From NCBI GenBank assembly GCA_013153965.1, contig JAADDJ010000014.1, positions 1 through 55,805 on the forward strand: a stretch of DNA of 55,805 bases. Direction: 5' to 3'. The stretch comes from Thermotogota bacterium. GTDB lineage: Bacteria; Hydrothermota; Hydrothermia; LBFQ01. The number at the start of each line of letters is the position of its first letter. Position 1 is the stretch's first letter. Below, piece after piece: positions 1 to 55,805 of this stretch. Under the pieces are notes generated by a model, which was not told the origin of the DNA, did no database searches, and was given only the letters and a program-made list of their open reading frames with translations. The position numbers and the translations under genes are program-made.

Positions 1-141
1 CTCCGGCACCTCCACCGTCCCATCATCCTTAAGCCACCCCTTCACATCCTCCCCACATTCCTCCATCACCCTCAGAAAGCCTATAACCCCCGCATTGTAG
101 AGCCACGAAGAAGGATAGAGTTTTATCGTCTTTCCTGCCAT
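1..141 (-). CDS. cas8b1: N-terminal fragment of probable type I-B CRISPR-associated Cas8b1/Cst1 (runs off window edge)
   Basis: Manual translation from ATG at 141: MAGKTIKLYPSSWLYNAGVIGFLRVMEECGEDVKGWLKDDGTVEVPE. The IxLY..WLYNAGxxGFLR motif resembles Cst1/Cas8b1 N-termini as I recall them. TATAAT lies 11 nt upstream. Not in ORF track. Confidence 0.7.
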   Translation of the reverse strand, partial: MAGKTIKLYPSSWLYNAGVIGFLRVMEECGEDVKGWLKDDGTVEVPE

Positions 142-194
142 ATCTAACCGATATTATACAGAAGCTTGCCGGTATAACATTGGGGCCAAAAACG

Positions 195-220
195 AAAAAA
201 GGGGGGCTTTACGCCCCCCT
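195..220 (-). terminator. Rho-independent terminator
   Basis: Minus strand GGGGGGC-GTAAA-GCCCCCC followed by TTTTTT, just downstream of the 240..1193 gene. Confidence 0.8.
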
Positions 221-239
221 ATCTTTTGCGTGCGAGCGG

Positions 240-1193
240 TTATCTCACTATGACCCTGTAGGTACCCTTATCGGTCACGATGAAGAATATGCCGGAGGAA
301 GGCAGGTAGTAGCGCTCCTTGAAGCGAGCCACGAAGCGACCGGTGGCATCGTATATGCTACCCTCATCGGCGATGACCGTACGCCCAACGACCTTGAGAC
401 CACCCATCTCGGCGGGAGCCTCGGCGATCTCCGTGCTGACGGGATACAGGAACAGGATGGCCGTACCGCTGTCGGGAATGTGGGTGGAGGGATTGCCGGC
501 ATAGACGTACTCCAAGAAGTAGTTATTGACCGTATCGGCCCCCTTGCCCTGAATACCTATGGTGGCGTCGTTGTACTCCAGGGCAGAGTTGTACATGAGC
601 TTCACGTGCCCGCTGTCGTAGAGGACTATCTCAAAGTTCATGAGAACGCTGCCACCATAACGGGGAACGTTGTGATACTGTATCACGGCGCAGGCGCCGG
701 GATAACCGTCGGGACAGCTGGTAAAGCTCTGGAAGTATATGTCATCGGCGGCAGCATCGGAGGGGTTCAGGTCATCCCACATCGCGGCGACGAAGGCCCG
801 AGGTCCGCTGTAAAGGGTAGTGGGAAGGGCCGCGTTGCTAAGACCGAAATACACGTAAGGGGTGTCAAACACGATGGCACCGTTGGAGCATATGGAGACC
901 GAGTCGTAGGTCTCACCGTAGAAGTTGAAGGAGAAGCCGAGATAGTAGAGCGTATTGACGCTGGAGCCGGAGCACCAGTCATCGCCCGCGCCCATGGCCG
1001 TTCCCGTGGTGGAGATATCTATGAAGTTGAAGGGCACCGAGTCCCCATCCTGCGTGGAGAGGTAGGTATAACCGTACCCATCAGGCCCGCCCAGAAGCAG
1101 ACGGACGTCCGCGGGCCTCTCAACCTTCTTAACGTTATCAACACCCTTGAGCGGCTCAAAGGTGCTGCTGCTGATTAGAATTATCCCTAACAT
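240..1193 (-). CDS. Secreted/surface protein with T9SS (Por) type-A-like C-terminal sorting domain
   Basis: GGPDGYGY and LGFSFNFYGETYDSVSICSNG (NIDO-like) motifs, with tail IYDATGRFV..LPSSGIFFI..RVIVR. Start moved to ATG 1193, 8 nt after TATAAT. Confidence 0.7.
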   Translation of the reverse strand: MLGIILISSSTFEPLKGVDNVKKVERPADVRLLLGGPDGYGYTYLSTQDGDSVPFNFIDISTTGTAMGAGDDWCSGSSVNTLYYLGFSFNFYGETYDSVSICSNGAIVFDTPYVYFGLSNAALPTTLYSGPRAFVAAMWDDLNPSDAAADDIYFQSFTSCPDGYPGACAVIQYHNVPRYGGSVLMNFEIVLYDSGHVKLMYNSALEYNDATIGIQGKGADTVNNYFLEYVYAGNPSTHIPDSGTAILFLYPVSTEIAEAPAEMGGLKVVGRTVIADEGSIYDATGRFVARFKERYYLPSSGIFFIVTDKGTYRVIVR

Positions 1194-1258
1194 GAGTTTC
1201 AATTATACGGTCGGTTGGGGGAATGTTGGCCAACGGTTGCAAAAGATTGAACGAAATC

Positions 1259-1284
1259 AAAAACCCCCGCCTTTTGGCGGGGGG
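1259..1284 (-). terminator. Rho-independent terminator
   Basis: CCCCCGCC-AAAA-GGCGGGGG followed by TTTTT, downstream of ino1. Confidence 0.8.
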
Positions 1285-1307
1285 AAACTGCAGCCTGACG
1301 TCGGGCC

Positions 1308-2417
1308 TTACTTTTTAGCCTTCTTGCCCTTGTCCTTCACCGAATACTTCTGAATCCACTCCTCAAGGCGGTTGCGGGCCTCCCAGTCGGGTATCTGAAC
1401 GGGAGGCGTCTTCATGAAGTAAGCCGAAGGCTCAACTATGGGGCCGGAGAGGCCGTTATCCTTGGCCAACTTCGCAGCCCGGATGGCGTCTATCATGACG
1501 CCGGCGGAGTTGGGACTGTCCCACACCTCCAGCTTCAGCTCAATGTTGAGAGGAACGTTCCCGAAGGTGGTACCCTCCATGCGGATGTAGGCCCACTTCC
1601 TGTCCTTGAGCCAAGGGATGTAGTCGGAGGGGCCAACGTGAATGTTATCGTCGCCGATGTCGTAGGGTAGGAGCGACCTGACGGCGTTGGTCTTGGAGAT
1701 CTTCTTGGAGTGGAGACGCTCCCTCTCCAGCATGTTCAGGAAGTCGGTATTCCCGCCGAAGTTTATCTGATAGGTGCGCTCCAGCTTCACGCCCCTATCT
1801 ATAAAGAGCTGGACCAAGGTCCTGTGAAGGATGGTGGCTCCAACCTGCGACTTGATGTCGTCCCCTATAACCGGCAGACCGGCATCCTTAAAGCGCTTAC
1901 CCCAGTAGTCGGAAGTGGCTATGAAGACGGGGATACCATTTACGAAGGCGGCTCCCGCCTGCAGAACCTGCTCAACGTACCACTTGGTGGCCTCCTCGCT
2001 ACCCACGGGTAGGAAATTGACCACCACATCCACGCCGAGGTCCTTGAAGATCTTGGCTATGTCGTCCGTAGGACCGGGGGCCTTGACGATAACGTCCTTG
2101 AGGTACTTACCGATGCCGTCGTGGGTCATACCACGATAGACCTTGGCGTTGAGCTTGGGAACGTCGGTGAATTTGTAGGTGTTGTTGGGCGGGGCGAAGA
2201 TGGCCTCGGAGAGGTCCTTGCCGACCTTTCGGGCATCTATATCAACACCGGCCACAAACTCTATATCGCTTATGTGGTAGCCTCCGAAATCAACGTGCAT
2301 GATACCGGGTATGAAATCCCCCGGCTTCGCGTTCCGATAAAAATGCACCCCCTGAACCAACGCGGAAGCGCAGTTGCCAACACCTATTATAGCAACCCGT
2401 ATCTTTTCCTTTGCCAT
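1308..2417 (-). CDS. ino1: myo-inositol-1-phosphate (inositol-3-phosphate) synthase
   Basis: IGVGNCAS Rossmann motif, [28 protein letters not shown]. Confidence 0.95.
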
Positions 2418-2449
2418 AAGCGTGTATTATACTGGTGAGATTCCGCATC

Positions 2450-3625
2450 TCAACGCAAGCGCAAGAGGAACCACATCGTCCAACCGTAGGAGCCGCTCTC
2501 TGCGAAACCCTCCAACCCCAACACGTCCCCGTACGCCACACCACCGGACAGCCGGAACCCCTTGCGGGAGGAGAAAGTTCGGGAGGAGACGAAGTACTCG
2601 TAGAAGTGTATCCCATCGGCGTTGAAGGAGTACATCCTGATCCATCCGAACCTCCCCCTGTACCCGCCCCAGAGACATCCCCAACACACTCCCCCCTCCA
2701 ACCCTCCGATCCGCAGGGTGATCCTCGGTACCTCGTAATACTCCGCCTTCAGAACGTACCCCCTACCCCGAAGGACCAGCGATAGACGCCTCTTCTGGGA
2801 TGAGACGTAGGAGCGGAACAGGTATCCGGCGAAGGGAACCGAGAACCACAGGGCGTAATCCCGGGAGAATGTCCCCTCCGGCCAGAATCCCTCCCCACGG
2901 ACGTACCGGAGACGGAAACCTATCCCGCCGCGGCTGGCGGCCACCCCGAAACCGTATCCCCCCCTCCCCAACGCCGACTCAAGGGACAGGGGACCGACCC
3001 TCACGTATCCCACACCGCCGGCGACCCCGGAGTGGGTTCGGGAGACAAGGAGGCCCCCCTTGGCACCCACGACCCCCCCGATCACACCCACCGTATCCAG
3101 CTTTAGCATCCAACTCCCCACACCCACGAGGAGCGACGGAGGGGCATAGACGTTGTACCTCGGCCCCCATCCCCCCGTGTAGAACCCCCCGTACCCCGCG
3201 AAACCCAGCGGAGATGCCATCACCAGATTACCGGCAGCCACCTTAAGGAAACCCTCGTACCCCACCGTGGCCGCCTTCCTCTTCGCAGAGGCGTACAGGT
3301 ACGCGTAGTAATCCCCGCTCCTTCCCTTGACGCTCAAGGAGGGATAGGTTCCGTACTTGGCGAATAGCCGGTAGTATCGGGAGCCGTCGCCGAAGGTTAT
3401 GAGGTTGCGCAGGGCGTAGAGGAGCGGCAAGGGGAGACCGGAGCGCCTCACGAAGTCCCTCCAATCCCTGTAGGGACGATTCCGCAGGATGACATCTATC
3501 TGCTCGGGGGTGAGGAAGGGCAGGGCCTCAAGGTCCTCACGGCGGCAGGAGTTTATATCCACACTCTGATAGACGTGGCTTTGGAATATCAGGACCTCGG
3601 CCGTGTCGGGGATGAAGGGGAACAT
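2450..3625 (-). CDS. Helix-hairpin-helix (ComEA-like) domain fused to probable outer-membrane beta-barrel
   Basis: VDINSCRREDLEALPFLTPEQIDVILRNRPY is HhH-like. The remainder is Gly/aromatic-rich alternating beta pattern. Confidence 0.6.
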   Translation of the reverse strand: MFPFIPDTAEVLIFQSHVYQSVDINSCRREDLEALPFLTPEQIDVILRNRPYRDWRDFVRRSGLPLPLLYALRNLITFGDGSRYYRLFAKYGTYPSLSVKGRSGDYYAYLYASAKRKAATVGYEGFLKVAAGNLVMASPLGFAGYGGFYTGGWGPRYNVYAPPSLLVGVGSWMLKLDTVGVIGGVVGAKGGLLVSRTHSGVAGGVGYVRVGPLSLESALGRGGYGFGVAASRGGIGFRLRYVRGEGFWPEGTFSRDYALWFSVPFAGYLFRSYVSSQKRRLSLVLRGRGYVLKAEYYEVPRITLRIGGLEGGVCWGCLWGGYRGRFGWIRMYSFNADGIHFYEYFVSSRTFSSRKGFRLSGGVAYGDVLGLEGFAESGSYGWTMWFLLRLR

Positions 3626-3658
3626 CCCCCCATTTTAACCGGGTACGAATAAAAAAAG

Positions 3659-3731
3659 TGGGGCCGGCAGGACTCGAACCTGCAACCCACGGATTATGAG
3701 TCCGCTGCTCTGCCTATTGAGCTACGGCCCC
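3659..3731 (-). tRNA. tRNA with CAT anticodon, probably tRNA-Ile2 (lysidine) rather than Met
   Basis: Cloverleaf GGGGCCG..TAGCTCAATAGGCAGAGCA GCGGA-CTCATAA-TCCGT..GGTTCGAGTCC..CGGCCCC-A. Fully paired 1-72, so not initiator. CCA not encoded. Confidence 0.9.
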
Positions 3732-3770
3732 TTGAGGCGTATATTATAAAGGGGAAAAGTGGCCGGGTGG

Positions 3771-5849
3771 TCATCCCACATCTACAATATCCTGCGAGGC
3801 GAAAGTCCTCTCAATCAGCGTGCGCAGGAGCCTGTTCTCGGGCTTGCGTAGGTGGGGGTCCTTCTGAAGGATGTGCCGGGCATCCTGCCGGCAGATCTCG
3901 GCTATCCTCAGCAGACGGTTATCCGAGCTTATGTCGGCCAGACTTATCCCCCTGAAGGAGAGCTCCCCGTGCTGGCGGGTTCCCAAGAGCTCCCCCGGCC
4001 CCCTTATCTTCAGGTCCTCCTCGGCCAAGGTGAAGCCGTCGGTGATGTTCGCGACGGCCCGCAGACGCATGCTCGCCTCGTAGCTCATCTTCCGAGGCGC
4101 TATCATGATGAAGAAGGCCGTATCCTCACTCCGCATGATCCGGCCGCGCAGCTGGTGGAGCTGGGCTATCCCGAACCGGTTGGCATCCTCAACCACCATG
4201 TACTTGGCGTTGGGAACATCTACACCCACCTCTATGACCGTAGTCGCCACCAGAATGTCAATCTCCCCCGCGCGAAATCTCTCCATCTCCTCCTTCCTCT
4301 CCTCGTAGGGCATACGCCCATGCACCAGACCGAGCCTTATCTGGGGAGGGGCCACGGCCCGCAACTCCTCGTACAGCCTCTGAACGGATACCACATCCTC
4401 CAACTTCTCCGACTCCTCTATGAGGGGAGCGATGACGTAGGCCTGCTTCCCCGTCTCCAAGATCTTCCCGAAGAGGAAGCGATAGACCTGCGCCCTATGC
4501 TCCTTCCAGACGATGCGGTTTATGACCTCGCCCTTGAAGGGTCTCTCCCTTATGCGCGAGACCTCCAGATCCCCGTACAAAGTTAAAGCCAGCGTCCGGG
4601 GGATGGGCGTGGCGGTTGATACCAGAAAGTGCGGATAGGTATCTCCCCGCCCCTTCTCCAGAAGCCGGGCCCTCTGGGCCACGCCGAAGCGGTGCTGCTC
4701 ATCTACGATGGCCAGAGCCAGATTCTTGAAGGTAGTGTCCTCGGTGATCAGGGCGTGGGTGCCTATGACGAGCTGGGCCCGACCCGTGGCTATCTCGCCG
4801 CGGATATTCCGCTTGGTTCGGCTGCCGAGGGAGCTGGTAAGGAGAACCACGTTGACCCCCAAGGGACGCAGGTAATTCTCGGCCACCATGAAGAGCTGCT
4901 CGGCCAATATCTCGGTGGGGGCCATGAGGGCGGCCTGATATCCGCTCTCTATCGCTATAAGCGAGGCGTAGAGGAGGACTACCGTCTTACCCGACCCCAC
5001 ATCCCCCTGCAGGAGGCGGTGCATCGCCTCCTCCTTCGCCATATCCTCCTCTATCTCCGCCATGGCCCGCCTTTGGTCCCGCGTCAGGGTGAAGGGGAGA
5101 CTCTCAACGAATCTATCGGTCAACTCGCCGGTTCTCCGCAGGGGGATGGCCCTCCTCCTCCCCAGCTTGGAGCCCATGTTGAGCCGCAGGTAGAACTTCA
5201 GGAGCTCCTCGTAGGCGATCCTGCCCCTGCCGAGATGTATCTCCTCCTTGCTCTTGGGCGTATGGAGGTACCGGAGCGCCTCCTTCCTCCCCGGCAGCCC
5301 CCTCGCGCGCAGGATGTAGCGGGGGAGAGTCTCCGGTATATCCACCTCCCGAAGGACACCCCGGATTATCTGGCGCAGGACCTTTGAGGATAGACCCTCC
5401 GTCTGGGGATATATGGGCAGGATACCCGTTATGTCCTTTCCCTCCTCCTCAACCTCCGGAAAGTACATGCGGCGGGTTCCCCCGTAGATATAGACCCGTC
5501 CCGCCGCATACACCACCTGCCCCACCTTGAACCTCCCCAAAATGAAGTCCATATTCCTCCAGACCAGATCCAACGTGCCCGTACCGTCGCTTATGCGGAT
5601 TATGGCCTCCCTCCTGCCGGAAGCCATGCTCCGAAACTTCTCCAGTATCCGCCCTCTCACCACAGCCTCCTGACCCCTCTGCAGCATGGCTATCCGCCGA
5701 ACCACGCTCCTATCAACGTACCTGCGGGGCAGTAAATACAGGAGATCCTCAACCGTCCTAACGCCGAGCTTATTCAGCAGCTTGGCCCTCTTGGGCCCTA
5801 CCCCCTTCAGATACTTTACGTCGGTCTCCAGGGTGATCTTGGAGGACAC
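3771..5849 (-). CDS. recG: ATP-dependent DNA helicase RecG
   Basis: LKGVGPKRA, LLQGDVGSGKT, DEQHRFG, TATPIPRT, QLRGR, DLKIRGPGE. Confidence 0.97.
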   Translation of the reverse strand: MSSKITLETDVKYLKGVGPKRAKLLNKLGVRTVEDLLYLLPRRYVDRSVVRRIAMLQRGQEAVVRGRILEKFRSMASGRREAIIRISDGTGTLDLVWRNMDFILGRFKVGQVVYAAGRVYIYGGTRRMYFPEVEEEGKDITGILPIYPQTEGLSSKVLRQIIRGVLREVDIPETLPRYILRARGLPGRKEALRYLHTPKSKEEIHLGRGRIAYEELLKFYLRLNMGSKLGRRRAIPLRRTGELTDRFVESLPFTLTRDQRRAMAEIEEDMAKEEAMHRLLQGDVGSGKTVVLLYASLIAIESGYQAALMAPTEILAEQLFMVAENYLRPLGVNVVLLTSSLGSRTKRNIRGEIATGRAQLVIGTHALITEDTTFKNLALAIVDEQHRFGVAQRARLLEKGRGDTYPHFLVSTATPIPRTLALTLYGDLEVSRIRERPFKGEVINRIVWKEHRAQVYRFLFGKILETGKQAYVIAPLIEESEKLEDVVSVQRLYEELRAVAPPQIRLGLVHGRMPYEERKEEMERFRAGEIDILVATTVIEVGVDVPNAKYMVVEDANRFGIAQLHQLRGRIMRSEDTAFFIMIAPRKMSYEASMRLRAVANITDGFTLAEEDLKIRGPGELLGTRQHGELSFRGISLADISSDNRLLRIAEICRQDARHILQKDPHLRKPENRLLRTLIERTFASQDIVDVG

Positions 5850-5855
5850 CTCGGC

Positions 5856-6115
5856 CTATTCTACGGCCGCGCTCAGGACGTATCCCACGCCCCCGCCCAC
5901 CAGCGTCCATACGAAGTCCGCCAACTCCGGATGACCCTTCCCCGTGAATCTATCGTACGCCTCCTTACCACCTCCCACGACGACGACAACTCCCAACGAG
6001 ATTTCGGGTTTTCCGGTGGTGGCGTACCCCGCCGTATATACGAAAAACCCCATCCCCAGATGTTGAAGCTTGTCCGGGGATGGGGTCAGAAGCGCCCAGA
6101 GGAGAGACGTCTCAC
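5856..6115 (-). pseudogene. YfiM-like small membrane protein with apparent 1-nt frameshift near 5' end
   Basis: The DKLQH..KEAYD..ADF motif lies in a frame with no canonical start upstream of it. The GTG at 6115, overlapping the upstream TGA, is one base out of frame. Confidence 0.5.
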
Positions 6116-6315
6116 TCCCTCCTGCAGGTGTTTATCCCGAAAGGTAGGTACAGCAGGCAGAAGCCCAGAGCGGCCGTGAGTAGGAGGACTATCCCCAGCA
6201 CCACCAGAACCGTCTGGGCGGCTCCTCCGACCTTGAGGCCGAAGGCCAGCCCCAGCAGCAGCACCCCCAGTATGGCGCGGATGATCCTATCGGTCTTACC
6301 GACGTTGCACCTCAT
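6112..6315 (-). CDS. DUF2892/YgaP-like membrane protein
   Basis: NVGKTDRIIR, two TM helices, GFCLLYLPFGINTC. Adjacent to rhodanese. Confidence 0.9.
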   Translation of the reverse strand: MRCNVGKTDRIIRAILGVLLLGLAFGLKVGGAAQTVLVVLGIVLLLTAALGFCLLYLPFGINTCRRE

Positions 6316-6740
6316 TTGGTGTTATCCCCCTGACGGTTCCTTATGCGGTTCCTATCGCGCTCAAGGTTCCGGGTCCGCTCCCTCTTCCTCTCCGGCTTGA
6401 CCAGCTCGTAGCCGCGGGCCCTCCAAGCCTTTATGCCACCTCTGAGGTTCAGGACGTGCTTGAAGCCCTTGGCCTCCAGTATGCGGGCGGCGTAGGTGCT
6501 CCTGCGCCCGGAGCGGCAATAGACTATGACCGTATCCTTCTCGGGGTCGGCCTTTATCTCGGAGATGCGCTTGGCTATCTCGGTGTGGGGTATGAGGAGG
6601 TCGGTGCCGGGTATATGCCCCATCTCATGCTCCCGGGGAGTGCGCACATCTATGATGATGGCGTTCCCCTTCTTCTCGGTTATGTAGGTGTGCAGCCACT
6701 TGGGCGTTATCCACGTCCAGCTTAAGAAGACCATCAACAT
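6312..6740 (-). CDS. Rhodanese-like domain protein
   Basis: IIDVRTPREHEMGHIPG, VYCRSGRRS, LRGGIKAW. Confidence 0.92.
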   Translation of the reverse strand: MLMVFLSWTWITPKWLHTYITEKKGNAIIIDVRTPREHEMGHIPGTDLLIPHTEIAKRISEIKADPEKDTVIVYCRSGRRSTYAARILEAKGFKHVLNLRGGIKAWRARGYELVKPERKRERTRNLERDRNRIRNRQGDNTK

Positions 6741-6773
6741 AGCACCCGTATTCTAAGGCCGAAGGATGTTATC

Positions 6774-7238
6774 TTACAAATTGGGCTCGGCCTCCACGAC
6801 GGCGAGGAGCTGCCCCTTGCTCACGCTGACCCCGGGCTGCACATAGACGTGGGTGACGACGCCGTCTATGTGGGCCTTCAGCTGGGTGCGCATCTTCATC
6901 GCCTCTATCACCACCACCGTATCCCCCTTCTTCACCCTATCGCCCACCTTCTTCTCAACGGAGACGACCAGAGCGGGCATGGGGGACTTTATCTGTTGGA
7001 CGCTCTTGGACTCCGAAGCCCTCGTCAGAGATGGGGGCGCCTTATAGACCTTCACGGTGGCGTGGGCCTCCGGCGTCTCAACGAGGATGCGGCCGTCCGC
7101 GTTGGACGTGCGAAAGAGGATGGGACGACCGTCAAGGAGGGTTATCTTCACGCCGTTGCAGAGGTCATGGACCTTCAACTCCCGCTTGCGAAGGTCTATC
7201 TCGTGGAGTTTCCCGTCATGCTCTACCCAGCGTTTCAT
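6774..7238 (-). CDS. Biotin carboxyl carrier (biotinyl-domain) protein
   Basis: SPMPALVV and EAMKM biotinylation motif. Confidence 0.9.
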
Positions 7239-7792
7239 CTCTCAACCCTCGGCAGGCTTATACCCTTCTGACCCTGATACTTGCCCCTGCGGTCCGCGTA
7301 CGACGTGCGGGTTATCTCGTCGGCCTCCAAGAATATCAGCTGGGCTATACCCTCGTTGGCGTATATCTTGGCCGGGAGCGGTGTCGTGTTGCTTATCTCT
7401 ATGGTCAGGTAGCCCTCCCACTCGGGCTCAAGGGGAGTGACATTCACGATTATGCCGCATCGGGCGTACGTGCTCTTGCCGATGCATATGCCCAAGACGT
7501 TGCGGGGGATTCGGAAGTACTCAACGGACCTGGCCAGACAGAAGGAGTTGGGGGGGATGATGCAGTGGTCCCCACGATGATGCACGAAGGACCTGTCATC
7601 AAAATTCTTGGGGTCAACCACCACCGTATGCACGTTGGTGAATATGTAGAACTCGTCGGCCACCCGTATGTCGTATCCGTAGGAGGATAGGCCGAAGGAG
7701 ACCTTCCCCTCCCGCACCAGCTCCGGGACGAAGGGCTCTATCATACCGTACTCCTTGGCCATCCTCTCTATCCATCTGTCCGATTTGACCAT
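7235..7792 (-). CDS. dcd: dCTP deaminase
   Basis: [38 protein letters not shown]. Start moved to ATG 7792, 7 nt after TAGAAT. Confidence 0.95.
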
Positions 7793-7827
7793 GGAGGGCA
7801 TTCTAATCCCGAAAGGCACCCTCGGGG

Positions 7828-8901
7828 TTATTCGCCAAAGAGGAACTCCCTGTAGAGGGCGGCCACCCTCTCCGGTGAGGCGTAGGAGAGTATTCCCCTC
7901 CTTATCTCCTCCGGATTGAAGTATCCGGAGCGGAGTTTGGAGAGCGCCTCGGATATGGCTTCGGCCAAGGCTTGGGGCGTCCTCTCCCTCACCGAAACCG
8001 AGTTGCCCTCATTCAGGAAATCCCGTGGGCCTCCCGAATCCGTCCATACGACGGGCCTACCGCAGGCCAAAGCCTCCGCCATGACCACGCCGAAGGTCTC
8101 GTAGGTGCTGGTACTGACCAGAACGTCGCCGCGCCCCATCAGTTGCAACACATCCTCCCTCGGAAGAGGACCGAGATACTCGCAGTTCGGGGGAAGGTCG
8201 CGCAGGAACTCCCGCGTGTATTTGGGATCCGAGGCCTCCCCCACGAAGATGAAGCGGAGGTCCGGCAGAAGACGGGCCGCCTCCTTCAGGAGGATGGGAT
8301 CCTTCACGGGGGTTATCCTGCCGATCCAAAGGACGGTTGAGGAATCGCCGGTGGGAGAGGGCAGATGGCAGGGACGAATGGGATTGGGAATCACGCCGTC
8401 GGCCTCCACGCCGAGACTCTCGCGCAGCTCCCGTGCCAGAAAGGTGCTGACGGTGAAAACTCTACGGGCGAGCCTATAGACTATCTTGGAGAGGAGGGCG
8501 TTGGCCCCCCTGGCGAAGAGGGACGAGTGCTCAACGACGGCGAATCTTTTGGGAAGGAGTGCGGAGGCTGCGAGGCCCGAAGGTAGGGCCATATGCACGA
8601 CCACCGCATCCGGACGGAAGCCGATGAGACCCCGGAGGAGGAGGAGGGCATGGAGAATCAGAGCCAACGGTAGGAATACGAGGCCCATCTTCGGTCTGTA
8701 GGGCATCAGGAAGGCCTCAACCTCCACCCCGTCCCAGACGTACCGGCGGAAACCGAACCTGTCGCCCCTTATGAGAGTCAGGACCTTAACGTCGGCGAAG
8801 GACTGGACGGCCTTCGCGTGGTCGTGAAAGAACGGGGTTATGTAGGGTTTCTCATCGTGGGGGTAGCTGTCGGTCAGGAAGAGGAGTCTCGGCCTCATCA
8901 C
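7828..8901 (-). CDS. Glycosyltransferase family 4
   Basis: [27 protein letters not shown]. Confidence 0.9.
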
Positions 8902-8911
8902 CCCGCCGATT

Positions 8912-9835
8912 CTACGGCGGGTCCTTGAGGGCGGCCTTCACGTTGCGTCGCATACCCGCAAGCCCCGCCCGCATTACCGGAGTTCCGGCGAACCTCCTCC
9001 TAAATTCCTCCTCGTCCATCCGCAGGAAATCCCGCGGTGATATGTCCCTAAAGCGCTCCTCCTTGGCCCGAAGGTGGGGGTTGGCCAGAGAGGGGGAGCG
9101 GCCCGTCCAAGGGCACACGTCCGTGCATACGTCGCATCCGAAGATCCACCCGTGGGTATCCACGCCCGGAGGGAACTCCTCGCCCCGGTACTCCACCGTC
9201 CAGTAGGATATACAACGGTTCGCATCCACGCTCCTGTTCGGCAGGATGGCCCCCGTGGGGCAGGCCCGCACGCACCTGTCGCAGGTGCCGCATCTGTCGT
9301 AAGGGAAGGGCGAGTCGGGGATCAGGAGGAGGTCCGTGAGGACTCCACCGAGTAGGACGTTGGGGCCGAATTCGGGCGTGATGAGGAGGGAGCTCTTCCC
9401 TATCCATCCGAGACCAGCCCGCACCGCCAACTCCCTCTCCAGAATGGGAGCCGAGTCGGAGAAGATGCGGTACCTGCCTCCCAGATTCCTCTCGGCCCAG
9501 CGCACGAATTTGCGAAGCAGCCCCCGAAATACCCGATGGTAGTCCCGGCGGGTCGCATAGCGGCTTATGGGCAGGGAGGGATTCACCCGCCTCCTGCCGT
9601 ATCCGAGGGCCACAACGATGGCCGAAGCCGCTCCGGGTAGGAGTTTGTCGGGATCAAAGCGGAGTTCCAAGCTCTCGGCGAACCAGTCCATCCCCGCCGC
9701 CCTACCCTCCTCCACCCACCTGAGCACCCTCTCCCGGACGTCGGGCGAAGGAAAGTCCAAGAGGGAGGCTATACCGACGATATCAAACCCTAACCCGTAA
9801 AGGTGGCGCTTTATGAGGTCCTCCGGTCCCTTCAA
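8912..9835 (-). CDS. queG: Epoxyqueuosine reductase
   Basis: ISRYA..DYH, ERELAVRAGLGWIGK, CGTCDRCVRACPT, CISYWT, GCDVCTDVCPW. Confidence 0.93.
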   Translation of the reverse strand: MKGPEDLIKRHLYGLGFDIVGIASLLDFPSPDVRERVLRWVEEGRAAGMDWFAESLELRFDPDKLLPGAASAIVVALGYGRRRVNPSLPISRYATRRDYHRVFRGLLRKFVRWAERNLGGRYRIFSDSAPILERELAVRAGLGWIGKSSLLITPEFGPNVLLGGVLTDLLLIPDSPFPYDRCGTCDRCVRACPTGAILPNRSVDANRCISYWTVEYRGEEFPPGVDTHGWIFGCDVCTDVCPWTGRSPSLANPHLRAKEERFRDISPRDFLRMDEEEFRRRFAGTPVMRAGLAGMRRNVKAALKDPP

Positions 9836-12361
9836 TTAGAGTGCGGCAAGCTCCCGCTTGGGCTTGAATACGGGCTCCCTCTTGTGCGGGTCAATGTCCG
9901 CCACCACCTCGTCCCCCTCCTTTATCTCCCCGGCTATCAGGAGCTCGGAGAGGGGCTCCTCTATGTACTTGCGTATCACCCGCCGCAGGGGTCTGGCCCC
10001 GTACTCGGGATTGTACCCCTCATCAACGAGGAACTCCTTGAAGCGGGGTGTGAGCTCCAAGGTGATGTGCTTCTCGCCGAGACGCTCCCGGAGGTCCCGT
10101 AGCATTATCTCCACTATCTTCAGCAGGTCCTCCCTCTCCAGAGGTCGGAAGATGATGATCTCGTCAAGACGGTTTATGAACTCGGGTGGCAGGGTGCGCT
10201 TTATCTCGGCCATGAGCAGGTCCCTCATCGTGGAGAAGTCGTACTCCCTCTGGGACGTATCCACGTCAAATCCCATCCTCCGGGCCTCCCTTATCCGCTT
10301 CACGCCTATGTTGCTGGTCATTATTATGATGGTGTTGCGGAAGGAGACCCTCCTGCCGAGGCCATCGGTCAGTATGCCGTCCTCCAAAACCTGCAGCAGG
10401 ACGTTCAGAACCTCTGGATGGGCCTTCTCTATCTCGTCCAAAAGGACGACGGAGTACGGGCGACGCTTGACGGCCTCCGTCAGCTGGCCCCCCTCCTCGT
10501 ATCCCACGTATCCCGGAGGGGCACCTATCAGGCGGGACACGCTGTGCCTTTCCATGTACTCGGACATATCTATGCGCACCAGGGCCTTCTCGCTCCCGAA
10601 CATGAACTCGGCCAGAGCCTTGGCCAACTCGGTCTTACCCACGCCGGTGGGACCCAAGAAGAGGAAGGAGCCTATGGGTCTGCGGGTGTCCTTTATGCCG
10701 GACCTCGCTCTCCTTATGGCCTTGGCCAGAGCCGATATGGCTTCGTCCTGACCCACCACCCTCTTGCGAAGCTCCTCCTCCAGATGCAGCAGACGGCGGG
10801 ACTCGTCGTACGTTATCTGGGATACGGGGATCCCCGTCCAGCGGGCGACGACACGGGCCACATCCTCATCCGTGACGGTGGGTCTGTTGCCGAGCTCCAG
10901 CTCCCTTAGCTGCTCCTTCAGCAGTCTCTCACGCTGCTCCAGATGCTCTATGGTCGTCCTCTGCCTCGTCGTGGATATCTCCTTCAGCTTGCGTATCTTC
11001 TCCAGCTCGCCCCGGAGAATGTTGATCTTGGATTGGACCTCGCTGTTGTGCTCGCGCAGCTTCACGGCCGCCCCGGCCTCATCCATGAGATCTATCGCCT
11101 TATCGGGAAGGTTGCGGTCCGTAATGTACTTGTCCGACAGCTTCACGGCCGCCTCTATGGCCTCGTCCGTGTATTTCACCCGGTGGAAATCCTCGTAGCG
11201 GGGACGCAGGTGTCGGAGTATCTCTATGGCCTCATCCACCGTGGGCGGCTCCACATACACGGGCTGGAAGCGGCGCTCCAAGGCCCCGTCATGCTCTATG
11301 TACTTCTTGTACTCATCAACGGTGGTGGCCCCGATTATCTGTATCTGCCCCCTCGCCAGAGCCGGCTTGAGGATGTTGGCCGCATCCAAAGCGCCCTCCG
11401 CCGCTCCGGCACCCACGAGGGTGTGCAGCTCGTCTATAAAGAGTATCACGTCGGGGGCGTTGGTCACCTCGTTGATTATGGCCTTTATCCGCTCCTCAAA
11501 CTGCCCCCTGTACTTCGTACCGGCGACCACTCCGGCGAGATCAAGGGCCACGATGCGCTTGTTCTTCAAACTCTCGGGAACCTCCCCCCTGACTATCCTC
11601 TGGGCCAAACCCTCAACTATGGCCGTCTTACCCACTCCGGGCTCTCCCAAGAGGACGGGGTTGTTCTTCTTGCGGCGCGATAGGATGTGTATCACCCTCT
11701 CTATCTCCCTCTCCCTTCCGACCACCGGGTCAAGCTTGCCCTCGCGGGCCAACTTGGTGAGGTCCACGGAGAACTGGTCCAGCGTGCGGGTGGTACTCCG
11801 CTGGTGGCGCCGGGATAGCCGCCGGCGGGAGGCTCCGGACGTGTCGTCCAAGGTGAAGCGGTGGGGGAATTCAAAGCCCGAGTAGGGGGATATGTTGTCG
11901 TCGTGGCGACCCATCTCCCGCAGACGCACTATCTCCTGACGGACCCACTCGGACGTTATGCCGAAGCGATTCCTGAGAACCTGCGACGGATAGGAGTTCC
12001 GCTCCTCAACTATGCCGAGGAGGATGTGCTCGGTACCCACCAGATTGCTCCTCATCCGGCGGGCCTCCTCCACAGCTATGTTCAGGACCCTCTTGGCCGT
12101 GGCCGACAGGGGTATCTCCTGCGGGAAGGTCCTCCTCTTGGGACCCTTGGTCAAACCCCTCTCAATCTCCTCCCGGAGCTCGTTGAGGTCAACGCCGAAG
12201 TTGGTCAGGATGGTGGAGGCCATACACTCCTTTATGCGGGTGATGGCGAGGAGCAGATGCTCGGCGCTCATGTAGTCGTGGTTGAAGTTCATGGCCTCCT
12301 GACGCGCCACCATTAGGAGGCGACGCGCCTTATCCGTGAAGCTGGGACTTCCCATGAACAT
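9836..12361 (-). CDS. clpC: ATP-dependent Clp protease ATP-binding subunit (ClpC-type)
   Basis: Clp N repeats, two AAA modules ([16 protein letters not shown]), short coiled-coil middle domain, MGF ClpP-binding loop. Confidence 0.93.
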
Positions 12362-12364
12362 ACC

Positions 12365-12973
12365 TTATTTCACCCCCTTGAGAAGTTTCGCCCTCCTCAA
12401 AAGCGCCTCGGCGTCCTCCCTGTAGGGCGAATCGTAGTTCTCGGCCACATCCTTGAGGATGCCGTAGGCCTCATCGTACCTGCCCTCGTTGAGGAGGACC
12501 TGAGCCCTCCTCACCCTAAAGTAATCCTTGACCGTTATGTACTCGGTGGTACCCTCACCGTCCTTCAGCATCCTCACGCCGTCATCTACGCTTCCGGCGC
12601 TCATCTTGAAGGATGCGCCGTAGGAGTAGTACGCCCCCTTGAGGATGGGATTCTTCGCATCCTTGAGGAACTTCACGTAGCCGGCCGCGGACTTCTCCTT
12701 ACCCTGGAAGAGCTCGGCCAGCATCAGGTCAAGGGCTGCCATCCTGCCCCAGAAGGTCTTGGGGGAGGAGGATACGAGGGTCTTCAGGAGATTGAGGGCG
12801 TTGGGATCCCCCATCATCGCACGGATGTAGAGGACCTGAACATCCTGCTGCTTCTTCCTGTTCTGGTTGAGGTAGTATATCCCACCCCCGATGAGGAGGA
12901 GAAGGATGGCGGCACCCAAAATGACGTTGTCCCTGTTTTCCTTCACGTAGGCCAAAATCTTCTGCACGTCCAT
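12365..12973 (-). CDS. Membrane-anchored TPR protein (YfgM-like)
   Basis: One N-terminal TM helix followed by helical TPR-like repeats. Confidence 0.65.
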   Translation of the reverse strand: MDVQKILAYVKENRDNVILGAAILLLLIGGGIYYLNQNRKKQQDVQVLYIRAMMGDPNALNLLKTLVSSSPKTFWGRMAALDLMLAELFQGKEKSAAGYVKFLKDAKNPILKGAYYSYGASFKMSAGSVDDGVRMLKDGEGTTEYITVKDYFRVRRAQVLLNEGRYDEAYGILKDVAENYDSPYREDAEALLRRAKLLKGVK

Positions 12974-13008
12974 GAGATAGTATTATACAGGAGGGGAAAG
13001 TCGGAACT

Positions 13009-14217
13009 CTAATCCCTCAACCTCACGAAGAGTAGGAGGGAGAGGGTCAGGGCGCCGACCGTCGCCAGCCCCAACCCAACGCCGAGGGCATCGGCCAAGA
13101 GCCCCAGCAGAGGAGCCAGAAGGGCCGCGTAGAGCGTCCTGACGCTGCTCTCAACGCTCAAGGCCGTGGCCAGCTCATCGTCGGGGACGGTCCCTGCTAT
13201 GTAGGAGAGGGTTATGGGACGACGCACGTTCTGGACCACGTACAGACCCACGAACATAACCACGGAGAGCCACACCAAAGACACATGGTGGAAGAGGCCC
13301 GCCAGTATGACGAAACCGCTCCCGAGGGCGTACGTGAAGTTTATGGCCACCGCCTCCCTACCCTTGAACATCCCCTTTATCCGATGGGCATTCTCGGAGG
13401 CGAAGGAGGTCGTAAGGTATATGAGCGCATAGACTGCTCCTATGAGGATGGCCGTCCTCCTATCGCCGCTCATATAGAGCAGAATCGGGAGGGAGAGGGC
13501 GAGACTCTTGAGTACGGGTTGCAGGTAATCCTTGGTTCCCCTGAACATACCCATGAAGAGGGAGGAGTTGAAGAGTACCCGTAGGTACCTGCCCTCACGG
13601 ATGAAACTCAGGAGGGACAGACCCCTCCGCCGCCCACGGACGACCTCGTCCAACTCCCGCGGATACGTGGCTAAATTGACGAGATTTATCAGGTAGGGGA
13701 TGGCGCTGACGGCGAATATCCACCTGTACGTCTCCGTGAAGAAGACCAGAGCAGCCGCCAGAAGCACGTTGATGGCCGAGCCCCTCTGCGACCACGCCCT
13801 CGTACCTCCGTAGTACTCCACCTTCAGGTGGGACCATCCCCTCCTCCGCAGGTGGGCCATTATGAGAGCCTTGTGAGTCCCGCTCCGCAGGGCGTCGCCG
13901 AGACCGTACAGGAACATGGCGACGGCGAAGGGCCAGAAGCCCGTCATGAACGTGAATACGGCGAAGGAGACGATATACACGACCATAGACAGGACCATGG
14001 TTATCCGCCGCCCCACCGTATCCGCCAATATCCCCGTCGGAACGTCCAGCAGATTGGTCGTGATCTCCCGGACGGCGTACAGTACGCCTATCTGGAAGAA
14101 GGACATACCCTGCTCACGGAAGAATAGGAGGAGGAAGGGCTCAAACAGGCGCAGATTCTTGAGGAAACCGTAGGCGGAGAACCGCCAGAACATCCTATCC
14201 TTCGTCCAACCTTCCAA
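13009..14217 (-). CDS. MFS transporter
   Basis: About 12 TM segments with motif [11 protein letters not shown]. Confidence 0.9.
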
Positions 14218-14256
14218 GAGGATATTCTAAGTCCTCCCCACCGTAGAATAGACCCC

Positions 14257-15186
14257 GTGGCCTTCAAAGTTCTTCTGGCTAAGCCGCGGGGGTTCTGCGC
14301 CGGTGTGGATAGGGCGATAACCATAGTGGAGAGGGTTTTGGAGAAGTTCGGACCCCCCGTCTATGTGAGGCACGCCATAGTGCATAACCGCCACGTGGTG
14401 GATAGCCTCCGCGCCAAGGGGGTCATATTCGTTGAGGACGTGAGGGAGATTCCCCCCGGCTCCATAGTGATATTCTCGGCCCACGGGGTATCGCCGGCGG
14501 TGATAGAGGAGGCTCGCCGCCGCAATCTACGGATGATAGACGCCACCTGCCCCCTCGTCCATAAGGTCCATAGGGAGGTGCGCCGATTCGCCTCGCAGGG
14601 CTACACCATCATCCTCATAGGCCACAGGGGACACGTGGAGGTGGAGGGTACGATGGGGGAGGCGCCGGATAGGGTTATACTCGTTGAGACGGTTGAAGAT
14701 GCCGAGCGGGTTCAGGTGCCGGACCCGAGTCGGGTGGCCCTCACGACCCAGACCACCCTCTCGGTTGATGACACCAGGGAGATCGTGGAGGTCCTAAAGC
14801 GTCGTTTCCCCAACATAGTCCTCCCGAAGGCCAACGACATATGCTACGCCACCCAGAATCGTCAGGATGCCGTGAAGCGCCTCGCCCAGTTGAGCGACGT
14901 GATACTGGTGATAGGTTCCAAGGAGAGCTCCAACTCCAACAGGCTGCGGGAGGTGGCCGAGAGGTACGGGGTTCCCTCCTACCTGGTAGAGGACGAGAAC
15001 GCCATAGATGAGAGTATGCTCGCCGGAGCGAGGGTGGTGGGCATAACGTCGGGAGCCTCAACCCCCGAGGTTCTGGTGAGCAGGGTCGTGGAGCGGCTCA
15101 GGGGGATGGGAGCCACGGAGGTTGAGGAGTTGGAGGGAGTGAGGGAGAACATCCGATTCGCCCTACCGAAAGAGCTTCAGGGATGA
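14257..15186 (+). CDS. ispH: 4-hydroxy-3-methylbut-2-enyl diphosphate reductase
   Basis: [33 protein letters not shown]. Confidence 0.97.
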
Positions 15187-16052
15187 AAGTTCAGGCTATA
15201 GTCAATCCCGTATCCCGCTCCGGAAAGAAGGTATTCAAGGCCTTCAAGCCCCTCCTAAAGGGCAAATTCGTCCTTGAGGAGACATTCACGGAGTACAGGG
15301 GCCACGCCACCGAGTTGGCGGCCGAGAGCGACGCCGAGCTGATATTCGTCTTCGGCGGGGATGGGACCCTCAACGAGGTCGTGAATGGACTGGTCCATAA
15401 CGTGCGATTCCCCCTCGTGGCCCCCACCTTCGGAGGGAGCGGATGCGACATAGCCCGGAGCTTAAAGATAGAGAAGAATCCGAAGAGGCGGGTGGAGGAG
15501 GTCATCCGCAAGATGGAGAGCGGAGGCTCCCACCGGGTATTCTTGAGCCGGGTGGATACGGCGGACGGGGGGAGATTCTTCATAGGCGTATCCGACGCCG
15601 GCTTCGGGGCGGAGGTGGCCCTGAGGTTTGACCGTTGGAGGCGGCTGGGGAGGATGGGATACGCCATAGCCGTCCTTGAGACCCTAAAAAACTTCAAGTC
15701 CCGAAAGGTACGATTCCGTGCGGACGACGACGTCTATTCCATGGACATCACAATGGTAGTGTTCGCCCGCACCCCCTACTTCGGCGGCGGCATGCTCATA
15801 TCCCCCAACTCCGACCCCGTATCCAGAGAGGCGAAGGTGATCCTCCTGAAGGATGTGGGCAAACTGCGATTCCTCGCCAACTTCCCCAAGGTCTATTCCG
15901 GAGAGCATCTGAAGATGGACGAGGTGGTGGAGCTGACGGTGAAGAACCTCTACATAGACAGCCCGGGGCTTCCCGTTGAGGCGGAGGGTGAATTCGTGGG
16001 ACGCACACCCGCCATATACACCATCACCGAGGCCTACGTCAATTTCGTCTAA
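15183..16052 (+). CDS. Diacylglycerol/lipid kinase family protein
   Basis: [24 protein letters not shown]. Confidence 0.88.
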
Positions 16053-17071
16053 AGGACCTCCCGCAGAATCTCCAAGAGGGGCAGGACGAGCAGAAGATAG
16101 AAGAGGGGACGGGACCATCTACCGGGGGGACCGGCCCACCCCATGCGGTACATCTCAACCCAAGCCACGGCCATGGACAGGGTGGCGAAGAATCCCCAGC
16201 GGAAGTAGTCTATGCCGAGGAGGAACATCAGCAGGGGGGCGAGGGGGATGAGCCTGCACAGGATGGGCGCTCGCGAACTCGTCCAGAAGAGATACGCGTA
16301 GGCTCCCATGAGACCGAGGGTCGCGACGAAACCGAAGGCGAAGGTCTTCAGGGCATCCCCCGAGGAGGACAGGAAGGTTCCGTAGAAGTAGAGGGTGTTC
16401 TCAAGGGGGGAGCTCGTGAGCGGTATCAGAGCCTGCTCCGCCGAAAGTCCCCTCTCGGCCAGAATCCTCTCAAGGAGGGGGAGAATCTCCGGCCCCGGCG
16501 ATATGAGACGCAGAGCGACGAGCACGCCGACGCCGACGGCGACGTTCAGGGCCAACAGGCCGTACCTCCTTCGCAACAGCAGAACGGTGATGAGGGCCGG
16601 GAGGCCTAAGAGCAGGTACCCTTCATGTATGAGGATGGCCACAGCCGTGAAGCCGAAGCTCAACTTGGGCAGAAGTAGGGATGCCATGAGGAGCGAGGCC
16701 AAGAGTACGTCGGTCCTGCCCAGGTCATCCCCAAGGTGGAGACCCGTGAAGGGGGAGAGGACGAAGAGGATGAGGAATGGCACGAACAGAGGCCTATCCT
16801 TCACGCGCGCGGCGAACAGATAGAAGAGGGTAAAGAAGAGGATGACGGCGAGGGTGTATATGAGAAGGACGACCCCGCGGGTGGGTTCCACCCCCAGAAG
16901 GTGAAGGAGAGTTCCCACCAGCGCCCTCCTGAAGACACCGTACGAATAGCTCAGCACGTAGGGGACCATGTTCCAATCGCTGATGGGGGGCTCCCCCTTG
17001 AGCATATCAACACCGGCGGAGACGAGATAGAGCGATAGGGAGGCCGTCATGTAGGCCGTGAAGGTCCTCAA
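16049..17071 (-). CDS. Polytopic membrane protein of unknown function (possibly GT-C-like)
   Basis: Multiple TM helices with YSYGVFRRAL, IHEG and GIDYFRW motifs. TTG start 6 nt after TAGAAT. Confidence 0.65.
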   Translation of the reverse strand: MRTFTAYMTASLSLYLVSAGVDMLKGEPPISDWNMVPYVLSYSYGVFRRALVGTLLHLLGVEPTRGVVLLIYTLAVILFFTLFYLFAARVKDRPLFVPFLILFVLSPFTGLHLGDDLGRTDVLLASLLMASLLLPKLSFGFTAVAILIHEGYLLLGLPALITVLLLRRRYGLLALNVAVGVGVLVALRLISPGPEILPLLERILAERGLSAEQALIPLTSSPLENTLYFYGTFLSSSGDALKTFAFGFVATLGLMGAYAYLFWTSSRAPILCRLIPLAPLLMFLLGIDYFRWGFFATLSMAVAWVEMYRMGWAGPPGRWSRPLFYLLLVLPLLEILREVL

Positions 17072-17120
17072 GGCGGGATTCTACGGCCAACACGAGGGTT
17101 ATCCGTAAAATGACTACCTG

Positions 17121-18431
17121 ATGCGTTTTAGACTTTCGGACGTCGCGAGGATCACCGGAGGGGTCCTGATGGGAGGGGATGCAGAATTCATCGGCGTATC
17201 CGTTGATAGCCGGAAGGTGAAGCCGGGCCAACTCTTCGTGGCCCTCAAGGGGGAGAGGGCCGACGGACACGACTTCGTGGCCGACGCCATGGCCAAGGGG
17301 GCGGTGGCGGCCCTGATTGAGAGGGTGGTTCCGGGGACGACGAGGGGAGTGGTCGTTGAGAGTGTGGAGGAGGCTCTGAGGAAGCTGACCTCCCACGCGA
17401 GGGACCTCTTCGGGGGTCAGGTTGTGGCCGTCCTCGGGGCCGTCGGGAAGACGACAACCAAGGAGATGCTCCTGCAGACCCTGCGGGGAACTTTCAACGT
17501 GGCCGGCCCCATCAAGAGCTTCAACAACCTCATCGGGGTGGCCCTCACCGTCCTGAACACCACCGGAGAGGAGGACGTATGGGTCCTTGAGCTCGGGACC
17601 AACCGGAAGGGGGAGATAGATGCTCTAGCCTCCATAACGCGGCCCGACCATCTCCTATACACCCGCCTCGGTCCGGAGCATCTGGAGGGACTGGGGAGCA
17701 CCTATGGGGCCGTGATGGAGGAGTACTCGGCCATACCCCACGCCCGGGGATTCATCCTCATCCCCGACGACGCCCCCCACTTCCCGGAGAGGTTTCATTA
17801 TCGGTACGGATTCGTTGAGGGACCCCACTTCCGCGGTGAGAACCTGCGCTTGAGCCCTAAGGGGGCCGAATTCATATTCAAGGGCAATCAGGTCTTCGTA
17901 CCGTACCCACACGTGGGGTTCGCCGAGAATGCCCTGGCCACCCTATCGCTCTGCGACCTGCTCGGAGTGCCCCTAAAGGACGCCGTGGAGGCTCTGCGCC
18001 GATTCAAGGGCCAACCCATGCGCATGGAGATAATACGCATGCACGGCTACGACCTCATAAACGACGCGTACAACTCCAACCCCCTGTCGGTTCAGGCCCT
18101 CCTAAAGTCCATCTCCCTCCTGTATCCGGACGGAAAAATCCTCTTCGTCTTCGGAGACATGCTGGAGCTCGGCGATGAGGCCGAGTACTGGCACAGGTGG
18201 GCCGGGGGGAAGATGTGCGAGTTCGGCATCTCGTACGTTGTGGGGTACGGCGATATGGCGAAGTTCGTAGTGGAGGAGGCGAAGAGATGCGGAGTTCCGG
18301 GCCACGTGGCCTCAAGCCACGAGGAGATAGCCCGCTTCGTATCCTCTTCCGATTACGACGTGGTGGTGGTCAAGGGCTCAAGGGGCATGCGGATGGAGGA
18401 GGTCGTCAATAGGCTACTCGGCGGAGCGTAG
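17121..18431 (+). CDS. murF: UDP-MurNAc-tripeptide--D-Ala-D-Ala ligase
   Basis: DSR..LFVALKGERADGHDF, GAVGKTTTKE, SFNNLIG, NDAYNSNP, GDMLELG, VKGSRGM. Confidence 0.95.
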   Translation: MRFRLSDVARITGGVLMGGDAEFIGVSVDSRKVKPGQLFVALKGERADGHDFVADAMAKGAVAALIERVVPGTTRGVVVESVEEALRKLTSHARDLFGGQVVAVLGAVGKTTTKEMLLQTLRGTFNVAGPIKSFNNLIGVALTVLNTTGEEDVWVLELGTNRKGEIDALASITRPDHLLYTRLGPEHLEGLGSTYGAVMEEYSAIPHARGFILIPDDAPHFPERFHYRYGFVEGPHFRGENLRLSPKGAEFIFKGNQVFVPYPHVGFAENALATLSLCDLLGVPLKDAVEALRRFKGQPMRMEIIRMHGYDLINDAYNSNPLSVQALLKSISLLYPDGKILFVFGDMLELGDEAEYWHRWAGGKMCEFGISYVVGYGDMAKFVVEEAKRCGVPGHVASSHEEIARFVSSSDYDVVVVKGSRGMRMEEVVNRLLGGA

Positions 18432-19034
18432 GCTACGGGCGCACTCCCCCGAGAGGGGGCATACGTCGCATCGCGGCCGCCGGCCGCAGTACCTTTTGCC
18501 CAGCTCATCCAAGAGGGCGTGCATCTCCCTCAGGTAGAATAGGTCATCCTCAACGTGCAATCTCCTCCTAAGCTCGTCGTCGGAGACCTTTGTGCCGAAG
18601 AATCGCTCGGCCCATCGTCGGGTGTATCCATCCAACACGAAGACCGGTATGCCGTATCCGTAGAGAAGTATGACGTCCGCCGTCTCCTCCCCCACCCCGA
18701 AGATACCCAAAAGCTCCTCCCTCGTCGGAATGTGGCCGTCGGAGAGGAGAGCGTTGGCCTCCCTCAACGTTCTAATCTTGCGGGATTTGTAGGGTACCGG
18801 TCCCAAAGCCCTCCGAAGCGTGGCCTCGTCGGCCGAGGCTATGGCCTCCAAGGACGTCAGTCCCGCCCTCTCAAGTTCCCTCAGAGCCCCCTCCACGTTC
18901 CTCCATCGGGTCCCCTGCGTGAGGACGGCCCCGACTATGATCTCGTCCCTGTGGGCCCCCGCTCTCCAGAGCCTCGGCCACCACCTCTGGGGCCCGAAAT
19001 GGCACAGCAGCTTGAGAAATACCCTATAGGCCAC
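18414..19034 (-). CDS. Endonuclease III-like HhH-GPD glycosylase
   Basis: GAVLTQGTRW, GVGEETADVILLY, C-terminal CGRRPRCDVCPLSGEC Fe-S motif. Confidence 0.88.
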   Translation of the reverse strand: MAYRVFLKLLCHFGPQRWWPRLWRAGAHRDEIIVGAVLTQGTRWRNVEGALRELERAGLTSLEAIASADEATLRRALGPVPYKSRKIRTLREANALLSDGHIPTREELLGIFGVGEETADVILLYGYGIPVFVLDGYTRRWAERFFGTKVSDDELRRRLHVEDDLFYLREMHALLDELGKRYCGRRPRCDVCPLSGECARSLRSAE

Positions 19035-19512
19035 CCCGCCGCATCCTCTGAAGGTGCGCGGCCACGGGTGCGGGCACGAAGTTGGAGACGTCTCCCCCGA
19101 GGGAGAATATCTCCTTCACGAAGGAGGAGGACAGGTACGCGTACTTCTCCGACGATAGCAGGAATACGGTCTCCAGCTCGGGATACAACTTCTTGTTCAT
19201 CCACGCCATCTTCATCTCGTACTCGTAGTCGGAGACTGCCCTTATCCCCCGGACCACCACCCGTATCCCCTCCTCCCGGGCGAACTCAACCAGAAGCTTG
19301 CAGAAGCCCTTGACCTCCACGTTGGGCAGGTGTCTCACGCTCTCCTCAACCAGCATGACCCTCACGTCCTGTGGAAGGAGGGGGGTCTTGTGTCGGGGGT
19401 CGGCGACGGCTATGAGGACCCGACCGAAGAGTTTGGAGGCCCGCTCCACGATATCCAGATGCCCCAGAGTGAAGGGATCAAACGTCCCGGCGTATATTGC
19501 CGCGTTGTACAT
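19024..19512 (-). CDS. coaD: Phosphopantetheine adenylyltransferase
   Basis: GTFDPFTLGH, RGIRAVSDYEYE, SSSFVKE. Confidence 0.96.
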   Translation of the reverse strand: MYNAAIYAGTFDPFTLGHLDIVERASKLFGRVLIAVADPRHKTPLLPQDVRVMLVEESVRHLPNVEVKGFCKLLVEFAREEGIRVVVRGIRAVSDYEYEMKMAWMNKKLYPELETVFLLSSEKYAYLSSSFVKEIFSLGGDVSNFVPAPVAAHLQRMRRGGL

Positions 19513-19546
19513 CCGTTCTATTCTACGCAGGTTGAACGCCCCCGTG

Positions 19547-20854
19547 CTAAAGGAGACGCTCCAGCTCCCTCAGGTTGAAGACGGAAATCGTCTCCACCCC
19601 CTCGTACCTCTCCGACGTCGGGGCGTATATGCGCTTGAATCCGAGCCTCCGCGCCTCGTTGGCCCTTAGGGAGAGGTCCGGGGGGGCTCGGAACTCCCCC
19701 GATAGGGACACCTCACCGATGAATACGCCGGCGTTGTCCGCGGGGACATTCTTCAGGGAGGAGAGGAGGGAGGCGGCCACGGCCATATCGCCGTAGGGCT
19801 CATCTATCCTCAGGCCTCCGCTTACGTTCAGATACACGTCCCTCTTTCCCAACTTCAGGTTGAGCCGCTTCTCTATGAGGGCGAGGACGATGGCCAATCT
19901 CTTGGGGTCGTATCCGACGCTGTAGCGCACGGGGACCGGATAGTAGGAGTAATGCACGAGAGACTGCACCTCAACGACCAACTTCACGCTCCCCTTGGAC
20001 ACCACACCGTAGGCCACCCCCACCCTCGCCTCCTTGGATGGGGAGGCGAAGAAGAGGGAGGGATCATCTATGGGGAGCATCCCGGCGGAGGTCATCTGGA
20101 AGAACGCCACCTCATCCGCGGGACCGAAGCGGTTCTTGCTCGCCCGGAGCACGCGCAGCGGCGAGCTCCTCTCCCCCTCCAGATAGAGGACCACATCTAC
20201 TATATGCTCCAGCGTCTTGGGGCCGGCCACGTGGCCGGCCTTGGTGATGTGGCCCGACATCATCACGGTTATGCCCCTCTCCTTGGCCAGACGGAACAGT
20301 CTGTCGGCGCAGAATCTGACCTGCGAGACGGATCCGGCCGGAGAGTTGAGGTCCTCGGTATATACGGCCTGTATGGAATCAACGAGGAGCAGGTCCGTAT
20401 CCTCGGGTATGCCGGAGAGCAGGGCATCTATGCTCTCACCCTCCGTTATGAGTATCTCGGGCGATACGCCCATCCTTCGCGCCCTCTGACCCACCTGAGC
20501 CGCCGACTCCTCCGCCGCCAGCAGGAGGGGCTTTTTGCCACGCTTGACGAATCCGTCCGCCACCTGAAGGAAGAGGGTGGATTTTCCCACCCCCGGACTC
20601 CCGGCGAGCAGGATAACGCTACCGCTGACCATACCGCCCCCCAGAACCCTATCCAACCCCTCTATCCCGGTGGGAACCCTCTCAAATCCCTCCGTGGATA
20701 TCTCCTTGAGTCGCCGAACGGCCAGATCCCCCTTACTCTTCGTCCTCCTCCCATCCGCCTCGGTCTCGGGCCGCATGGTCCCCCACTCTCCGCAGTTCGG
20801 ACACTTACCCAGATACTTTATGCTCCGATATCCGCAGACGCTACAGACGTACAA
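19547..20854 (-). CDS. radA: DNA repair protein RadA/Sms
   Basis: CxxC..CPNC zinc finger, GSPGVGKST, KNRFG, Lon-like C-terminus. Confidence 0.96.
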   Translation of the reverse strand: MYVCSVCGYRSIKYLGKCPNCGEWGTMRPETEADGRRTKSKGDLAVRRLKEISTEGFERVPTGIEGLDRVLGGGMVSGSVILLAGSPGVGKSTLFLQVADGFVKRGKKPLLLAAEESAAQVGQRARRMGVSPEILITEGESIDALLSGIPEDTDLLLVDSIQAVYTEDLNSPAGSVSQVRFCADRLFRLAKERGITVMMSGHITKAGHVAGPKTLEHIVDVVLYLEGERSSPLRVLRASKNRFGPADEVAFFQMTSAGMLPIDDPSLFFASPSKEARVGVAYGVVSKGSVKLVVEVQSLVHYSYYPVPVRYSVGYDPKRLAIVLALIEKRLNLKLGKRDVYLNVSGGLRIDEPYGDMAVAASLLSSLKNVPADNAGVFIGEVSLSGEFRAPPDLSLRANEARRLGFKRIYAPTSERYEGVETISVFNLRELERLL

Positions 20855-20860
20855 CTTACG

Positions 20861-21571
20861 CTATTCTACGGCGGAGAGTGCCCTTCGCGACAGCATCTTG
20901 AGGAAGGTGTGAAGGTCAAAGACACCTTCCCCCACCCGAACCCGGGTGCATCTCCTCTCCCTCATGATACGCAGAACGTCCATAACGGAGGCATCCTCCG
21001 ACATCTCGGCGCATGCGTCCCCCCCCTCAACCGCGTAGGTGTGGGCCGGCGAGTAGAAGGCTCCCATGGCCTCGGCGGCGAACTTGAGGTCCACCTCCCC
21101 TATCCTACCGCTCAGGTACGCGAGGATCATGTCTATCACCTCCTCCCGGCTGTACTTGGATCGTAGGATACTCTTGGCCAGCTTAGTTATGAGGAGCAGA
21201 TGGGAGAGGAAGTAGAAGACGAGGAAGGGGTAAAGCTCCAGGCGGAAGACCCTGTCAAGGTGGGATATGGCCAGCAGTTTCGGGAAGAAGTCGCCGAATA
21301 CGGCGAAGGTCAGGGCTGCTATGACGCCGGAGAGAACTATGACGCCGGGGACGTGAAGGGAGGAGAGTATATCGTACAGGGATATGGAGCCGAAGACGAG
21401 GGCGACGGTATTCCAGAAGAGGACGGTGGCCAGAACCCCGGTACGGTCGTGGAGGATGTCGTCAAACTTCCCGGCGTTGAAGAAAGGGGCCTTTCGCACG
21501 TAGGCCATCTCAAAGGAGGACATGAGCATTGAGAGGAGCAGGGAGAGGATGAAGACCACCACGTTCAACAA
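20861..21571 (-). CDS. Truncated CNNM/DUF21 (CorB-like) membrane protein
   Basis: SSFEMAY, LATVLFWNT, FGDFFPKLLA and a degenerate single CBS-like tail. Confidence 0.7.
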   Translation of the reverse strand: MLNVVVFILSLLLSMLMSSFEMAYVRKAPFFNAGKFDDILHDRTGVLATVLFWNTVALVFGSISLYDILSSLHVPGVIVLSGVIAALTFAVFGDFFPKLLAISHLDRVFRLELYPFLVFYFLSHLLLITKLAKSILRSKYSREEVIDMILAYLSGRIGEVDLKFAAEAMGAFYSPAHTYAVEGGDACAEMSEDASVMDVLRIMRERRCTRVRVGEGVFDLHTFLKMLSRRALSAVE

Positions 21572-21591
21572 ATCTTTGGATTTTAAAGGTG

Positions 21592-21909
21592 CTAAATCAA
21601 GGCGTAATCTATGAACGTGTCAAAGAGCGTCCTCACCACCTTGTCCGTGGGGGATGAGCCGTCGGTAGTTTCCAACGTATCGTACAGCACGACCGTATCG
21701 CCCACCTGCACCATGAAGGTGTTTGAGCGGAAGGAGCATCTCAAGGTGCGCCCGAGCCGACCCCTACCCTCCATGACGAGGGCGATACCCGTCCCGTTGC
21801 TCTCTATCGTGAGCCTCGGAGGGGGAAGACCGTGGAGCTCCATCACCCGTATGATCTCACGCCTCACGCTCCTGACGAGGTGCAGTATGAACCTTCGCTG
21901 TACATCCAT
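21592..21909 (-). CDS. Hypothetical protein
   Basis: 105-aa ORF filling the gap between genes. No recognised motif. Confidence 0.55.
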   Translation of the reverse strand: MDVQRRFILHLVRSVRREIIRVMELHGLPPPRLTIESNGTGIALVMEGRGRLGRTLRCSFRSNTFMVQVGDTVVLYDTLETTDGSSPTDKVVRTLFDTFIDYALI

Positions 21910-22024
21910 GCGTCGGAACTTAGATGATAGCGGCGACGCATCTTATGTATGCTAAATTTTCTGCAAGCGTTTGGGGGAGTGGCTAAGGATTTTCAAAAAA
22001 TCCCGACTTCGCCCCCGGCGAGCG

Positions 22025-22067
22025 AATCCTTAGCGATCATGTAAGGATTTCATCGCACCCTTAGAAT
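22025..22067 (+). promoter_or_regulatory. Palindromic operator-like site and -10 box upstream of peroxiredoxin
   Basis: AATCCTTA-N9-TAAGGATT (22025-22049), then TAGAAT at 22062 and an AAGGAGGT SD before ATG 22096. Confidence 0.5.
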
Positions 22068-22095
22068 ATCCTCCTAAGCGAAAAGGAGGTAAAGC

Positions 22096-22740
22096 ATGAG
22101 ACTTATAGGCGATGCCTTTCCGGAGTTGAAGGTTCAAACGACCCATGGAGAGTTGAAGCTTCCCGAGCACTTCGCCGGGAAGTGGTTCGTCCTCTTCAGC
22201 CATCCGGCCGACTTCACGCCGGTATGCACGACGGAGTTCGTCTCCTTCCAGAAGCACTACGACGAGTTCCGGGCGCTCGGTGCCGAGCTCATAGGTCTCT
22301 CCGTGGACCAAGTCTTCTCCCACATAAAGTGGGTGGAGTGGATAGAGGAGAAGCTGGGGGTGAGGATAGAGTTCCCCATAATCGCCGACCACACCCTGGA
22401 GGTCTCCAAGGAGCTCGGCCTCATCCACCCCAACAAGGATACCACCACCGTGCGGGCCGTCTTCATAGTGGATCCCAACGCCATCATCCGGGCCATAATA
22501 TACTATCCGCAGGAGATAGGCCGCAACATCCCCGAGGTCGTACGGGCCCTGAAGGCTCTCAAGACCTTTGACGAGAAGAAGCTGGCCGTCCCCGCCAACT
22601 GGCCCAACAACGAGCTAATCGGCGATAGGCTCATAGTTCCTCCCGCCAAGAGCGTTGAGGAGGCCAAGAGGAGGCTTGAGGCCGCCCAGAAGGGCGAGCA
22701 CGAGTGCTACGACTGGTGGTTCTGCCACAAGAAGGCTTGA
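22096..22740 (+). CDS. Peroxiredoxin (Prx6 / archaeal-thermophile type)
   Basis: [24 protein letters not shown]-terminal CYDWWFC. Confidence 0.95.
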
Positions 22741-22762
22741 GGAAGGACGAGGTGGAAGAGAT

Positions 22763-22789
22763 GGGGGGCCTCAGGCCCCCCTATTTTTT
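22763..22789 (+). terminator. Rho-independent terminator between convergent genes
   Basis: GGGGGGCC-TCA-GGCCCCCC then TATTTTTT. The loop is the ribH stop codon on the minus strand. Confidence 0.8.
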
Positions 22790-23187
22790 ATCTTCAGAAG
22801 GTTGAGGACCGATTCGGCGGCCTCCTCCCCCTTGTTTCCCATCTTCCCTCCGGCACGGTTCAATCCCTGCTCAAGACTTTCAACCGTGAGGACGGCCAGA
22901 CCCACGGGTACCCGATGGGTCGTGGCGTAGGAGAGCAGGGAGCCGATGACGGCCCCCGCGAGGTGCTCCCAGTGGGAGGTCTCCCCGCGGATTATGCACC
23001 CCACCACGACGAAACCCTCATAGTTCCCGGAGGAGTTGAGGATGGCCACCGCTTGGGGTAATTCAAAAGAGCCGGGGACCCATACCGTCTCGTACGGGAC
23101 CCCGGCTTCCCTCAGTTTTCTCTCAGCACCTTCAACGAGCCTCTCCGTTATTACGGAGTTGTAGCGGCTCGCCACCACGCATATCAC
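22771..23187 (-). CDS. ribH: 6,7-dimethyl-8-ribityllumazine synthase
   Basis: VPGSFELP, GCIIRGETSH, RAGGKMGNKG. Confidence 0.95.
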   Translation of the reverse strand: MICVVASRYNSVITERLVEGAERKLREAGVPYETVWVPGSFELPQAVAILNSSGNYEGFVVVGCIIRGETSHWEHLAGAVIGSLLSYATTHRVPVGLAVLTVESLEQGLNRAGGKMGNKGEEAAESVLNLLKIKNRGA

Positions 23188-24782
23188 TTCTGCTGTCCCT
23201 CTCCTTCTCCGTCGTTGCCCTCGCTCCCCTCCGGAAGGAGGACATAGACCTCAACCCTTCTGTCCTTGGCGAGACCCTTGCCCGTAGGCTCAAAGATGGT
23301 ATAGTTGGCCACCTCCTCAAAGCGATCCTCGCTCAGGTCAAACTGTCTGATGAGGTACTCCTTCACGGCCAAGGCCCTCTTCTTGGAGAGGAGCTCGTTG
23401 TAGAAGGCTCCGCCCCTGCGGTCCGCGTGCCCGCGGATGATCACCTTGGCGTAGGGCTCCTTCATCAGGATCTCGCCCACCTTATTCAGCTCCTTCTGAT
23501 ACTTGGGCTTGATTATGGTCTTGTCGGTGTCAAAATACACGATGGTGACCAGCTTGGGCTTGCGGGAGAGCTTCTTGTGGAGCTTGACCTTCAGGACGGC
23601 GTCGGTCATGAGATTCACGCCCACGTCAAGGGGCTGGTAGTTGTCGTCGTCCTTGGAGATGGTCACCAGATAGTTGGAGGCGGGAAGGCTGTCGTTGCGG
23701 TAGGTACCGCTCTGATCCGTCGTACCCTCGGCATTCACCTTACCCACTATCTTCACCTTCGCCCCCTCAATGGGCTCTCCGGACAGGGAATCTACGACTA
23801 TCACCATCAGGGTCCGGGGGCCCAGCTCCTCAACGGCCTGGACGACGGCGGGACCACCGGGACCCATGACCCCGGGAGTGACGGGGCCGTAGATCCTCTC
23901 CGCTATGCGGGCGGGGGAGACGTGGGCGCCCACGAAGAGCTCCCAGTTCCACTCCCACTTCTCGGGATCGTCGGGAGAGAGGTAGTACCTATTGACGTAG
24001 TAGTTCATGGATATATTGGTCCCTACGCTGAGGACCAGACCGCCGTTGAAGAACCTGTAGCGCACCATGGGGGTGGCGAAGAGGTAATCCGCATCAAAGG
24101 ATATGGGTCCGTAATACTTGAGCTCAAAGCCGCTCTCCAGATCGTAATACGTGGTGAATATTCCGAGGCCCACGTAGAGGGGATTCTCGGCGAGGCCACC
24201 CTTCTTCGCATCAACGTTGTAGCCGAATCCGAGGGCGAGGTTAGCCAGAAGTCTGGTGGACCACTGCTCGCTGACGAAGTCGTACCCTCCGGCGACGCCT
24301 ATGCGAGCCCCGAAGAGACCCTCACGCACCTTGAAGGAATCTACGTAGTCGCCCACCTGTATGGGTCCCTTCTGGGTCTCACCCACGGGTATGAGGAGGC
24401 TCAAGAGCCCGGAGACGCCCCAGTTCTTACGGTTGAGGAACTGGTACTTGGCGCCGAGCTCAAAGTCCCTCATACCGCCGAACCAGCGGTCGGGCTGGGT
24501 GGTGTCGTCAAGCTGCCCCTTGTTGAGCCAGTTTATACCCTTGAGGGTGGCGTATATTTCCAAGTTGCGGATGGGAACGGTGTTGATAGATCCCCAACCC
24601 AAAAGGAAATCCTGAATGCCGTAAGGACTGCTCCATATTTTTTCGGCGTATATGGTGGTCTCAAGGTAGTTAAGATAACCACCGCTCACCAGCTTTTCGG
24701 TAGATGCTCTCCAATCAAAAATGTCAAAGTACCCACTTGCCCCCGTATTGGAGAGGTAGCCTATAAGCGCCAACATGGTCAT
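23184..24782 (-). CDS. OmpA-family outer-membrane protein (beta-barrel + carboxypeptidase-regulatory-like domain + OmpA_C)
   Basis: C-terminal IVYFDTDK..GHAD..N..LSKKRA..RRVE. Middle DSLSGEPIEGAKV..TTDQSGTY. Aromatic-rich beta N-domain. Start 24782 or 24776. Confidence 0.85.
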   Translation of the reverse strand: MTMLALIGYLSNTGASGYFDIFDWRASTEKLVSGGYLNYLETTIYAEKIWSSPYGIQDFLLGWGSINTVPIRNLEIYATLKGINWLNKGQLDDTTQPDRWFGGMRDFELGAKYQFLNRKNWGVSGLLSLLIPVGETQKGPIQVGDYVDSFKVREGLFGARIGVAGGYDFVSEQWSTRLLANLALGFGYNVDAKKGGLAENPLYVGLGIFTTYYDLESGFELKYYGPISFDADYLFATPMVRYRFFNGGLVLSVGTNISMNYYVNRYYLSPDDPEKWEWNWELFVGAHVSPARIAERIYGPVTPGVMGPGGPAVVQAVEELGPRTLMVIVVDSLSGEPIEGAKVKIVGKVNAEGTTDQSGTYRNDSLPASNYLVTISKDDDNYQPLDVGVNLMTDAVLKVKLHKKLSRKPKLVTIVYFDTDKTIIKPKYQKELNKVGEILMKEPYAKVIIRGHADRRGGAFYNELLSKKRALAVKEYLIRQFDLSEDRFEEVANYTIFEPTGKGLAKDRRVEVYVLLPEGSEGNDGEGEGQQK

Positions 24783-24785
24783 AAG

Positions 24786-24858
24786 TGCCCCGCGAGGGAC
24801 TCGAACCCCCGACCCGCGGATTAAGAATCCGCTGCTCTGCCTGCTGAGCTAGCGGGGC
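24786..24858 (-). tRNA. tRNA-Lys(CTT)
   Basis: GCCCCGC acceptor stem, anticodon arm GCGGA-TTCTTAA-TCCGC, GGTTCGAGTCC. CCA not encoded. Confidence 0.93.
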
Positions 24859-24871
24859 ATGAAGGTGGATA

Positions 24872-25861
24872 TTATAGAGCGGAAAGATGGGCGTGTAGAA
24901 CTTCGCTAAAACCCTTTACCATCTCCCTCACGTCCGGCACGAGGGCCCTGCTTTCCGCCGCGTGGCGGCGGAAACTTTCGGGATCCTCCAGCACCCGCCT
25001 TATCTCCCGCGCCACCTGCTCGGGGGATACATTTACCACTCTGACGCCCGGGAAGGACCACACCTCCGCCCCATCCACAGCCGTGGCCACGACCGGAGTC
25101 CCGCAGGCTATGGCCTCCATGACCGGGAAGCCCAGACCCTCGCTCCGGGATGTGAGGACGAAAAGGTCGGCCGAAGAGTAAAGACGTCTCAGAGCGGCGT
25201 CGTTCTCCGGGATGAACCTCCTCGTGGGGAAGGGAAGACCGCCCACGGGAGGACCTCCGACCAACCATATCTCCAAGTCGCAGCACCCAGAGAGGATTTC
25301 CATAGCCTCCCTGAAGATGTCCAACCCCTTACGGCGCTCCCTGCGGGGCATGTACATGAGGACCCTCTCCGCTCTCCTCATGTGGGGGTCGGGGTCCGGA
25401 TAGAATACGGACTTATCCACACCGGCGGGGATCACGTGGCGAGCCCCGACCGCCCGCGCCAGGGCGGGGTTGTAGGTTATCTTCTCTATAGGTAGGCGGT
25501 AGGTTAGGGCGGCGGCCCCCTTCAAGATGGGGTTGGAGTAGAAGCGGCTCTCAACGTCCTGAACGAAGTAGAGCATCCTGCGGGAGAAGGGATAGAGGTA
25601 CGCGGTGGGCCAGAAGTTGGCCACGACCACGTCGTACTCACGGAGCATGGAGGCGTACCTGAGAAGGGCCGAAAGGCGGTTCCGGCCGGGGACCGTCCTC
25701 CTTATGACCTCCCGCCGGATGTGAAAGGGAGTGTCCCCCCTACCCTCCGGATAGATGATGGTGGGCTCGTAGCCGAAATCCACCAGACCGTTCGCTATCT
25801 CAAGGATCTTCCTAACACCGCCGAACTTACCGAGACTTAGGAGGGGAAAGGCGACCCTCAA
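24872..25861 (-). CDS. Glycosyltransferase family 4
   Basis: GGVR, RKGLD, SEGLGFPVMEAIACGTPVV. Confidence 0.9.
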   Translation of the reverse strand: MRVAFPLLSLGKFGGVRKILEIANGLVDFGYEPTIIYPEGRGDTPFHIRREVIRRTVPGRNRLSALLRYASMLREYDVVVANFWPTAYLYPFSRRMLYFVQDVESRFYSNPILKGAAALTYRLPIEKITYNPALARAVGARHVIPAGVDKSVFYPDPDPHMRRAERVLMYMPRRERRKGLDIFREAMEILSGCCDLEIWLVGGPPVGGLPFPTRRFIPENDAALRRLYSSADLFVLTSRSEGLGFPVMEAIACGTPVVATAVDGAEVWSFPGVRVVNVSPEQVAREIRRVLEDPESFRRHAAESRALVPDVREMVKGFSEVLHAHLSAL

Positions 25862-26317
25862 CTACTCGGATCCCTCCAAGACCTTCACCTCGGGTATCTT
25901 GCCGTCAAACTTGACCCACTTTCCTCCGCCGGTTATGCGCCACCTCCAGGATACCTCGTAGGTCTTCTTGGTGGGTACGTTTATGGCCCGAGCGTAGTAT
26001 ATCACGAAGACGGTATCACCCTTGCGCTCAACCCTCCATCCGGATGTGTCGGGACGTGCCACGTTGGGTACGTAAGCTATGTTGCCCGTAGCCGCCGCCT
26101 TTATCAGCTTGCTCATGAACTGGGGATCCTTGGCCCGCTTCCCCTCGTACTGGGCCACCACGACCGCCACACCCTTCCCCCCGCGCACGATCTCCTTCTG
26201 GGATTCCGTCAGATTCGCCTTCACCTTCTTTATGGCCGCCTCGTCGGAGAGGGTTCCGCCTCCCCCGCACGAGGTTATCAAGGCCACCGTGAATATTGCG
26301 GTCAAAACTTTACGCAT
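25862..26317 (-). CDS. Lipoprotein of unknown function
   Basis: From ATG 26317 (8 nt after TAAAAT): MRKVLTAIFTVALITS-C lipobox. Confidence 0.75.
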   Translation of the reverse strand: MRKVLTAIFTVALITSCGGGGTLSDEAAIKKVKANLTESQKEIVRGGKGVAVVVAQYEGKRAKDPQFMSKLIKAAATGNIAYVPNVARPDTSGWRVERKGDTVFVIYYARAINVPTKKTYEVSWRWRITGGGKWVKFDGKIPEVKVLEGSE

Positions 26318-26406
26318 AGGTGGAGATTTTAACACCGAAGATGGCGGAAATTGACCCGAGCGGCTCCACTCCCGCGGGGGAGGTTGCGTCCTTAGAATGG
26401 AACTCC

Positions 26407-27858
26407 ATGCTCGTGAAGGATTTCAAGGTGATATTTGAAAAACATAGGGAGGGGGCGCCCACCTTCCCCGTGCCGGACTTTCCGGAGGAGTACGACCTTC
26501 CGCCGGAGCTCGCGAGGACCGCTCCCCTGAACCTTCCGGAGGTGCCCGAGAACGAGGTCGTGAGGCACTACGTGAGGCTCTCCCAGAAGAACTGGGGCGT
26601 TGATATAGGCTTCTACCCTCTGGGATCATGCACGATGAAGTACAACCCCAAGTTCAACGAGGACGTTTCCCGCCTGCCCGGATTCACCCACCTGCATCCC
26701 CACGCGCCGGAGCATCTGGTTCAGGGTGCCCTCCGTCTCATGTACGACCTTCAGGAGTACCTCAAGCGGCTCACCGGCTTCAGCGGGGCCACACTCCAAC
26801 CCGTCGCCGGAGCCAGCGGGGAGCTTACGGGCATCTTCATAATAAAGGCCTACCTGCGACACAGGGGGGAGACCGAGAGGGATGAGGTCCTGATACCGGA
26901 CTCCGCACACGGAACGAATCCGGCCACCGCCTCCATGGCGGGCTTCAAGGCCATAGAGGTCAGGTCAAACTCCAACGGTACGCTGGACGTTGAGGACCTA
27001 AAGTCCAAGCTGTCGGATCGCACGGTGGGGCTCATGATAACCAACCCCAACACCTTGGGCCTCTTTGAGAGGGATATACGCAGGATAACGGACCTCGTCC
27101 ATGAGGCTGGCGGTCAGGTGTACATGGATGGGGCGAATTACAACGCCCTGATGGGTTGGGTATCTCTCGCTGATCTGGGTATAGACGTGGTTCATCTGAA
27201 CCTGCACAAGACCTTCTCAACTCCCCACGGCGGGGGAGGCCCCGGCGCCGGCGTCGTTTTAGTCAAAGAGCATCTATGGCCCTTCGTCCCCGTCCCCACG
27301 GTTGAGTACGATGAGGAGAGGGGGATGTACCATCTCAACTGGGACAGGCCTCTGAGCATAGGCAAGGTCCATGCCTTCTACGGCCACTTCCTCGTCGCGA
27401 TAAGGGCCTACGCGTACATCCTGTCCATGGGTGGGGAGGGGTTGCGGCAGGCGGCCGCCGACGCCGTCCTGAACGCGAACTACCTTCGCCATCTCCTTGA
27501 GGGAGAGTACAAGGTGGCCTATCCGACGAGGAACATGCACGAATTCGTCCTCACGGGTATGCCCATAAAGCGGGACACGGGCGTGCGCACCTACGACATA
27601 GCCAAGCGCCTCCTTGATTACGGCTTCCACGCACCCACGGTGTATTTCCCCCTCATAGTGCCGGAGGCCATGATGATAGAGCCCACCGAGACCGAGACCA
27701 AGGAGACCTTGGAGGCCTTCGCCGATACCCTCATAAAGATAAAGCGGGAAGCGTACGAGAATCCGGATCTGGTTAAAACCGCCCCGCACGAGACCCCGGT
27801 CCGCAGGCTTGACGAGGTGAAGGCTGCGAAGCAGCTGAAGGTGAAGTGGGAGGGATAG
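26407..27858 (+). CDS. gcvPB: Glycine dehydrogenase (decarboxylating) subunit 2
   Basis: YPLGSCTMKYNP, HGTNPA, HLNLHKTFSTPHGGGGPG, IEPTETE. Start moved to ATG 26407, 8 nt after TAGAAT. Confidence 0.95.
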   Translation: MLVKDFKVIFEKHREGAPTFPVPDFPEEYDLPPELARTAPLNLPEVPENEVVRHYVRLSQKNWGVDIGFYPLGSCTMKYNPKFNEDVSRLPGFTHLHPHAPEHLVQGALRLMYDLQEYLKRLTGFSGATLQPVAGASGELTGIFIIKAYLRHRGETERDEVLIPDSAHGTNPATASMAGFKAIEVRSNSNGTLDVEDLKSKLSDRTVGLMITNPNTLGLFERDIRRITDLVHEAGGQVYMDGANYNALMGWVSLADLGIDVVHLNLHKTFSTPHGGGGPGAGVVLVKEHLWPFVPVPTVEYDEERGMYHLNWDRPLSIGKVHAFYGHFLVAIRAYAYILSMGGEGLRQAAADAVLNANYLRHLLEGEYKVAYPTRNMHEFVLTGMPIKRDTGVRTYDIAKRLLDYGFHAPTVYFPLIVPEAMMIEPTETETKETLEAFADTLIKIKREAYENPDLVKTAPHETPVRRLDEVKAAKQLKVKWEG

Positions 27859-28449
27859 ATGCTTCTGCTCTTGGGATTCTCTCCGAAGGTGCCCGTCAGC
27901 CTCTACGTATATGAGGAGCACTGGGGGGCGACCATCCCCATCGCGAAGGTTGAGGGAAACGAGGGTGTGGTGCTGAAGACCGAGGGAAGCATAACCCACT
28001 ACTGTGAGGTTGAAGTTCCCGACTCCATACTGGACCCCGAGAGGTGGAAGGCTCTGAGGGACAGCTACAGGTTCTTCCAAGGCACGGACCTGCCCACCTA
28101 CCACTTCGTGTATAGGGCGGGCGACTTTGAGAAGCATGTAATCACCTACGGTCCCCCCAACATATCCCCATTCCTCGGCTCCGTCTTCTCCACCCTCACG
28201 CAGGCCGAGTGCAGGCGGGAGGTTGTACCCAAGCGTATAGTCCTCTCTTGGGAGGAGGTGTTCGTCAAGCGCCGCGCCGCACCCATGGGCGAGTACGAGA
28301 GGCTCCTCGGCAAGAGGGAGGTCAAGGGGGAGGACCTCAAGCTGGCTTACTCAATGCTAAAGAGGTTCGGCCACGACTTCTTCACGGGCGTGATCCTGAT
28401 GGACAGCAAGGGTAGGACGTGGCTCGTCAAGGGTGAGGTTAGCCTGTAG
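27859..28449 (+). CDS. Hypothetical (possibly exported) protein
   Basis: Abuts the gcvPB stop, typical codon usage, hydrophobic N-terminus MLLLLG. Confidence 0.65.
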   Translation: MLLLLGFSPKVPVSLYVYEEHWGATIPIAKVEGNEGVVLKTEGSITHYCEVEVPDSILDPERWKALRDSYRFFQGTDLPTYHFVYRAGDFEKHVITYGPPNISPFLGSVFSTLTQAECRREVVPKRIVLSWEEVFVKRRAAPMGEYERLLGKREVKGEDLKLAYSMLKRFGHDFFTGVILMDSKGRTWLVKGEVSL

Positions 28450-28452
28450 CGT

Positions 28453-28872
28453 ATGGGCGTCGTGAGGCGTTTCATAACCCGGAGTCCGGAGGAGACGGAG
28501 GTTTTGGGTCAATTCGTATTCTGCCGATACGCGAGGAGGTACCGGACCTTCCTACTCTTCGGTGAGATGGGGAGTGGCAAGACGACCTTCGTCAGGGGGT
28601 TCGCCGGAGCCGCCGGCTACGGGAACGTCCGCAGCCCCACCTTCACCATGGTTTCGGTCTATCCGACCCCATCGGGGAGGATACACCACGTGGACCTATA
28701 CCGGCTGGAGGCACCGGACGCCCTCTACAGCTTGGGCTTTATGGACATGATCGGACGGGATATAGTGATAGTTGAGTGGGCGGAGAATCTGCCGGAGGAT
28801 GTGGAGGCCGTACGGATAGACCTAAGTGTTAAAGGCGAAGGGGAGAGGGTGATCACCGTTAGCCTCCCTTAA
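28453..28872 (+). CDS. tsaE: tRNA t6A biosynthesis ATPase
   Basis: GEMGSGKTTF, SPTF, HVDLYRL, IVEW. Confidence 0.95.
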   Translation: MGVVRRFITRSPEETEVLGQFVFCRYARRYRTFLLFGEMGSGKTTFVRGFAGAAGYGNVRSPTFTMVSVYPTPSGRIHHVDLYRLEAPDALYSLGFMDMIGRDIVIVEWAENLPEDVEAVRIDLSVKGEGERVITVSLP

Positions 28873-28883
28873 AATATCGCCTT

Positions 28884-29606
28884 ATGCTGTACTTTGTTCC
28901 TTTCTTCCAGTTCGGAACCGTATCGCTGACACACTTCAACCGTTGGGTTGAAAAGGAGAGGAGCAACGATTACGACCTTCCGTACCAGCGCTCCGCGCTG
29001 GGGTTCGGTCTGGGGCTCGGCTATCGTGCGTACATCTTTGATGTGGGCTTTGATGGACGGATGCTCTACTCCTCGTCGGGTGCCACGGACGTACCCCTGA
29101 CGACGGGAGTATCCTTCTCCTACCGCCACACCCTCCTCAACTTTATATTCTCCGTCCCCGTGGGAATATCCTACCCCCTCAGCGAGTCCTTCCGCCTCTA
29201 CGCGGGGGCGAATCTCCTGATGGGGTTCTCCAACCTGTACGTGTATGACTCCCTGCACTACAGCATCTTCGGGAGCAACGTTTGGAGCACGGAGGATGCC
29301 TCCCTATCCTCCGCCTCAACTGGCATGGGTGTGCTCCTCGGGGGCGACATAGCCCTATCCTCAAGCTTGAGCCTGTTTCTGCGGGTGGGGTACGAGGTCC
29401 TCGCCTTCAGCGGCTACAAGGGTAAGGCCACGTACGAGAACTCCGATGGGGACACGGACGAGAAGACCGTGTATTGGGTCTTCAACCCCAACAACAACAA
29501 CATATATCTGGACACGAGTCCTCCCGGGGACGGTGAGGTGTATGCTAAGGAGGATCTCAACGGCTTCAGGTTCTCGCTTGGTTTCAAGGTCCTCCTCGGG
29601 AGGTGA
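28884..29606 (+). CDS. Outer-membrane beta-barrel protein (8-strand type)
   Basis: Amphipathic beta strands ending GFRFSLGFKVLL. Confidence 0.7.
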   Translation: MLYFVPFFQFGTVSLTHFNRWVEKERSNDYDLPYQRSALGFGLGLGYRAYIFDVGFDGRMLYSSSGATDVPLTTGVSFSYRHTLLNFIFSVPVGISYPLSESFRLYAGANLLMGFSNLYVYDSLHYSIFGSNVWSTEDASLSSASTGMGVLLGGDIALSSSLSLFLRVGYEVLAFSGYKGKATYENSDGDTDEKTVYWVFNPNNNNIYLDTSPPGDGEVYAKEDLNGFRFSLGFKVLLGR

Positions 29607-29609
29607 GGC

Positions 29610-30866
29610 ATGAGGATCCTCGTGGTGGGGAAGGGCGGCCGAGAGAGCGCCATAGTGTGGAAGCTTGCCCAATCCTCCCTCAACCCCACCCTCTACACCG
29701 CCCCCGGCAATCCCTTCACGGGACGCTACGGCACCAACGTGCCCATAAAAGACAGCGACATAGACGCCCTCATAGACTTCGCCCTCCGGGAGGGGATAGA
29801 CGTGATATTCCCGGGGGGTGAGACCCCCATAGCTCTGGGCATAGCCGACGAGGCGGAGAGGAGAGGGATACCGGTGCTGGCCCCCAAGAGGGCGGCGGCC
29901 AAGTTGGAGTCCAGCAAGATATGGGCCAAGAGCTTCGCCAAGAGATACCGGGTACCCACGGCCGACTTTGAGGTCTTCACGGAGGACGAGTTTGAGGATG
30001 CCGTTGAGTACGTGAAGGCCCAGAAGTTCCCCATAGTCATAAAGGCCGACGGTCTGGCCGGCGGCAAGGGGGTGGTCGTGGCCCGGAGCGTGGGCGAGGC
30101 CATAAACACTCTGGACCAGTTCATAAACAGGGGGAAATTCGGTGAGGCCTCCAAGAGGGTGGTGATTGAGAGGTTCCTCGTGGGGGAGGAGGTGTCGGTC
30201 TTCGCCATATCGGACGGCCACCGGTGGAAGGTGTTCGCGTACGCTCGCGACTACAAGCGCCTCAACGATGGGGATACCGGCCCCAACACGGGAGGGATGG
30301 GCTCCATATCCCCCGTGGCCTTGGATGAGGAGACCCGCCGACTCATAGAGGAGAACGTGGTCAGGAGAACGTTTGAGGGGCTCGCCCGGGAGGGGTTGCC
30401 GTACAAGGGTATCCTATACTTCGGACTCATGCTCACGGAGAACGGTCCCTTCGTTTTAGAGTACAACGTACGTCTGGGGGATCCGGAGACGCAGGCGATA
30501 ATGCCACTCCTGAATTACGACTTCGGAGAGCTGGTAGTCTCCGCCGCCGGAGGAAGGTTGAAGGGGGAGATCATCCGGGAGCCCGAAGGGTACTCCTGCT
30601 GCGTGGTCTTAGCCTCAAAGGGTTATCCGGAGAGGCCCATAACGGGATTCCCCATAGAGGGATTGGAGGAGGCGGAGAGGGTGGCCGACGCCATCTTTCT
30701 GGCGGGCGTAAGGGAGGAGAATGGAAGGCTCATAACCGCCGGAGGCCGAGTCCTATCGGTGGTGGGCGTCGCCGATAGCCTGCAGAAGGCCCGAGAGAAG
30801 GCCTACGAGGCCGTCTCCCGCATACACTTTGAGGGTATGCACTACAGGAAGGATATAGGTCTTTAG
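29610..30866 (+). CDS. purD: Phosphoribosylamine--glycine ligase
   Basis: GKGGRE, KADGLAGGKGV, GPNTGGMG, EYNVRLGDPE, YRKDIG. Confidence 0.97.
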   Translation: MRILVVGKGGRESAIVWKLAQSSLNPTLYTAPGNPFTGRYGTNVPIKDSDIDALIDFALREGIDVIFPGGETPIALGIADEAERRGIPVLAPKRAAAKLESSKIWAKSFAKRYRVPTADFEVFTEDEFEDAVEYVKAQKFPIVIKADGLAGGKGVVVARSVGEAINTLDQFINRGKFGEASKRVVIERFLVGEEVSVFAISDGHRWKVFAYARDYKRLNDGDTGPNTGGMGSISPVALDEETRRLIEENVVRRTFEGLAREGLPYKGILYFGLMLTENGPFVLEYNVRLGDPETQAIMPLLNYDFGELVVSAAGGRLKGEIIREPEGYSCCVVLASKGYPERPITGFPIEGLEEAERVADAIFLAGVREENGRLITAGGRVLSVVGVADSLQKAREKAYEAVSRIHFEGMHYRKDIGL

Positions 30867-30889
30867 GCTCCGTCCGTAAAATATCCCCT

Positions 30890-31330
30890 ATGGTCAGATT
30901 GCGATTCGGTTCAATGATTTTCGTGGTCCTCTCGCTGGCCGGGTGCTTCACTCCCCCCTCACCTTTTCCCTACGAGTACGACGTTGAGCTGGTGAGGGTG
31001 TCGGCGGATTCGGCCGACACGGCCATATCCGTGAGTTTGGAGGGTACGTACGTGGAGGCCTACGCCGATACCGGATTTACGATTTTGGTCAGGAGGTCCG
31101 TTGTGAATGTGGCCGGTGAGAGGTACGCCGTCGTTGATTCCTTCTGGCTACCCGAAGGGACGTACTACATCAGGGCTTGGAAGGACGTGGATGGAGATAG
31201 CATGCTGTCGCCCGGAGATATCTACGGCGCCCTATGCGCCGAGGATACGGTGTGCCTTCAGGCTAAACCCTTCTACGCTGATCCTTGGGATAACATAAGG
31301 ATACTGGTGAGCATATACGGAGGGAGGTGA
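30890..31330 (+). CDS. Lipoprotein of unknown function
   Basis: LAG-C lipobox. LPEGTYYIRAWKDVDGD resembles an SdrD-B/Ca-binding motif. Confidence 0.7.
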   Translation: MVRLRFGSMIFVVLSLAGCFTPPSPFPYEYDVELVRVSADSADTAISVSLEGTYVEAYADTGFTILVRRSVVNVAGERYAVVDSFWLPEGTYYIRAWKDVDGDSMLSPGDIYGALCAEDTVCLQAKPFYADPWDNIRILVSIYGGR

Positions 31331-31333
31331 GGT

Positions 31334-32314
31334 ATGCTGACGATTCTGGCCCAGATAGTCGTAAATGCCCCCGCCTATGAGGACTATCGCTGGCCCACGA
31401 GACTATTCTTGGGGACTACGGCCGACGTACTTCCGGACGGGATGATCTGGTTGCACGGCGGGATCGTTCTGAACGACCAATTCGTTGATTATGGAATCTG
31501 GCACGGTGTCTTCAACTTAGGATTGAGCGATCTGGCCGAGGTCAGGGTATCCATGGGGCGACTCCTCAGCGCGCCCTTGGGGAGGTGGTTTCAGGTCAAT
31601 GAGGTAACGACGGCTCTGAAGTTGAAATTTCTGAATGTGGGGCCCGTGTCGGCGGCCGTAGATTTCAAGGCGAACCCCGGCATAAGGAATATCCTGCGCG
31701 ATACGATGCTCGTATTCAACCCCGAGCCCGTTCGCCACATATACCTGCGAATATACCACACGCGGATGGTGGCGATGTCCCTGCCCATCACCTTAAGATT
31801 CGGGCGTGTGGCCATAACGGCCGCCCCCTCCATAACCCGACTGGGGGTGAGGATGGAGCTGGATAGGCTCCCATCCACCGACAACTGTCTGGAGGGGGTC
31901 CTTTGCGACAGTCTCATCGCTTGGCTATCTACCGAGCCCTTCAGGGAGTCTCCCACGGAGAGCCGTCTAACGTTCAAGGGGGGATACTTGGGAGGGGAGT
32001 ACATGTGGCGGGAGAACGCCATCCTCATCGCGGAGTTCAACCTGATGCCGAAGTTCATATACAGGGGGATGCCCCTCTCCGATACCCTGCTGGCTCCGGC
32101 CAAGTTCTATCCCGACAACAGGGCCCCCTCCGATAGGGTCTATCCCCTCCTCTACTCCCTGTGGGGTATCCGGTACGCCCTACTCCGCTCCCTGTCCTTG
32201 GACATAGCCACCGTGATCCCCTACGATTTCACCCTCCCACCCGACAGGAGACTCAACCTCCTCAACGCCACCATATACCTGAACTTCAACCTGCTGTTCC
32301 CCCTGAACGATTAG
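31334..32314 (+). CDS. Probable outer-membrane protein of unknown function
   Basis: TADVLP N-terminal motif, beta-rich body, terminal strand IYLNFNLLF. SD GGAGGTGAGG. Confidence 0.6.
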   Translation: MLTILAQIVVNAPAYEDYRWPTRLFLGTTADVLPDGMIWLHGGIVLNDQFVDYGIWHGVFNLGLSDLAEVRVSMGRLLSAPLGRWFQVNEVTTALKLKFLNVGPVSAAVDFKANPGIRNILRDTMLVFNPEPVRHIYLRIYHTRMVAMSLPITLRFGRVAITAAPSITRLGVRMELDRLPSTDNCLEGVLCDSLIAWLSTEPFRESPTESRLTFKGGYLGGEYMWRENAILIAEFNLMPKFIYRGMPLSDTLLAPAKFYPDNRAPSDRVYPLLYSLWGIRYALLRSLSLDIATVIPYDFTLPPDRRLNLLNATIYLNFNLLFPLND

Positions 32315-32871
32315 GAGCTGCGTTTCTGGAGTGCGTACCGGATGAGGTCCTCCACGTTCCTGTAGCCCTGACTGAGGGCTTCGGAGACCAGCGTTCGGGC
32401 CTGAACGTAGTCTATCCCCAGATTGGTCAGGGCCTTTATGGCCTCGGAGGCGTAGGCCCCGCTCCCTCCCTCCGGTAGGGGAACGTCCTTGAGGGCGAAT
32501 ATCACCATCTCCGCCTTCTTCGTCCCCAGACCTCTGACCCTCTTCAGGGCGGACACGTTCCCCGTGCGAACGGCCGTGGCGAGCTCCTCAAGGGAGAGCT
32601 CCGAGAGGATGCGCAGGGCCATGGAGGGTCCAATCCCCGGGACCTCAAGGAGGGTGCGGAAGACCTCCATCTGCCTCTCGTCCGTGAATCCGTAGAGCTC
32701 AAAACCGGTCTGCTGGTTGAATATGGTATGCACGTGGAAGCGCACCTCCTCCCCCTCCGGGGGTATGCTGTCGGTGGGTACCTTCAGGTAGAAGCTCACC
32801 CCGGAGGATATCTCCAGAATCACACCGTCATCCTTGACCTTAACGACCCTACCCCTCAATCCTGCTATCAT
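32311..32871 (-). CDS. ruvA: Holliday junction branch migration protein RuvA
   Basis: MIAGLRG, LYGF, VPGIGP, GLGTKKAE, ALTNLG. Confidence 0.93.
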   Translation of the reverse strand: MIAGLRGRVVKVKDDGVILEISSGVSFYLKVPTDSIPPEGEEVRFHVHTIFNQQTGFELYGFTDERQMEVFRTLLEVPGIGPSMALRILSELSLEELATAVRTGNVSALKRVRGLGTKKAEMVIFALKDVPLPEGGSGAYASEAIKALTNLGIDYVQARTLVSEALSQGYRNVEDLIRYALQKRSS

Positions 32872-32880
32872 CTCTCCCCC

Positions 32881-33321
32881 CTATTTCAAGATGTAGTGGG
32901 CGGCCGCGAGGGCGTCGGTGATGTGATCCGGCACATCCTCGCGAAGGTCGTAGAGATTGCGGAGGATGTAAGCCACCTGACGCTTGGAGGCCTGACCGTA
33001 GCGGGTTGATGCCAGCTTCAAGCGCGAGGGCGGTATCTCCTCAACATCAACCCCGAGCTCGTGGAGGGTGAGCAGGAGAACTCCCCTCACCGCTCCCAGA
33101 ACTATGGCGACCTTGGGGTTGCGATGGTATATTATCGCCTCCATCACCGCCCTATCGGGTGAGAACTGGCGCACCACCCTAACCGTCTCCTCCTTTATCT
33201 TCAGGAGGCTCTCACCCAACTCCCCCTTCGTCCGTATGACGCCCCACGCCAACGCCCTATCCCTCTCAACCACTATCCACCCCGTCGCGCGGAGTGAAGG
33301 ATCAATTCCCAGAACCCTCAA
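32881..33321 (-). CDS. ruvC: Crossover junction endodeoxyribonuclease RuvC
   Basis: LGIDPS, G.ASKRQV, DALAAA. yebC-ruvC-ruvA synteny. Confidence 0.93.
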   Translation of the reverse strand: MRVLGIDPSLRATGWIVVERDRALAWGVIRTKGELGESLLKIKEETVRVVRQFSPDRAVMEAIIYHRNPKVAIVLGAVRGVLLLTLHELGVDVEEIPPSRLKLASTRYGQASKRQVAYILRNLYDLREDVPDHITDALAAAHYILK

Positions 33322-34064
33322 GCCGCCTTCTCTAAGATGGATGTGTCTATGTCAAAGTTCGCGAACACCTGCTGGACGTCGTCGTGGTCCTCCAGGGCCT
33401 GGTAGAGTTTCAGGATGGTCTCGGCCGTCTTACCCTCAACCCTGACCGTATTCTGTGGGAGCATGGTTATCTGGGCGGAGGATATGGGGATTCCGGCACC
33501 CTCAATCGCCTCCTTCACGTCGGAGAATTCCTGCGGGGATGTGAGTATGAGCCACGTATCCTCCTCCTCCCGAACGTCCTCGGCTCCGGCCTCCAGAGCC
33601 ACCTCGTATATGCGCTCCTCATCCACCTTGTCCTTCTCAACGTATATGACTCCGGCCTCGTTGAACTGCCAAGCCACGCTCCCGGGAGAGGCGAGGTTGC
33701 CACCGTACTTGGAGAATATGTGTCGCAGCTCCCCCGTCGTCCGGTTCCTATTGTCCGTCGTCACCTTCACCATGAACGCCACGCCTCCGGGCCCGTAGCC
33801 CTCATACACGACCTCCTCGTACTGCACACCCTCTATCTGACCGGTACCCCTCTTTATGGCCTTCTCTATGTTATCCCAGGGCATGTTGGCCTCTTTCGCC
33901 TTCTCTATGGCGAGTCGGAGGCGGGGATTGGTGTCCGGATTACCCCCTCCCATGCGTGCGGCCACCTGAATCTCACGAATGAGTTTGTTGAATATCTTGC
34001 TACGTCTTGCGTCCATCCGTGCCTTCTTGTGCTTTATCTGCGCCCATTTACTATGCCCAGCCAT
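33318..34064 (-). CDS. yebC: YebC/PmpR family protein
   Basis: MAGHSKWAQIKHKK, YEGYGPGG, TDNRNRT, DDVQQVFAN. Confidence 0.96.
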   Translation of the reverse strand: MAGHSKWAQIKHKKARMDARRSKIFNKLIREIQVAARMGGGNPDTNPRLRLAIEKAKEANMPWDNIEKAIKRGTGQIEGVQYEEVVYEGYGPGGVAFMVKVTTDNRNRTTGELRHIFSKYGGNLASPGSVAWQFNEAGVIYVEKDKVDEERIYEVALEAGAEDVREEEDTWLILTSPQEFSDVKEAIEGAGIPISSAQITMLPQNTVRVEGKTAETILKLYQALEDHDDVQQVFANFDIDTSILEKAA

Positions 34065-34115
34065 GCTCCGTATTATACCCTTGAACGACGTATAGGGTAA
34101 ATGCGCCTTTCCGCC

Positions 34116-35780
34116 CTACTTTATCAGGTTGAGGGGGTTGAAGGGGCTGAAGGCGTTGGGGACGAAGTAGGTGGCCTTCAGGACGTCGTAGAAGATGGGT
34201 CCGTAGGTTATAATGAGCAGGAGGACGGCCACGGCTATCCACAGCTTGAAGTTGTCCAGAGAGCGGGGCAGATCCTCCCTCTCGGGGTGGTAGGCCTCCG
34301 TGAATTCCAGGTCAACCTCCTCCGTGTCGGGTACGTCGGGCCTCTTGAAGAGCGTCATGAGGAAATTGACGAAGTATATTAGGACGGCCGTGAACATCAG
34401 GGTCCCCCCTACGGCTGCTATGCCCATCAGGACCTTCTCCTCAAGGTTCATGTAGGGCGACAGGCCCAAATGCGTCCTGCGGGGTATTCCGGCGCGTCCG
34501 AGCTGCATCATCCCCCACGCGAATATCAGAACTCCGACGACCCAGAGGTACGCGTGTATGGTGGCCCAAGTCTTGCTCCACGGACGCTTGCCGAAGAGCT
34601 TCTCCATGAGGATGTAGGAGAGGGTTAGGAAGGTCATGGCGGCCGCCGTTCCGACGGTCATGTGGAAGTGCCCGGGGATCCAAGAGGTGTTATGCACCAC
34701 CTGATTGACGCTGTACGATGCATTGACTATGCCGCTTATCCCTCCGAAGATGAATACGATCATAGGTCCCACCATGCCGGCGAACCGGTAGTCCTTCCAA
34801 GGTAGGGTCCTTATCCATCCGAAGAGGCCCTCCCCTCCCCTCACTCTTCCGGCGTACTCAAGGGAGGCGGCGAGATTGAAGGCGGTGAGCAGCGAGGGTA
34901 CGGCCACCATGAAGGTCAGAAAAGCTTGGATCGCCTTCCACGTGCTGCTTATTCCGGGGTCGGAGAACTGATGGTGGGTTCCCACGGGAAGGGAGAAGAG
35001 GATGAACATTATGAAGACCACGCGAGCCATGGGCTCGGAGTAGAGCTTACCTCCTGCTATCCTCGGCAGCATGAAGTACCACGCCAGATAGGCGGGAAGC
35101 AGCCAGAAATACACCAGAGGATGCCCGAACCACCAGAAGAGGGTACGGGCCAGCTCGGGATTTACCACCTTAACTATGCCGAGGGACCACGGTATGAGGA
35201 ATACCAGAACCTCTATGGCCACGCCTATGGTGGCCAAGAACCACACTATGTAGGTCGTTAGGACGGCGACCATGGGAGGAGGGGTCAGCTTCCCGGGATT
35301 CTCCCTCCTCCACGCCAAGAAGGCCAGGGTGGTGTTCAAAACGGCTATCCACGAGCCCACTATTATGAGCGTCGCCCCCACGTAGAAGGCCGGGTGGGCC
35401 TGAAGGGGCGGATAGAATGTGTATAGGACCGTCGCCTTATTCGTAAATATGGCCCACGAGGCGAGGAGCGTACCCAAGAGCATGGTCCAGAACGAGAGAT
35501 GAACCAACCACCTGTTGAGTTTCCTCTTTAGGGAGACCTCCGTGACTATGTAGAGGAAGCCCACTATGAAGAACGTGGTGAAGACTATGGCGTTTAGGAC
35601 GCCATGCAGGGTCAATCCCTGATAGTAGAGTTTGGTGTCGTAGGTGAATATGCCGTACTTGTAAATCCCCGCCCGCGCCAGAACCTGAAACAGGCCGTAG
35701 GTGACGCCGGTGGCGAGGGCGAGAACTCCCACCAGCATGTGCCAGAGGGTCATATTTCGCAGATATCTCTCTATTCTCAT
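34116..35780 (-). CDS. cbaA: ba3-type (B-family) cytochrome c oxidase subunit I
   Basis: LTLHG, YTFYPPL, WWFGHPLVYFW, HHQF, GHFH. Confidence 0.95.
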   Translation of the reverse strand: MRIERYLRNMTLWHMLVGVLALATGVTYGLFQVLARAGIYKYGIFTYDTKLYYQGLTLHGVLNAIVFTTFFIVGFLYIVTEVSLKRKLNRWLVHLSFWTMLLGTLLASWAIFTNKATVLYTFYPPLQAHPAFYVGATLIIVGSWIAVLNTTLAFLAWRRENPGKLTPPPMVAVLTTYIVWFLATIGVAIEVLVFLIPWSLGIVKVVNPELARTLFWWFGHPLVYFWLLPAYLAWYFMLPRIAGGKLYSEPMARVVFIMFILFSLPVGTHHQFSDPGISSTWKAIQAFLTFMVAVPSLLTAFNLAASLEYAGRVRGGEGLFGWIRTLPWKDYRFAGMVGPMIVFIFGGISGIVNASYSVNQVVHNTSWIPGHFHMTVGTAAAMTFLTLSYILMEKLFGKRPWSKTWATIHAYLWVVGVLIFAWGMMQLGRAGIPRRTHLGLSPYMNLEEKVLMGIAAVGGTLMFTAVLIYFVNFLMTLFKRPDVPDTEEVDLEFTEAYHPEREDLPRSLDNFKLWIAVAVLLLIITYGPIFYDVLKATYFVPNAFSPFNPLNLIK

Positions 35781-35783
35781 CGC

Positions 35784-36281
35784 TTACCTCCTACCTTTCT
35801 CCTTCTTCCACCTCTCGTACTCCACCTCGGGAAGGACACGTATCACTCCGAACATGGCCTGATGCCCCAGACCGCAGAATTCGTTGCACACGAACCTGTA
35901 CTCGCCGGGTCTGTTGAAGACCAGCTCCGCCTTATTGACGGCCCCGGGTACGGTCATCAGATTGACGGCCTTCCCCTCTATCTCAAATCCGTGCTGAACG
36001 TCCAAGCTGGTGGTGTATATGGTTATCTTTGAGCCGGCGGGGACGACTATCTCGTTAGGCTGGAAGGACCACATCCTCGCCAGAAGTTTCAACTGGTACT
36101 CCTTCGGACCGAGCTCAATCAGCTCCCCCTTCTCAAAGGGTTTGAAGTCGGTTATGCAGGTGGGAACATCTATACCCTTGAGGAGGGCGATACCTATCAC
36201 GGCGAGGAAGAAGACGAGGACCATCCCGTAGGAGAGTTTCATCGCCCAAGCCTCGTACTCGTCTATGAAGTTCCACCTCAT
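35784..36281 (-). CDS. cbaB: ba3-type oxidase subunit II (CuA)
   Basis: Single TM, DVQHGF, CNEFCGLGHQAM. Confidence 0.95.
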   Translation of the reverse strand: MRWNFIDEYEAWAMKLSYGMVLVFFLAVIGIALLKGIDVPTCITDFKPFEKGELIELGPKEYQLKLLARMWSFQPNEIVVPAGSKITIYTTSLDVQHGFEIEGKAVNLMTVPGAVNKAELVFNRPGEYRFVCNEFCGLGHQAMFGVIRVLPEVEYERWKKEKGRR

Positions 36282-36284
36282 GGC

Positions 36285-36425
36285 TCACCCTCCCCTTGAG
36301 GATATCAGCAGGAAGTATATGGAGAACCACATCAGCGCGTACATGGCCACCATGGCCAAGAAGAAGGCCACGGCCCCCGTCGGTTTGAAATCCTTGAGAT
36401 CCCTGCCGTTCCTACTATCCATCAT
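36285..36425 (-). CDS. cbaD: ba3-type oxidase subunit IIa (46 aa)
   Basis: Manual translation MMDSRNGRDLKDFKPTGAVAFFLAMVAMYALMWFSIYFLLISSRGG. KPxGA..W..Y...RG pattern, directly upstream of cbaB. Not in ORF track. Confidence 0.88.
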   Translation of the reverse strand: MMDSRNGRDLKDFKPTGAVAFFLAMVAMYALMWFSIYFLLISSRGG

Positions 36426-36432
36426 AGTGGGT

Positions 36433-36485
36433 ATTCTATAAAGGCAAAAGTTTGCTTTTGCAAATGCATCCGATACTCATTTGCA
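36433..36485 (-). promoter_or_regulatory. cba operon promoter with overlapping inverted repeats
   Basis: TAGAAT 7 nt before ATG, GCAAAAG-N4-CTTTTGC and TGCAAATG-N11-CATTTGCA in an AT-rich spacer. Confidence 0.5.
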
Positions 36486-36556
36486 GAAAATGTTTCACGG
36501 CGATTAATGTCGGAACCTAAAATTGGGAAAATTTTGACTTTAGAGGGTTGCGAAGG

Positions 36557-37936
36557 TTAGAAACTCAGGGAGTACTTGAGGGACAGATTCCAGAAGCGGC
36601 GCTCCCCCTCCCGCCTCCGGAGGGCCGAGACCTCACCTCCTTGGAACTTCGCTGCTATCCCCACCCCCGTGCCGTCGGGTCTGAAATCGTAAGAGAGCCC
36701 CACATCAACCCTCTCAACCTCAATCACCGGTATCCACCCCACGCTGTATATATCCATCTCCCTCATGAGACGGTAGTACAGGTTGCTGTCGGCAACGTAC
36801 CTACCCCTGTCCCAGAGGCGAAGACGCAGGTAGAAGTCCCCTCTGCCGCTGTAGTGGGCCTCCATCTCCATGTATCGGTAGAGGGAGTTGTCCTCCGGCT
36901 TGAAGCGGTAGAGGGTGTATATGGCCGAGATCTCGGCCGCCAAGGTTATATTTCCGAGGGTATTCTGCGCCCCGAGAACGTACCTGAGGAGGGTACGGGT
37001 ATCGGACGACTTGCTTCCGTCTATCAGGACGTGGTCCTCCCTACGTCGGCGCAGATAGAGCTCAAACCCCCCGAGGTCCAACTTCCCCCCTACGAGGATA
37101 TCCCTGTAGGCTTTGGAGAGGGGTTTTAGCCGGCCGGTGTATAGGTTGATGGTGCGACTGACGGACAGGGTGAGGGTTATAAGGTCAAATATCTCCGGCA
37201 GGTACTCAAACTTCGTCCTCTCCTCCGTTCCCACCGTTCCCTCACCCAACCCCACGTAGTTGTATCTACCCAAGTCCATGGACGCGAGGGCCCTATGCAC
37301 GAAGAAACCGGTGCGTATCCGTCCCGACACCCTCCCGCTCGCGACGTAGGAGATGTAGCTCTTTATGGGTGTTAGGGGATACTCCTTGCCCGAGTATCCG
37401 ACGCCCAGGCGGTAGGAGATGTCCCCCTTGCCCTCAAGGTAGGGAGCCACCTCGTAGGTTATGAGATTCTCCGAGTAGGAGGGCAGGCTGTAGTGGGCGC
37501 GGGAGTACGAGGACCTGAGACCCACTTCCGTTCCGAAAACGTGAGCCGAAGGTTTGAAGACCACCTTCCCCAACTTCAGGAGAGGGCGGGCCTCCAGGCG
37601 GGCATCCAGCCAAGGTACGGCGTACCGGAGGGTTATGCCGGAGTTGTTTATCAGTCTATCCCTCCCTATCACGCGCAGGTCTCCCCCCAACTTCAGGTTG
37701 CCCCATCCCCTCTTCAGCCCTACCGCGTACTCGCCGGCGGAGGATGAGCGGATGTTGTCGCTGTAGAGGGTCCAACCGCCCCTCTCGTAGTTGAAGGAGA
37801 GCTTCTGGGTGCGCTTGCCTATGGAGGACGACACGTAATCTTGGGCCACCAGATAGAAGGACGGTCTCTGAAACAGCACATCCGTCCAGCCGTAGTTGTC
37901 GTAGAAGTAGTGGGTGAGCTCCAGTACCCCGAACAG
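36557..37936 (-). CDS. Probable outer-membrane beta-barrel protein of unknown function
   Basis: Tyr/Gly-rich beta pattern with terminal strand WNLSLKYSLSF. Reading frame is open up to a CTG 6 nt after TAGAAT (track start GTG 37879). Confidence 0.65.
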   Translation of the reverse strand: MFGVLELTHYFYDNYGWTDVLFQRPSFYLVAQDYVSSSIGKRTQKLSFNYERGGWTLYSDNIRSSSAGEYAVGLKRGWGNLKLGGDLRVIGRDRLINNSGITLRYAVPWLDARLEARPLLKLGKVVFKPSAHVFGTEVGLRSSYSRAHYSLPSYSENLITYEVAPYLEGKGDISYRLGVGYSGKEYPLTPIKSYISYVASGRVSGRIRTGFFVHRALASMDLGRYNYVGLGEGTVGTEERTKFEYLPEIFDLITLTLSVSRTINLYTGRLKPLSKAYRDILVGGKLDLGGFELYLRRRREDHVLIDGSKSSDTRTLLRYVLGAQNTLGNITLAAEISAIYTLYRFKPEDNSLYRYMEMEAHYSGRGDFYLRLRLWDRGRYVADSNLYYRLMREMDIYSVGWIPVIEVERVDVGLSYDFRPDGTGVGIAAKFQGGEVSALRRREGERRFWNLSLKYSLSF

Positions 37937-37985
37937 TCCCCTATTCTATGGGGGTTCCCCCTTCAACGGTATAATCTCCAAACTC

Positions 37986-38687
37986 ATGAGCGCAGTCAAG
38001 GAACGGAAGGCCAAGACCATAACCTTGGAGGACCTCAAGAAGAATCCCAAAGTGGAAGCCTTGATAATCAAAGCCGACAAGAATCTTGAGGCCTTAGGCT
38101 ATACGGAGCACGGAAAGAGGCATGTCTCATGGGTGGCCAAGAACGCGGGCAGGATAATGAGGCGCTTGGGCTTCCCGGAGCGGAGGGCGCAGCTGGCCGA
38201 GATGGCCGGCTACCTGCACGATATAGGGAACGCCGTCAATAGGGTGGGACACGAGCATGTGGGGGCACTCCTTGCGAAGGACATCCTGACGGAGATGGGC
38301 ATGCCCTACGACGAGGTCCTTGAGATAATGGCGGCCATAGGGAACCACCACGAGGAGAGCGGTTATCCGGTGTCGGACGTGGCCGCAGCCCTGATAATAG
38401 CCGACAAGGCCGACGTGCATCGCACGAGGGTACGGCCGCAGAATCGGACGTCCATAGCGCTGGTCAATGACATACACGACCGGGTGAATTACGCCGCGAC
38501 CCTCTCGCGCATAGAGATAGACCCCAAAAACCGCATCATCTCCTACAACATAGAGATTGACATAAACATCGCCCCCGTGTTTGAGTACTTTGAGATATTC
38601 CTCGGAAGGCTCATAATCTCGCGAAAGGCGGCCAAGGTCCTAAACGCCGAGCTTCATCTCTATATAAACGGCGTCAGGTTGGCATGA
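37986..38687 (+). CDS. HD-domain phosphohydrolase
   Basis: GYTEHGKRH, YLHDIGN, IGNHHE, ADKADVHRTRV. Start moved to ATG 37986. Confidence 0.9.
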   Translation: MSAVKERKAKTITLEDLKKNPKVEALIIKADKNLEALGYTEHGKRHVSWVAKNAGRIMRRLGFPERRAQLAEMAGYLHDIGNAVNRVGHEHVGALLAKDILTEMGMPYDEVLEIMAAIGNHHEESGYPVSDVAAALIIADKADVHRTRVRPQNRTSIALVNDIHDRVNYAATLSRIEIDPKNRIISYNIEIDINIAPVFEYFEIFLGRLIISRKAAKVLNAELHLYINGVRLA

Positions 38688-39445
38688 CGGACACCCACAG
38701 CCATCTGAACGACCCCAAGCTCATGCGCTCTCTGGATGAGGTCGTGAGGCGGGCCAAGGAGTGGGGGGTCGGGAGGATAAACGTCGTGGGATACGACATC
38801 CCCTCATCCGAGAGGGCGATAGATATAGCCCGCAGGTACGATGGGGTCTATGCCGTCGTGGGTCTCCACCCCTACGAGGCGGAGCGCTACGATGAGGGAA
38901 CCCTCGCCCGTCTGGAAACCCTGCTGGGCTTACCCGAGGTTGTGGCCGTCGGCGAGATAGGCTTGGATTACTACCGGGGACCCGACGACAGAAAGGCCCA
39001 GAGGGAGCTGTTCATCGCGCAGATATCCCTCGCCGAGAGGTACTCCCTCCCCGTCGTCCTCCACGTGAGGGATGCCTTTGAGGACACCCTCGCGATAGTT
39101 GGGGACTTTCCCAACGTGCCCTTCGTCTTCCACTCCTTCTCCGGCGACGCGAGGATGCTGGAGCGGGTCGTTGCCGAAGCCAACCGGTACGTATCCTTCT
39201 CCGGCATGATAACCTTCCTCGGCCACGTGCGCGCGGCCGCCCGGATATCCCCGAGGGAGCGCACATTCGTTGAGACGGATGCTCCCTACCTCGCCCCCGT
39301 TCCCAAGCGCGGTCGCAGGAATGAGCCGGCATACGTCAAGTTCGTTCTGGAGGCGCTGGCAGACCTGTGGAACGTAGATTTCGCGGAGGCGGAGGCACTG
39401 ACGGATGGGAACGCCCTCAGGTTCTTCAGGTTCGGAGAGAGATAA
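38684..39445 (+). CDS. tatD: TatD family hydrolase
   Basis: DTHSHL, GLHP, GEIGLDY, HSFSG, ETDAPYL, RNEP. Confidence 0.93.
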   Translation: MTDTHSHLNDPKLMRSLDEVVRRAKEWGVGRINVVGYDIPSSERAIDIARRYDGVYAVVGLHPYEAERYDEGTLARLETLLGLPEVVAVGEIGLDYYRGPDDRKAQRELFIAQISLAERYSLPVVLHVRDAFEDTLAIVGDFPNVPFVFHSFSGDARMLERVVAEANRYVSFSGMITFLGHVRAAARISPRERTFVETDAPYLAPVPKRGRRNEPAYVKFVLEALADLWNVDFAEAEALTDGNALRFFRFGER

Positions 39446-39448
39446 AGG

Positions 39449-40507
39449 TTGGCACTGGCGGTTAAGTTAGTACTTATCGTCTTCTTCTTCGTGGCGTCCG
39501 CCATCATATCGGGATCGGAGGTGGCGTACTTCAGTCGCAAGTCCCCGAGCCGGCTGGCGCAGGTGAAGGCCTTCGGGTTGTTGGCCACCATATTGCTCCT
39601 CAACAACGTGTCCAACTCCTACCTCTCCTCGCTGGTCGCCGACGTCCTCCCGGCCTCCGACCTCTTCGTGGCTCTGGGGCTATCGGTAGCCATCACCGTA
39701 TTCTCCGAGCTTCTACCCAAGCGGTTGGCCATGAGCCATCCCCACCTGTTCGTGAAGATAACCGAGTTCATATACGAGCCTCTGGCCACTGTCCTATCAA
39801 TCCTGAAGATAAGGGTTGAGGCGGATACGACCAAGATTACCACCTACGCCGTCATGGAGGCCGTGGTAGATGCCATCCAGAACTCCGAGATGACCCCCGA
39901 GGAGCGCCTGAACATCGCCAAGATCCTCTACGCCATACATGCGAAGGGCTACACCCTCCTCTATCCCATATCCGAGAGTCCCATCCTCCGCTTTGAGATG
40001 TCCGTGAGGGAGGCTCTGGAGCTGCTGGAGAGGGAGAATTACGATAGGGATTGGGTCCCCGTCTATCACATTGACCCCAACTTCATCACCCACATGGTGC
40101 ATGTTGAGACCCTAAGGAAAGCCTCCCCCGATGAGCCTATAATGGACCTACCGATGGATCAAGCCCGCTACTTTCCGCTTCTGGGCAGCTTCACGCGGAT
40201 CCTTAACATCGTGGAGGATGTGGGCCATCTGGTTCTCATAGACGAGTACGGGAACTCCCGCGGCTTCTCCTACCGGAAGGACGTTGAGCTGTGGATGCTC
40301 TCCGCGGGCGACGTTCTGCCCATGAGGACCTCCCTCCTTGAGCTCTACATAATAACGGGGAGGGAGCTCGGACCTATAAACTGGGACCTCGCGGATCTCT
40401 TCCAGTTCTTCCTCGGCAGGAGCGCCGAGGATGGCGACAGCATAATAGTGCAGGATGTCAAGCTCACGGTCGTGAGGGACATCTTCGTTAAGGTTGAGAT
40501 ACTATGA
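39449..40507 (+). CDS. CNNM/DUF21 + CBS domain membrane protein
   Basis: SGSEVAYFS, LATILLLNN, FSELLPKRLA, LIDEYG. Confidence 0.8.
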   Translation: MALAVKLVLIVFFFVASAIISGSEVAYFSRKSPSRLAQVKAFGLLATILLLNNVSNSYLSSLVADVLPASDLFVALGLSVAITVFSELLPKRLAMSHPHLFVKITEFIYEPLATVLSILKIRVEADTTKITTYAVMEAVVDAIQNSEMTPEERLNIAKILYAIHAKGYTLLYPISESPILRFEMSVREALELLERENYDRDWVPVYHIDPNFITHMVHVETLRKASPDEPIMDLPMDQARYFPLLGSFTRILNIVEDVGHLVLIDEYGNSRGFSYRKDVELWMLSAGDVLPMRTSLLELYIITGRELGPINWDLADLFQFFLGRSAEDGDSIIVQDVKLTVVRDIFVKVEIL

Positions 40508-42220
40508 GAAGTCGTCCATGAGGGACGAGTACTGGGGACAGGAGACGGCCAAACTCTCGTGGGAGCCGTCGCAGACCACCTCTCCCCCCTCTATCACCAC
40601 CACCCGCTTCCCCCAAAGGGCCGTACTCCTCTTGTGGGCCGCCACCACCAGAGTTATATCGGGGAACGACTCAAGTAGATCCTTCAGGGCAGCCTCGCTG
40701 CGGGAGTCAAGGGCGCTCGTAGGCTCATCCATGAGCAGGAGGGAGGGCCTTCGGGCTAAGACCCGCAGGATGCCTATCCTCTGCTTCTCCCCTCCTGACA
40801 GGGCATCCTTGAGATTCACTATCGGCTCATCCATCCTGCCCGCCAGATGGTCCAGATGGAGTCTGTCCAGCCATTCCCAAGGGGTGCCGAATAGATTCTC
40901 CCTGAGCGTCCCATCAAAGATGTAGGTCTCCTGCGGCACGTACCCCACCACGTTCCGCCACCTGGTGAGATCATACTCGTAGAGGGATACGCCGTCAAGG
41001 AGGACCTCGCCTCGGCTCGGCCGTACGAAACCCGCCAGAAGGTCAAGTAGGGTACTCTTGCCCGCCCCGGACCTACCGATGACCGCCACCCGCTCACCCC
41101 TGAGTATGCGAAGGTGGGGAACGCGCAGGATCACCTTGTCCCCCACCGACACCTCAACGTCCCTCAACTCCAGAGTCCTCCAATTCGTGGGATCCCGGTC
41201 CCCCCAACGCTCCTGCGGGAGCTCCATCAGGTACCTCAGCCTCTCGTACGACGAGCGTGCGGTGTTAATGTATGCCAGACTCTGGAAGATCAGCTTCAGG
41301 GGGCGTATCATGGAGAGGGAGGCCGCGAGGAATACGATGAAGGCGTCCGGTTGGACCAGACGGGCCTTGAAGATGAAGTATCCGGCCAGAAACAGGATTA
41401 GGGCAGCACTCAAGCCGACCAGAGTCTCGGAGAATATGGGGGCGAGAGCCGCCGAGAACTCCAACTTGACGAACTGCACGTAGAGACGATGGGAATGCTC
41501 AAGGAATCTCCTTATCGCCGTATTCACGGCGTTTAGGGACTTTATGACCTTCACCCCCTCCAAGCTCTTTGACAGGTACGCGGAGAGGTCCCCGAGGGAT
41601 CTAAGGGCCTTGTTGGCCCTCCGCTTCACCACCCTTGAGACCGCCCACCCGAGGAGCGAGGCCACGACCAGTATTCCCCACGCGAAGGCGCTCAACACGG
41701 GGGCGGACGTCAGGGCCAGAGTGGCGAAGACGGCCAAGTTGAATCCCTCGCCCAGCAGGGCCCCTATCCCATCCCTTACGGCCAGCTTTATGTACTGTAT
41801 CTCCCCCGTCAGCCGGGAGACCAGATCCCCCACCCTCATATCCCTCAAGGAGGAGATGCTGGCCCGCATCACCGACGCGAAGACCCTCTCCCGCAGGTCC
41901 CGGGCGACGCTCTCCATAAGGGCCAGTATGCTGAACTTCTTGACCGAATTGACGACCATCTTGGCCAGAAATATGCCCGCGACGAAGAAGGAGAGGTTGC
42001 GTAGAGCCTCGTACTTATCCTGAAGGAGGATGTAGCCCTCAAGGAATCTCTCAATGGGCTTGAGGGCCGGCACCAGAGTGGCCTCCGCCGTGCTCCCGAC
42101 GAGGACCCGAAGGATTATGGGCAGAATAGAGAGCGACAGCCCCTCCACCCCGGCGTAGAGGAGGCTGAAGAGAGCGTAGAGGGTCAGCAGGAGGACGTAG
42201 CGTCTCAGGCTCTGGCGCAT
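40502..42220 (-). CDS. ABC exporter, MsbA-like (TMD+NBD)
   Basis: GRSGAGKST, LSGGEKQR, MDEPTSALD. Start moved to ATG 42220. Confidence 0.9.
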   Translation of the reverse strand: MRQSLRRYVLLLTLYALFSLLYAGVEGLSLSILPIILRVLVGSTAEATLVPALKPIERFLEGYILLQDKYEALRNLSFFVAGIFLAKMVVNSVKKFSILALMESVARDLRERVFASVMRASISSLRDMRVGDLVSRLTGEIQYIKLAVRDGIGALLGEGFNLAVFATLALTSAPVLSAFAWGILVVASLLGWAVSRVVKRRANKALRSLGDLSAYLSKSLEGVKVIKSLNAVNTAIRRFLEHSHRLYVQFVKLEFSAALAPIFSETLVGLSAALILFLAGYFIFKARLVQPDAFIVFLAASLSMIRPLKLIFQSLAYINTARSSYERLRYLMELPQERWGDRDPTNWRTLELRDVEVSVGDKVILRVPHLRILRGERVAVIGRSGAGKSTLLDLLAGFVRPSRGEVLLDGVSLYEYDLTRWRNVVGYVPQETYIFDGTLRENLFGTPWEWLDRLHLDHLAGRMDEPIVNLKDALSGGEKQRIGILRVLARRPSLLLMDEPTSALDSRSEAALKDLLESFPDITLVVAAHKRSTALWGKRVVVIEGGEVVCDGSHESLAVSCPQYSSLMDDFS

Positions 42221-42873
42221 ATCAACTCGGCGGCCAAACTCACAGCGCGCGCCACATCCCGAATCGGATCTATGAAGGATTTGGACGAGGGAACGACCGT
42301 TATGGGGACGAAGGCCACCCTGAATCCCATCCACAGGGCCTTCACCAGAAGCTCCGACTCCATATCGTAGCGGCTCCGCCTCAACCTCACCGCCCGCAGA
42401 ACGTGGGTACCTATCAGACGGAAACCCGACTGGCTGTCCTCAACCCTGCGTCCCACCATGACGGATATGAAGGTGGATGTGATGCGGTTGGATAGCCTCC
42501 GATGGAGGGGCATCCGCCCCATTTCGCTCCTCCTTGAGCCCACGACCATATCGTAGTGGGGAATCATCTTAAGGAAGGCGGGGTAGAACTCGGCCGGATG
42601 TTGGCCATCGGCGTCCGCCGTGAGGACGTAGTCGTACCCCCTGCGGAGGATCTCGGCGAATCCCGTACGAAGGGCCGCCCCCTTTCCCCTGTTCCTCTCG
42701 TGCTTGAGGAGGTTGAAGCCGAAGCGCTCCCTCAACCCTTCCAACCCTCCCGCGCTTGAGCCGTCATCCACCACGAAGATATCCCCACCGCCAAAAAATC
42801 TTAGGTAGTCGCGCAGAACCCCCTCTATCTCGGGAACGCAGTTATAGCACGGCAGCAGAAGGGCGACCCTTAA
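42205..42873 (-). CDS. Glycosyltransferase family 2 (Dol-P-Man synthase-like)
   Basis: RVALLLPCYN, VVDDGS, NRGKGAA, DADGQH, DSQSGFR. Homologous sequence extends 33 codons upstream of the track start. Confidence 0.88.
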   Translation of the reverse strand, partial: LRVALLLPCYNCVPEIEGVLRDYLRFFGGGDIFVVDDGSSAGGLEGLRERFGFNLLKHERNRGKGAALRTGFAEILRRGYDYVLTADADGQHPAEFYPAFLKMIPHYDMVVGSRRSEMGRMPLHRRLSNRITSTFISVMVGRRVEDSQSGFRLIGTHVLRAVRLRRSRYDMESELLVKALWMGFRVAFVPITVVPSSKSFIDPIRDVARAVSLAAELICARA

Positions 42874-43295
42874 GTCCTTTTGGATATCTCCTCCCAGGTG
42901 GTTAGGGTGTGGTAGTATATGTGGTCCCCGTCATGGACCCCTCGGGTGATCTCGGTTATATGAACGTGCTGGGCCTTAAACATCCTAACGGCGTAATCAA
43001 CGGCCTTCTCCGGCAGGGCGTTCTCACCGCAGGTGTATATGTCTATGGCGGCGTATCCCACCTCCGGCCACGTGTGTATGGAGATGTGGGACTCGGCTAT
43101 GACTATGACGCCGCTGACGCCGTTGGGATGGAACCTGTGGAAGGAGACCGACCATATCTGAACGTTGGCCTCCTTCGCGGCCTCTACGAGGATGTCCTGC
43201 ACCTTCTCCACGTTCCCTAAGATCTCGGGGTCGCACCCCGAAGCCTCCACGATGTAGTGCTCCCCGATGGTCGTGTGCTTCAGTTCCTTCTCCAA
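42870..43295 (-). CDS. speD: S-adenosylmethionine decarboxylase proenzyme
   Basis: GVSGVIVIAESHISIHTWPE, DIYTCG. TTG start after AAGGAGGT. The family also includes arginine decarboxylases. Confidence 0.88.
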   Translation of the reverse strand: MEKELKHTTIGEHYIVEASGCDPEILGNVEKVQDILVEAAKEANVQIWSVSFHRFHPNGVSGVIVIAESHISIHTWPEVGYAAIDIYTCGENALPEKAVDYAVRMFKAQHVHITEITRGVHDGDHIYYHTLTTWEEISKRT

Positions 43296-43383
43296 TTCTC
43301 TACCTCCTTTTGTTTTCCCCACCCGCAGAGCGAGTAAGGTACCATCGGGGCGGCCCCCCGGTCGCCCCTCCGGATAAAAAAAG

Positions 43384-43467
43384 TGCCGGGGGCGGGACTT
43401 GAACCCGCACGGGCCGAAGCCCACATGGCCCTCAACCATGCGCGTCTGCCAATTCCGCCACCCCGGC
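43384..43467 (-). tRNA. tRNA-Leu(GAG)
   Basis: GCCGGGG acceptor, GGCGGAATTGGCAGACGC, CATGG-TTGAGGG-CCATG, long variable arm, GGTTCAAGTCC. CCA not encoded. Confidence 0.93.
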
Positions 43468-43503
43468 GGCGCGAAGAAGATATTTTAAGGCTGAAACCTC
43501 CCC

Positions 43504-44103
43504 TCATATGCCCACCAGAGAGTACATCAGGATGTTTATGCCCATCCTGACGGCCTCCTCCCGAATCTCGGGCGGGTCCCCGTAGCGGTCGGTCCAGCCG
43601 TCCGACACGTTTGAGTTCCAAGTGTAGAAGAGGACGAGCCTACCCTTCACGAATATGCCGTAGGCCTTCGGGGGACCGGGATAATGCTCATGCACCTTCG
43701 GAAGCCTCACGTCGTAGAAGATGTGAAATATCGGATGCTCGGGGGGAATCTCCACCAGATCGTAGTCGGGAAAGACCTTCCTTATCTCCCGACGGAAATG
43801 CTCGTCAAGGCCGTAGTCGTCATCTACGTACAGGAAACCCCCGTTCATGAGGTAGCGGCGGAGATTCTCGGCGTCGGCCTTGGAGAAATGTACGTTCCCG
43901 TGTCCCGTCATGAAGAGCATCGGGTACTCATAGACCTCACTTGAGGAGGGACGGACGACGTAGGGGAGCGTGTCAAACACGGGCGACACCCTGCTGTTGA
44001 AGGCCTTGGTTATGTTGGGAAGTATCTCGGGGTCGTTATACCAGTCCCCGCCCCCCTCGTACTGTAGACGGGCCACCTTCAGAAGCGAGAGGAGCAGGAG
44101 CAT
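43504..44103 (-). CDS. DUF4159 domain protein
   Basis: ARLQYEGGGDWY, YPMLFMTGHG, LRRYLMNGGFLYVDD, MGINIL. Confidence 0.85.
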   Translation of the reverse strand: MLLLLSLLKVARLQYEGGGDWYNDPEILPNITKAFNSRVSPVFDTLPYVVRPSSSEVYEYPMLFMTGHGNVHFSKADAENLRRYLMNGGFLYVDDDYGLDEHFRREIRKVFPDYDLVEIPPEHPIFHIFYDVRLPKVHEHYPGPPKAYGIFVKGRLVLFYTWNSNVSDGWTDRYGDPPEIREEAVRMGINILMYSLVGI

Positions 44104-45198
44104 CTACCCCACCCTCTCAACGAAGGTCCGGAAGATCCGGTAGAGCTTCTCCAGCGAGGGGATGCTCACCCACTCGTTGCTCCCGTGTATGTCTCCACCC
44201 TCGGGGTATATCATCATCACGGGGATGCCCTTCTTGGCGAAGAATCGTCCATCCGTGGCCCCGTGGGTCTTGCCGAATCTCACCTCGCCGAGGACCTCCC
44301 GTACGCTCTCTATGAAGGCCTTTGAGATGGGATGCTCAAGGTCAGTTGAGAAGGGCTCACCGTCCGAGAGGAACTCCACCTTCGCCCCGTACTTCTTCGC
44401 CAGATATCTGACCACGCTCTTCGCCTCCTCCAACGTGTAGGGGGGCACGAAGCGGAAATCCAACTCTATACGAGCGTTGGGCGGCACCTGATTGACCTTG
44501 TTCCCCCCGACGAACCTGCCCAACGTCAGGGTGTTGTGCCAATGCTCGGGATCGTCGGAGTCGTACAGGAGCGATGCCCTCGCCTCCCCGTAGAAGGCTA
44601 TCGCCTTCTCTATGGCGCTCTCACCGAGCCAAGGCATGGAGCCGTGGGCGGGCTTTCCGGAGAATTCAACGGCGAAGTGCAAGGCCCCCTTCTCGTCGGT
44701 TATGATGTGGAAGTTCTCGCCCGAATCGGGGATGACGGCGAAGTCCGAGGAGTACCCCTCCTCCTCCAGCAGGTACCTCACGCCGTTCTGGCTACCTATC
44801 TCCTCGTCCGTCGTCAGCATAAGGGCTATGTCGTACTCGCTACCCTCCTCGGCGAGATCCTTGAAGAGCTTCATCATCACGGCGCAGGGGCCCTTCATAT
44901 CCAAGGCTCCCCTGCCGTATATCTTGCCGTCCTCCTCCCGCGCGATGAACTGCTCCATGTCCGCCGGCACCACGTCCAGATGACCGGCGAATATCACCTT
45001 GAAGTGCCTGTCCCTGTTGCTCTTTTTGAAGCTGGCCACGAGGGAAGGTTTCTCGTTGCGGAGGAATCGGTCTATACGGAGGTTGGGATGCTCCAGATAC
45101 TTCTCGGCGTAGTTTATGATGGCTATGAGCTGGTCCGTCCGCTCGGCTACGCTCTCAAACTGGATAAGCGTCTTCAGAAGGCTCCTAAGGGAATCCAT
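44104..45198 (-). CDS. M20 family metallopeptidase (DapE/ArgE-like)
   Basis: GHLDVVP, GRGALDMKG, DEEIG, TDGRF, HGSNE. Confidence 0.9.
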   Translation of the reverse strand: MDSLRSLLKTLIQFESVAERTDQLIAIINYAEKYLEHPNLRIDRFLRNEKPSLVASFKKSNRDRHFKVIFAGHLDVVPADMEQFIAREEDGKIYGRGALDMKGPCAVMMKLFKDLAEEGSEYDIALMLTTDEEIGSQNGVRYLLEEEGYSSDFAVIPDSGENFHIITDEKGALHFAVEFSGKPAHGSMPWLGESAIEKAIAFYGEARASLLYDSDDPEHWHNTLTLGRFVGGNKVNQVPPNARIELDFRFVPPYTLEEAKSVVRYLAKKYGAKVEFLSDGEPFSTDLEHPISKAFIESVREVLGEVRFGKTHGATDGRFFAKKGIPVMMIYPEGGDIHGSNEWVSIPSLEKLYRIFRTFVERVG

Positions 45199-45265
45199 GG
45201 GTAATGTATTCTATGGTCGTACCTTGCGGTGAAAAGGCGGCGAATCACCAGTATAATACCCGCTT

Positions 45266-45382
45266 ATGAAAGTCCAGTCGTCGGTAAAGAAGAGGTGTGC
45301 GTACTGCAAGATAGTACGACGGAAGGGGCGCGTTTATGTAATCTGCAGCAAGAACCCGAAGCACAAGCAGAGACAGGGTTAA
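45266..45382 (+). CDS. rpmJ: 50S ribosomal protein L36 (zinc-binding form)
   Basis: Manual translation [38 protein letters not shown]. Not in ORF track. Confidence 0.97.
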
Positions 45383-45397
45383 AAGAAAGGAGGGAAA

Positions 45398-45781
45398 ATG
45401 GCCAGAATAGCCGGAGTTGACATTCCGCGAGATAAACCCGTGTGGGTGGCGCTCGGATACATATACGGTATAGGTCCGAGCTTGGCCATGAAGATATTGG
45501 CCAGCACGGGGATAGATCCCTTCAAGAGGGCCAGAGAGCTCACGGACGACGAGGTCACTCGTCTCCGTGCGGAGATGGAGAAGTACAAGGTTGAGGGAAC
45601 GCTGAGAGCCGAGGTGCAGCGCAACATCAAGCGTCTGATAGACATCGGCTCCTACCGGGGCATGCGCCACAAGCTGGGGCTACCCGTGAGGGGACAGAGG
45701 ACCCGCCACAACGCCCGCACGCGTAAAGGTCCCAGGGGCAACATCTTCGCCCGCCTCAAGAAGAAGAAGCAGGGAGGCTAA
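45398..45781 (+). CDS. rpsM: 30S ribosomal protein S13
   Basis: [23 protein letters not shown]. Confidence 0.98.
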
Positions 45782-45783
45782 GG

Positions 45784-46170
45784 ATGGCCAGAAGACGCAC
45801 CACCAAGAAGAAGAGCAAGAAGGCGCCCGCGGAGGGCATCGTGTATATCCAATCCACCTTCAACAACACCATCGTCACCATCACCGACCTTCAGGGCAAC
45901 ACCATAACGTGGGCTTCCGGTGGGACCGTGGGTTTCTCGGGCACCCGTAAGAGTACTCCCTTCGCCGCGTCCAAGGCCGCCGAGGAGGCTGCGAGGGAGG
46001 TGAAGAAGATGGGTATGGAGCGGGTTGAGATACGCGTCAAGGGAGCCGGTCCCGGAAGGGAGGCGGCCATAAGGTCCATAGCCGCGGCGGGTTTGGACGT
46101 TATAGCGATCGTGGATATCACTCCCATTCCGCACAACGGGGTAAGGCCACCTAAGAAGAGGTCTGTGTGA
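45784..46170 (+). CDS. rpsK: 30S ribosomal protein S11
   Basis: [24 protein letters not shown]. Confidence 0.98.
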
Positions 46171-46171
46171 T

Positions 46172-46798
46172 ATGGCGAGATACACCGGTCCGGTATGCAG
46201 GCTCTGCAGGAGAAGCGGCGAGAAGCTTTACCTCAAGGGGGAGAAGTGCTTCACCAGCAAATGCCCCTTTGAGAGGAGACCCTACCCTCCCGGACAGCAC
46301 GGCCTGACCCGCAAGTCCTCCAAGATGTCCATCTACGGCCAGCAGCTGCGCGAGAAGCAGAAGGTCAAGTGGATGTACGGGATGCTTGAGTCCCAGTTCA
46401 AACGTTTCTTCCGCATAGCAGCCGACATGCCCGGCGACACGGGGGAGAACTTCCTCTCGCTCTTGGAGCGCCGCCTTGACAACGTCGTATATAGGGCGGG
46501 CTTCGCCAAGAGCCGTCGTCAGGCCCGCCAGATAGTGCGCCACGGGCACGTGAAGGTGAATGGCCACAAGGTGGATATACCCTCCTACATCGTGAAGGTG
46601 GGGGACGTGATAGAGATAGCCGAGCACTTCAAGAACAACCGTGAGATTCAGGAGGCCGTGGCCCTAAAGCGCACCCCTCCGACGTGGTTGGAGGTGGATA
46701 GCAACAACCTGACCGCCAAGGTATCCCGTCTGCCTCAGAGGGCCGACATCACCCATCCGATAAACGAGCGTCTGATAGTGGAGTTCTACTCCAGATAA
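46172..46798 (+). CDS. rpsD: 30S ribosomal protein S4
   Basis: [39 protein letters not shown]. Confidence 0.98.
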
Positions 46799-46811
46799 GG
46801 AGGTGCTTTCC

Positions 46812-47915
46812 ATGGAGAAGAAGGATACGCAGGAGATGGAGCAGCAGAACGAGGGCAACAGGCTTAAGTACTACGGCGCCGGCTTGAACCGCATTCCCAT
46901 CCCCCTCGGCGTCTATTACGAGGAGGACGACACCTACGGCAAGTTTGAGATAGGGCCTCTGGCCAAGAGCTACGGCATAACCCTCGGCAACCTCATACGC
47001 CGCATAGCCCTCACATCCATATCGGGGGCGGCGATAGTCGCCGTGCGCTTCAAGGGGATAAAGCACGAGTTCGCCGGCATCCCCGGAATAGTTGAGGACG
47101 TACCCACCATCATCCTCAACCTGAAGAAGGTACGATTCAAGATAGCCCGTCCCTTCCAGAACATAATGGAGATAAAGCTCAAGTTCGTCGCCGAGGGCGA
47201 CGAGCCCTACGAGATAAAGGCCGGGGACCTTGAGACACCCCTCGGCATTGAGATAGTCAATAAGGATCAGCACATAGCCACGCTGGTATCAAAGGACGCC
47301 GAGCTGATAGGCGAGATACACATCGCCTACGGCCGCGGCTACATGGTGGGGGACGAGATATACGAGGACCTCAAGAGGACGCAAGCCAAGCTGGCCGAGA
47401 AGCCCGACGTCATATTCATAGATGCCGTCTTCACACCCGTGGTTAAGGCGAACTTCTATGTGGAGGACCTCCTCTACGACAGCCGCAAGTTTGACAAGGA
47501 GAAGCTGGTGGTTGAGATCTGGACGGACGGCTCCCGCAAACCCTCGGAGGCCTTCTTTGAGGCCGTGGATATAGCCGGCGAGATGCTGGCACCCCTCAAC
47601 AGCACCCTGAGCAAACCCATAGAGATTCAGAGGGTGATACACCCCGACGAGGATAAGGAGTTCAAGCGCCGCAAGCTGGCCACGCCCGTGGCGGCCATCC
47701 TCAAGAGCGAGCTGCCGAGCAAACTCGTGAGGGCGATAGAGAAGGCCGGGATCCGCACGTTCGGCGAGCTTCTGAAATACACGCCCGAGAACCTGCGCGA
47801 GGAGTACGGATTCTCGGAGGAGGACGTGGCCCTCATAGAGGAGGCCGTGAAGAGACTTGAATTTGAGATGGGTAGAGACTACTGGAAGGAACTGGAGGTG
47901 AAAGATGAGGCATAG
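46812..47915 (+). CDS. rpoA: RNA polymerase subunit alpha (divergent)
   Basis: YGITLGNLIRR, HEF..IPGIVEDV..IILNLK, IDAVFTPV, EIWTDGS. ATG 46812 follows AAGGAGGT. Position in alpha operon. Confidence 0.95.
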   Translation: MEKKDTQEMEQQNEGNRLKYYGAGLNRIPIPLGVYYEEDDTYGKFEIGPLAKSYGITLGNLIRRIALTSISGAAIVAVRFKGIKHEFAGIPGIVEDVPTIILNLKKVRFKIARPFQNIMEIKLKFVAEGDEPYEIKAGDLETPLGIEIVNKDQHIATLVSKDAELIGEIHIAYGRGYMVGDEIYEDLKRTQAKLAEKPDVIFIDAVFTPVVKANFYVEDLLYDSRKFDKEKLVVEIWTDGSRKPSEAFFEAVDIAGEMLAPLNSTLSKPIEIQRVIHPDEDKEFKRRKLATPVAAILKSELPSKLVRAIEKAGIRTFGELLKYTPENLREEYGFSEEDVALIEEAVKRLEFEMGRDYWKELEVKDEA

Positions 47916-48261
47916 GGACAAGCGAATGAAGCTCGGAAGGGAGAGGGAGCACCGCAAGGCCCTGCTTAGGAATCTGGCGCGGGAGATGATAGACCATTAC
48001 GCCATAGAGACCACAACCGTGAAGGCGAAGGCCGCCAAGTCCCTCCTTGAGCATCTCCTCCATCTGGCGAAGGAGGCTCGGGAGAATCCGGCCCTGAACG
48101 TGCATAACCGTCGCAAGGCCTTCCGGATATTGGCGCACCGCAGGTACGTGAATAGGCTCTTTGACGAGATCGCCCCGAAGGTCAAAGGCGTCCGTCTGGT
48201 AAGGGTGCGGATCAGGAGGGGGGACGCGGCGGAGATATCCCGCTTAGAGTTCATACTGTGA
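47905..48261 (+). CDS. rplQ: 50S ribosomal protein L17
   Basis: MRHR..KLGR..HRKALLRNL, IETT..KAK, RRGDAA. Confidence 0.96.
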   Translation: MRHRDKRMKLGREREHRKALLRNLAREMIDHYAIETTTVKAKAAKSLLEHLLHLAKEARENPALNVHNRRKAFRILAHRRYVNRLFDEIAPKVKGVRLVRVRIRRGDAAEISRLEFIL

Positions 48262-49127
48262 GGGTCCTCGTAGCCGACTTCGGAGGCTTGAGGGTAAAGT
48301 GGGGAATATTTGAGAGGGGGAAACTGGTACGGAGGGGGATCATAGATTCGGTGTCGGTGAGGGATCCGGAGAAGTTTCTGGGGTTTTTGAGGGGGCTGGA
48401 GTTTGATAGGTTCGTTCTGGGTTTCGCCGGTCTGGTGAAGGATGGGGTCGTGCTCCATGCCCCCAACCACCCCCGCTGGGAGGGGTACGACCTGAAGAGG
48501 ATCTTCGGCGAGTACGACGTGGTCGTTGAGAACGACGCCAACCTATTTACCCTCGGGGAGGCCATATACGGAGCCGGCAGGGGGAAGAAGTTCGTCCTCG
48601 GCATAACCTTGGGGACGGGCGTCGGCGGAGGGTTGGTCATAGACGGGCAGATAATCCGCGGGGCCGGAGGCCTCGGCATGGAGATAGGCCACATCACCAT
48701 AGGTATAGACGGCCCCCCCTGCAACTGCGGCTCCTACGGATGCGCCGAGGCGTATCTGGGGGGCATATACTTCGTGGAGAGGGCGGCGCGCCTCTTCGTG
48801 CGACACGGAAAATCGGCCCCCAAGAGCATGAGGCAGCTGGAGGAGTTCGCCCGCATGGGGGTGAGTCTGGCGAGGAACCTCTGGAGGGAGTACGGAAAAT
48901 ATCTGGGCGTTCTGGTGGCCTCCCTCATAAACGTCTTTGACCCGGAGATAATCGTCCTCGGTGGGGGTATAGCAGCAGCCTACGATCTCTTCAAGGATGA
49001 CATGTACGAGGAGATAAAGAGGAGGCGGGTAGCCTACGTTCTGGATACCCCCGTAGTTCCGTCCGAGCTCGGTACCGACGCGGCCCTATGGGGTGGGTAC
49101 CATCTGGTCGCCCCACGACCGCAGTAG
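48258..49127 (+). CDS. ROK family sugar kinase
   Basis: ENDAN, LGTGVGGG, EIGH..CNCGSYGCAE. Confidence 0.92.
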   Translation: MRVLVADFGGLRVKWGIFERGKLVRRGIIDSVSVRDPEKFLGFLRGLEFDRFVLGFAGLVKDGVVLHAPNHPRWEGYDLKRIFGEYDVVVENDANLFTLGEAIYGAGRGKKFVLGITLGTGVGGGLVIDGQIIRGAGGLGMEIGHITIGIDGPPCNCGSYGCAEAYLGGIYFVERAARLFVRHGKSAPKSMRQLEEFARMGVSLARNLWREYGKYLGVLVASLINVFDPEIIVLGGGIAAAYDLFKDDMYEEIKRRRVAYVLDTPVVPSELGTDAALWGGYHLVAPRPQ

Positions 49128-49137
49128 AATCGTATCC

Positions 49138-50337
49138 ATGGCGAAGAAGGTGATACTCTCGGGTATGCGTCCGACCGGACGCATGCACGTTGGGCATCTG
49201 GCCGGTGTCCTGACCAACTGGGTGCGGCTTCAGGACGAGTACGAGTGCTACTACGAGATAGCCGACTGGCACGCCCTGACCGATGATCCGAAGAAGGCCA
49301 AGGAGGTTGAGGCCAACGTGATGGGCATGGTCAGGGATTGGTTGGCCGTCGGCATAGACCCGAGGAAGGCCGTAATATTCCGCCAATCCTACGTCCCGGA
49401 GCACGCCGAGCTCCACCTGCTCTTCTCCATGCTGGTATCCGTCCCCCGACTGCTGCGCAACCCCACCTTCAAGGAGAAGTTGGCTGAGCTCCGCAAGAGG
49501 AAGGGATACACCAAGATGGTGCTGAAGGTTGATAGGTTGAGCGTGGAGGATGAGCTGGAGCAGATTCTACGGTTCATCCGGGAGGAGGACGAGCGGAAGG
49601 CCCTGAGGATGCTCCAGAGCGTCCTCAACCGCGTCAGGGATGAGGTCCTTGAGAGGATAACGACGGAGGTCGCCCTTGACGAGGCGGCCATACCCGCGGA
49701 GGTCTCCTACGGCCTCTTGGGGTATCCGGTCCTTCAGGCCGCCGACATACTCCTGTACAAGGGGGAGGTCGTCCCCGTGGGGGCGGATCAGCTGCCCCAT
49801 CTTGAGCTCACGAGGGAGATAGCGAGGGACTTCAATCGCACGTACGCTCCCATCTTCCCCATCCCCGAGCCTCTCCTGACGGAGACCCCGAAGATTCTGG
49901 GGACGGACGGCCGGAAGATGTCCAAATCCTACGGCAACGCCATATTCCTAAGCGACCCTCCGGAGGTGATTGAGAGGAAGGTGCGCTCCAGCATAACGGA
50001 CCCCATGAAGGTGCGACGGAACGACCCCGGTCGTCCCGAGGTGTGCCCCATATTCCACATGCACAAGGTCTTCAACGCCGAGGAGGCTCCCCAGATAGAG
50101 GAGGACTGCAGGGCCGGAAAGTTGGGCTGCGTCGCCTGCAAGGGGCGGCTCGCCCGCGTCCTCATAGAGCGCCTCACCCCCATAAGGGAGAGGGCGGAAT
50201 CCTTCACGGATGAGGAGATTCTGGATGTGATACGGGAGGGGTCGGCGAGGGCGAAGGAGGTGGCCGAGCGCACGATGGGGGAGGTAAGGGAGGCCGTCTT
50301 CGGTCGTGAAGGTATCGGTAGTCATACCGACTCTTAA
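49138..50337 (+). CDS. trpS: Tryptophan--tRNA ligase with internal insertion
   Basis: SGMRPTGRMHVGH, YPVLQAADIL, VPVGADQ, KMSKS. Start moved to ATG 49138. Confidence 0.95.
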   Translation: MAKKVILSGMRPTGRMHVGHLAGVLTNWVRLQDEYECYYEIADWHALTDDPKKAKEVEANVMGMVRDWLAVGIDPRKAVIFRQSYVPEHAELHLLFSMLVSVPRLLRNPTFKEKLAELRKRKGYTKMVLKVDRLSVEDELEQILRFIREEDERKALRMLQSVLNRVRDEVLERITTEVALDEAAIPAEVSYGLLGYPVLQAADILLYKGEVVPVGADQLPHLELTREIARDFNRTYAPIFPIPEPLLTETPKILGTDGRKMSKSYGNAIFLSDPPEVIERKVRSSITDPMKVRRNDPGRPEVCPIFHMHKVFNAEEAPQIEEDCRAGKLGCVACKGRLARVLIERLTPIRERAESFTDEEILDVIREGSARAKEVAERTMGEVREAVFGREGIGSHTDS

Positions 50338-51205
50338 CGCCGGCGAACGGCTTGAGCGCCTCTTAAAGTCCCTGCGATCGCAGACGGTTGATACGGAGAT
50401 AATAGTCATAGACTCCTCGTCGGACGATGGGACGCCGGCTCTGGCCTCCCGGATGGCCGACGTCCTGCTGGTCGTCGCTCGGGAGGAGTTCAATCACGGT
50501 CTTACCAGAAATCTCGGCCTTAGGGCGGCGTCGTCGGATGTGGTGGTCTTCATGTCGCAGGATGCCCTCCCCGAGAATAGCAGAACGTTGGAGGTCCTGA
50601 CCGAGCCCATATTCGCCGGGGATGTGGTTATGGCCTACGCCCGACACATACCCCCTCCCGGGACGAAGCCTCCGGAGGTCTTCTTCCGCCACTTCAGCTA
50701 TCCCCCCGAGTCGGAGGTGCGGGACGCCTCCATGCTCCCCAAGTACGGACTTAGGGTCTTCGCGAACTCCAACGTCTGCGCCGCCTACTTGAGGGAGAAG
50801 CTCCTTGAGGTGGGGGGATTCCCGCGGGTGATACTCTCGGAGGATCTCTACGTGGCGGCCAAGCTGATACTGGCCGGCTACCGCACCATGTACAACGCCG
50901 AGGCCCGAGTGATCCACGCCCACGACTTCAACCCTCTCCAGATATTCCGCCGATACTTCTCGGTCGGCGTATTCTACGCGGAGAACCGTTGGCTCCGCAG
51001 GTACGGGGGGCGCGGGGACACGCTCCGATTCGTCCTTCGGGAGTTGGAGTTTCTGGCGGAGAATCATCCCCTGTGGATACCCTACGCTCTGGCGGAGAAT
51101 GCCATGAGGATCCTCGGGCTCATCTTAGGGTACAACCACCGTCTCCTCCCCAAGTTCCTCCTGCCGCTCCTGAGCGGCTACAGGTACTATTGGGTTCGGG
51201 GATAA
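50306..51205 (+). CDS. Glycosyltransferase family 2 (rhamnosyltransferase-like)
   Basis: IPTLNAG, IDSSSDDGT, FNHGLTRN, SQDA. Confidence 0.88.
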   Translation: MKVSVVIPTLNAGERLERLLKSLRSQTVDTEIIVIDSSSDDGTPALASRMADVLLVVAREEFNHGLTRNLGLRAASSDVVVFMSQDALPENSRTLEVLTEPIFAGDVVMAYARHIPPPGTKPPEVFFRHFSYPPESEVRDASMLPKYGLRVFANSNVCAAYLREKLLEVGGFPRVILSEDLYVAAKLILAGYRTMYNAEARVIHAHDFNPLQIFRRYFSVGVFYAENRWLRRYGGRGDTLRFVLRELEFLAENHPLWIPYALAENAMRILGLILGYNHRLLPKFLLPLLSGYRYYWVRG

Positions 51206-51214
51206 AATACGTCC

Positions 51215-52747
51215 ATGTACGCCAAAACATTCTCGGCCATCCATTGGGGCATAGAGGGAATAAAGGTTGAGGTTGAGGTAGATTACGCTAAGGGTATTCC
51301 CAAATTCGTCATAGTTGGGCTTCCCGACGCCGAGGTCAAGGAGAGTAAGGAGCGAATACACTCGGCCATAAAGAATTCGGGCTTCCCCTTCCCTCCCGGG
51401 AGGATCAGGGTCAATCTGGCGCCGGCGGACGTAAAGAAGGAGGGGGCCCTTCTGGACCTGCCGATAGCCTTGAGCGTACTGGCCGCCTTCGGATACATCC
51501 CGGCCGAGAGGCTGAAGGAGTTCATGTTCCTCGGGGAGCTGGCTCTGGATGGAAGTTTGAGGAAGGTCTCCGGAGTGCTTCCAGCCGCCATCCTCGCGGC
51601 CAGGGAGGGACTGAAGCTAGTCGTACCCTCGGAGAACGCGTACGAGGGAGCCGTCATAAGGGACGCGGAGGTCTATGGGGTCTCCAGCCTCAGGGAGGCG
51701 GCCGACTTCGTCATGGGTAAGTTGAGCCTCAAGAGGGCAGAGTACGCTCCGAGGGAGGAGGGTCCCCTCTACGACGTGGATATGGCCGACATAAGGGGGA
51801 TGGACTACGCCAAGAGGGCGGCGGAGGTCGCCGCGGCCGGTGCCCACAACATGCTTCTGGTGGGTCCTCCCGGCTCCGGCAAGACCATGCTGGCCCGCCG
51901 GATACCCACCATCCTCCCTCCCATGAATGAGGAGGAGGCCATAGAGACGACCAAGATATACTCCGTCGCAGGCCTCCTGCCCTCCGGCGTCGGGCTGATA
52001 CGTACCCGCCCCTTCCGGGCCCCCCACCATACGGTCTCCGACGTCGCCCTCATAGGTGGCGGAAGCGTGCCGAGGCCGGGGGAGGTGTCGTTGGCCCACA
52101 ACGGCGTGCTCTTTTTGGACGAGCTTCCGGAGTTCAACCGGCAGGCCCTTGAGGCCCTGAGGCAACCCATGGAGGATGGGAAGGTGGTCATAAGCAGAGC
52201 GAGGGGGTCCGCCACATTCCCGGCCCGCTTCATGCTGGTGGCCGCCATGAATCCGTGCCCCTGCGGGCACTATGGGGACAAGAGACACACCTGCACATGC
52301 ACCCTCTCGGCCATAAAGCGGTACCAGGGGAAGGTCTCCGGTCCCCTTCTGGACCGCATAGACATCTTCGTGAGCGTTCAGCCCCTTGAGTACGACGAAT
52401 TCAGGGGTCCCCCCTCCGAGCCGTCGTCCAAAATTCGCGAGAGGGTGATGGCCGCCCGGGAGAGGCAGGAGCACCGTTTCCGGGACTATCCCGGCATACA
52501 CACGAACAGCCAGATGACTCCGCAGCTGATAGAGAGATTCTGCAGGCTGGATGGGACCTCCGAGGAGCTCCTGAAGATGGCGGCGGACCGCATGGGCATA
52601 TCCGCCAGGGGAATAACGAGGATCCTCAAGTTGGCCCGGACCATAGCAGACCTTGAGGGCAGCGAAGATATCCTCACCCATCACGTCGCCGAAGCCATAC
52701 AGTACAGGCAGAATGTGGGAGATTACTGGGTGGTGTCGTTGGTATGA
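51215..52747 (+). CDS. comM: YifB/ComM Mg-chelatase-like AAA ATPase
   Basis: VNLAPAD, GELALDG, GPPGSGKTML, FRAPHH, LDELPEF, NPCPCG, GPLLDRID. Confidence 0.93.
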   Translation: MYAKTFSAIHWGIEGIKVEVEVDYAKGIPKFVIVGLPDAEVKESKERIHSAIKNSGFPFPPGRIRVNLAPADVKKEGALLDLPIALSVLAAFGYIPAERLKEFMFLGELALDGSLRKVSGVLPAAILAAREGLKLVVPSENAYEGAVIRDAEVYGVSSLREAADFVMGKLSLKRAEYAPREEGPLYDVDMADIRGMDYAKRAAEVAAAGAHNMLLVGPPGSGKTMLARRIPTILPPMNEEEAIETTKIYSVAGLLPSGVGLIRTRPFRAPHHTVSDVALIGGGSVPRPGEVSLAHNGVLFLDELPEFNRQALEALRQPMEDGKVVISRARGSATFPARFMLVAAMNPCPCGHYGDKRHTCTCTLSAIKRYQGKVSGPLLDRIDIFVSVQPLEYDEFRGPPSEPSSKIRERVMAARERQEHRFRDYPGIHTNSQMTPQLIERFCRLDGTSEELLKMAADRMGISARGITRILKLARTIADLEGSEDILTHHVAEAIQYRQNVGDYWVVSLV

Positions 52748-53772
52748 TATCGGCCATAGTACCCATGCGCAACGAGGAGGAGAACGCCGAGGAGTGCCTC
52801 CTATCCCTAAAGCGAGCCCTTGAGGAGAGTGGTGAGGATTGGGAGATAATCGTCGTAGATGACGCCTCCCACGATTCCACATCGTCCATAGTCCGATCCC
52901 TCGGATTCGCCAAGCTCCTGCGGATTGACATGGACGAGAAGCCTCCGGAAGCCGTGGGTAAGAACTACGCCCTCCTCAAGGGATACGCCGAGAGTAGGGG
53001 CGACGTGCTCCTATTTATGGACGCGGACGTTCGGCTCTCGCCCTACAGTCTGCGCAGACTCCTGCGGAGGTTCTCCGACGTGGATATGCTGTCGGTCAGT
53101 CCGGAGCAGATGTACGGCTCACCGTGGGAGGCTTCGCTCCAGCCGATGATCTTCAAGCTTCTGGGGGAGCTGTATCCTCCCGAGAAGGTGGCATCTCCCG
53201 ACTCCCGAATCGCCGCCGCCAACGGTCAGTTCATCCTGATAAGACGGGAGGCCTACGAGGCCGTCGGAACCCACAGGGCCATCTTGGGAGAGGTTTTGGA
53301 GGATGTGAGGCTGGCGGAGATGCTCAAGCGGAAGGGGTTCAGAATCCTCCTTCTGCACGGCAGGAGGTTCGGAGTCAAGGCCCGCATGTACAGGAGTCTG
53401 GATGGGATGGTTGAAGGATGGGCGAAGAATCTGATGCTTCTCCTGCGGGGGAACGTGCGTCTCGGTCTGTGGTACGGCCTATGGAACCTGTTTGAGAGCT
53501 TGGCCGGCTGGTCCCTCACCCTCTCCTTCGCCGCGTTCGGCGACTACGCAATGGCAATGGGGACCTTCCTACTGGCCAATCTGTACTTCGCCTACCGGTT
53601 CAAGAGCCACCATCCCTTCTATACGCTCGTCCATTCAACCGTCGGCTCCGCCCTCTTCCTCTACGTGCTGCATCTCTCGTACCGTTGGTACAGGAGGGGG
53701 TGGGTGATGTGGAGGGGTAGGCGCTACTCTCTGGATAGGGCCTCCCTCAAGCGGCGAAGCACCTCCTCGTAG
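52744..53772 (+). CDS. Glycosyltransferase family 2 (CrtQ/HpnB-like, C-terminal TMs)
   Basis: VPMRNEE, VDDAS, GKNYAL, DADV, ANGQFIL, LEDV, RMY..GWAKN. Confidence 0.85.
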   Translation: MISAIVPMRNEEENAEECLLSLKRALEESGEDWEIIVVDDASHDSTSSIVRSLGFAKLLRIDMDEKPPEAVGKNYALLKGYAESRGDVLLFMDADVRLSPYSLRRLLRRFSDVDMLSVSPEQMYGSPWEASLQPMIFKLLGELYPPEKVASPDSRIAAANGQFILIRREAYEAVGTHRAILGEVLEDVRLAEMLKRKGFRILLLHGRRFGVKARMYRSLDGMVEGWAKNLMLLLRGNVRLGLWYGLWNLFESLAGWSLTLSFAAFGDYAMAMGTFLLANLYFAYRFKSHHPFYTLVHSTVGSALFLYVLHLSYRWYRRGWVMWRGRRYSLDRASLKRRSTSS

Positions 53773-54428
53773 GTCTTCACCACATCCCCCGTCCCCTTTC
53801 GGAAGACGTCCTTGTCCAGACTGCGGCCCTCCGAGTCCCATATCCTGCAGGTGTCCGGGCTTATCTCGTCGGCCAGAAGGAGATTCCCCTCGTCGTCGTA
53901 TCCGAACTCGTACTTTATATCCACCAGGCGAAGCCCCGCACGGGAGAAGAGCTCCTTTAGGAGCTCCGTACTCCTCAGGGCTATGTCCCTCATCCTCTCC
54001 AGCTCCTCCCGGCTCGCCCATCCGAAGTAGGTGATATGGCCCTCGCAGACGAGGGGATCGCCGAGGGCGTCGTCCTTGTAGAAGTACTCAACGAGGGGAG
54101 GGGAGAACTCCCTACCCTTCTCCACACCCAGACGCTTCACGATGCTCCCGGTGGCCACGTTTCGGACCACCAGCTCCACCGGCAGTATGCGCACCCTCTT
54201 GGCGTAGAATCCCCCCTCTCCGGGCTCCAGATAGTGGGTGGGTATGCCCCTGCTCTTCAGATACTCAAACAGGAGGCGCGATATCTCGTAGGTTATCCTG
54301 CCCTTGCCCTCGGGGGAGGCCTTCTTCTCGGCGTTGAAGGCCGTAATGTCGTCCTTGAACTCAACGAAGACCCTGCCATCTCCCACGTCGTATATACGCT
54401 TGGACTTGCCTTCGTACAGTAGCCGCAT
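53724..54428 (-). CDS. purC: SAICAR synthase
   Basis: LYEGKSK, FKDDITAF, RNVATGS, DIKYEFG, ADEISPDTCRIWD, DKDVFR. Confidence 0.96.
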   Translation of the reverse strand: MRLLYEGKSKRIYDVGDGRVFVEFKDDITAFNAEKKASPEGKGRITYEISRLLFEYLKSRGIPTHYLEPGEGGFYAKRVRILPVELVVRNVATGSIVKRLGVEKGREFSPPLVEYFYKDDALGDPLVCEGHITYFGWASREELERMRDIALRSTELLKELFSRAGLRLVDIKYEFGYDDEGNLLLADEISPDTCRIWDSEGRSLDKDVFRKGTGDVVKTYEEVLRRLREALSRE

Positions 54429-54490
54429 AGGCTATTATAGACGCGTCGGATGTGAGGGCGATTCCCGCCTTTCGGCGGTAGAATGGGGGC

Positions 54491-55549
54491 TTGAGGATAA
54501 TTCTCGTAGCGGGAGCCAGACCGAACTTCGTCAAGCTGTCGCCGCTCTATTACGCCCTGAAGTCCCGGGGCATCGGGCCGGTGGTCATCCATACGGGGCA
54601 GCATTACGACTACGAGCTTTCGCAGGCCTTCTTTGAGGATTTCAACTTGCCCGAGCCGGACCACTACTTCGGCGTGGGCTCCGACACTAACCTTAGGCAG
54701 ATTTCTAAAATTATAGCCAAGGCGGAGGATGTGCTGAGGGCTCTGAATCCCGACGTGGTGGTGGTCTTCGGGGATGTGAATTCCACCCTCGCCCTGGCCG
54801 TGGCGTCCAAGCACCTGCACCTCAAGCTGGCTCACGTTGAGGCGGGACTCCGCAGCCGGGACTGGAGTATGCCGGAGGAGATAAACCGTATAACGACCGA
54901 CGCCCTGTCGGACCTCCTCTTCTCCCCATCCTACGACGCCACCGAGAATCTCCTCGCGGAGGGGAAGCCTCCCGAGAGCATCTTTACCGTGGGCAACATA
55001 ATGATAGACAGCCTGATGAGGGTACGCCCCCGGGCCGAGAGTCTAAGGTATTGGGAGAATCTGGGCTTGAGGGAGAGGGGATACATCCTCGCGACCCTCC
55101 ATCGTCCCGTGAATGTAGATGATCCCGAGAGGCTCGGGAGGATACTGAAGGTTCTGGATAGGATAAACGAGAGGTACCCGGTGGTCCTTCCCATGCATCC
55201 GCGCACGAGGAAGAACGTGGAGAGGTGGAATCTGAGAACCTCCGTAAGGGTGATAAAGCCCCTGCGCTACACCCACTTTCTATCTCTCATGCTGGGAAGC
55301 GGCCTCGTGATAACGGATTCGGGAGGGGTTCAGGAGGAGACCTCCTTCCTCGGAATACCTTGCATAACCCTAAGACCGAATACGGAGCGGCCTATCACCT
55401 TGGAGTTGGGGACGAATGTCCTCCTCAAGGAGCCGGAGGGCCTGCCGGAGTTGGTGGAGGAGAGATTCGGCAGGATAACGGAGACTTCCATTCCCCTCTG
55501 GGACGGACGGACGGCGGAGAGGATAGCCAGAATTCTGCTAAACCCCTAA
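54491..55549 (+). CDS. wecB: UDP-N-acetylglucosamine 2-epimerase (non-hydrolysing)
   Basis: GARPNFVK, HTGQHYD, HVEAGLRS, PEEINR, TDSGGVQEE, TERP. Confidence 0.95.
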   Translation: MRIILVAGARPNFVKLSPLYYALKSRGIGPVVIHTGQHYDYELSQAFFEDFNLPEPDHYFGVGSDTNLRQISKIIAKAEDVLRALNPDVVVVFGDVNSTLALAVASKHLHLKLAHVEAGLRSRDWSMPEEINRITTDALSDLLFSPSYDATENLLAEGKPPESIFTVGNIMIDSLMRVRPRAESLRYWENLGLRERGYILATLHRPVNVDDPERLGRILKVLDRINERYPVVLPMHPRTRKNVERWNLRTSVRVIKPLRYTHFLSLMLGSGLVITDSGGVQEETSFLGIPCITLRPNTERPITLELGTNVLLKEPEGLPELVEERFGRITETSIPLWDGRTAERIARILLNP

Positions 55550-55805
55550 GACTCTCCTATACACCTTCAGATGCTCCTCGGTGAATCTCCCCCTGTCGGA
55601 GAAGGTGCGGGCGTGGGCTATGAGTCGCTCCGGGGGTATGGGGGAATTTAGGGCCCGCTCTATCCCCTCGGCCACGGAGTCGCCCCTTAGATGGACCCTG
55701 TAGGACAGGTCGGGGGGAGCCGCCTCCTCCGGTATCTCCGACGAGACCACGACGGTCGTACCGCAAGCCATGGCCTCCACCACGACTATGCCGAAGGTTT
55801 CGCTC
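55538..55805 (-). CDS. Glycosyltransferase family 4, C-terminal fragment (starts beyond window)
   Basis: SETFGIVVVEAMACG; the frame is open to the window edge. Confidence 0.85.
   Translation of the reverse strand, partial: SETFGIVVVEAMACGTTVVVSSEIPEEAAPPDLSYRVHLRGDSVAEGIERALNSPIPPERLIAHARTFSDRGRFTEEHLKVYRRVLGV

Follow-up and report, generated by a model that had tools for sequence, protein, structure and literature searches.

Short, uncharged, apolar N-termini on exported proteins of a thermophilic WOR-3 lineage align with the ends of canonical signal peptides

Results

Throughout the genome analyzed here, proteins that require export begin with Met and 5–10 apolar residues without Lys or Arg, often followed by Gln. 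These stubs are carried by BamA, SurA, a DsbA-like protein, cytochrome c, FadL, OmpA-like proteins and most T9SS cargo. Judging by the alignments, the stubs are N-terminally truncated signals, because series that run from canonical to short share one aligned mature N-terminus, and we consider it reasonably probable that they are genuine but severely shortened export signals of the Sec type and the signal-peptidase-I (SPase I) class. An initial annotation of the window, i.e., the whole stretch of 55,805 nucleotides that was analyzed (contig JAADDJ010000014.1), had ascribed short uncharged N-termini to its exported proteins; this was borne out and reaches far beyond the window, genome-wide.

Truncation of canonical signals

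When the proteins were aligned to their homologues, the short N-termini coincided with the C-terminal portion of canonical signals. For DUF4159, BamA, SurA, the family of the protein starting at 31334 and the rhodanese, 17–30 residues in other WOR-3 lineages correspond to 7–9 residues here. The DUF4159 protein (43504..44103, minus strand) runs from MLLLLSLL straight into the conserved KVARLQYEGGGDWY, with residues 10–196 matching positions 2–202 of the Pfam profile, and its homologues have 27, 15, 13, 9 and 8 residues ahead of IARLKY. The PspE-like rhodanese (6312..6740, minus strand; Pfam Rhodanese, with NCBIfam PspE models matching at scores below their cut-offs) has an 8-residue predicted signal, MLMVFLSW/TWITPKW (the slash marking the end of the signal), and homologues with 51–56% identity carry canonical signals ending at the aligned site (MRRTGMLIVGLFLALPLWG/MDLTPGKL). 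A 326-aa exported protein (31334..32314, plus strand) has a 6-residue predicted signal, MLTILA/QIVVN; its orthologues begin MLMAVVSQ/VVV and MLISFISQ/VIV, and paralogues of the same genus read MRKYLWTMLVSLPALLEAQ/VVDY, with the Gln aligned.

The OmpA-like outer-membrane protein (23184..24782, minus strand; CarboxypepD_reg and OmpA in Pfam; N-terminus MTMLALIGYLSNTGASGYFD) has nine orthologues in two genera, all with 4–7 apolar residues between Met and Y-L-S-N-T-G, while class-level homologues read MLYNIALAVAVAYPSAFGPSGYYD with a Shine-Dalgarno (SD) site in front. Five homologues were found for an OMP beta-barrel (PF13505; 28884..29606, plus strand; N-terminus MLYFVPFF/QFGTVSLTH), and the four sequences retrieved all begin MLY[LF][YT]P[LVF]FQFGTV. 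The apolar character and the length of the stubs are thus kept across two genera, which, at 70–90% identity, argues for selection on them.

Stub composition and export machinery

Signal classes were assigned with our own heuristic on the genes of our own gene caller. Even in genomes with canonical signals, ∼6% of the genes are called 'mini', the class of the stubs, so that roughly a third of the 192 'mini' calls here are probably false. The −1 residue is Ala, Ser or Gly in 77 of these 192 calls, the residue after the run is Gln in 17% (background 5%), and Lys and Arg are depleted. Including Met, the apolar run comprises 5–13 residues, many runs having 5–8, and the median best 6-residue Kyte-Doolittle value is 2.54 for stub cores vs. 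3.17 for canonical h-regions. The DUF4159 protein displays no c-region. No lipobox was found on the mini proteins described here, and no Tat twin-arginine motif was seen, as there is no Arg anywhere ahead of the apolar run in the window examples or in the genes with a Gln site.

SecY, LepB and YidC are present in this genome, the latter without an extended C-terminal tail, and 17 of 21 relatives encode SecA. The adaptation that the initial annotation had considered was not seen in SecY or LepB, which are ordinary; the targeting machinery, on which it had made no proposal, does differ. At the positions taken to be the plug and the pore ring (as for the prlA positions below), SecY matches E. coli in the plug and at five of six ring positions, the sixth being Ala as in Aquifex; the single LepB has an ordinary box B and catalytic Ser. 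[quoted passage not shown] PF02978 (Ffh M domain) matched in 0 of 41 genomes and PF00448 in 0 of the 17 genomes of this class, vs. two matches in most other WOR-3 families; RF00169 was found in none of four class members and was detected in an outgroup genome (G064). Searches of this genome for SRP proteins with tblastn and phmmer returned nothing. PF01327, the positive control for the profile searches, was found in 30 of 31. The occurrence of short signals does not follow that of missing SRP: in family f4, which lacks SRP, SurA still has canonical signals, and BamA signals are short and uncharged in some families that have SRP. The absence of SRP is older than the shortening and insufficient for it.

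These properties bear on the possibility that the stubs are functionless remnants, with export relying on signals in the mature domains or on an undescribed factor or route that replaces SRP and makes long signals dispensable. The missing SRP, a stub hydrophobicity no higher than that of normal cores, the weak −1/−3 pattern, a DUF4159 stub that runs directly into the fold and a SecY without prl-like change would all agree with it. Likewise, cores that are no more hydrophobic, the weak −1 pattern and the lack of adaptive change in SecY and LepB count against pared-down signals, as does the fact that 5–8 residues as a helix cannot span a membrane leaflet. However, functionless remnants are at odds with stubs that stay apolar and constant in length across genera and with the distribution of canonical SurA and short BamA signals just described, and no candidate targeting factor was identified. 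We regard functionless remnants as unlikely.

Starts in the window

Eight of the nine starts cited in the initial annotation are held in place by in-frame stops, a tRNA, −10 boxes or SD sites, and none of the eight (0/8) has Lys or Arg ahead of the apolar run. The −10-like boxes that it had placed 6–9 nt ahead of ATG were confirmed in four cases: TATAAT (1202..1207, minus strand) lies 8 nt ahead of ATG 1193, TAAAAT (3632-3637) 6 nt ahead of ATG 3625, TAGAAT (6750-6755) 9 nt ahead of ATG 6740, and TAAAAT (28870-28875) 8 nt ahead of ATG 28884. In-frame stops are located three codons upstream of 1193 (its TAA being contained in TATAAT), three upstream of 3625, four upstream of 6740 and seven upstream of 28884. 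The start at 3625 belongs to a 391-aa protein without a Pfam or NCBIfam match (2450..3625, minus strand; N-terminus MFPFIPDTAEV), and tRNA-Met is found nearby at 3659-3731.

An SD-like sequence and the stop of the upstream gene precede the ATG at 31334 (SD GGAGG; TGA, one codon, then ATG), 27859 and 44103. In the latter two, the in-frame stop is 0 codons upstream, the ATG abutting the TAG of a GcvP gene and of an M20 peptidase gene, respectively. The start at 27859 opens a 196-aa protein without a family match (27859..28449, plus strand; N-terminus MLLLLGFSPKVPV), for which an Atlas fold like small exported or lipoprotein-type beta proteins is a lead only. Upstream of the OmpA-like protein, the 22 open codons are tRNA-Lys(CTT) itself (24786..24858, minus strand; its TATAAT at 24871-24876) and contain no ATG, GTG or TTG. 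The tRNA ends 3 nt (CTT) ahead of ATG 24782, an arrangement kept in 9/9 relatives examined.

Two earlier assignments had to be given up. The proposed start at 37936 is out of frame, inside an ORF on the plus strand (37914..38687) that encodes an HD-domain protein, hence cytoplasmic and not part of the feature. The 317-aa secreted-type protein at 240..1193 (minus strand; N-terminus MLGIILISSSTFEP) belongs to no Pfam or NCBIfam family, and its 'T9SS tail' is unconfirmed: the protein matched nothing in Pfam or, at E values of at most 1, in NCBIfam, and neither a TIGR04183 search of the whole genome nor an HMM built on the genome's CTDs picked it up. Its language-model neighbours carry PF18962 and its Atlas neighbours are NIDO-like/PF18962 proteins, both being leads only. 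In contrast, the export status of the OmpA-like protein, the barrel, the DUF4159 protein, the rhodanese and the 31334 protein is supported, and the two lipoproteins (25862..26317, minus strand, MRKVLTAIFTVALITSC; 30890..31330, plus strand, MVRLRFGSMIFVVLSLAGC) are canonical as described, both with a lipobox.

Mis-assigned starts, with normal signals reached by upstream non-canonical initiation, stop read-through or frameshifting, are very improbable in view of this layout. Several genes do adjoin an in-frame upstream ORF with one stop between, and in-frame gaps of 0–15 nt are mildly over-represented (83 vs. 89; expected ∼65 vs. 107). However, the genes on the upstream side encode cytoplasmic enzymes (GcvP, M20 peptidase, TsaE) or a tRNA, long ORFs end at all three stop codons, a −10 box or SD site is found at the proper distance from the ATG, and the same layout recurs in independent MAGs. 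No RNA runs holding the locus were found.

Genome-wide occurrence

Beyond the window, Pfam-verified carriers include BamA (MFVLFLA/Q), SurA (MMLLMLVA/Q) and the DsbA-like protein (MFPLLLA/Q), as well as cytochrome c, FadL, YfdX and M28-PDZ. In 24 of 1401 genes vs. 7 of 6254 internal-Met controls (∼15-fold enrichment), an apolar N-terminus leads into [ASG]/Q at residue 6–9; none of the 24 has Lys or Arg ahead of the site. T9SS-CTD proteins are 'mini' in 17 of 33 cases vs. 175 of 1337 other genes (OR 7.1, p 2e-7); a further count of T9SS cargo gave 28/48. The same pipeline applied to another WOR-3 family called only one of 23 CTD proteins mini and 16 canonical or lipoprotein. Canonical signals with Lys or Arg coexist with the stubs, with 81 canonical and 25 lipoprotein calls among 1370 genes, and lipobox signals are canonical in 41 cases vs. 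7 short uncharged ones.

A scenario in which these proteins are no longer exported, because they have been relocalised or because their genes are decaying as the genome is streamlined, would agree with a small, very compact genome, in which stop-to-stop ORFs cover ∼96% and an ATGA overlap is shared by 94 of 920 pairs of same-strand neighbours. It is nevertheless highly unlikely, as BamA, SurA, DsbA, cytochrome c, FadL, OmpA and T9SS cargo would be functionless in the cytoplasm and their ORFs are intact and conserved across families. Hardly any weight is given to chance or composition, by which leaderless or tightly coupled genes would favour Leu-rich second codons and the examples would be hand-picked: although Leu ranks second among the second residues of all genes and the cytoplasmic RibH (MICVVASRYN) also scores 'mini', the Gln-site, CTD and other-family comparisons already contradict it, as do the alignment with canonical signal ends, the low background in genomes with canonical signals and a 'mini' class that is not specific to leaderless starts (95 leaderless vs. 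81 SD; canonical-signal genes, 40 vs. 35).

Discussion

The initial annotation had proposed a 'minimal signal-peptide code'. Our results support a lineage trait as opposed to mis-called starts, since the stubs are found on genuinely exported families, are kept in two genera and line up with canonical signal ends, but not an exclusive code, since canonical Lys/Arg signals coexist.

If the stubs are pared-down Sec signals, they would consist of (f)Met, about 5–10 apolar residues, mostly Leu, often a small residue, and then Gln, Asp or Glu. They may have arisen within one thermophilic WOR-3 class as canonical signals lost, step by step, the n-region and the leading part of the h-region, with 6–9 residues left in the Caldipriscus-related family and the family sister to it. 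Export would still proceed via SecA-SecYEG, the genes for which are present, and, as SRP was not found, targeting would have to be SRP-independent. The single LepB presumably cleaves wherever an [ASG]/Q-type site remains, and some stubs, e.g., that of DUF4159, may remain uncleaved. Lacking Lys and Arg, and with an N-terminus that is possibly formylated, the whole stub could bury itself in the lateral gate or the outer leaflet, while the high growth temperature may cut the activation barrier that is normally overcome by a long signal.

More tentatively, and with the odds in our view rather against it, the class could use an undescribed mode to export the majority of its periplasmic, outer-membrane and T9SS proteins, with a 6–9-residue uncharged (f)Met-Leu-rich stub in place of the tripartite signal in cells without SRP (Ffh, FtsY, SRP RNA). 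The stub would then engage SecYEG differently, e.g., by head-first burial without a membrane-spanning hairpin, or would be read by an unknown targeting factor.

To our knowledge, signal peptides and SRP are regarded as near-universal, and we found no paper on ultra-short signals or SRP absence in the lineage. A natural lineage that has 6–9-residue uncharged leaders on BamA, SurA and most secreted proteins, and no SRP found in the genomes searched, would lower the minimum known to be required of a Sec signal and allow the contributions of the n-region, h-region length and SRP to be tested. A cultured relative exists (PMC12285271), and experiments are therefore possible. Signal-peptide predictors, and hence secretome, CAZyme and surface-protein annotation, would go wrong systematically for these bacteria, which are abundant in hot springs and vents, and completeness estimates that use ffh and ftsY as universal markers would be biased low.

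Canonical Sec/SPase I signals are tripartite (n-h-c), with about 18–30 aa and an h-region of about 7–15 residues. The stubs resemble them in being N-terminal and apolar, in occurring on the same protein families, often with a small residue before the mature N-terminus, and, as the alignments suggest, in being homologous to them by descent. They differ in lacking a basic n-region, in a total length of 6–12 residues with an h-core of about 5–8, which lies at the lower bound of the usual range or beneath it, and in a c-region that is often reduced or absent. Engineered E. coli signals with a short poly-Leu core or an uncharged n-region were reportedly made around 1990, and shortening is said to have required higher hydrophobicity. 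Leu-rich cores and a tolerated loss of positive charge are common to both, whereas the stub cores here are not more hydrophobic and yet shorter still. E. coli prlA (secY) suppressors export proteins with defective or absent signal sequences, so that SecYEG export with a minimal signal or none is possible in principle. In contrast to these mutants, the stub state is natural and proteome-wide, and SecY equals that of E. coli also at the prlA hot-spots checked.

Life without Ffh and FtsY is possible, as deletion mutants of Streptococcus mutans (PMC8546722) and E. coli suppressor strains (10.1101/2021.01.06.425660) are described as surviving without SRP; these are laboratory mutants, whereas here a natural class is without detected SRP in 17/17 genomes. 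The Bacteroidetes Q-rule, by which SPase I substrates have Gln at +1 that is cyclised to pyroglutamate, is reported to be inconsistent across the FCB group (PMC5837995), with no mention of WOR-3 in the portion consulted. Gln likewise follows many stubs and the canonical signals of this class (..VAQ/L, ..FAQ/Q, ..YAQ/T), and a search for a plant-type glutaminyl cyclase (PF05096) found none here. Finally, as in genomes with leaderless mRNAs, a −10 box (TAnnAT) is found 6–9 nt ahead of the first ATG in 415 of 1324 genes, but this layout does not explain the stubs, which are carried by SD-led genes too.

Start sites and gene context in the window

The initial annotation cited nine exported proteins that begin with methionine and a few apolar residues lacking lysine or arginine, here called stubs or mini N-termini, in place of a canonical signal peptide, and held that for most of them upstream extension was excluded. 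In-frame stops, a tRNA-Lys gene, -10 boxes or Shine-Dalgarno (SD) sites support eight of these starts. Stops lie 0-7 codons 5' of the starts at 1193, 28884, 31334, 44103, 27859, 6740 and 3625. Four of these (1193, 28884, 6740 and 3625) have a -10-like hexamer, TAnnAT, 6-9 nt 5' of the ATG (1202-1207, 28870-28875, 6750-6755 and 3632-3637, respectively), while 31334, 27859 and 44103 are preceded by an SD-like sequence and the stop of the upstream gene. At 24782 the open frame upstream is tRNA-Lys itself, devoid of ATG, GTG or TTG. The ninth start, 37936, had to be abandoned as that of an exported protein: it is out of frame, and the ORF at 37914-38687 encodes an HD-domain protein.

Pfam identified CarboxypepD_reg and OmpA domains (23184-24782, minus strand), OMP_b-brl (start 28884), DUF4159 (43504-44103, minus) and Rhodanese (6312-6740, minus), while the search of the window proteins returned no family for 240-1193, 27859, 31334 or 2450-3625. 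No HMM, not even one made from the C-terminal sorting domains (CTDs) of the same genome, recognised the type IX secretion (T9SS) tail ascribed to 240-1193; PF18962 was seen only among language-model neighbours. The two lipoproteins, 26317 and 30890, carry canonical signals, as had been stated.

The OmpA-like gene follows TATAAT, 12 nt, tRNA-Lys and 3 nt (CTT) before its ATG (24780-24876, minus strand), a layout kept in nine relatives from two genera. The upstream glycosyltransferase gene ends at the TAA within this TATAAT. Processing of the tRNA 3' end would release an almost leaderless OmpA-like mRNA (tRNA punctuation). A search for RNA runs covering window positions 23000-32900 came back empty. 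At 6112-6740 (minus), a 67-aa YgaP-like transmembrane-domain protein is encoded after the PspE-like rhodanese, the two genes overlapping by 10 nt, and the pair looks like a split form of the E. coli YgaP layout. This neighbour suggested a cytoplasmic rhodanese, but homologues bear canonical signals, which overturned that reading.

The window corresponds to contig C29 in a metagenome-assembled genome (G000; 1.53 Mb, 63 contigs, 90% complete, 58% G+C), in which our codon-usage gene caller placed 1439 genes, with stop-to-stop ORFs over ~96% of the DNA. Genetic code table 11 holds, because long ORFs end at all three stop codons. The genome is highly compact: in 94/920 same-strand neighbour pairs the genes share 4 nt (ATGA), and between many ORFs that use one frame there is just one stop codon. 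Gene order was poorly kept even within the genus: on the contigs bearing the OmpA-like orthologue in five relatives (G004:C5, G007:C3, G003:C54, G006:C6 and G009:C119), few blocks, each of only 2-6 window genes, stayed together. Window genes were therefore compared by per-protein searches.

Short uncharged N-termini across the genome

A TIGR04183 search of G000 gave 34 CTD places, whose ORFs, read by eye, comprised ~24 with methionine and a short apolar run without lysine or arginine just after an in-frame stop, 6 with MKR-type signals and 4 ambiguous ones. With a fixed heuristic, mini N-termini were found in 17/33 CTD proteins vs 175/1337 other genes (odds ratio 7.1, p 2e-7); a lineage-specific CTD HMM gave 28/48 mini and 6/48 canonical. 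The same pipeline applied to 200 kb of G053, from another WOR-3 family, returned 23 CTD proteins, namely 15 canonical, 1 lipoprotein, 1 mini and 6 other, and applied to G047 it returned 11 (7 canonical, 3 mini). The few T9SS cargo proteins of G000 with canonical MKR signals belong mostly to one paralogue family (MKRYALLLGLAASPLWG, MMKRYTVLALLMAVSPLWG and MKRSALLLGLMVSAPLYA), with loci at C3:2533, C3:5858 and C13:2543.

Independently of CTDs, an uncharged apolar N-terminus with [ASG]/Q at residue 6-9 (a slash marks the predicted cleavage or aligned mature start) occurred in 24/1401 genes vs 7/6254 internal-Met pseudo-N-termini, with lysine or arginine before the site in 0/24. Pfam analysis of 20 genes of this type revealed textbook exported proteins: BamA with five POTRA domains and Omp85 (MFVLFLA/Q), SurA (MMLLMLVA/Q), a DsbA-like thioredoxin (MFPLLLA/Q), a c-type cytochrome (MAVFWFLFVSNDD) and FadL (MIAFLLASGF), alongside a 909-aa OmpA-like protein, YfdX and an M28-PDZ peptidase. 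The SprA ORF starts V-LWVLLN/YEDYF. The short N-termini thus exceed a hand-picked set of examples.

Over 1370 genes the heuristic called 192 mini, 81 canonical and 25 lipoprotein N-termini. In the chunks fetched from relatives, the percentages of mini and of canonical plus lipoprotein N-termini were 14.5/7.6 in the sister genus, 13.2/7.9 in the same genus, 12.0/10.3 in the sister family f2 (where the canonical ones are nearly all lipoproteins), 7.9/11.6 and 5.8/12.1 in other families of the class, and 5.7-6.8/10.7-19.9 in other classes. Since the mini calls in those other classes were by eye mostly cytoplasmic proteins, ~6% is background, from which we infer a true number of ~110 in G000. The stub consensus is M-L-L-L-L-L-[LSA], with lysine and arginine depleted and glutamine at the end of the run in 17% (background 5%). 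Among lipoproteins, 41 have signals with lysine or arginine and the cysteine at residue 12-20, and 7 have short uncharged ones with the cysteine at residue 8-11 (e.g., MVLALLVG/C and MLAAMTLAG/C), so shortening has started to extend to SPase II substrates too.

Homologues with longer signals

Alignment with homologues shows that the stubs are truncated signal peptides, as five families run from canonical signals to stubs of 6-9 residues. Orthologues of 31334 start MLTILA/QIVV, MLMAVVS/QVVV or MLISFIS/QVIV, and same-genus paralogues MRKYLWTMLVSLPALLEA/QVVDY. In 18 DUF4159 homologues, read among the 120 matches listed, the stretch preceding the conserved IARLKYEGGGDWY shortens from 24-30 residues (MRVKFVVPIYLLFVLSITSFCYAQNFT-) through 13-16 uncharged ones (MTCLLLILTLSGQFQ-) to 9 (MLFLLFSFQ-) and 8 (MLLLLSLL-, in the window and Caldipriscus). 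Across 30 BamA loci, canonical signals of 18-25 residues with lysine or arginine occur in families f12, f15, f20, f24, f25 and f27, 11-13 mostly uncharged residues in f4, f13, f14, f19 and f22, 9 residues in f5 and 7-9 in G000; the printed frame of f21 ends shortly after its start (MNKLFI...). SurA begins MRKGILLLLLFGLIFA/QQK (17-18 residues) in f4, MIKILILFFS/Q in f3, MTWFLALLS/Q in f5 and (V)MLLMLVA/Q in G000, with a stop immediately 5' of the GTG. The rhodanese start MLMVFLSW/TWITPKW compares with MRRTGMLIVGLFLALPLWG/MDLTPGKL, and PspE-like homologues have canonical or lipoprotein signals.

Between orthologues of 70-90% identity the stub sequence varies while apolar character and length remain constant, as in the OmpA-like proteins (MTMLALIGY, MTMLMLVSY, MTTLLILGY, MIILISY, MIAVISY) and DUF4159 (MLLLLSLL, MLILLALL, MIILISLL, MIFLISLL). 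Median N-terminal offsets between orthologues in 80-200-kb chunks were 0 within family and order, +6 for G020 and +14 for G064, a trend in the expected direction with too few pairs (1-9 mini pairs per genome) to lean on.

Absence of the signal recognition particle

The Ffh M domain (PF02978) was found in 0/41 relatives and in all 14 control genomes. Neither the SRP GTPase domain common to Ffh and FtsY (PF00448) nor SRP RNA (RF00169) was found in G000, G007, G017 or G020, the last an assembly of 3 contigs at 100% completeness; G064, of another class, has both. With WOR-3 Ffh and FtsY as queries, tblastn and phmmer found nothing in G000 better than RadA, and the best FtsY-like match, at window 19547-20860, is RadA itself. 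A survey of 81 WOR-3 genomes, each at least 90% complete, gave no Ffh/FtsY match in 17/17 genomes of this class or in 8 genomes of f11, f23, f24 and f27. Families f17, f21 and f25 had one weak match each, the M domain being absent from the two genomes tested, G047 (f17) and G053 (f21), and most other families had two, i.e., Ffh and FtsY. As a positive control, peptide deformylase was detected in 30/31 of the same genomes.

SRP loss is nevertheless not supported as the cause of the short signals. SurA is canonical in SRP-lacking f4, as is BamA in f24 and f27, and short uncharged BamA signals also occur in SRP-containing f13, f14, f19 and f22. SRP absence does not follow signal length and is therefore reported as a second peculiarity, probably a permissive one.

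Other candidate causes

TAnnAT lies 6-9 nt 5' of the first ATG in 415/1324 genes of G000, vs ~4 per other spacing, and GGAGG spacing peaks at 5-8 nt; the genome thus mixes leaderless with SD-led genes, and leaderless transcripts are common. They do not account for the stubs, as mini genes are 95 leaderless vs 81 SD-led and canonical ones 40 vs 35. Read-through fusion with upstream genes was rejected, the in-frame excess being only mild and the upstream partners cytoplasmic. Of the adapted SecA, SecY and LepB proposed in the initial annotation, SecY did not bear this out: its plug, the prlA hot-spots compared and 5/6 pore-ring positions align identically with E. coli, so that a prlA-like SecY was rejected, and the sixth pore-ring residue is alanine, as in Aquifex. 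LepB is single-copy and ordinary. SecA ORFs measure 990-1040 aa in relatives G001-G020, and the G000 assembly contains an N-terminal fragment only, at a contig end (C43:106951-107244). Compensation by greater hydrophobicity (stub cores do not exceed canonical ones), a long ribosome-binding YidC tail (the tail is short) and deformylase loss (present in 30/31 genomes) were dismissed.

Interpretation and comparison with known systems

Taken together, the observation behind the initial annotation is confirmed and generalised. We consider it the most likely reading, with moderate confidence, that the stubs work as Sec/SPase I signals, truncated to an extreme degree, in a thermophilic lineage without SRP; its interest lies in how an uncharged stub of 6-9 residues could open the translocon. 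Publications addressing short signals or the loss of SRP in WOR-3 did not turn up in a full-text literature search. The terms signal peptide, signal recognition, ffh and ftsY are absent from the main texts of PMC12542636, PMC12285271 and PMC4791363, as are the first two from that of PMC11696919. A passage of PMC12285271 describes a cultured strain, sy37, clustering with Caldipriscus, Thermoproauctor and Hydrothermae.

Glutaminyl cyclase PF05096 was not found in G000. Glutamine at +1 of predicted cleavage sites is common in this class (..FAQ/Q, ..YAQ/T and ..VAQ/L; G000 genome-wide and the SurA and BamA loci). Glutamine at this position is described for Bacteroidetes in a passage of PMC5837995, and the Q-rule would therefore apply outside that phylum, in this WOR-3 class.
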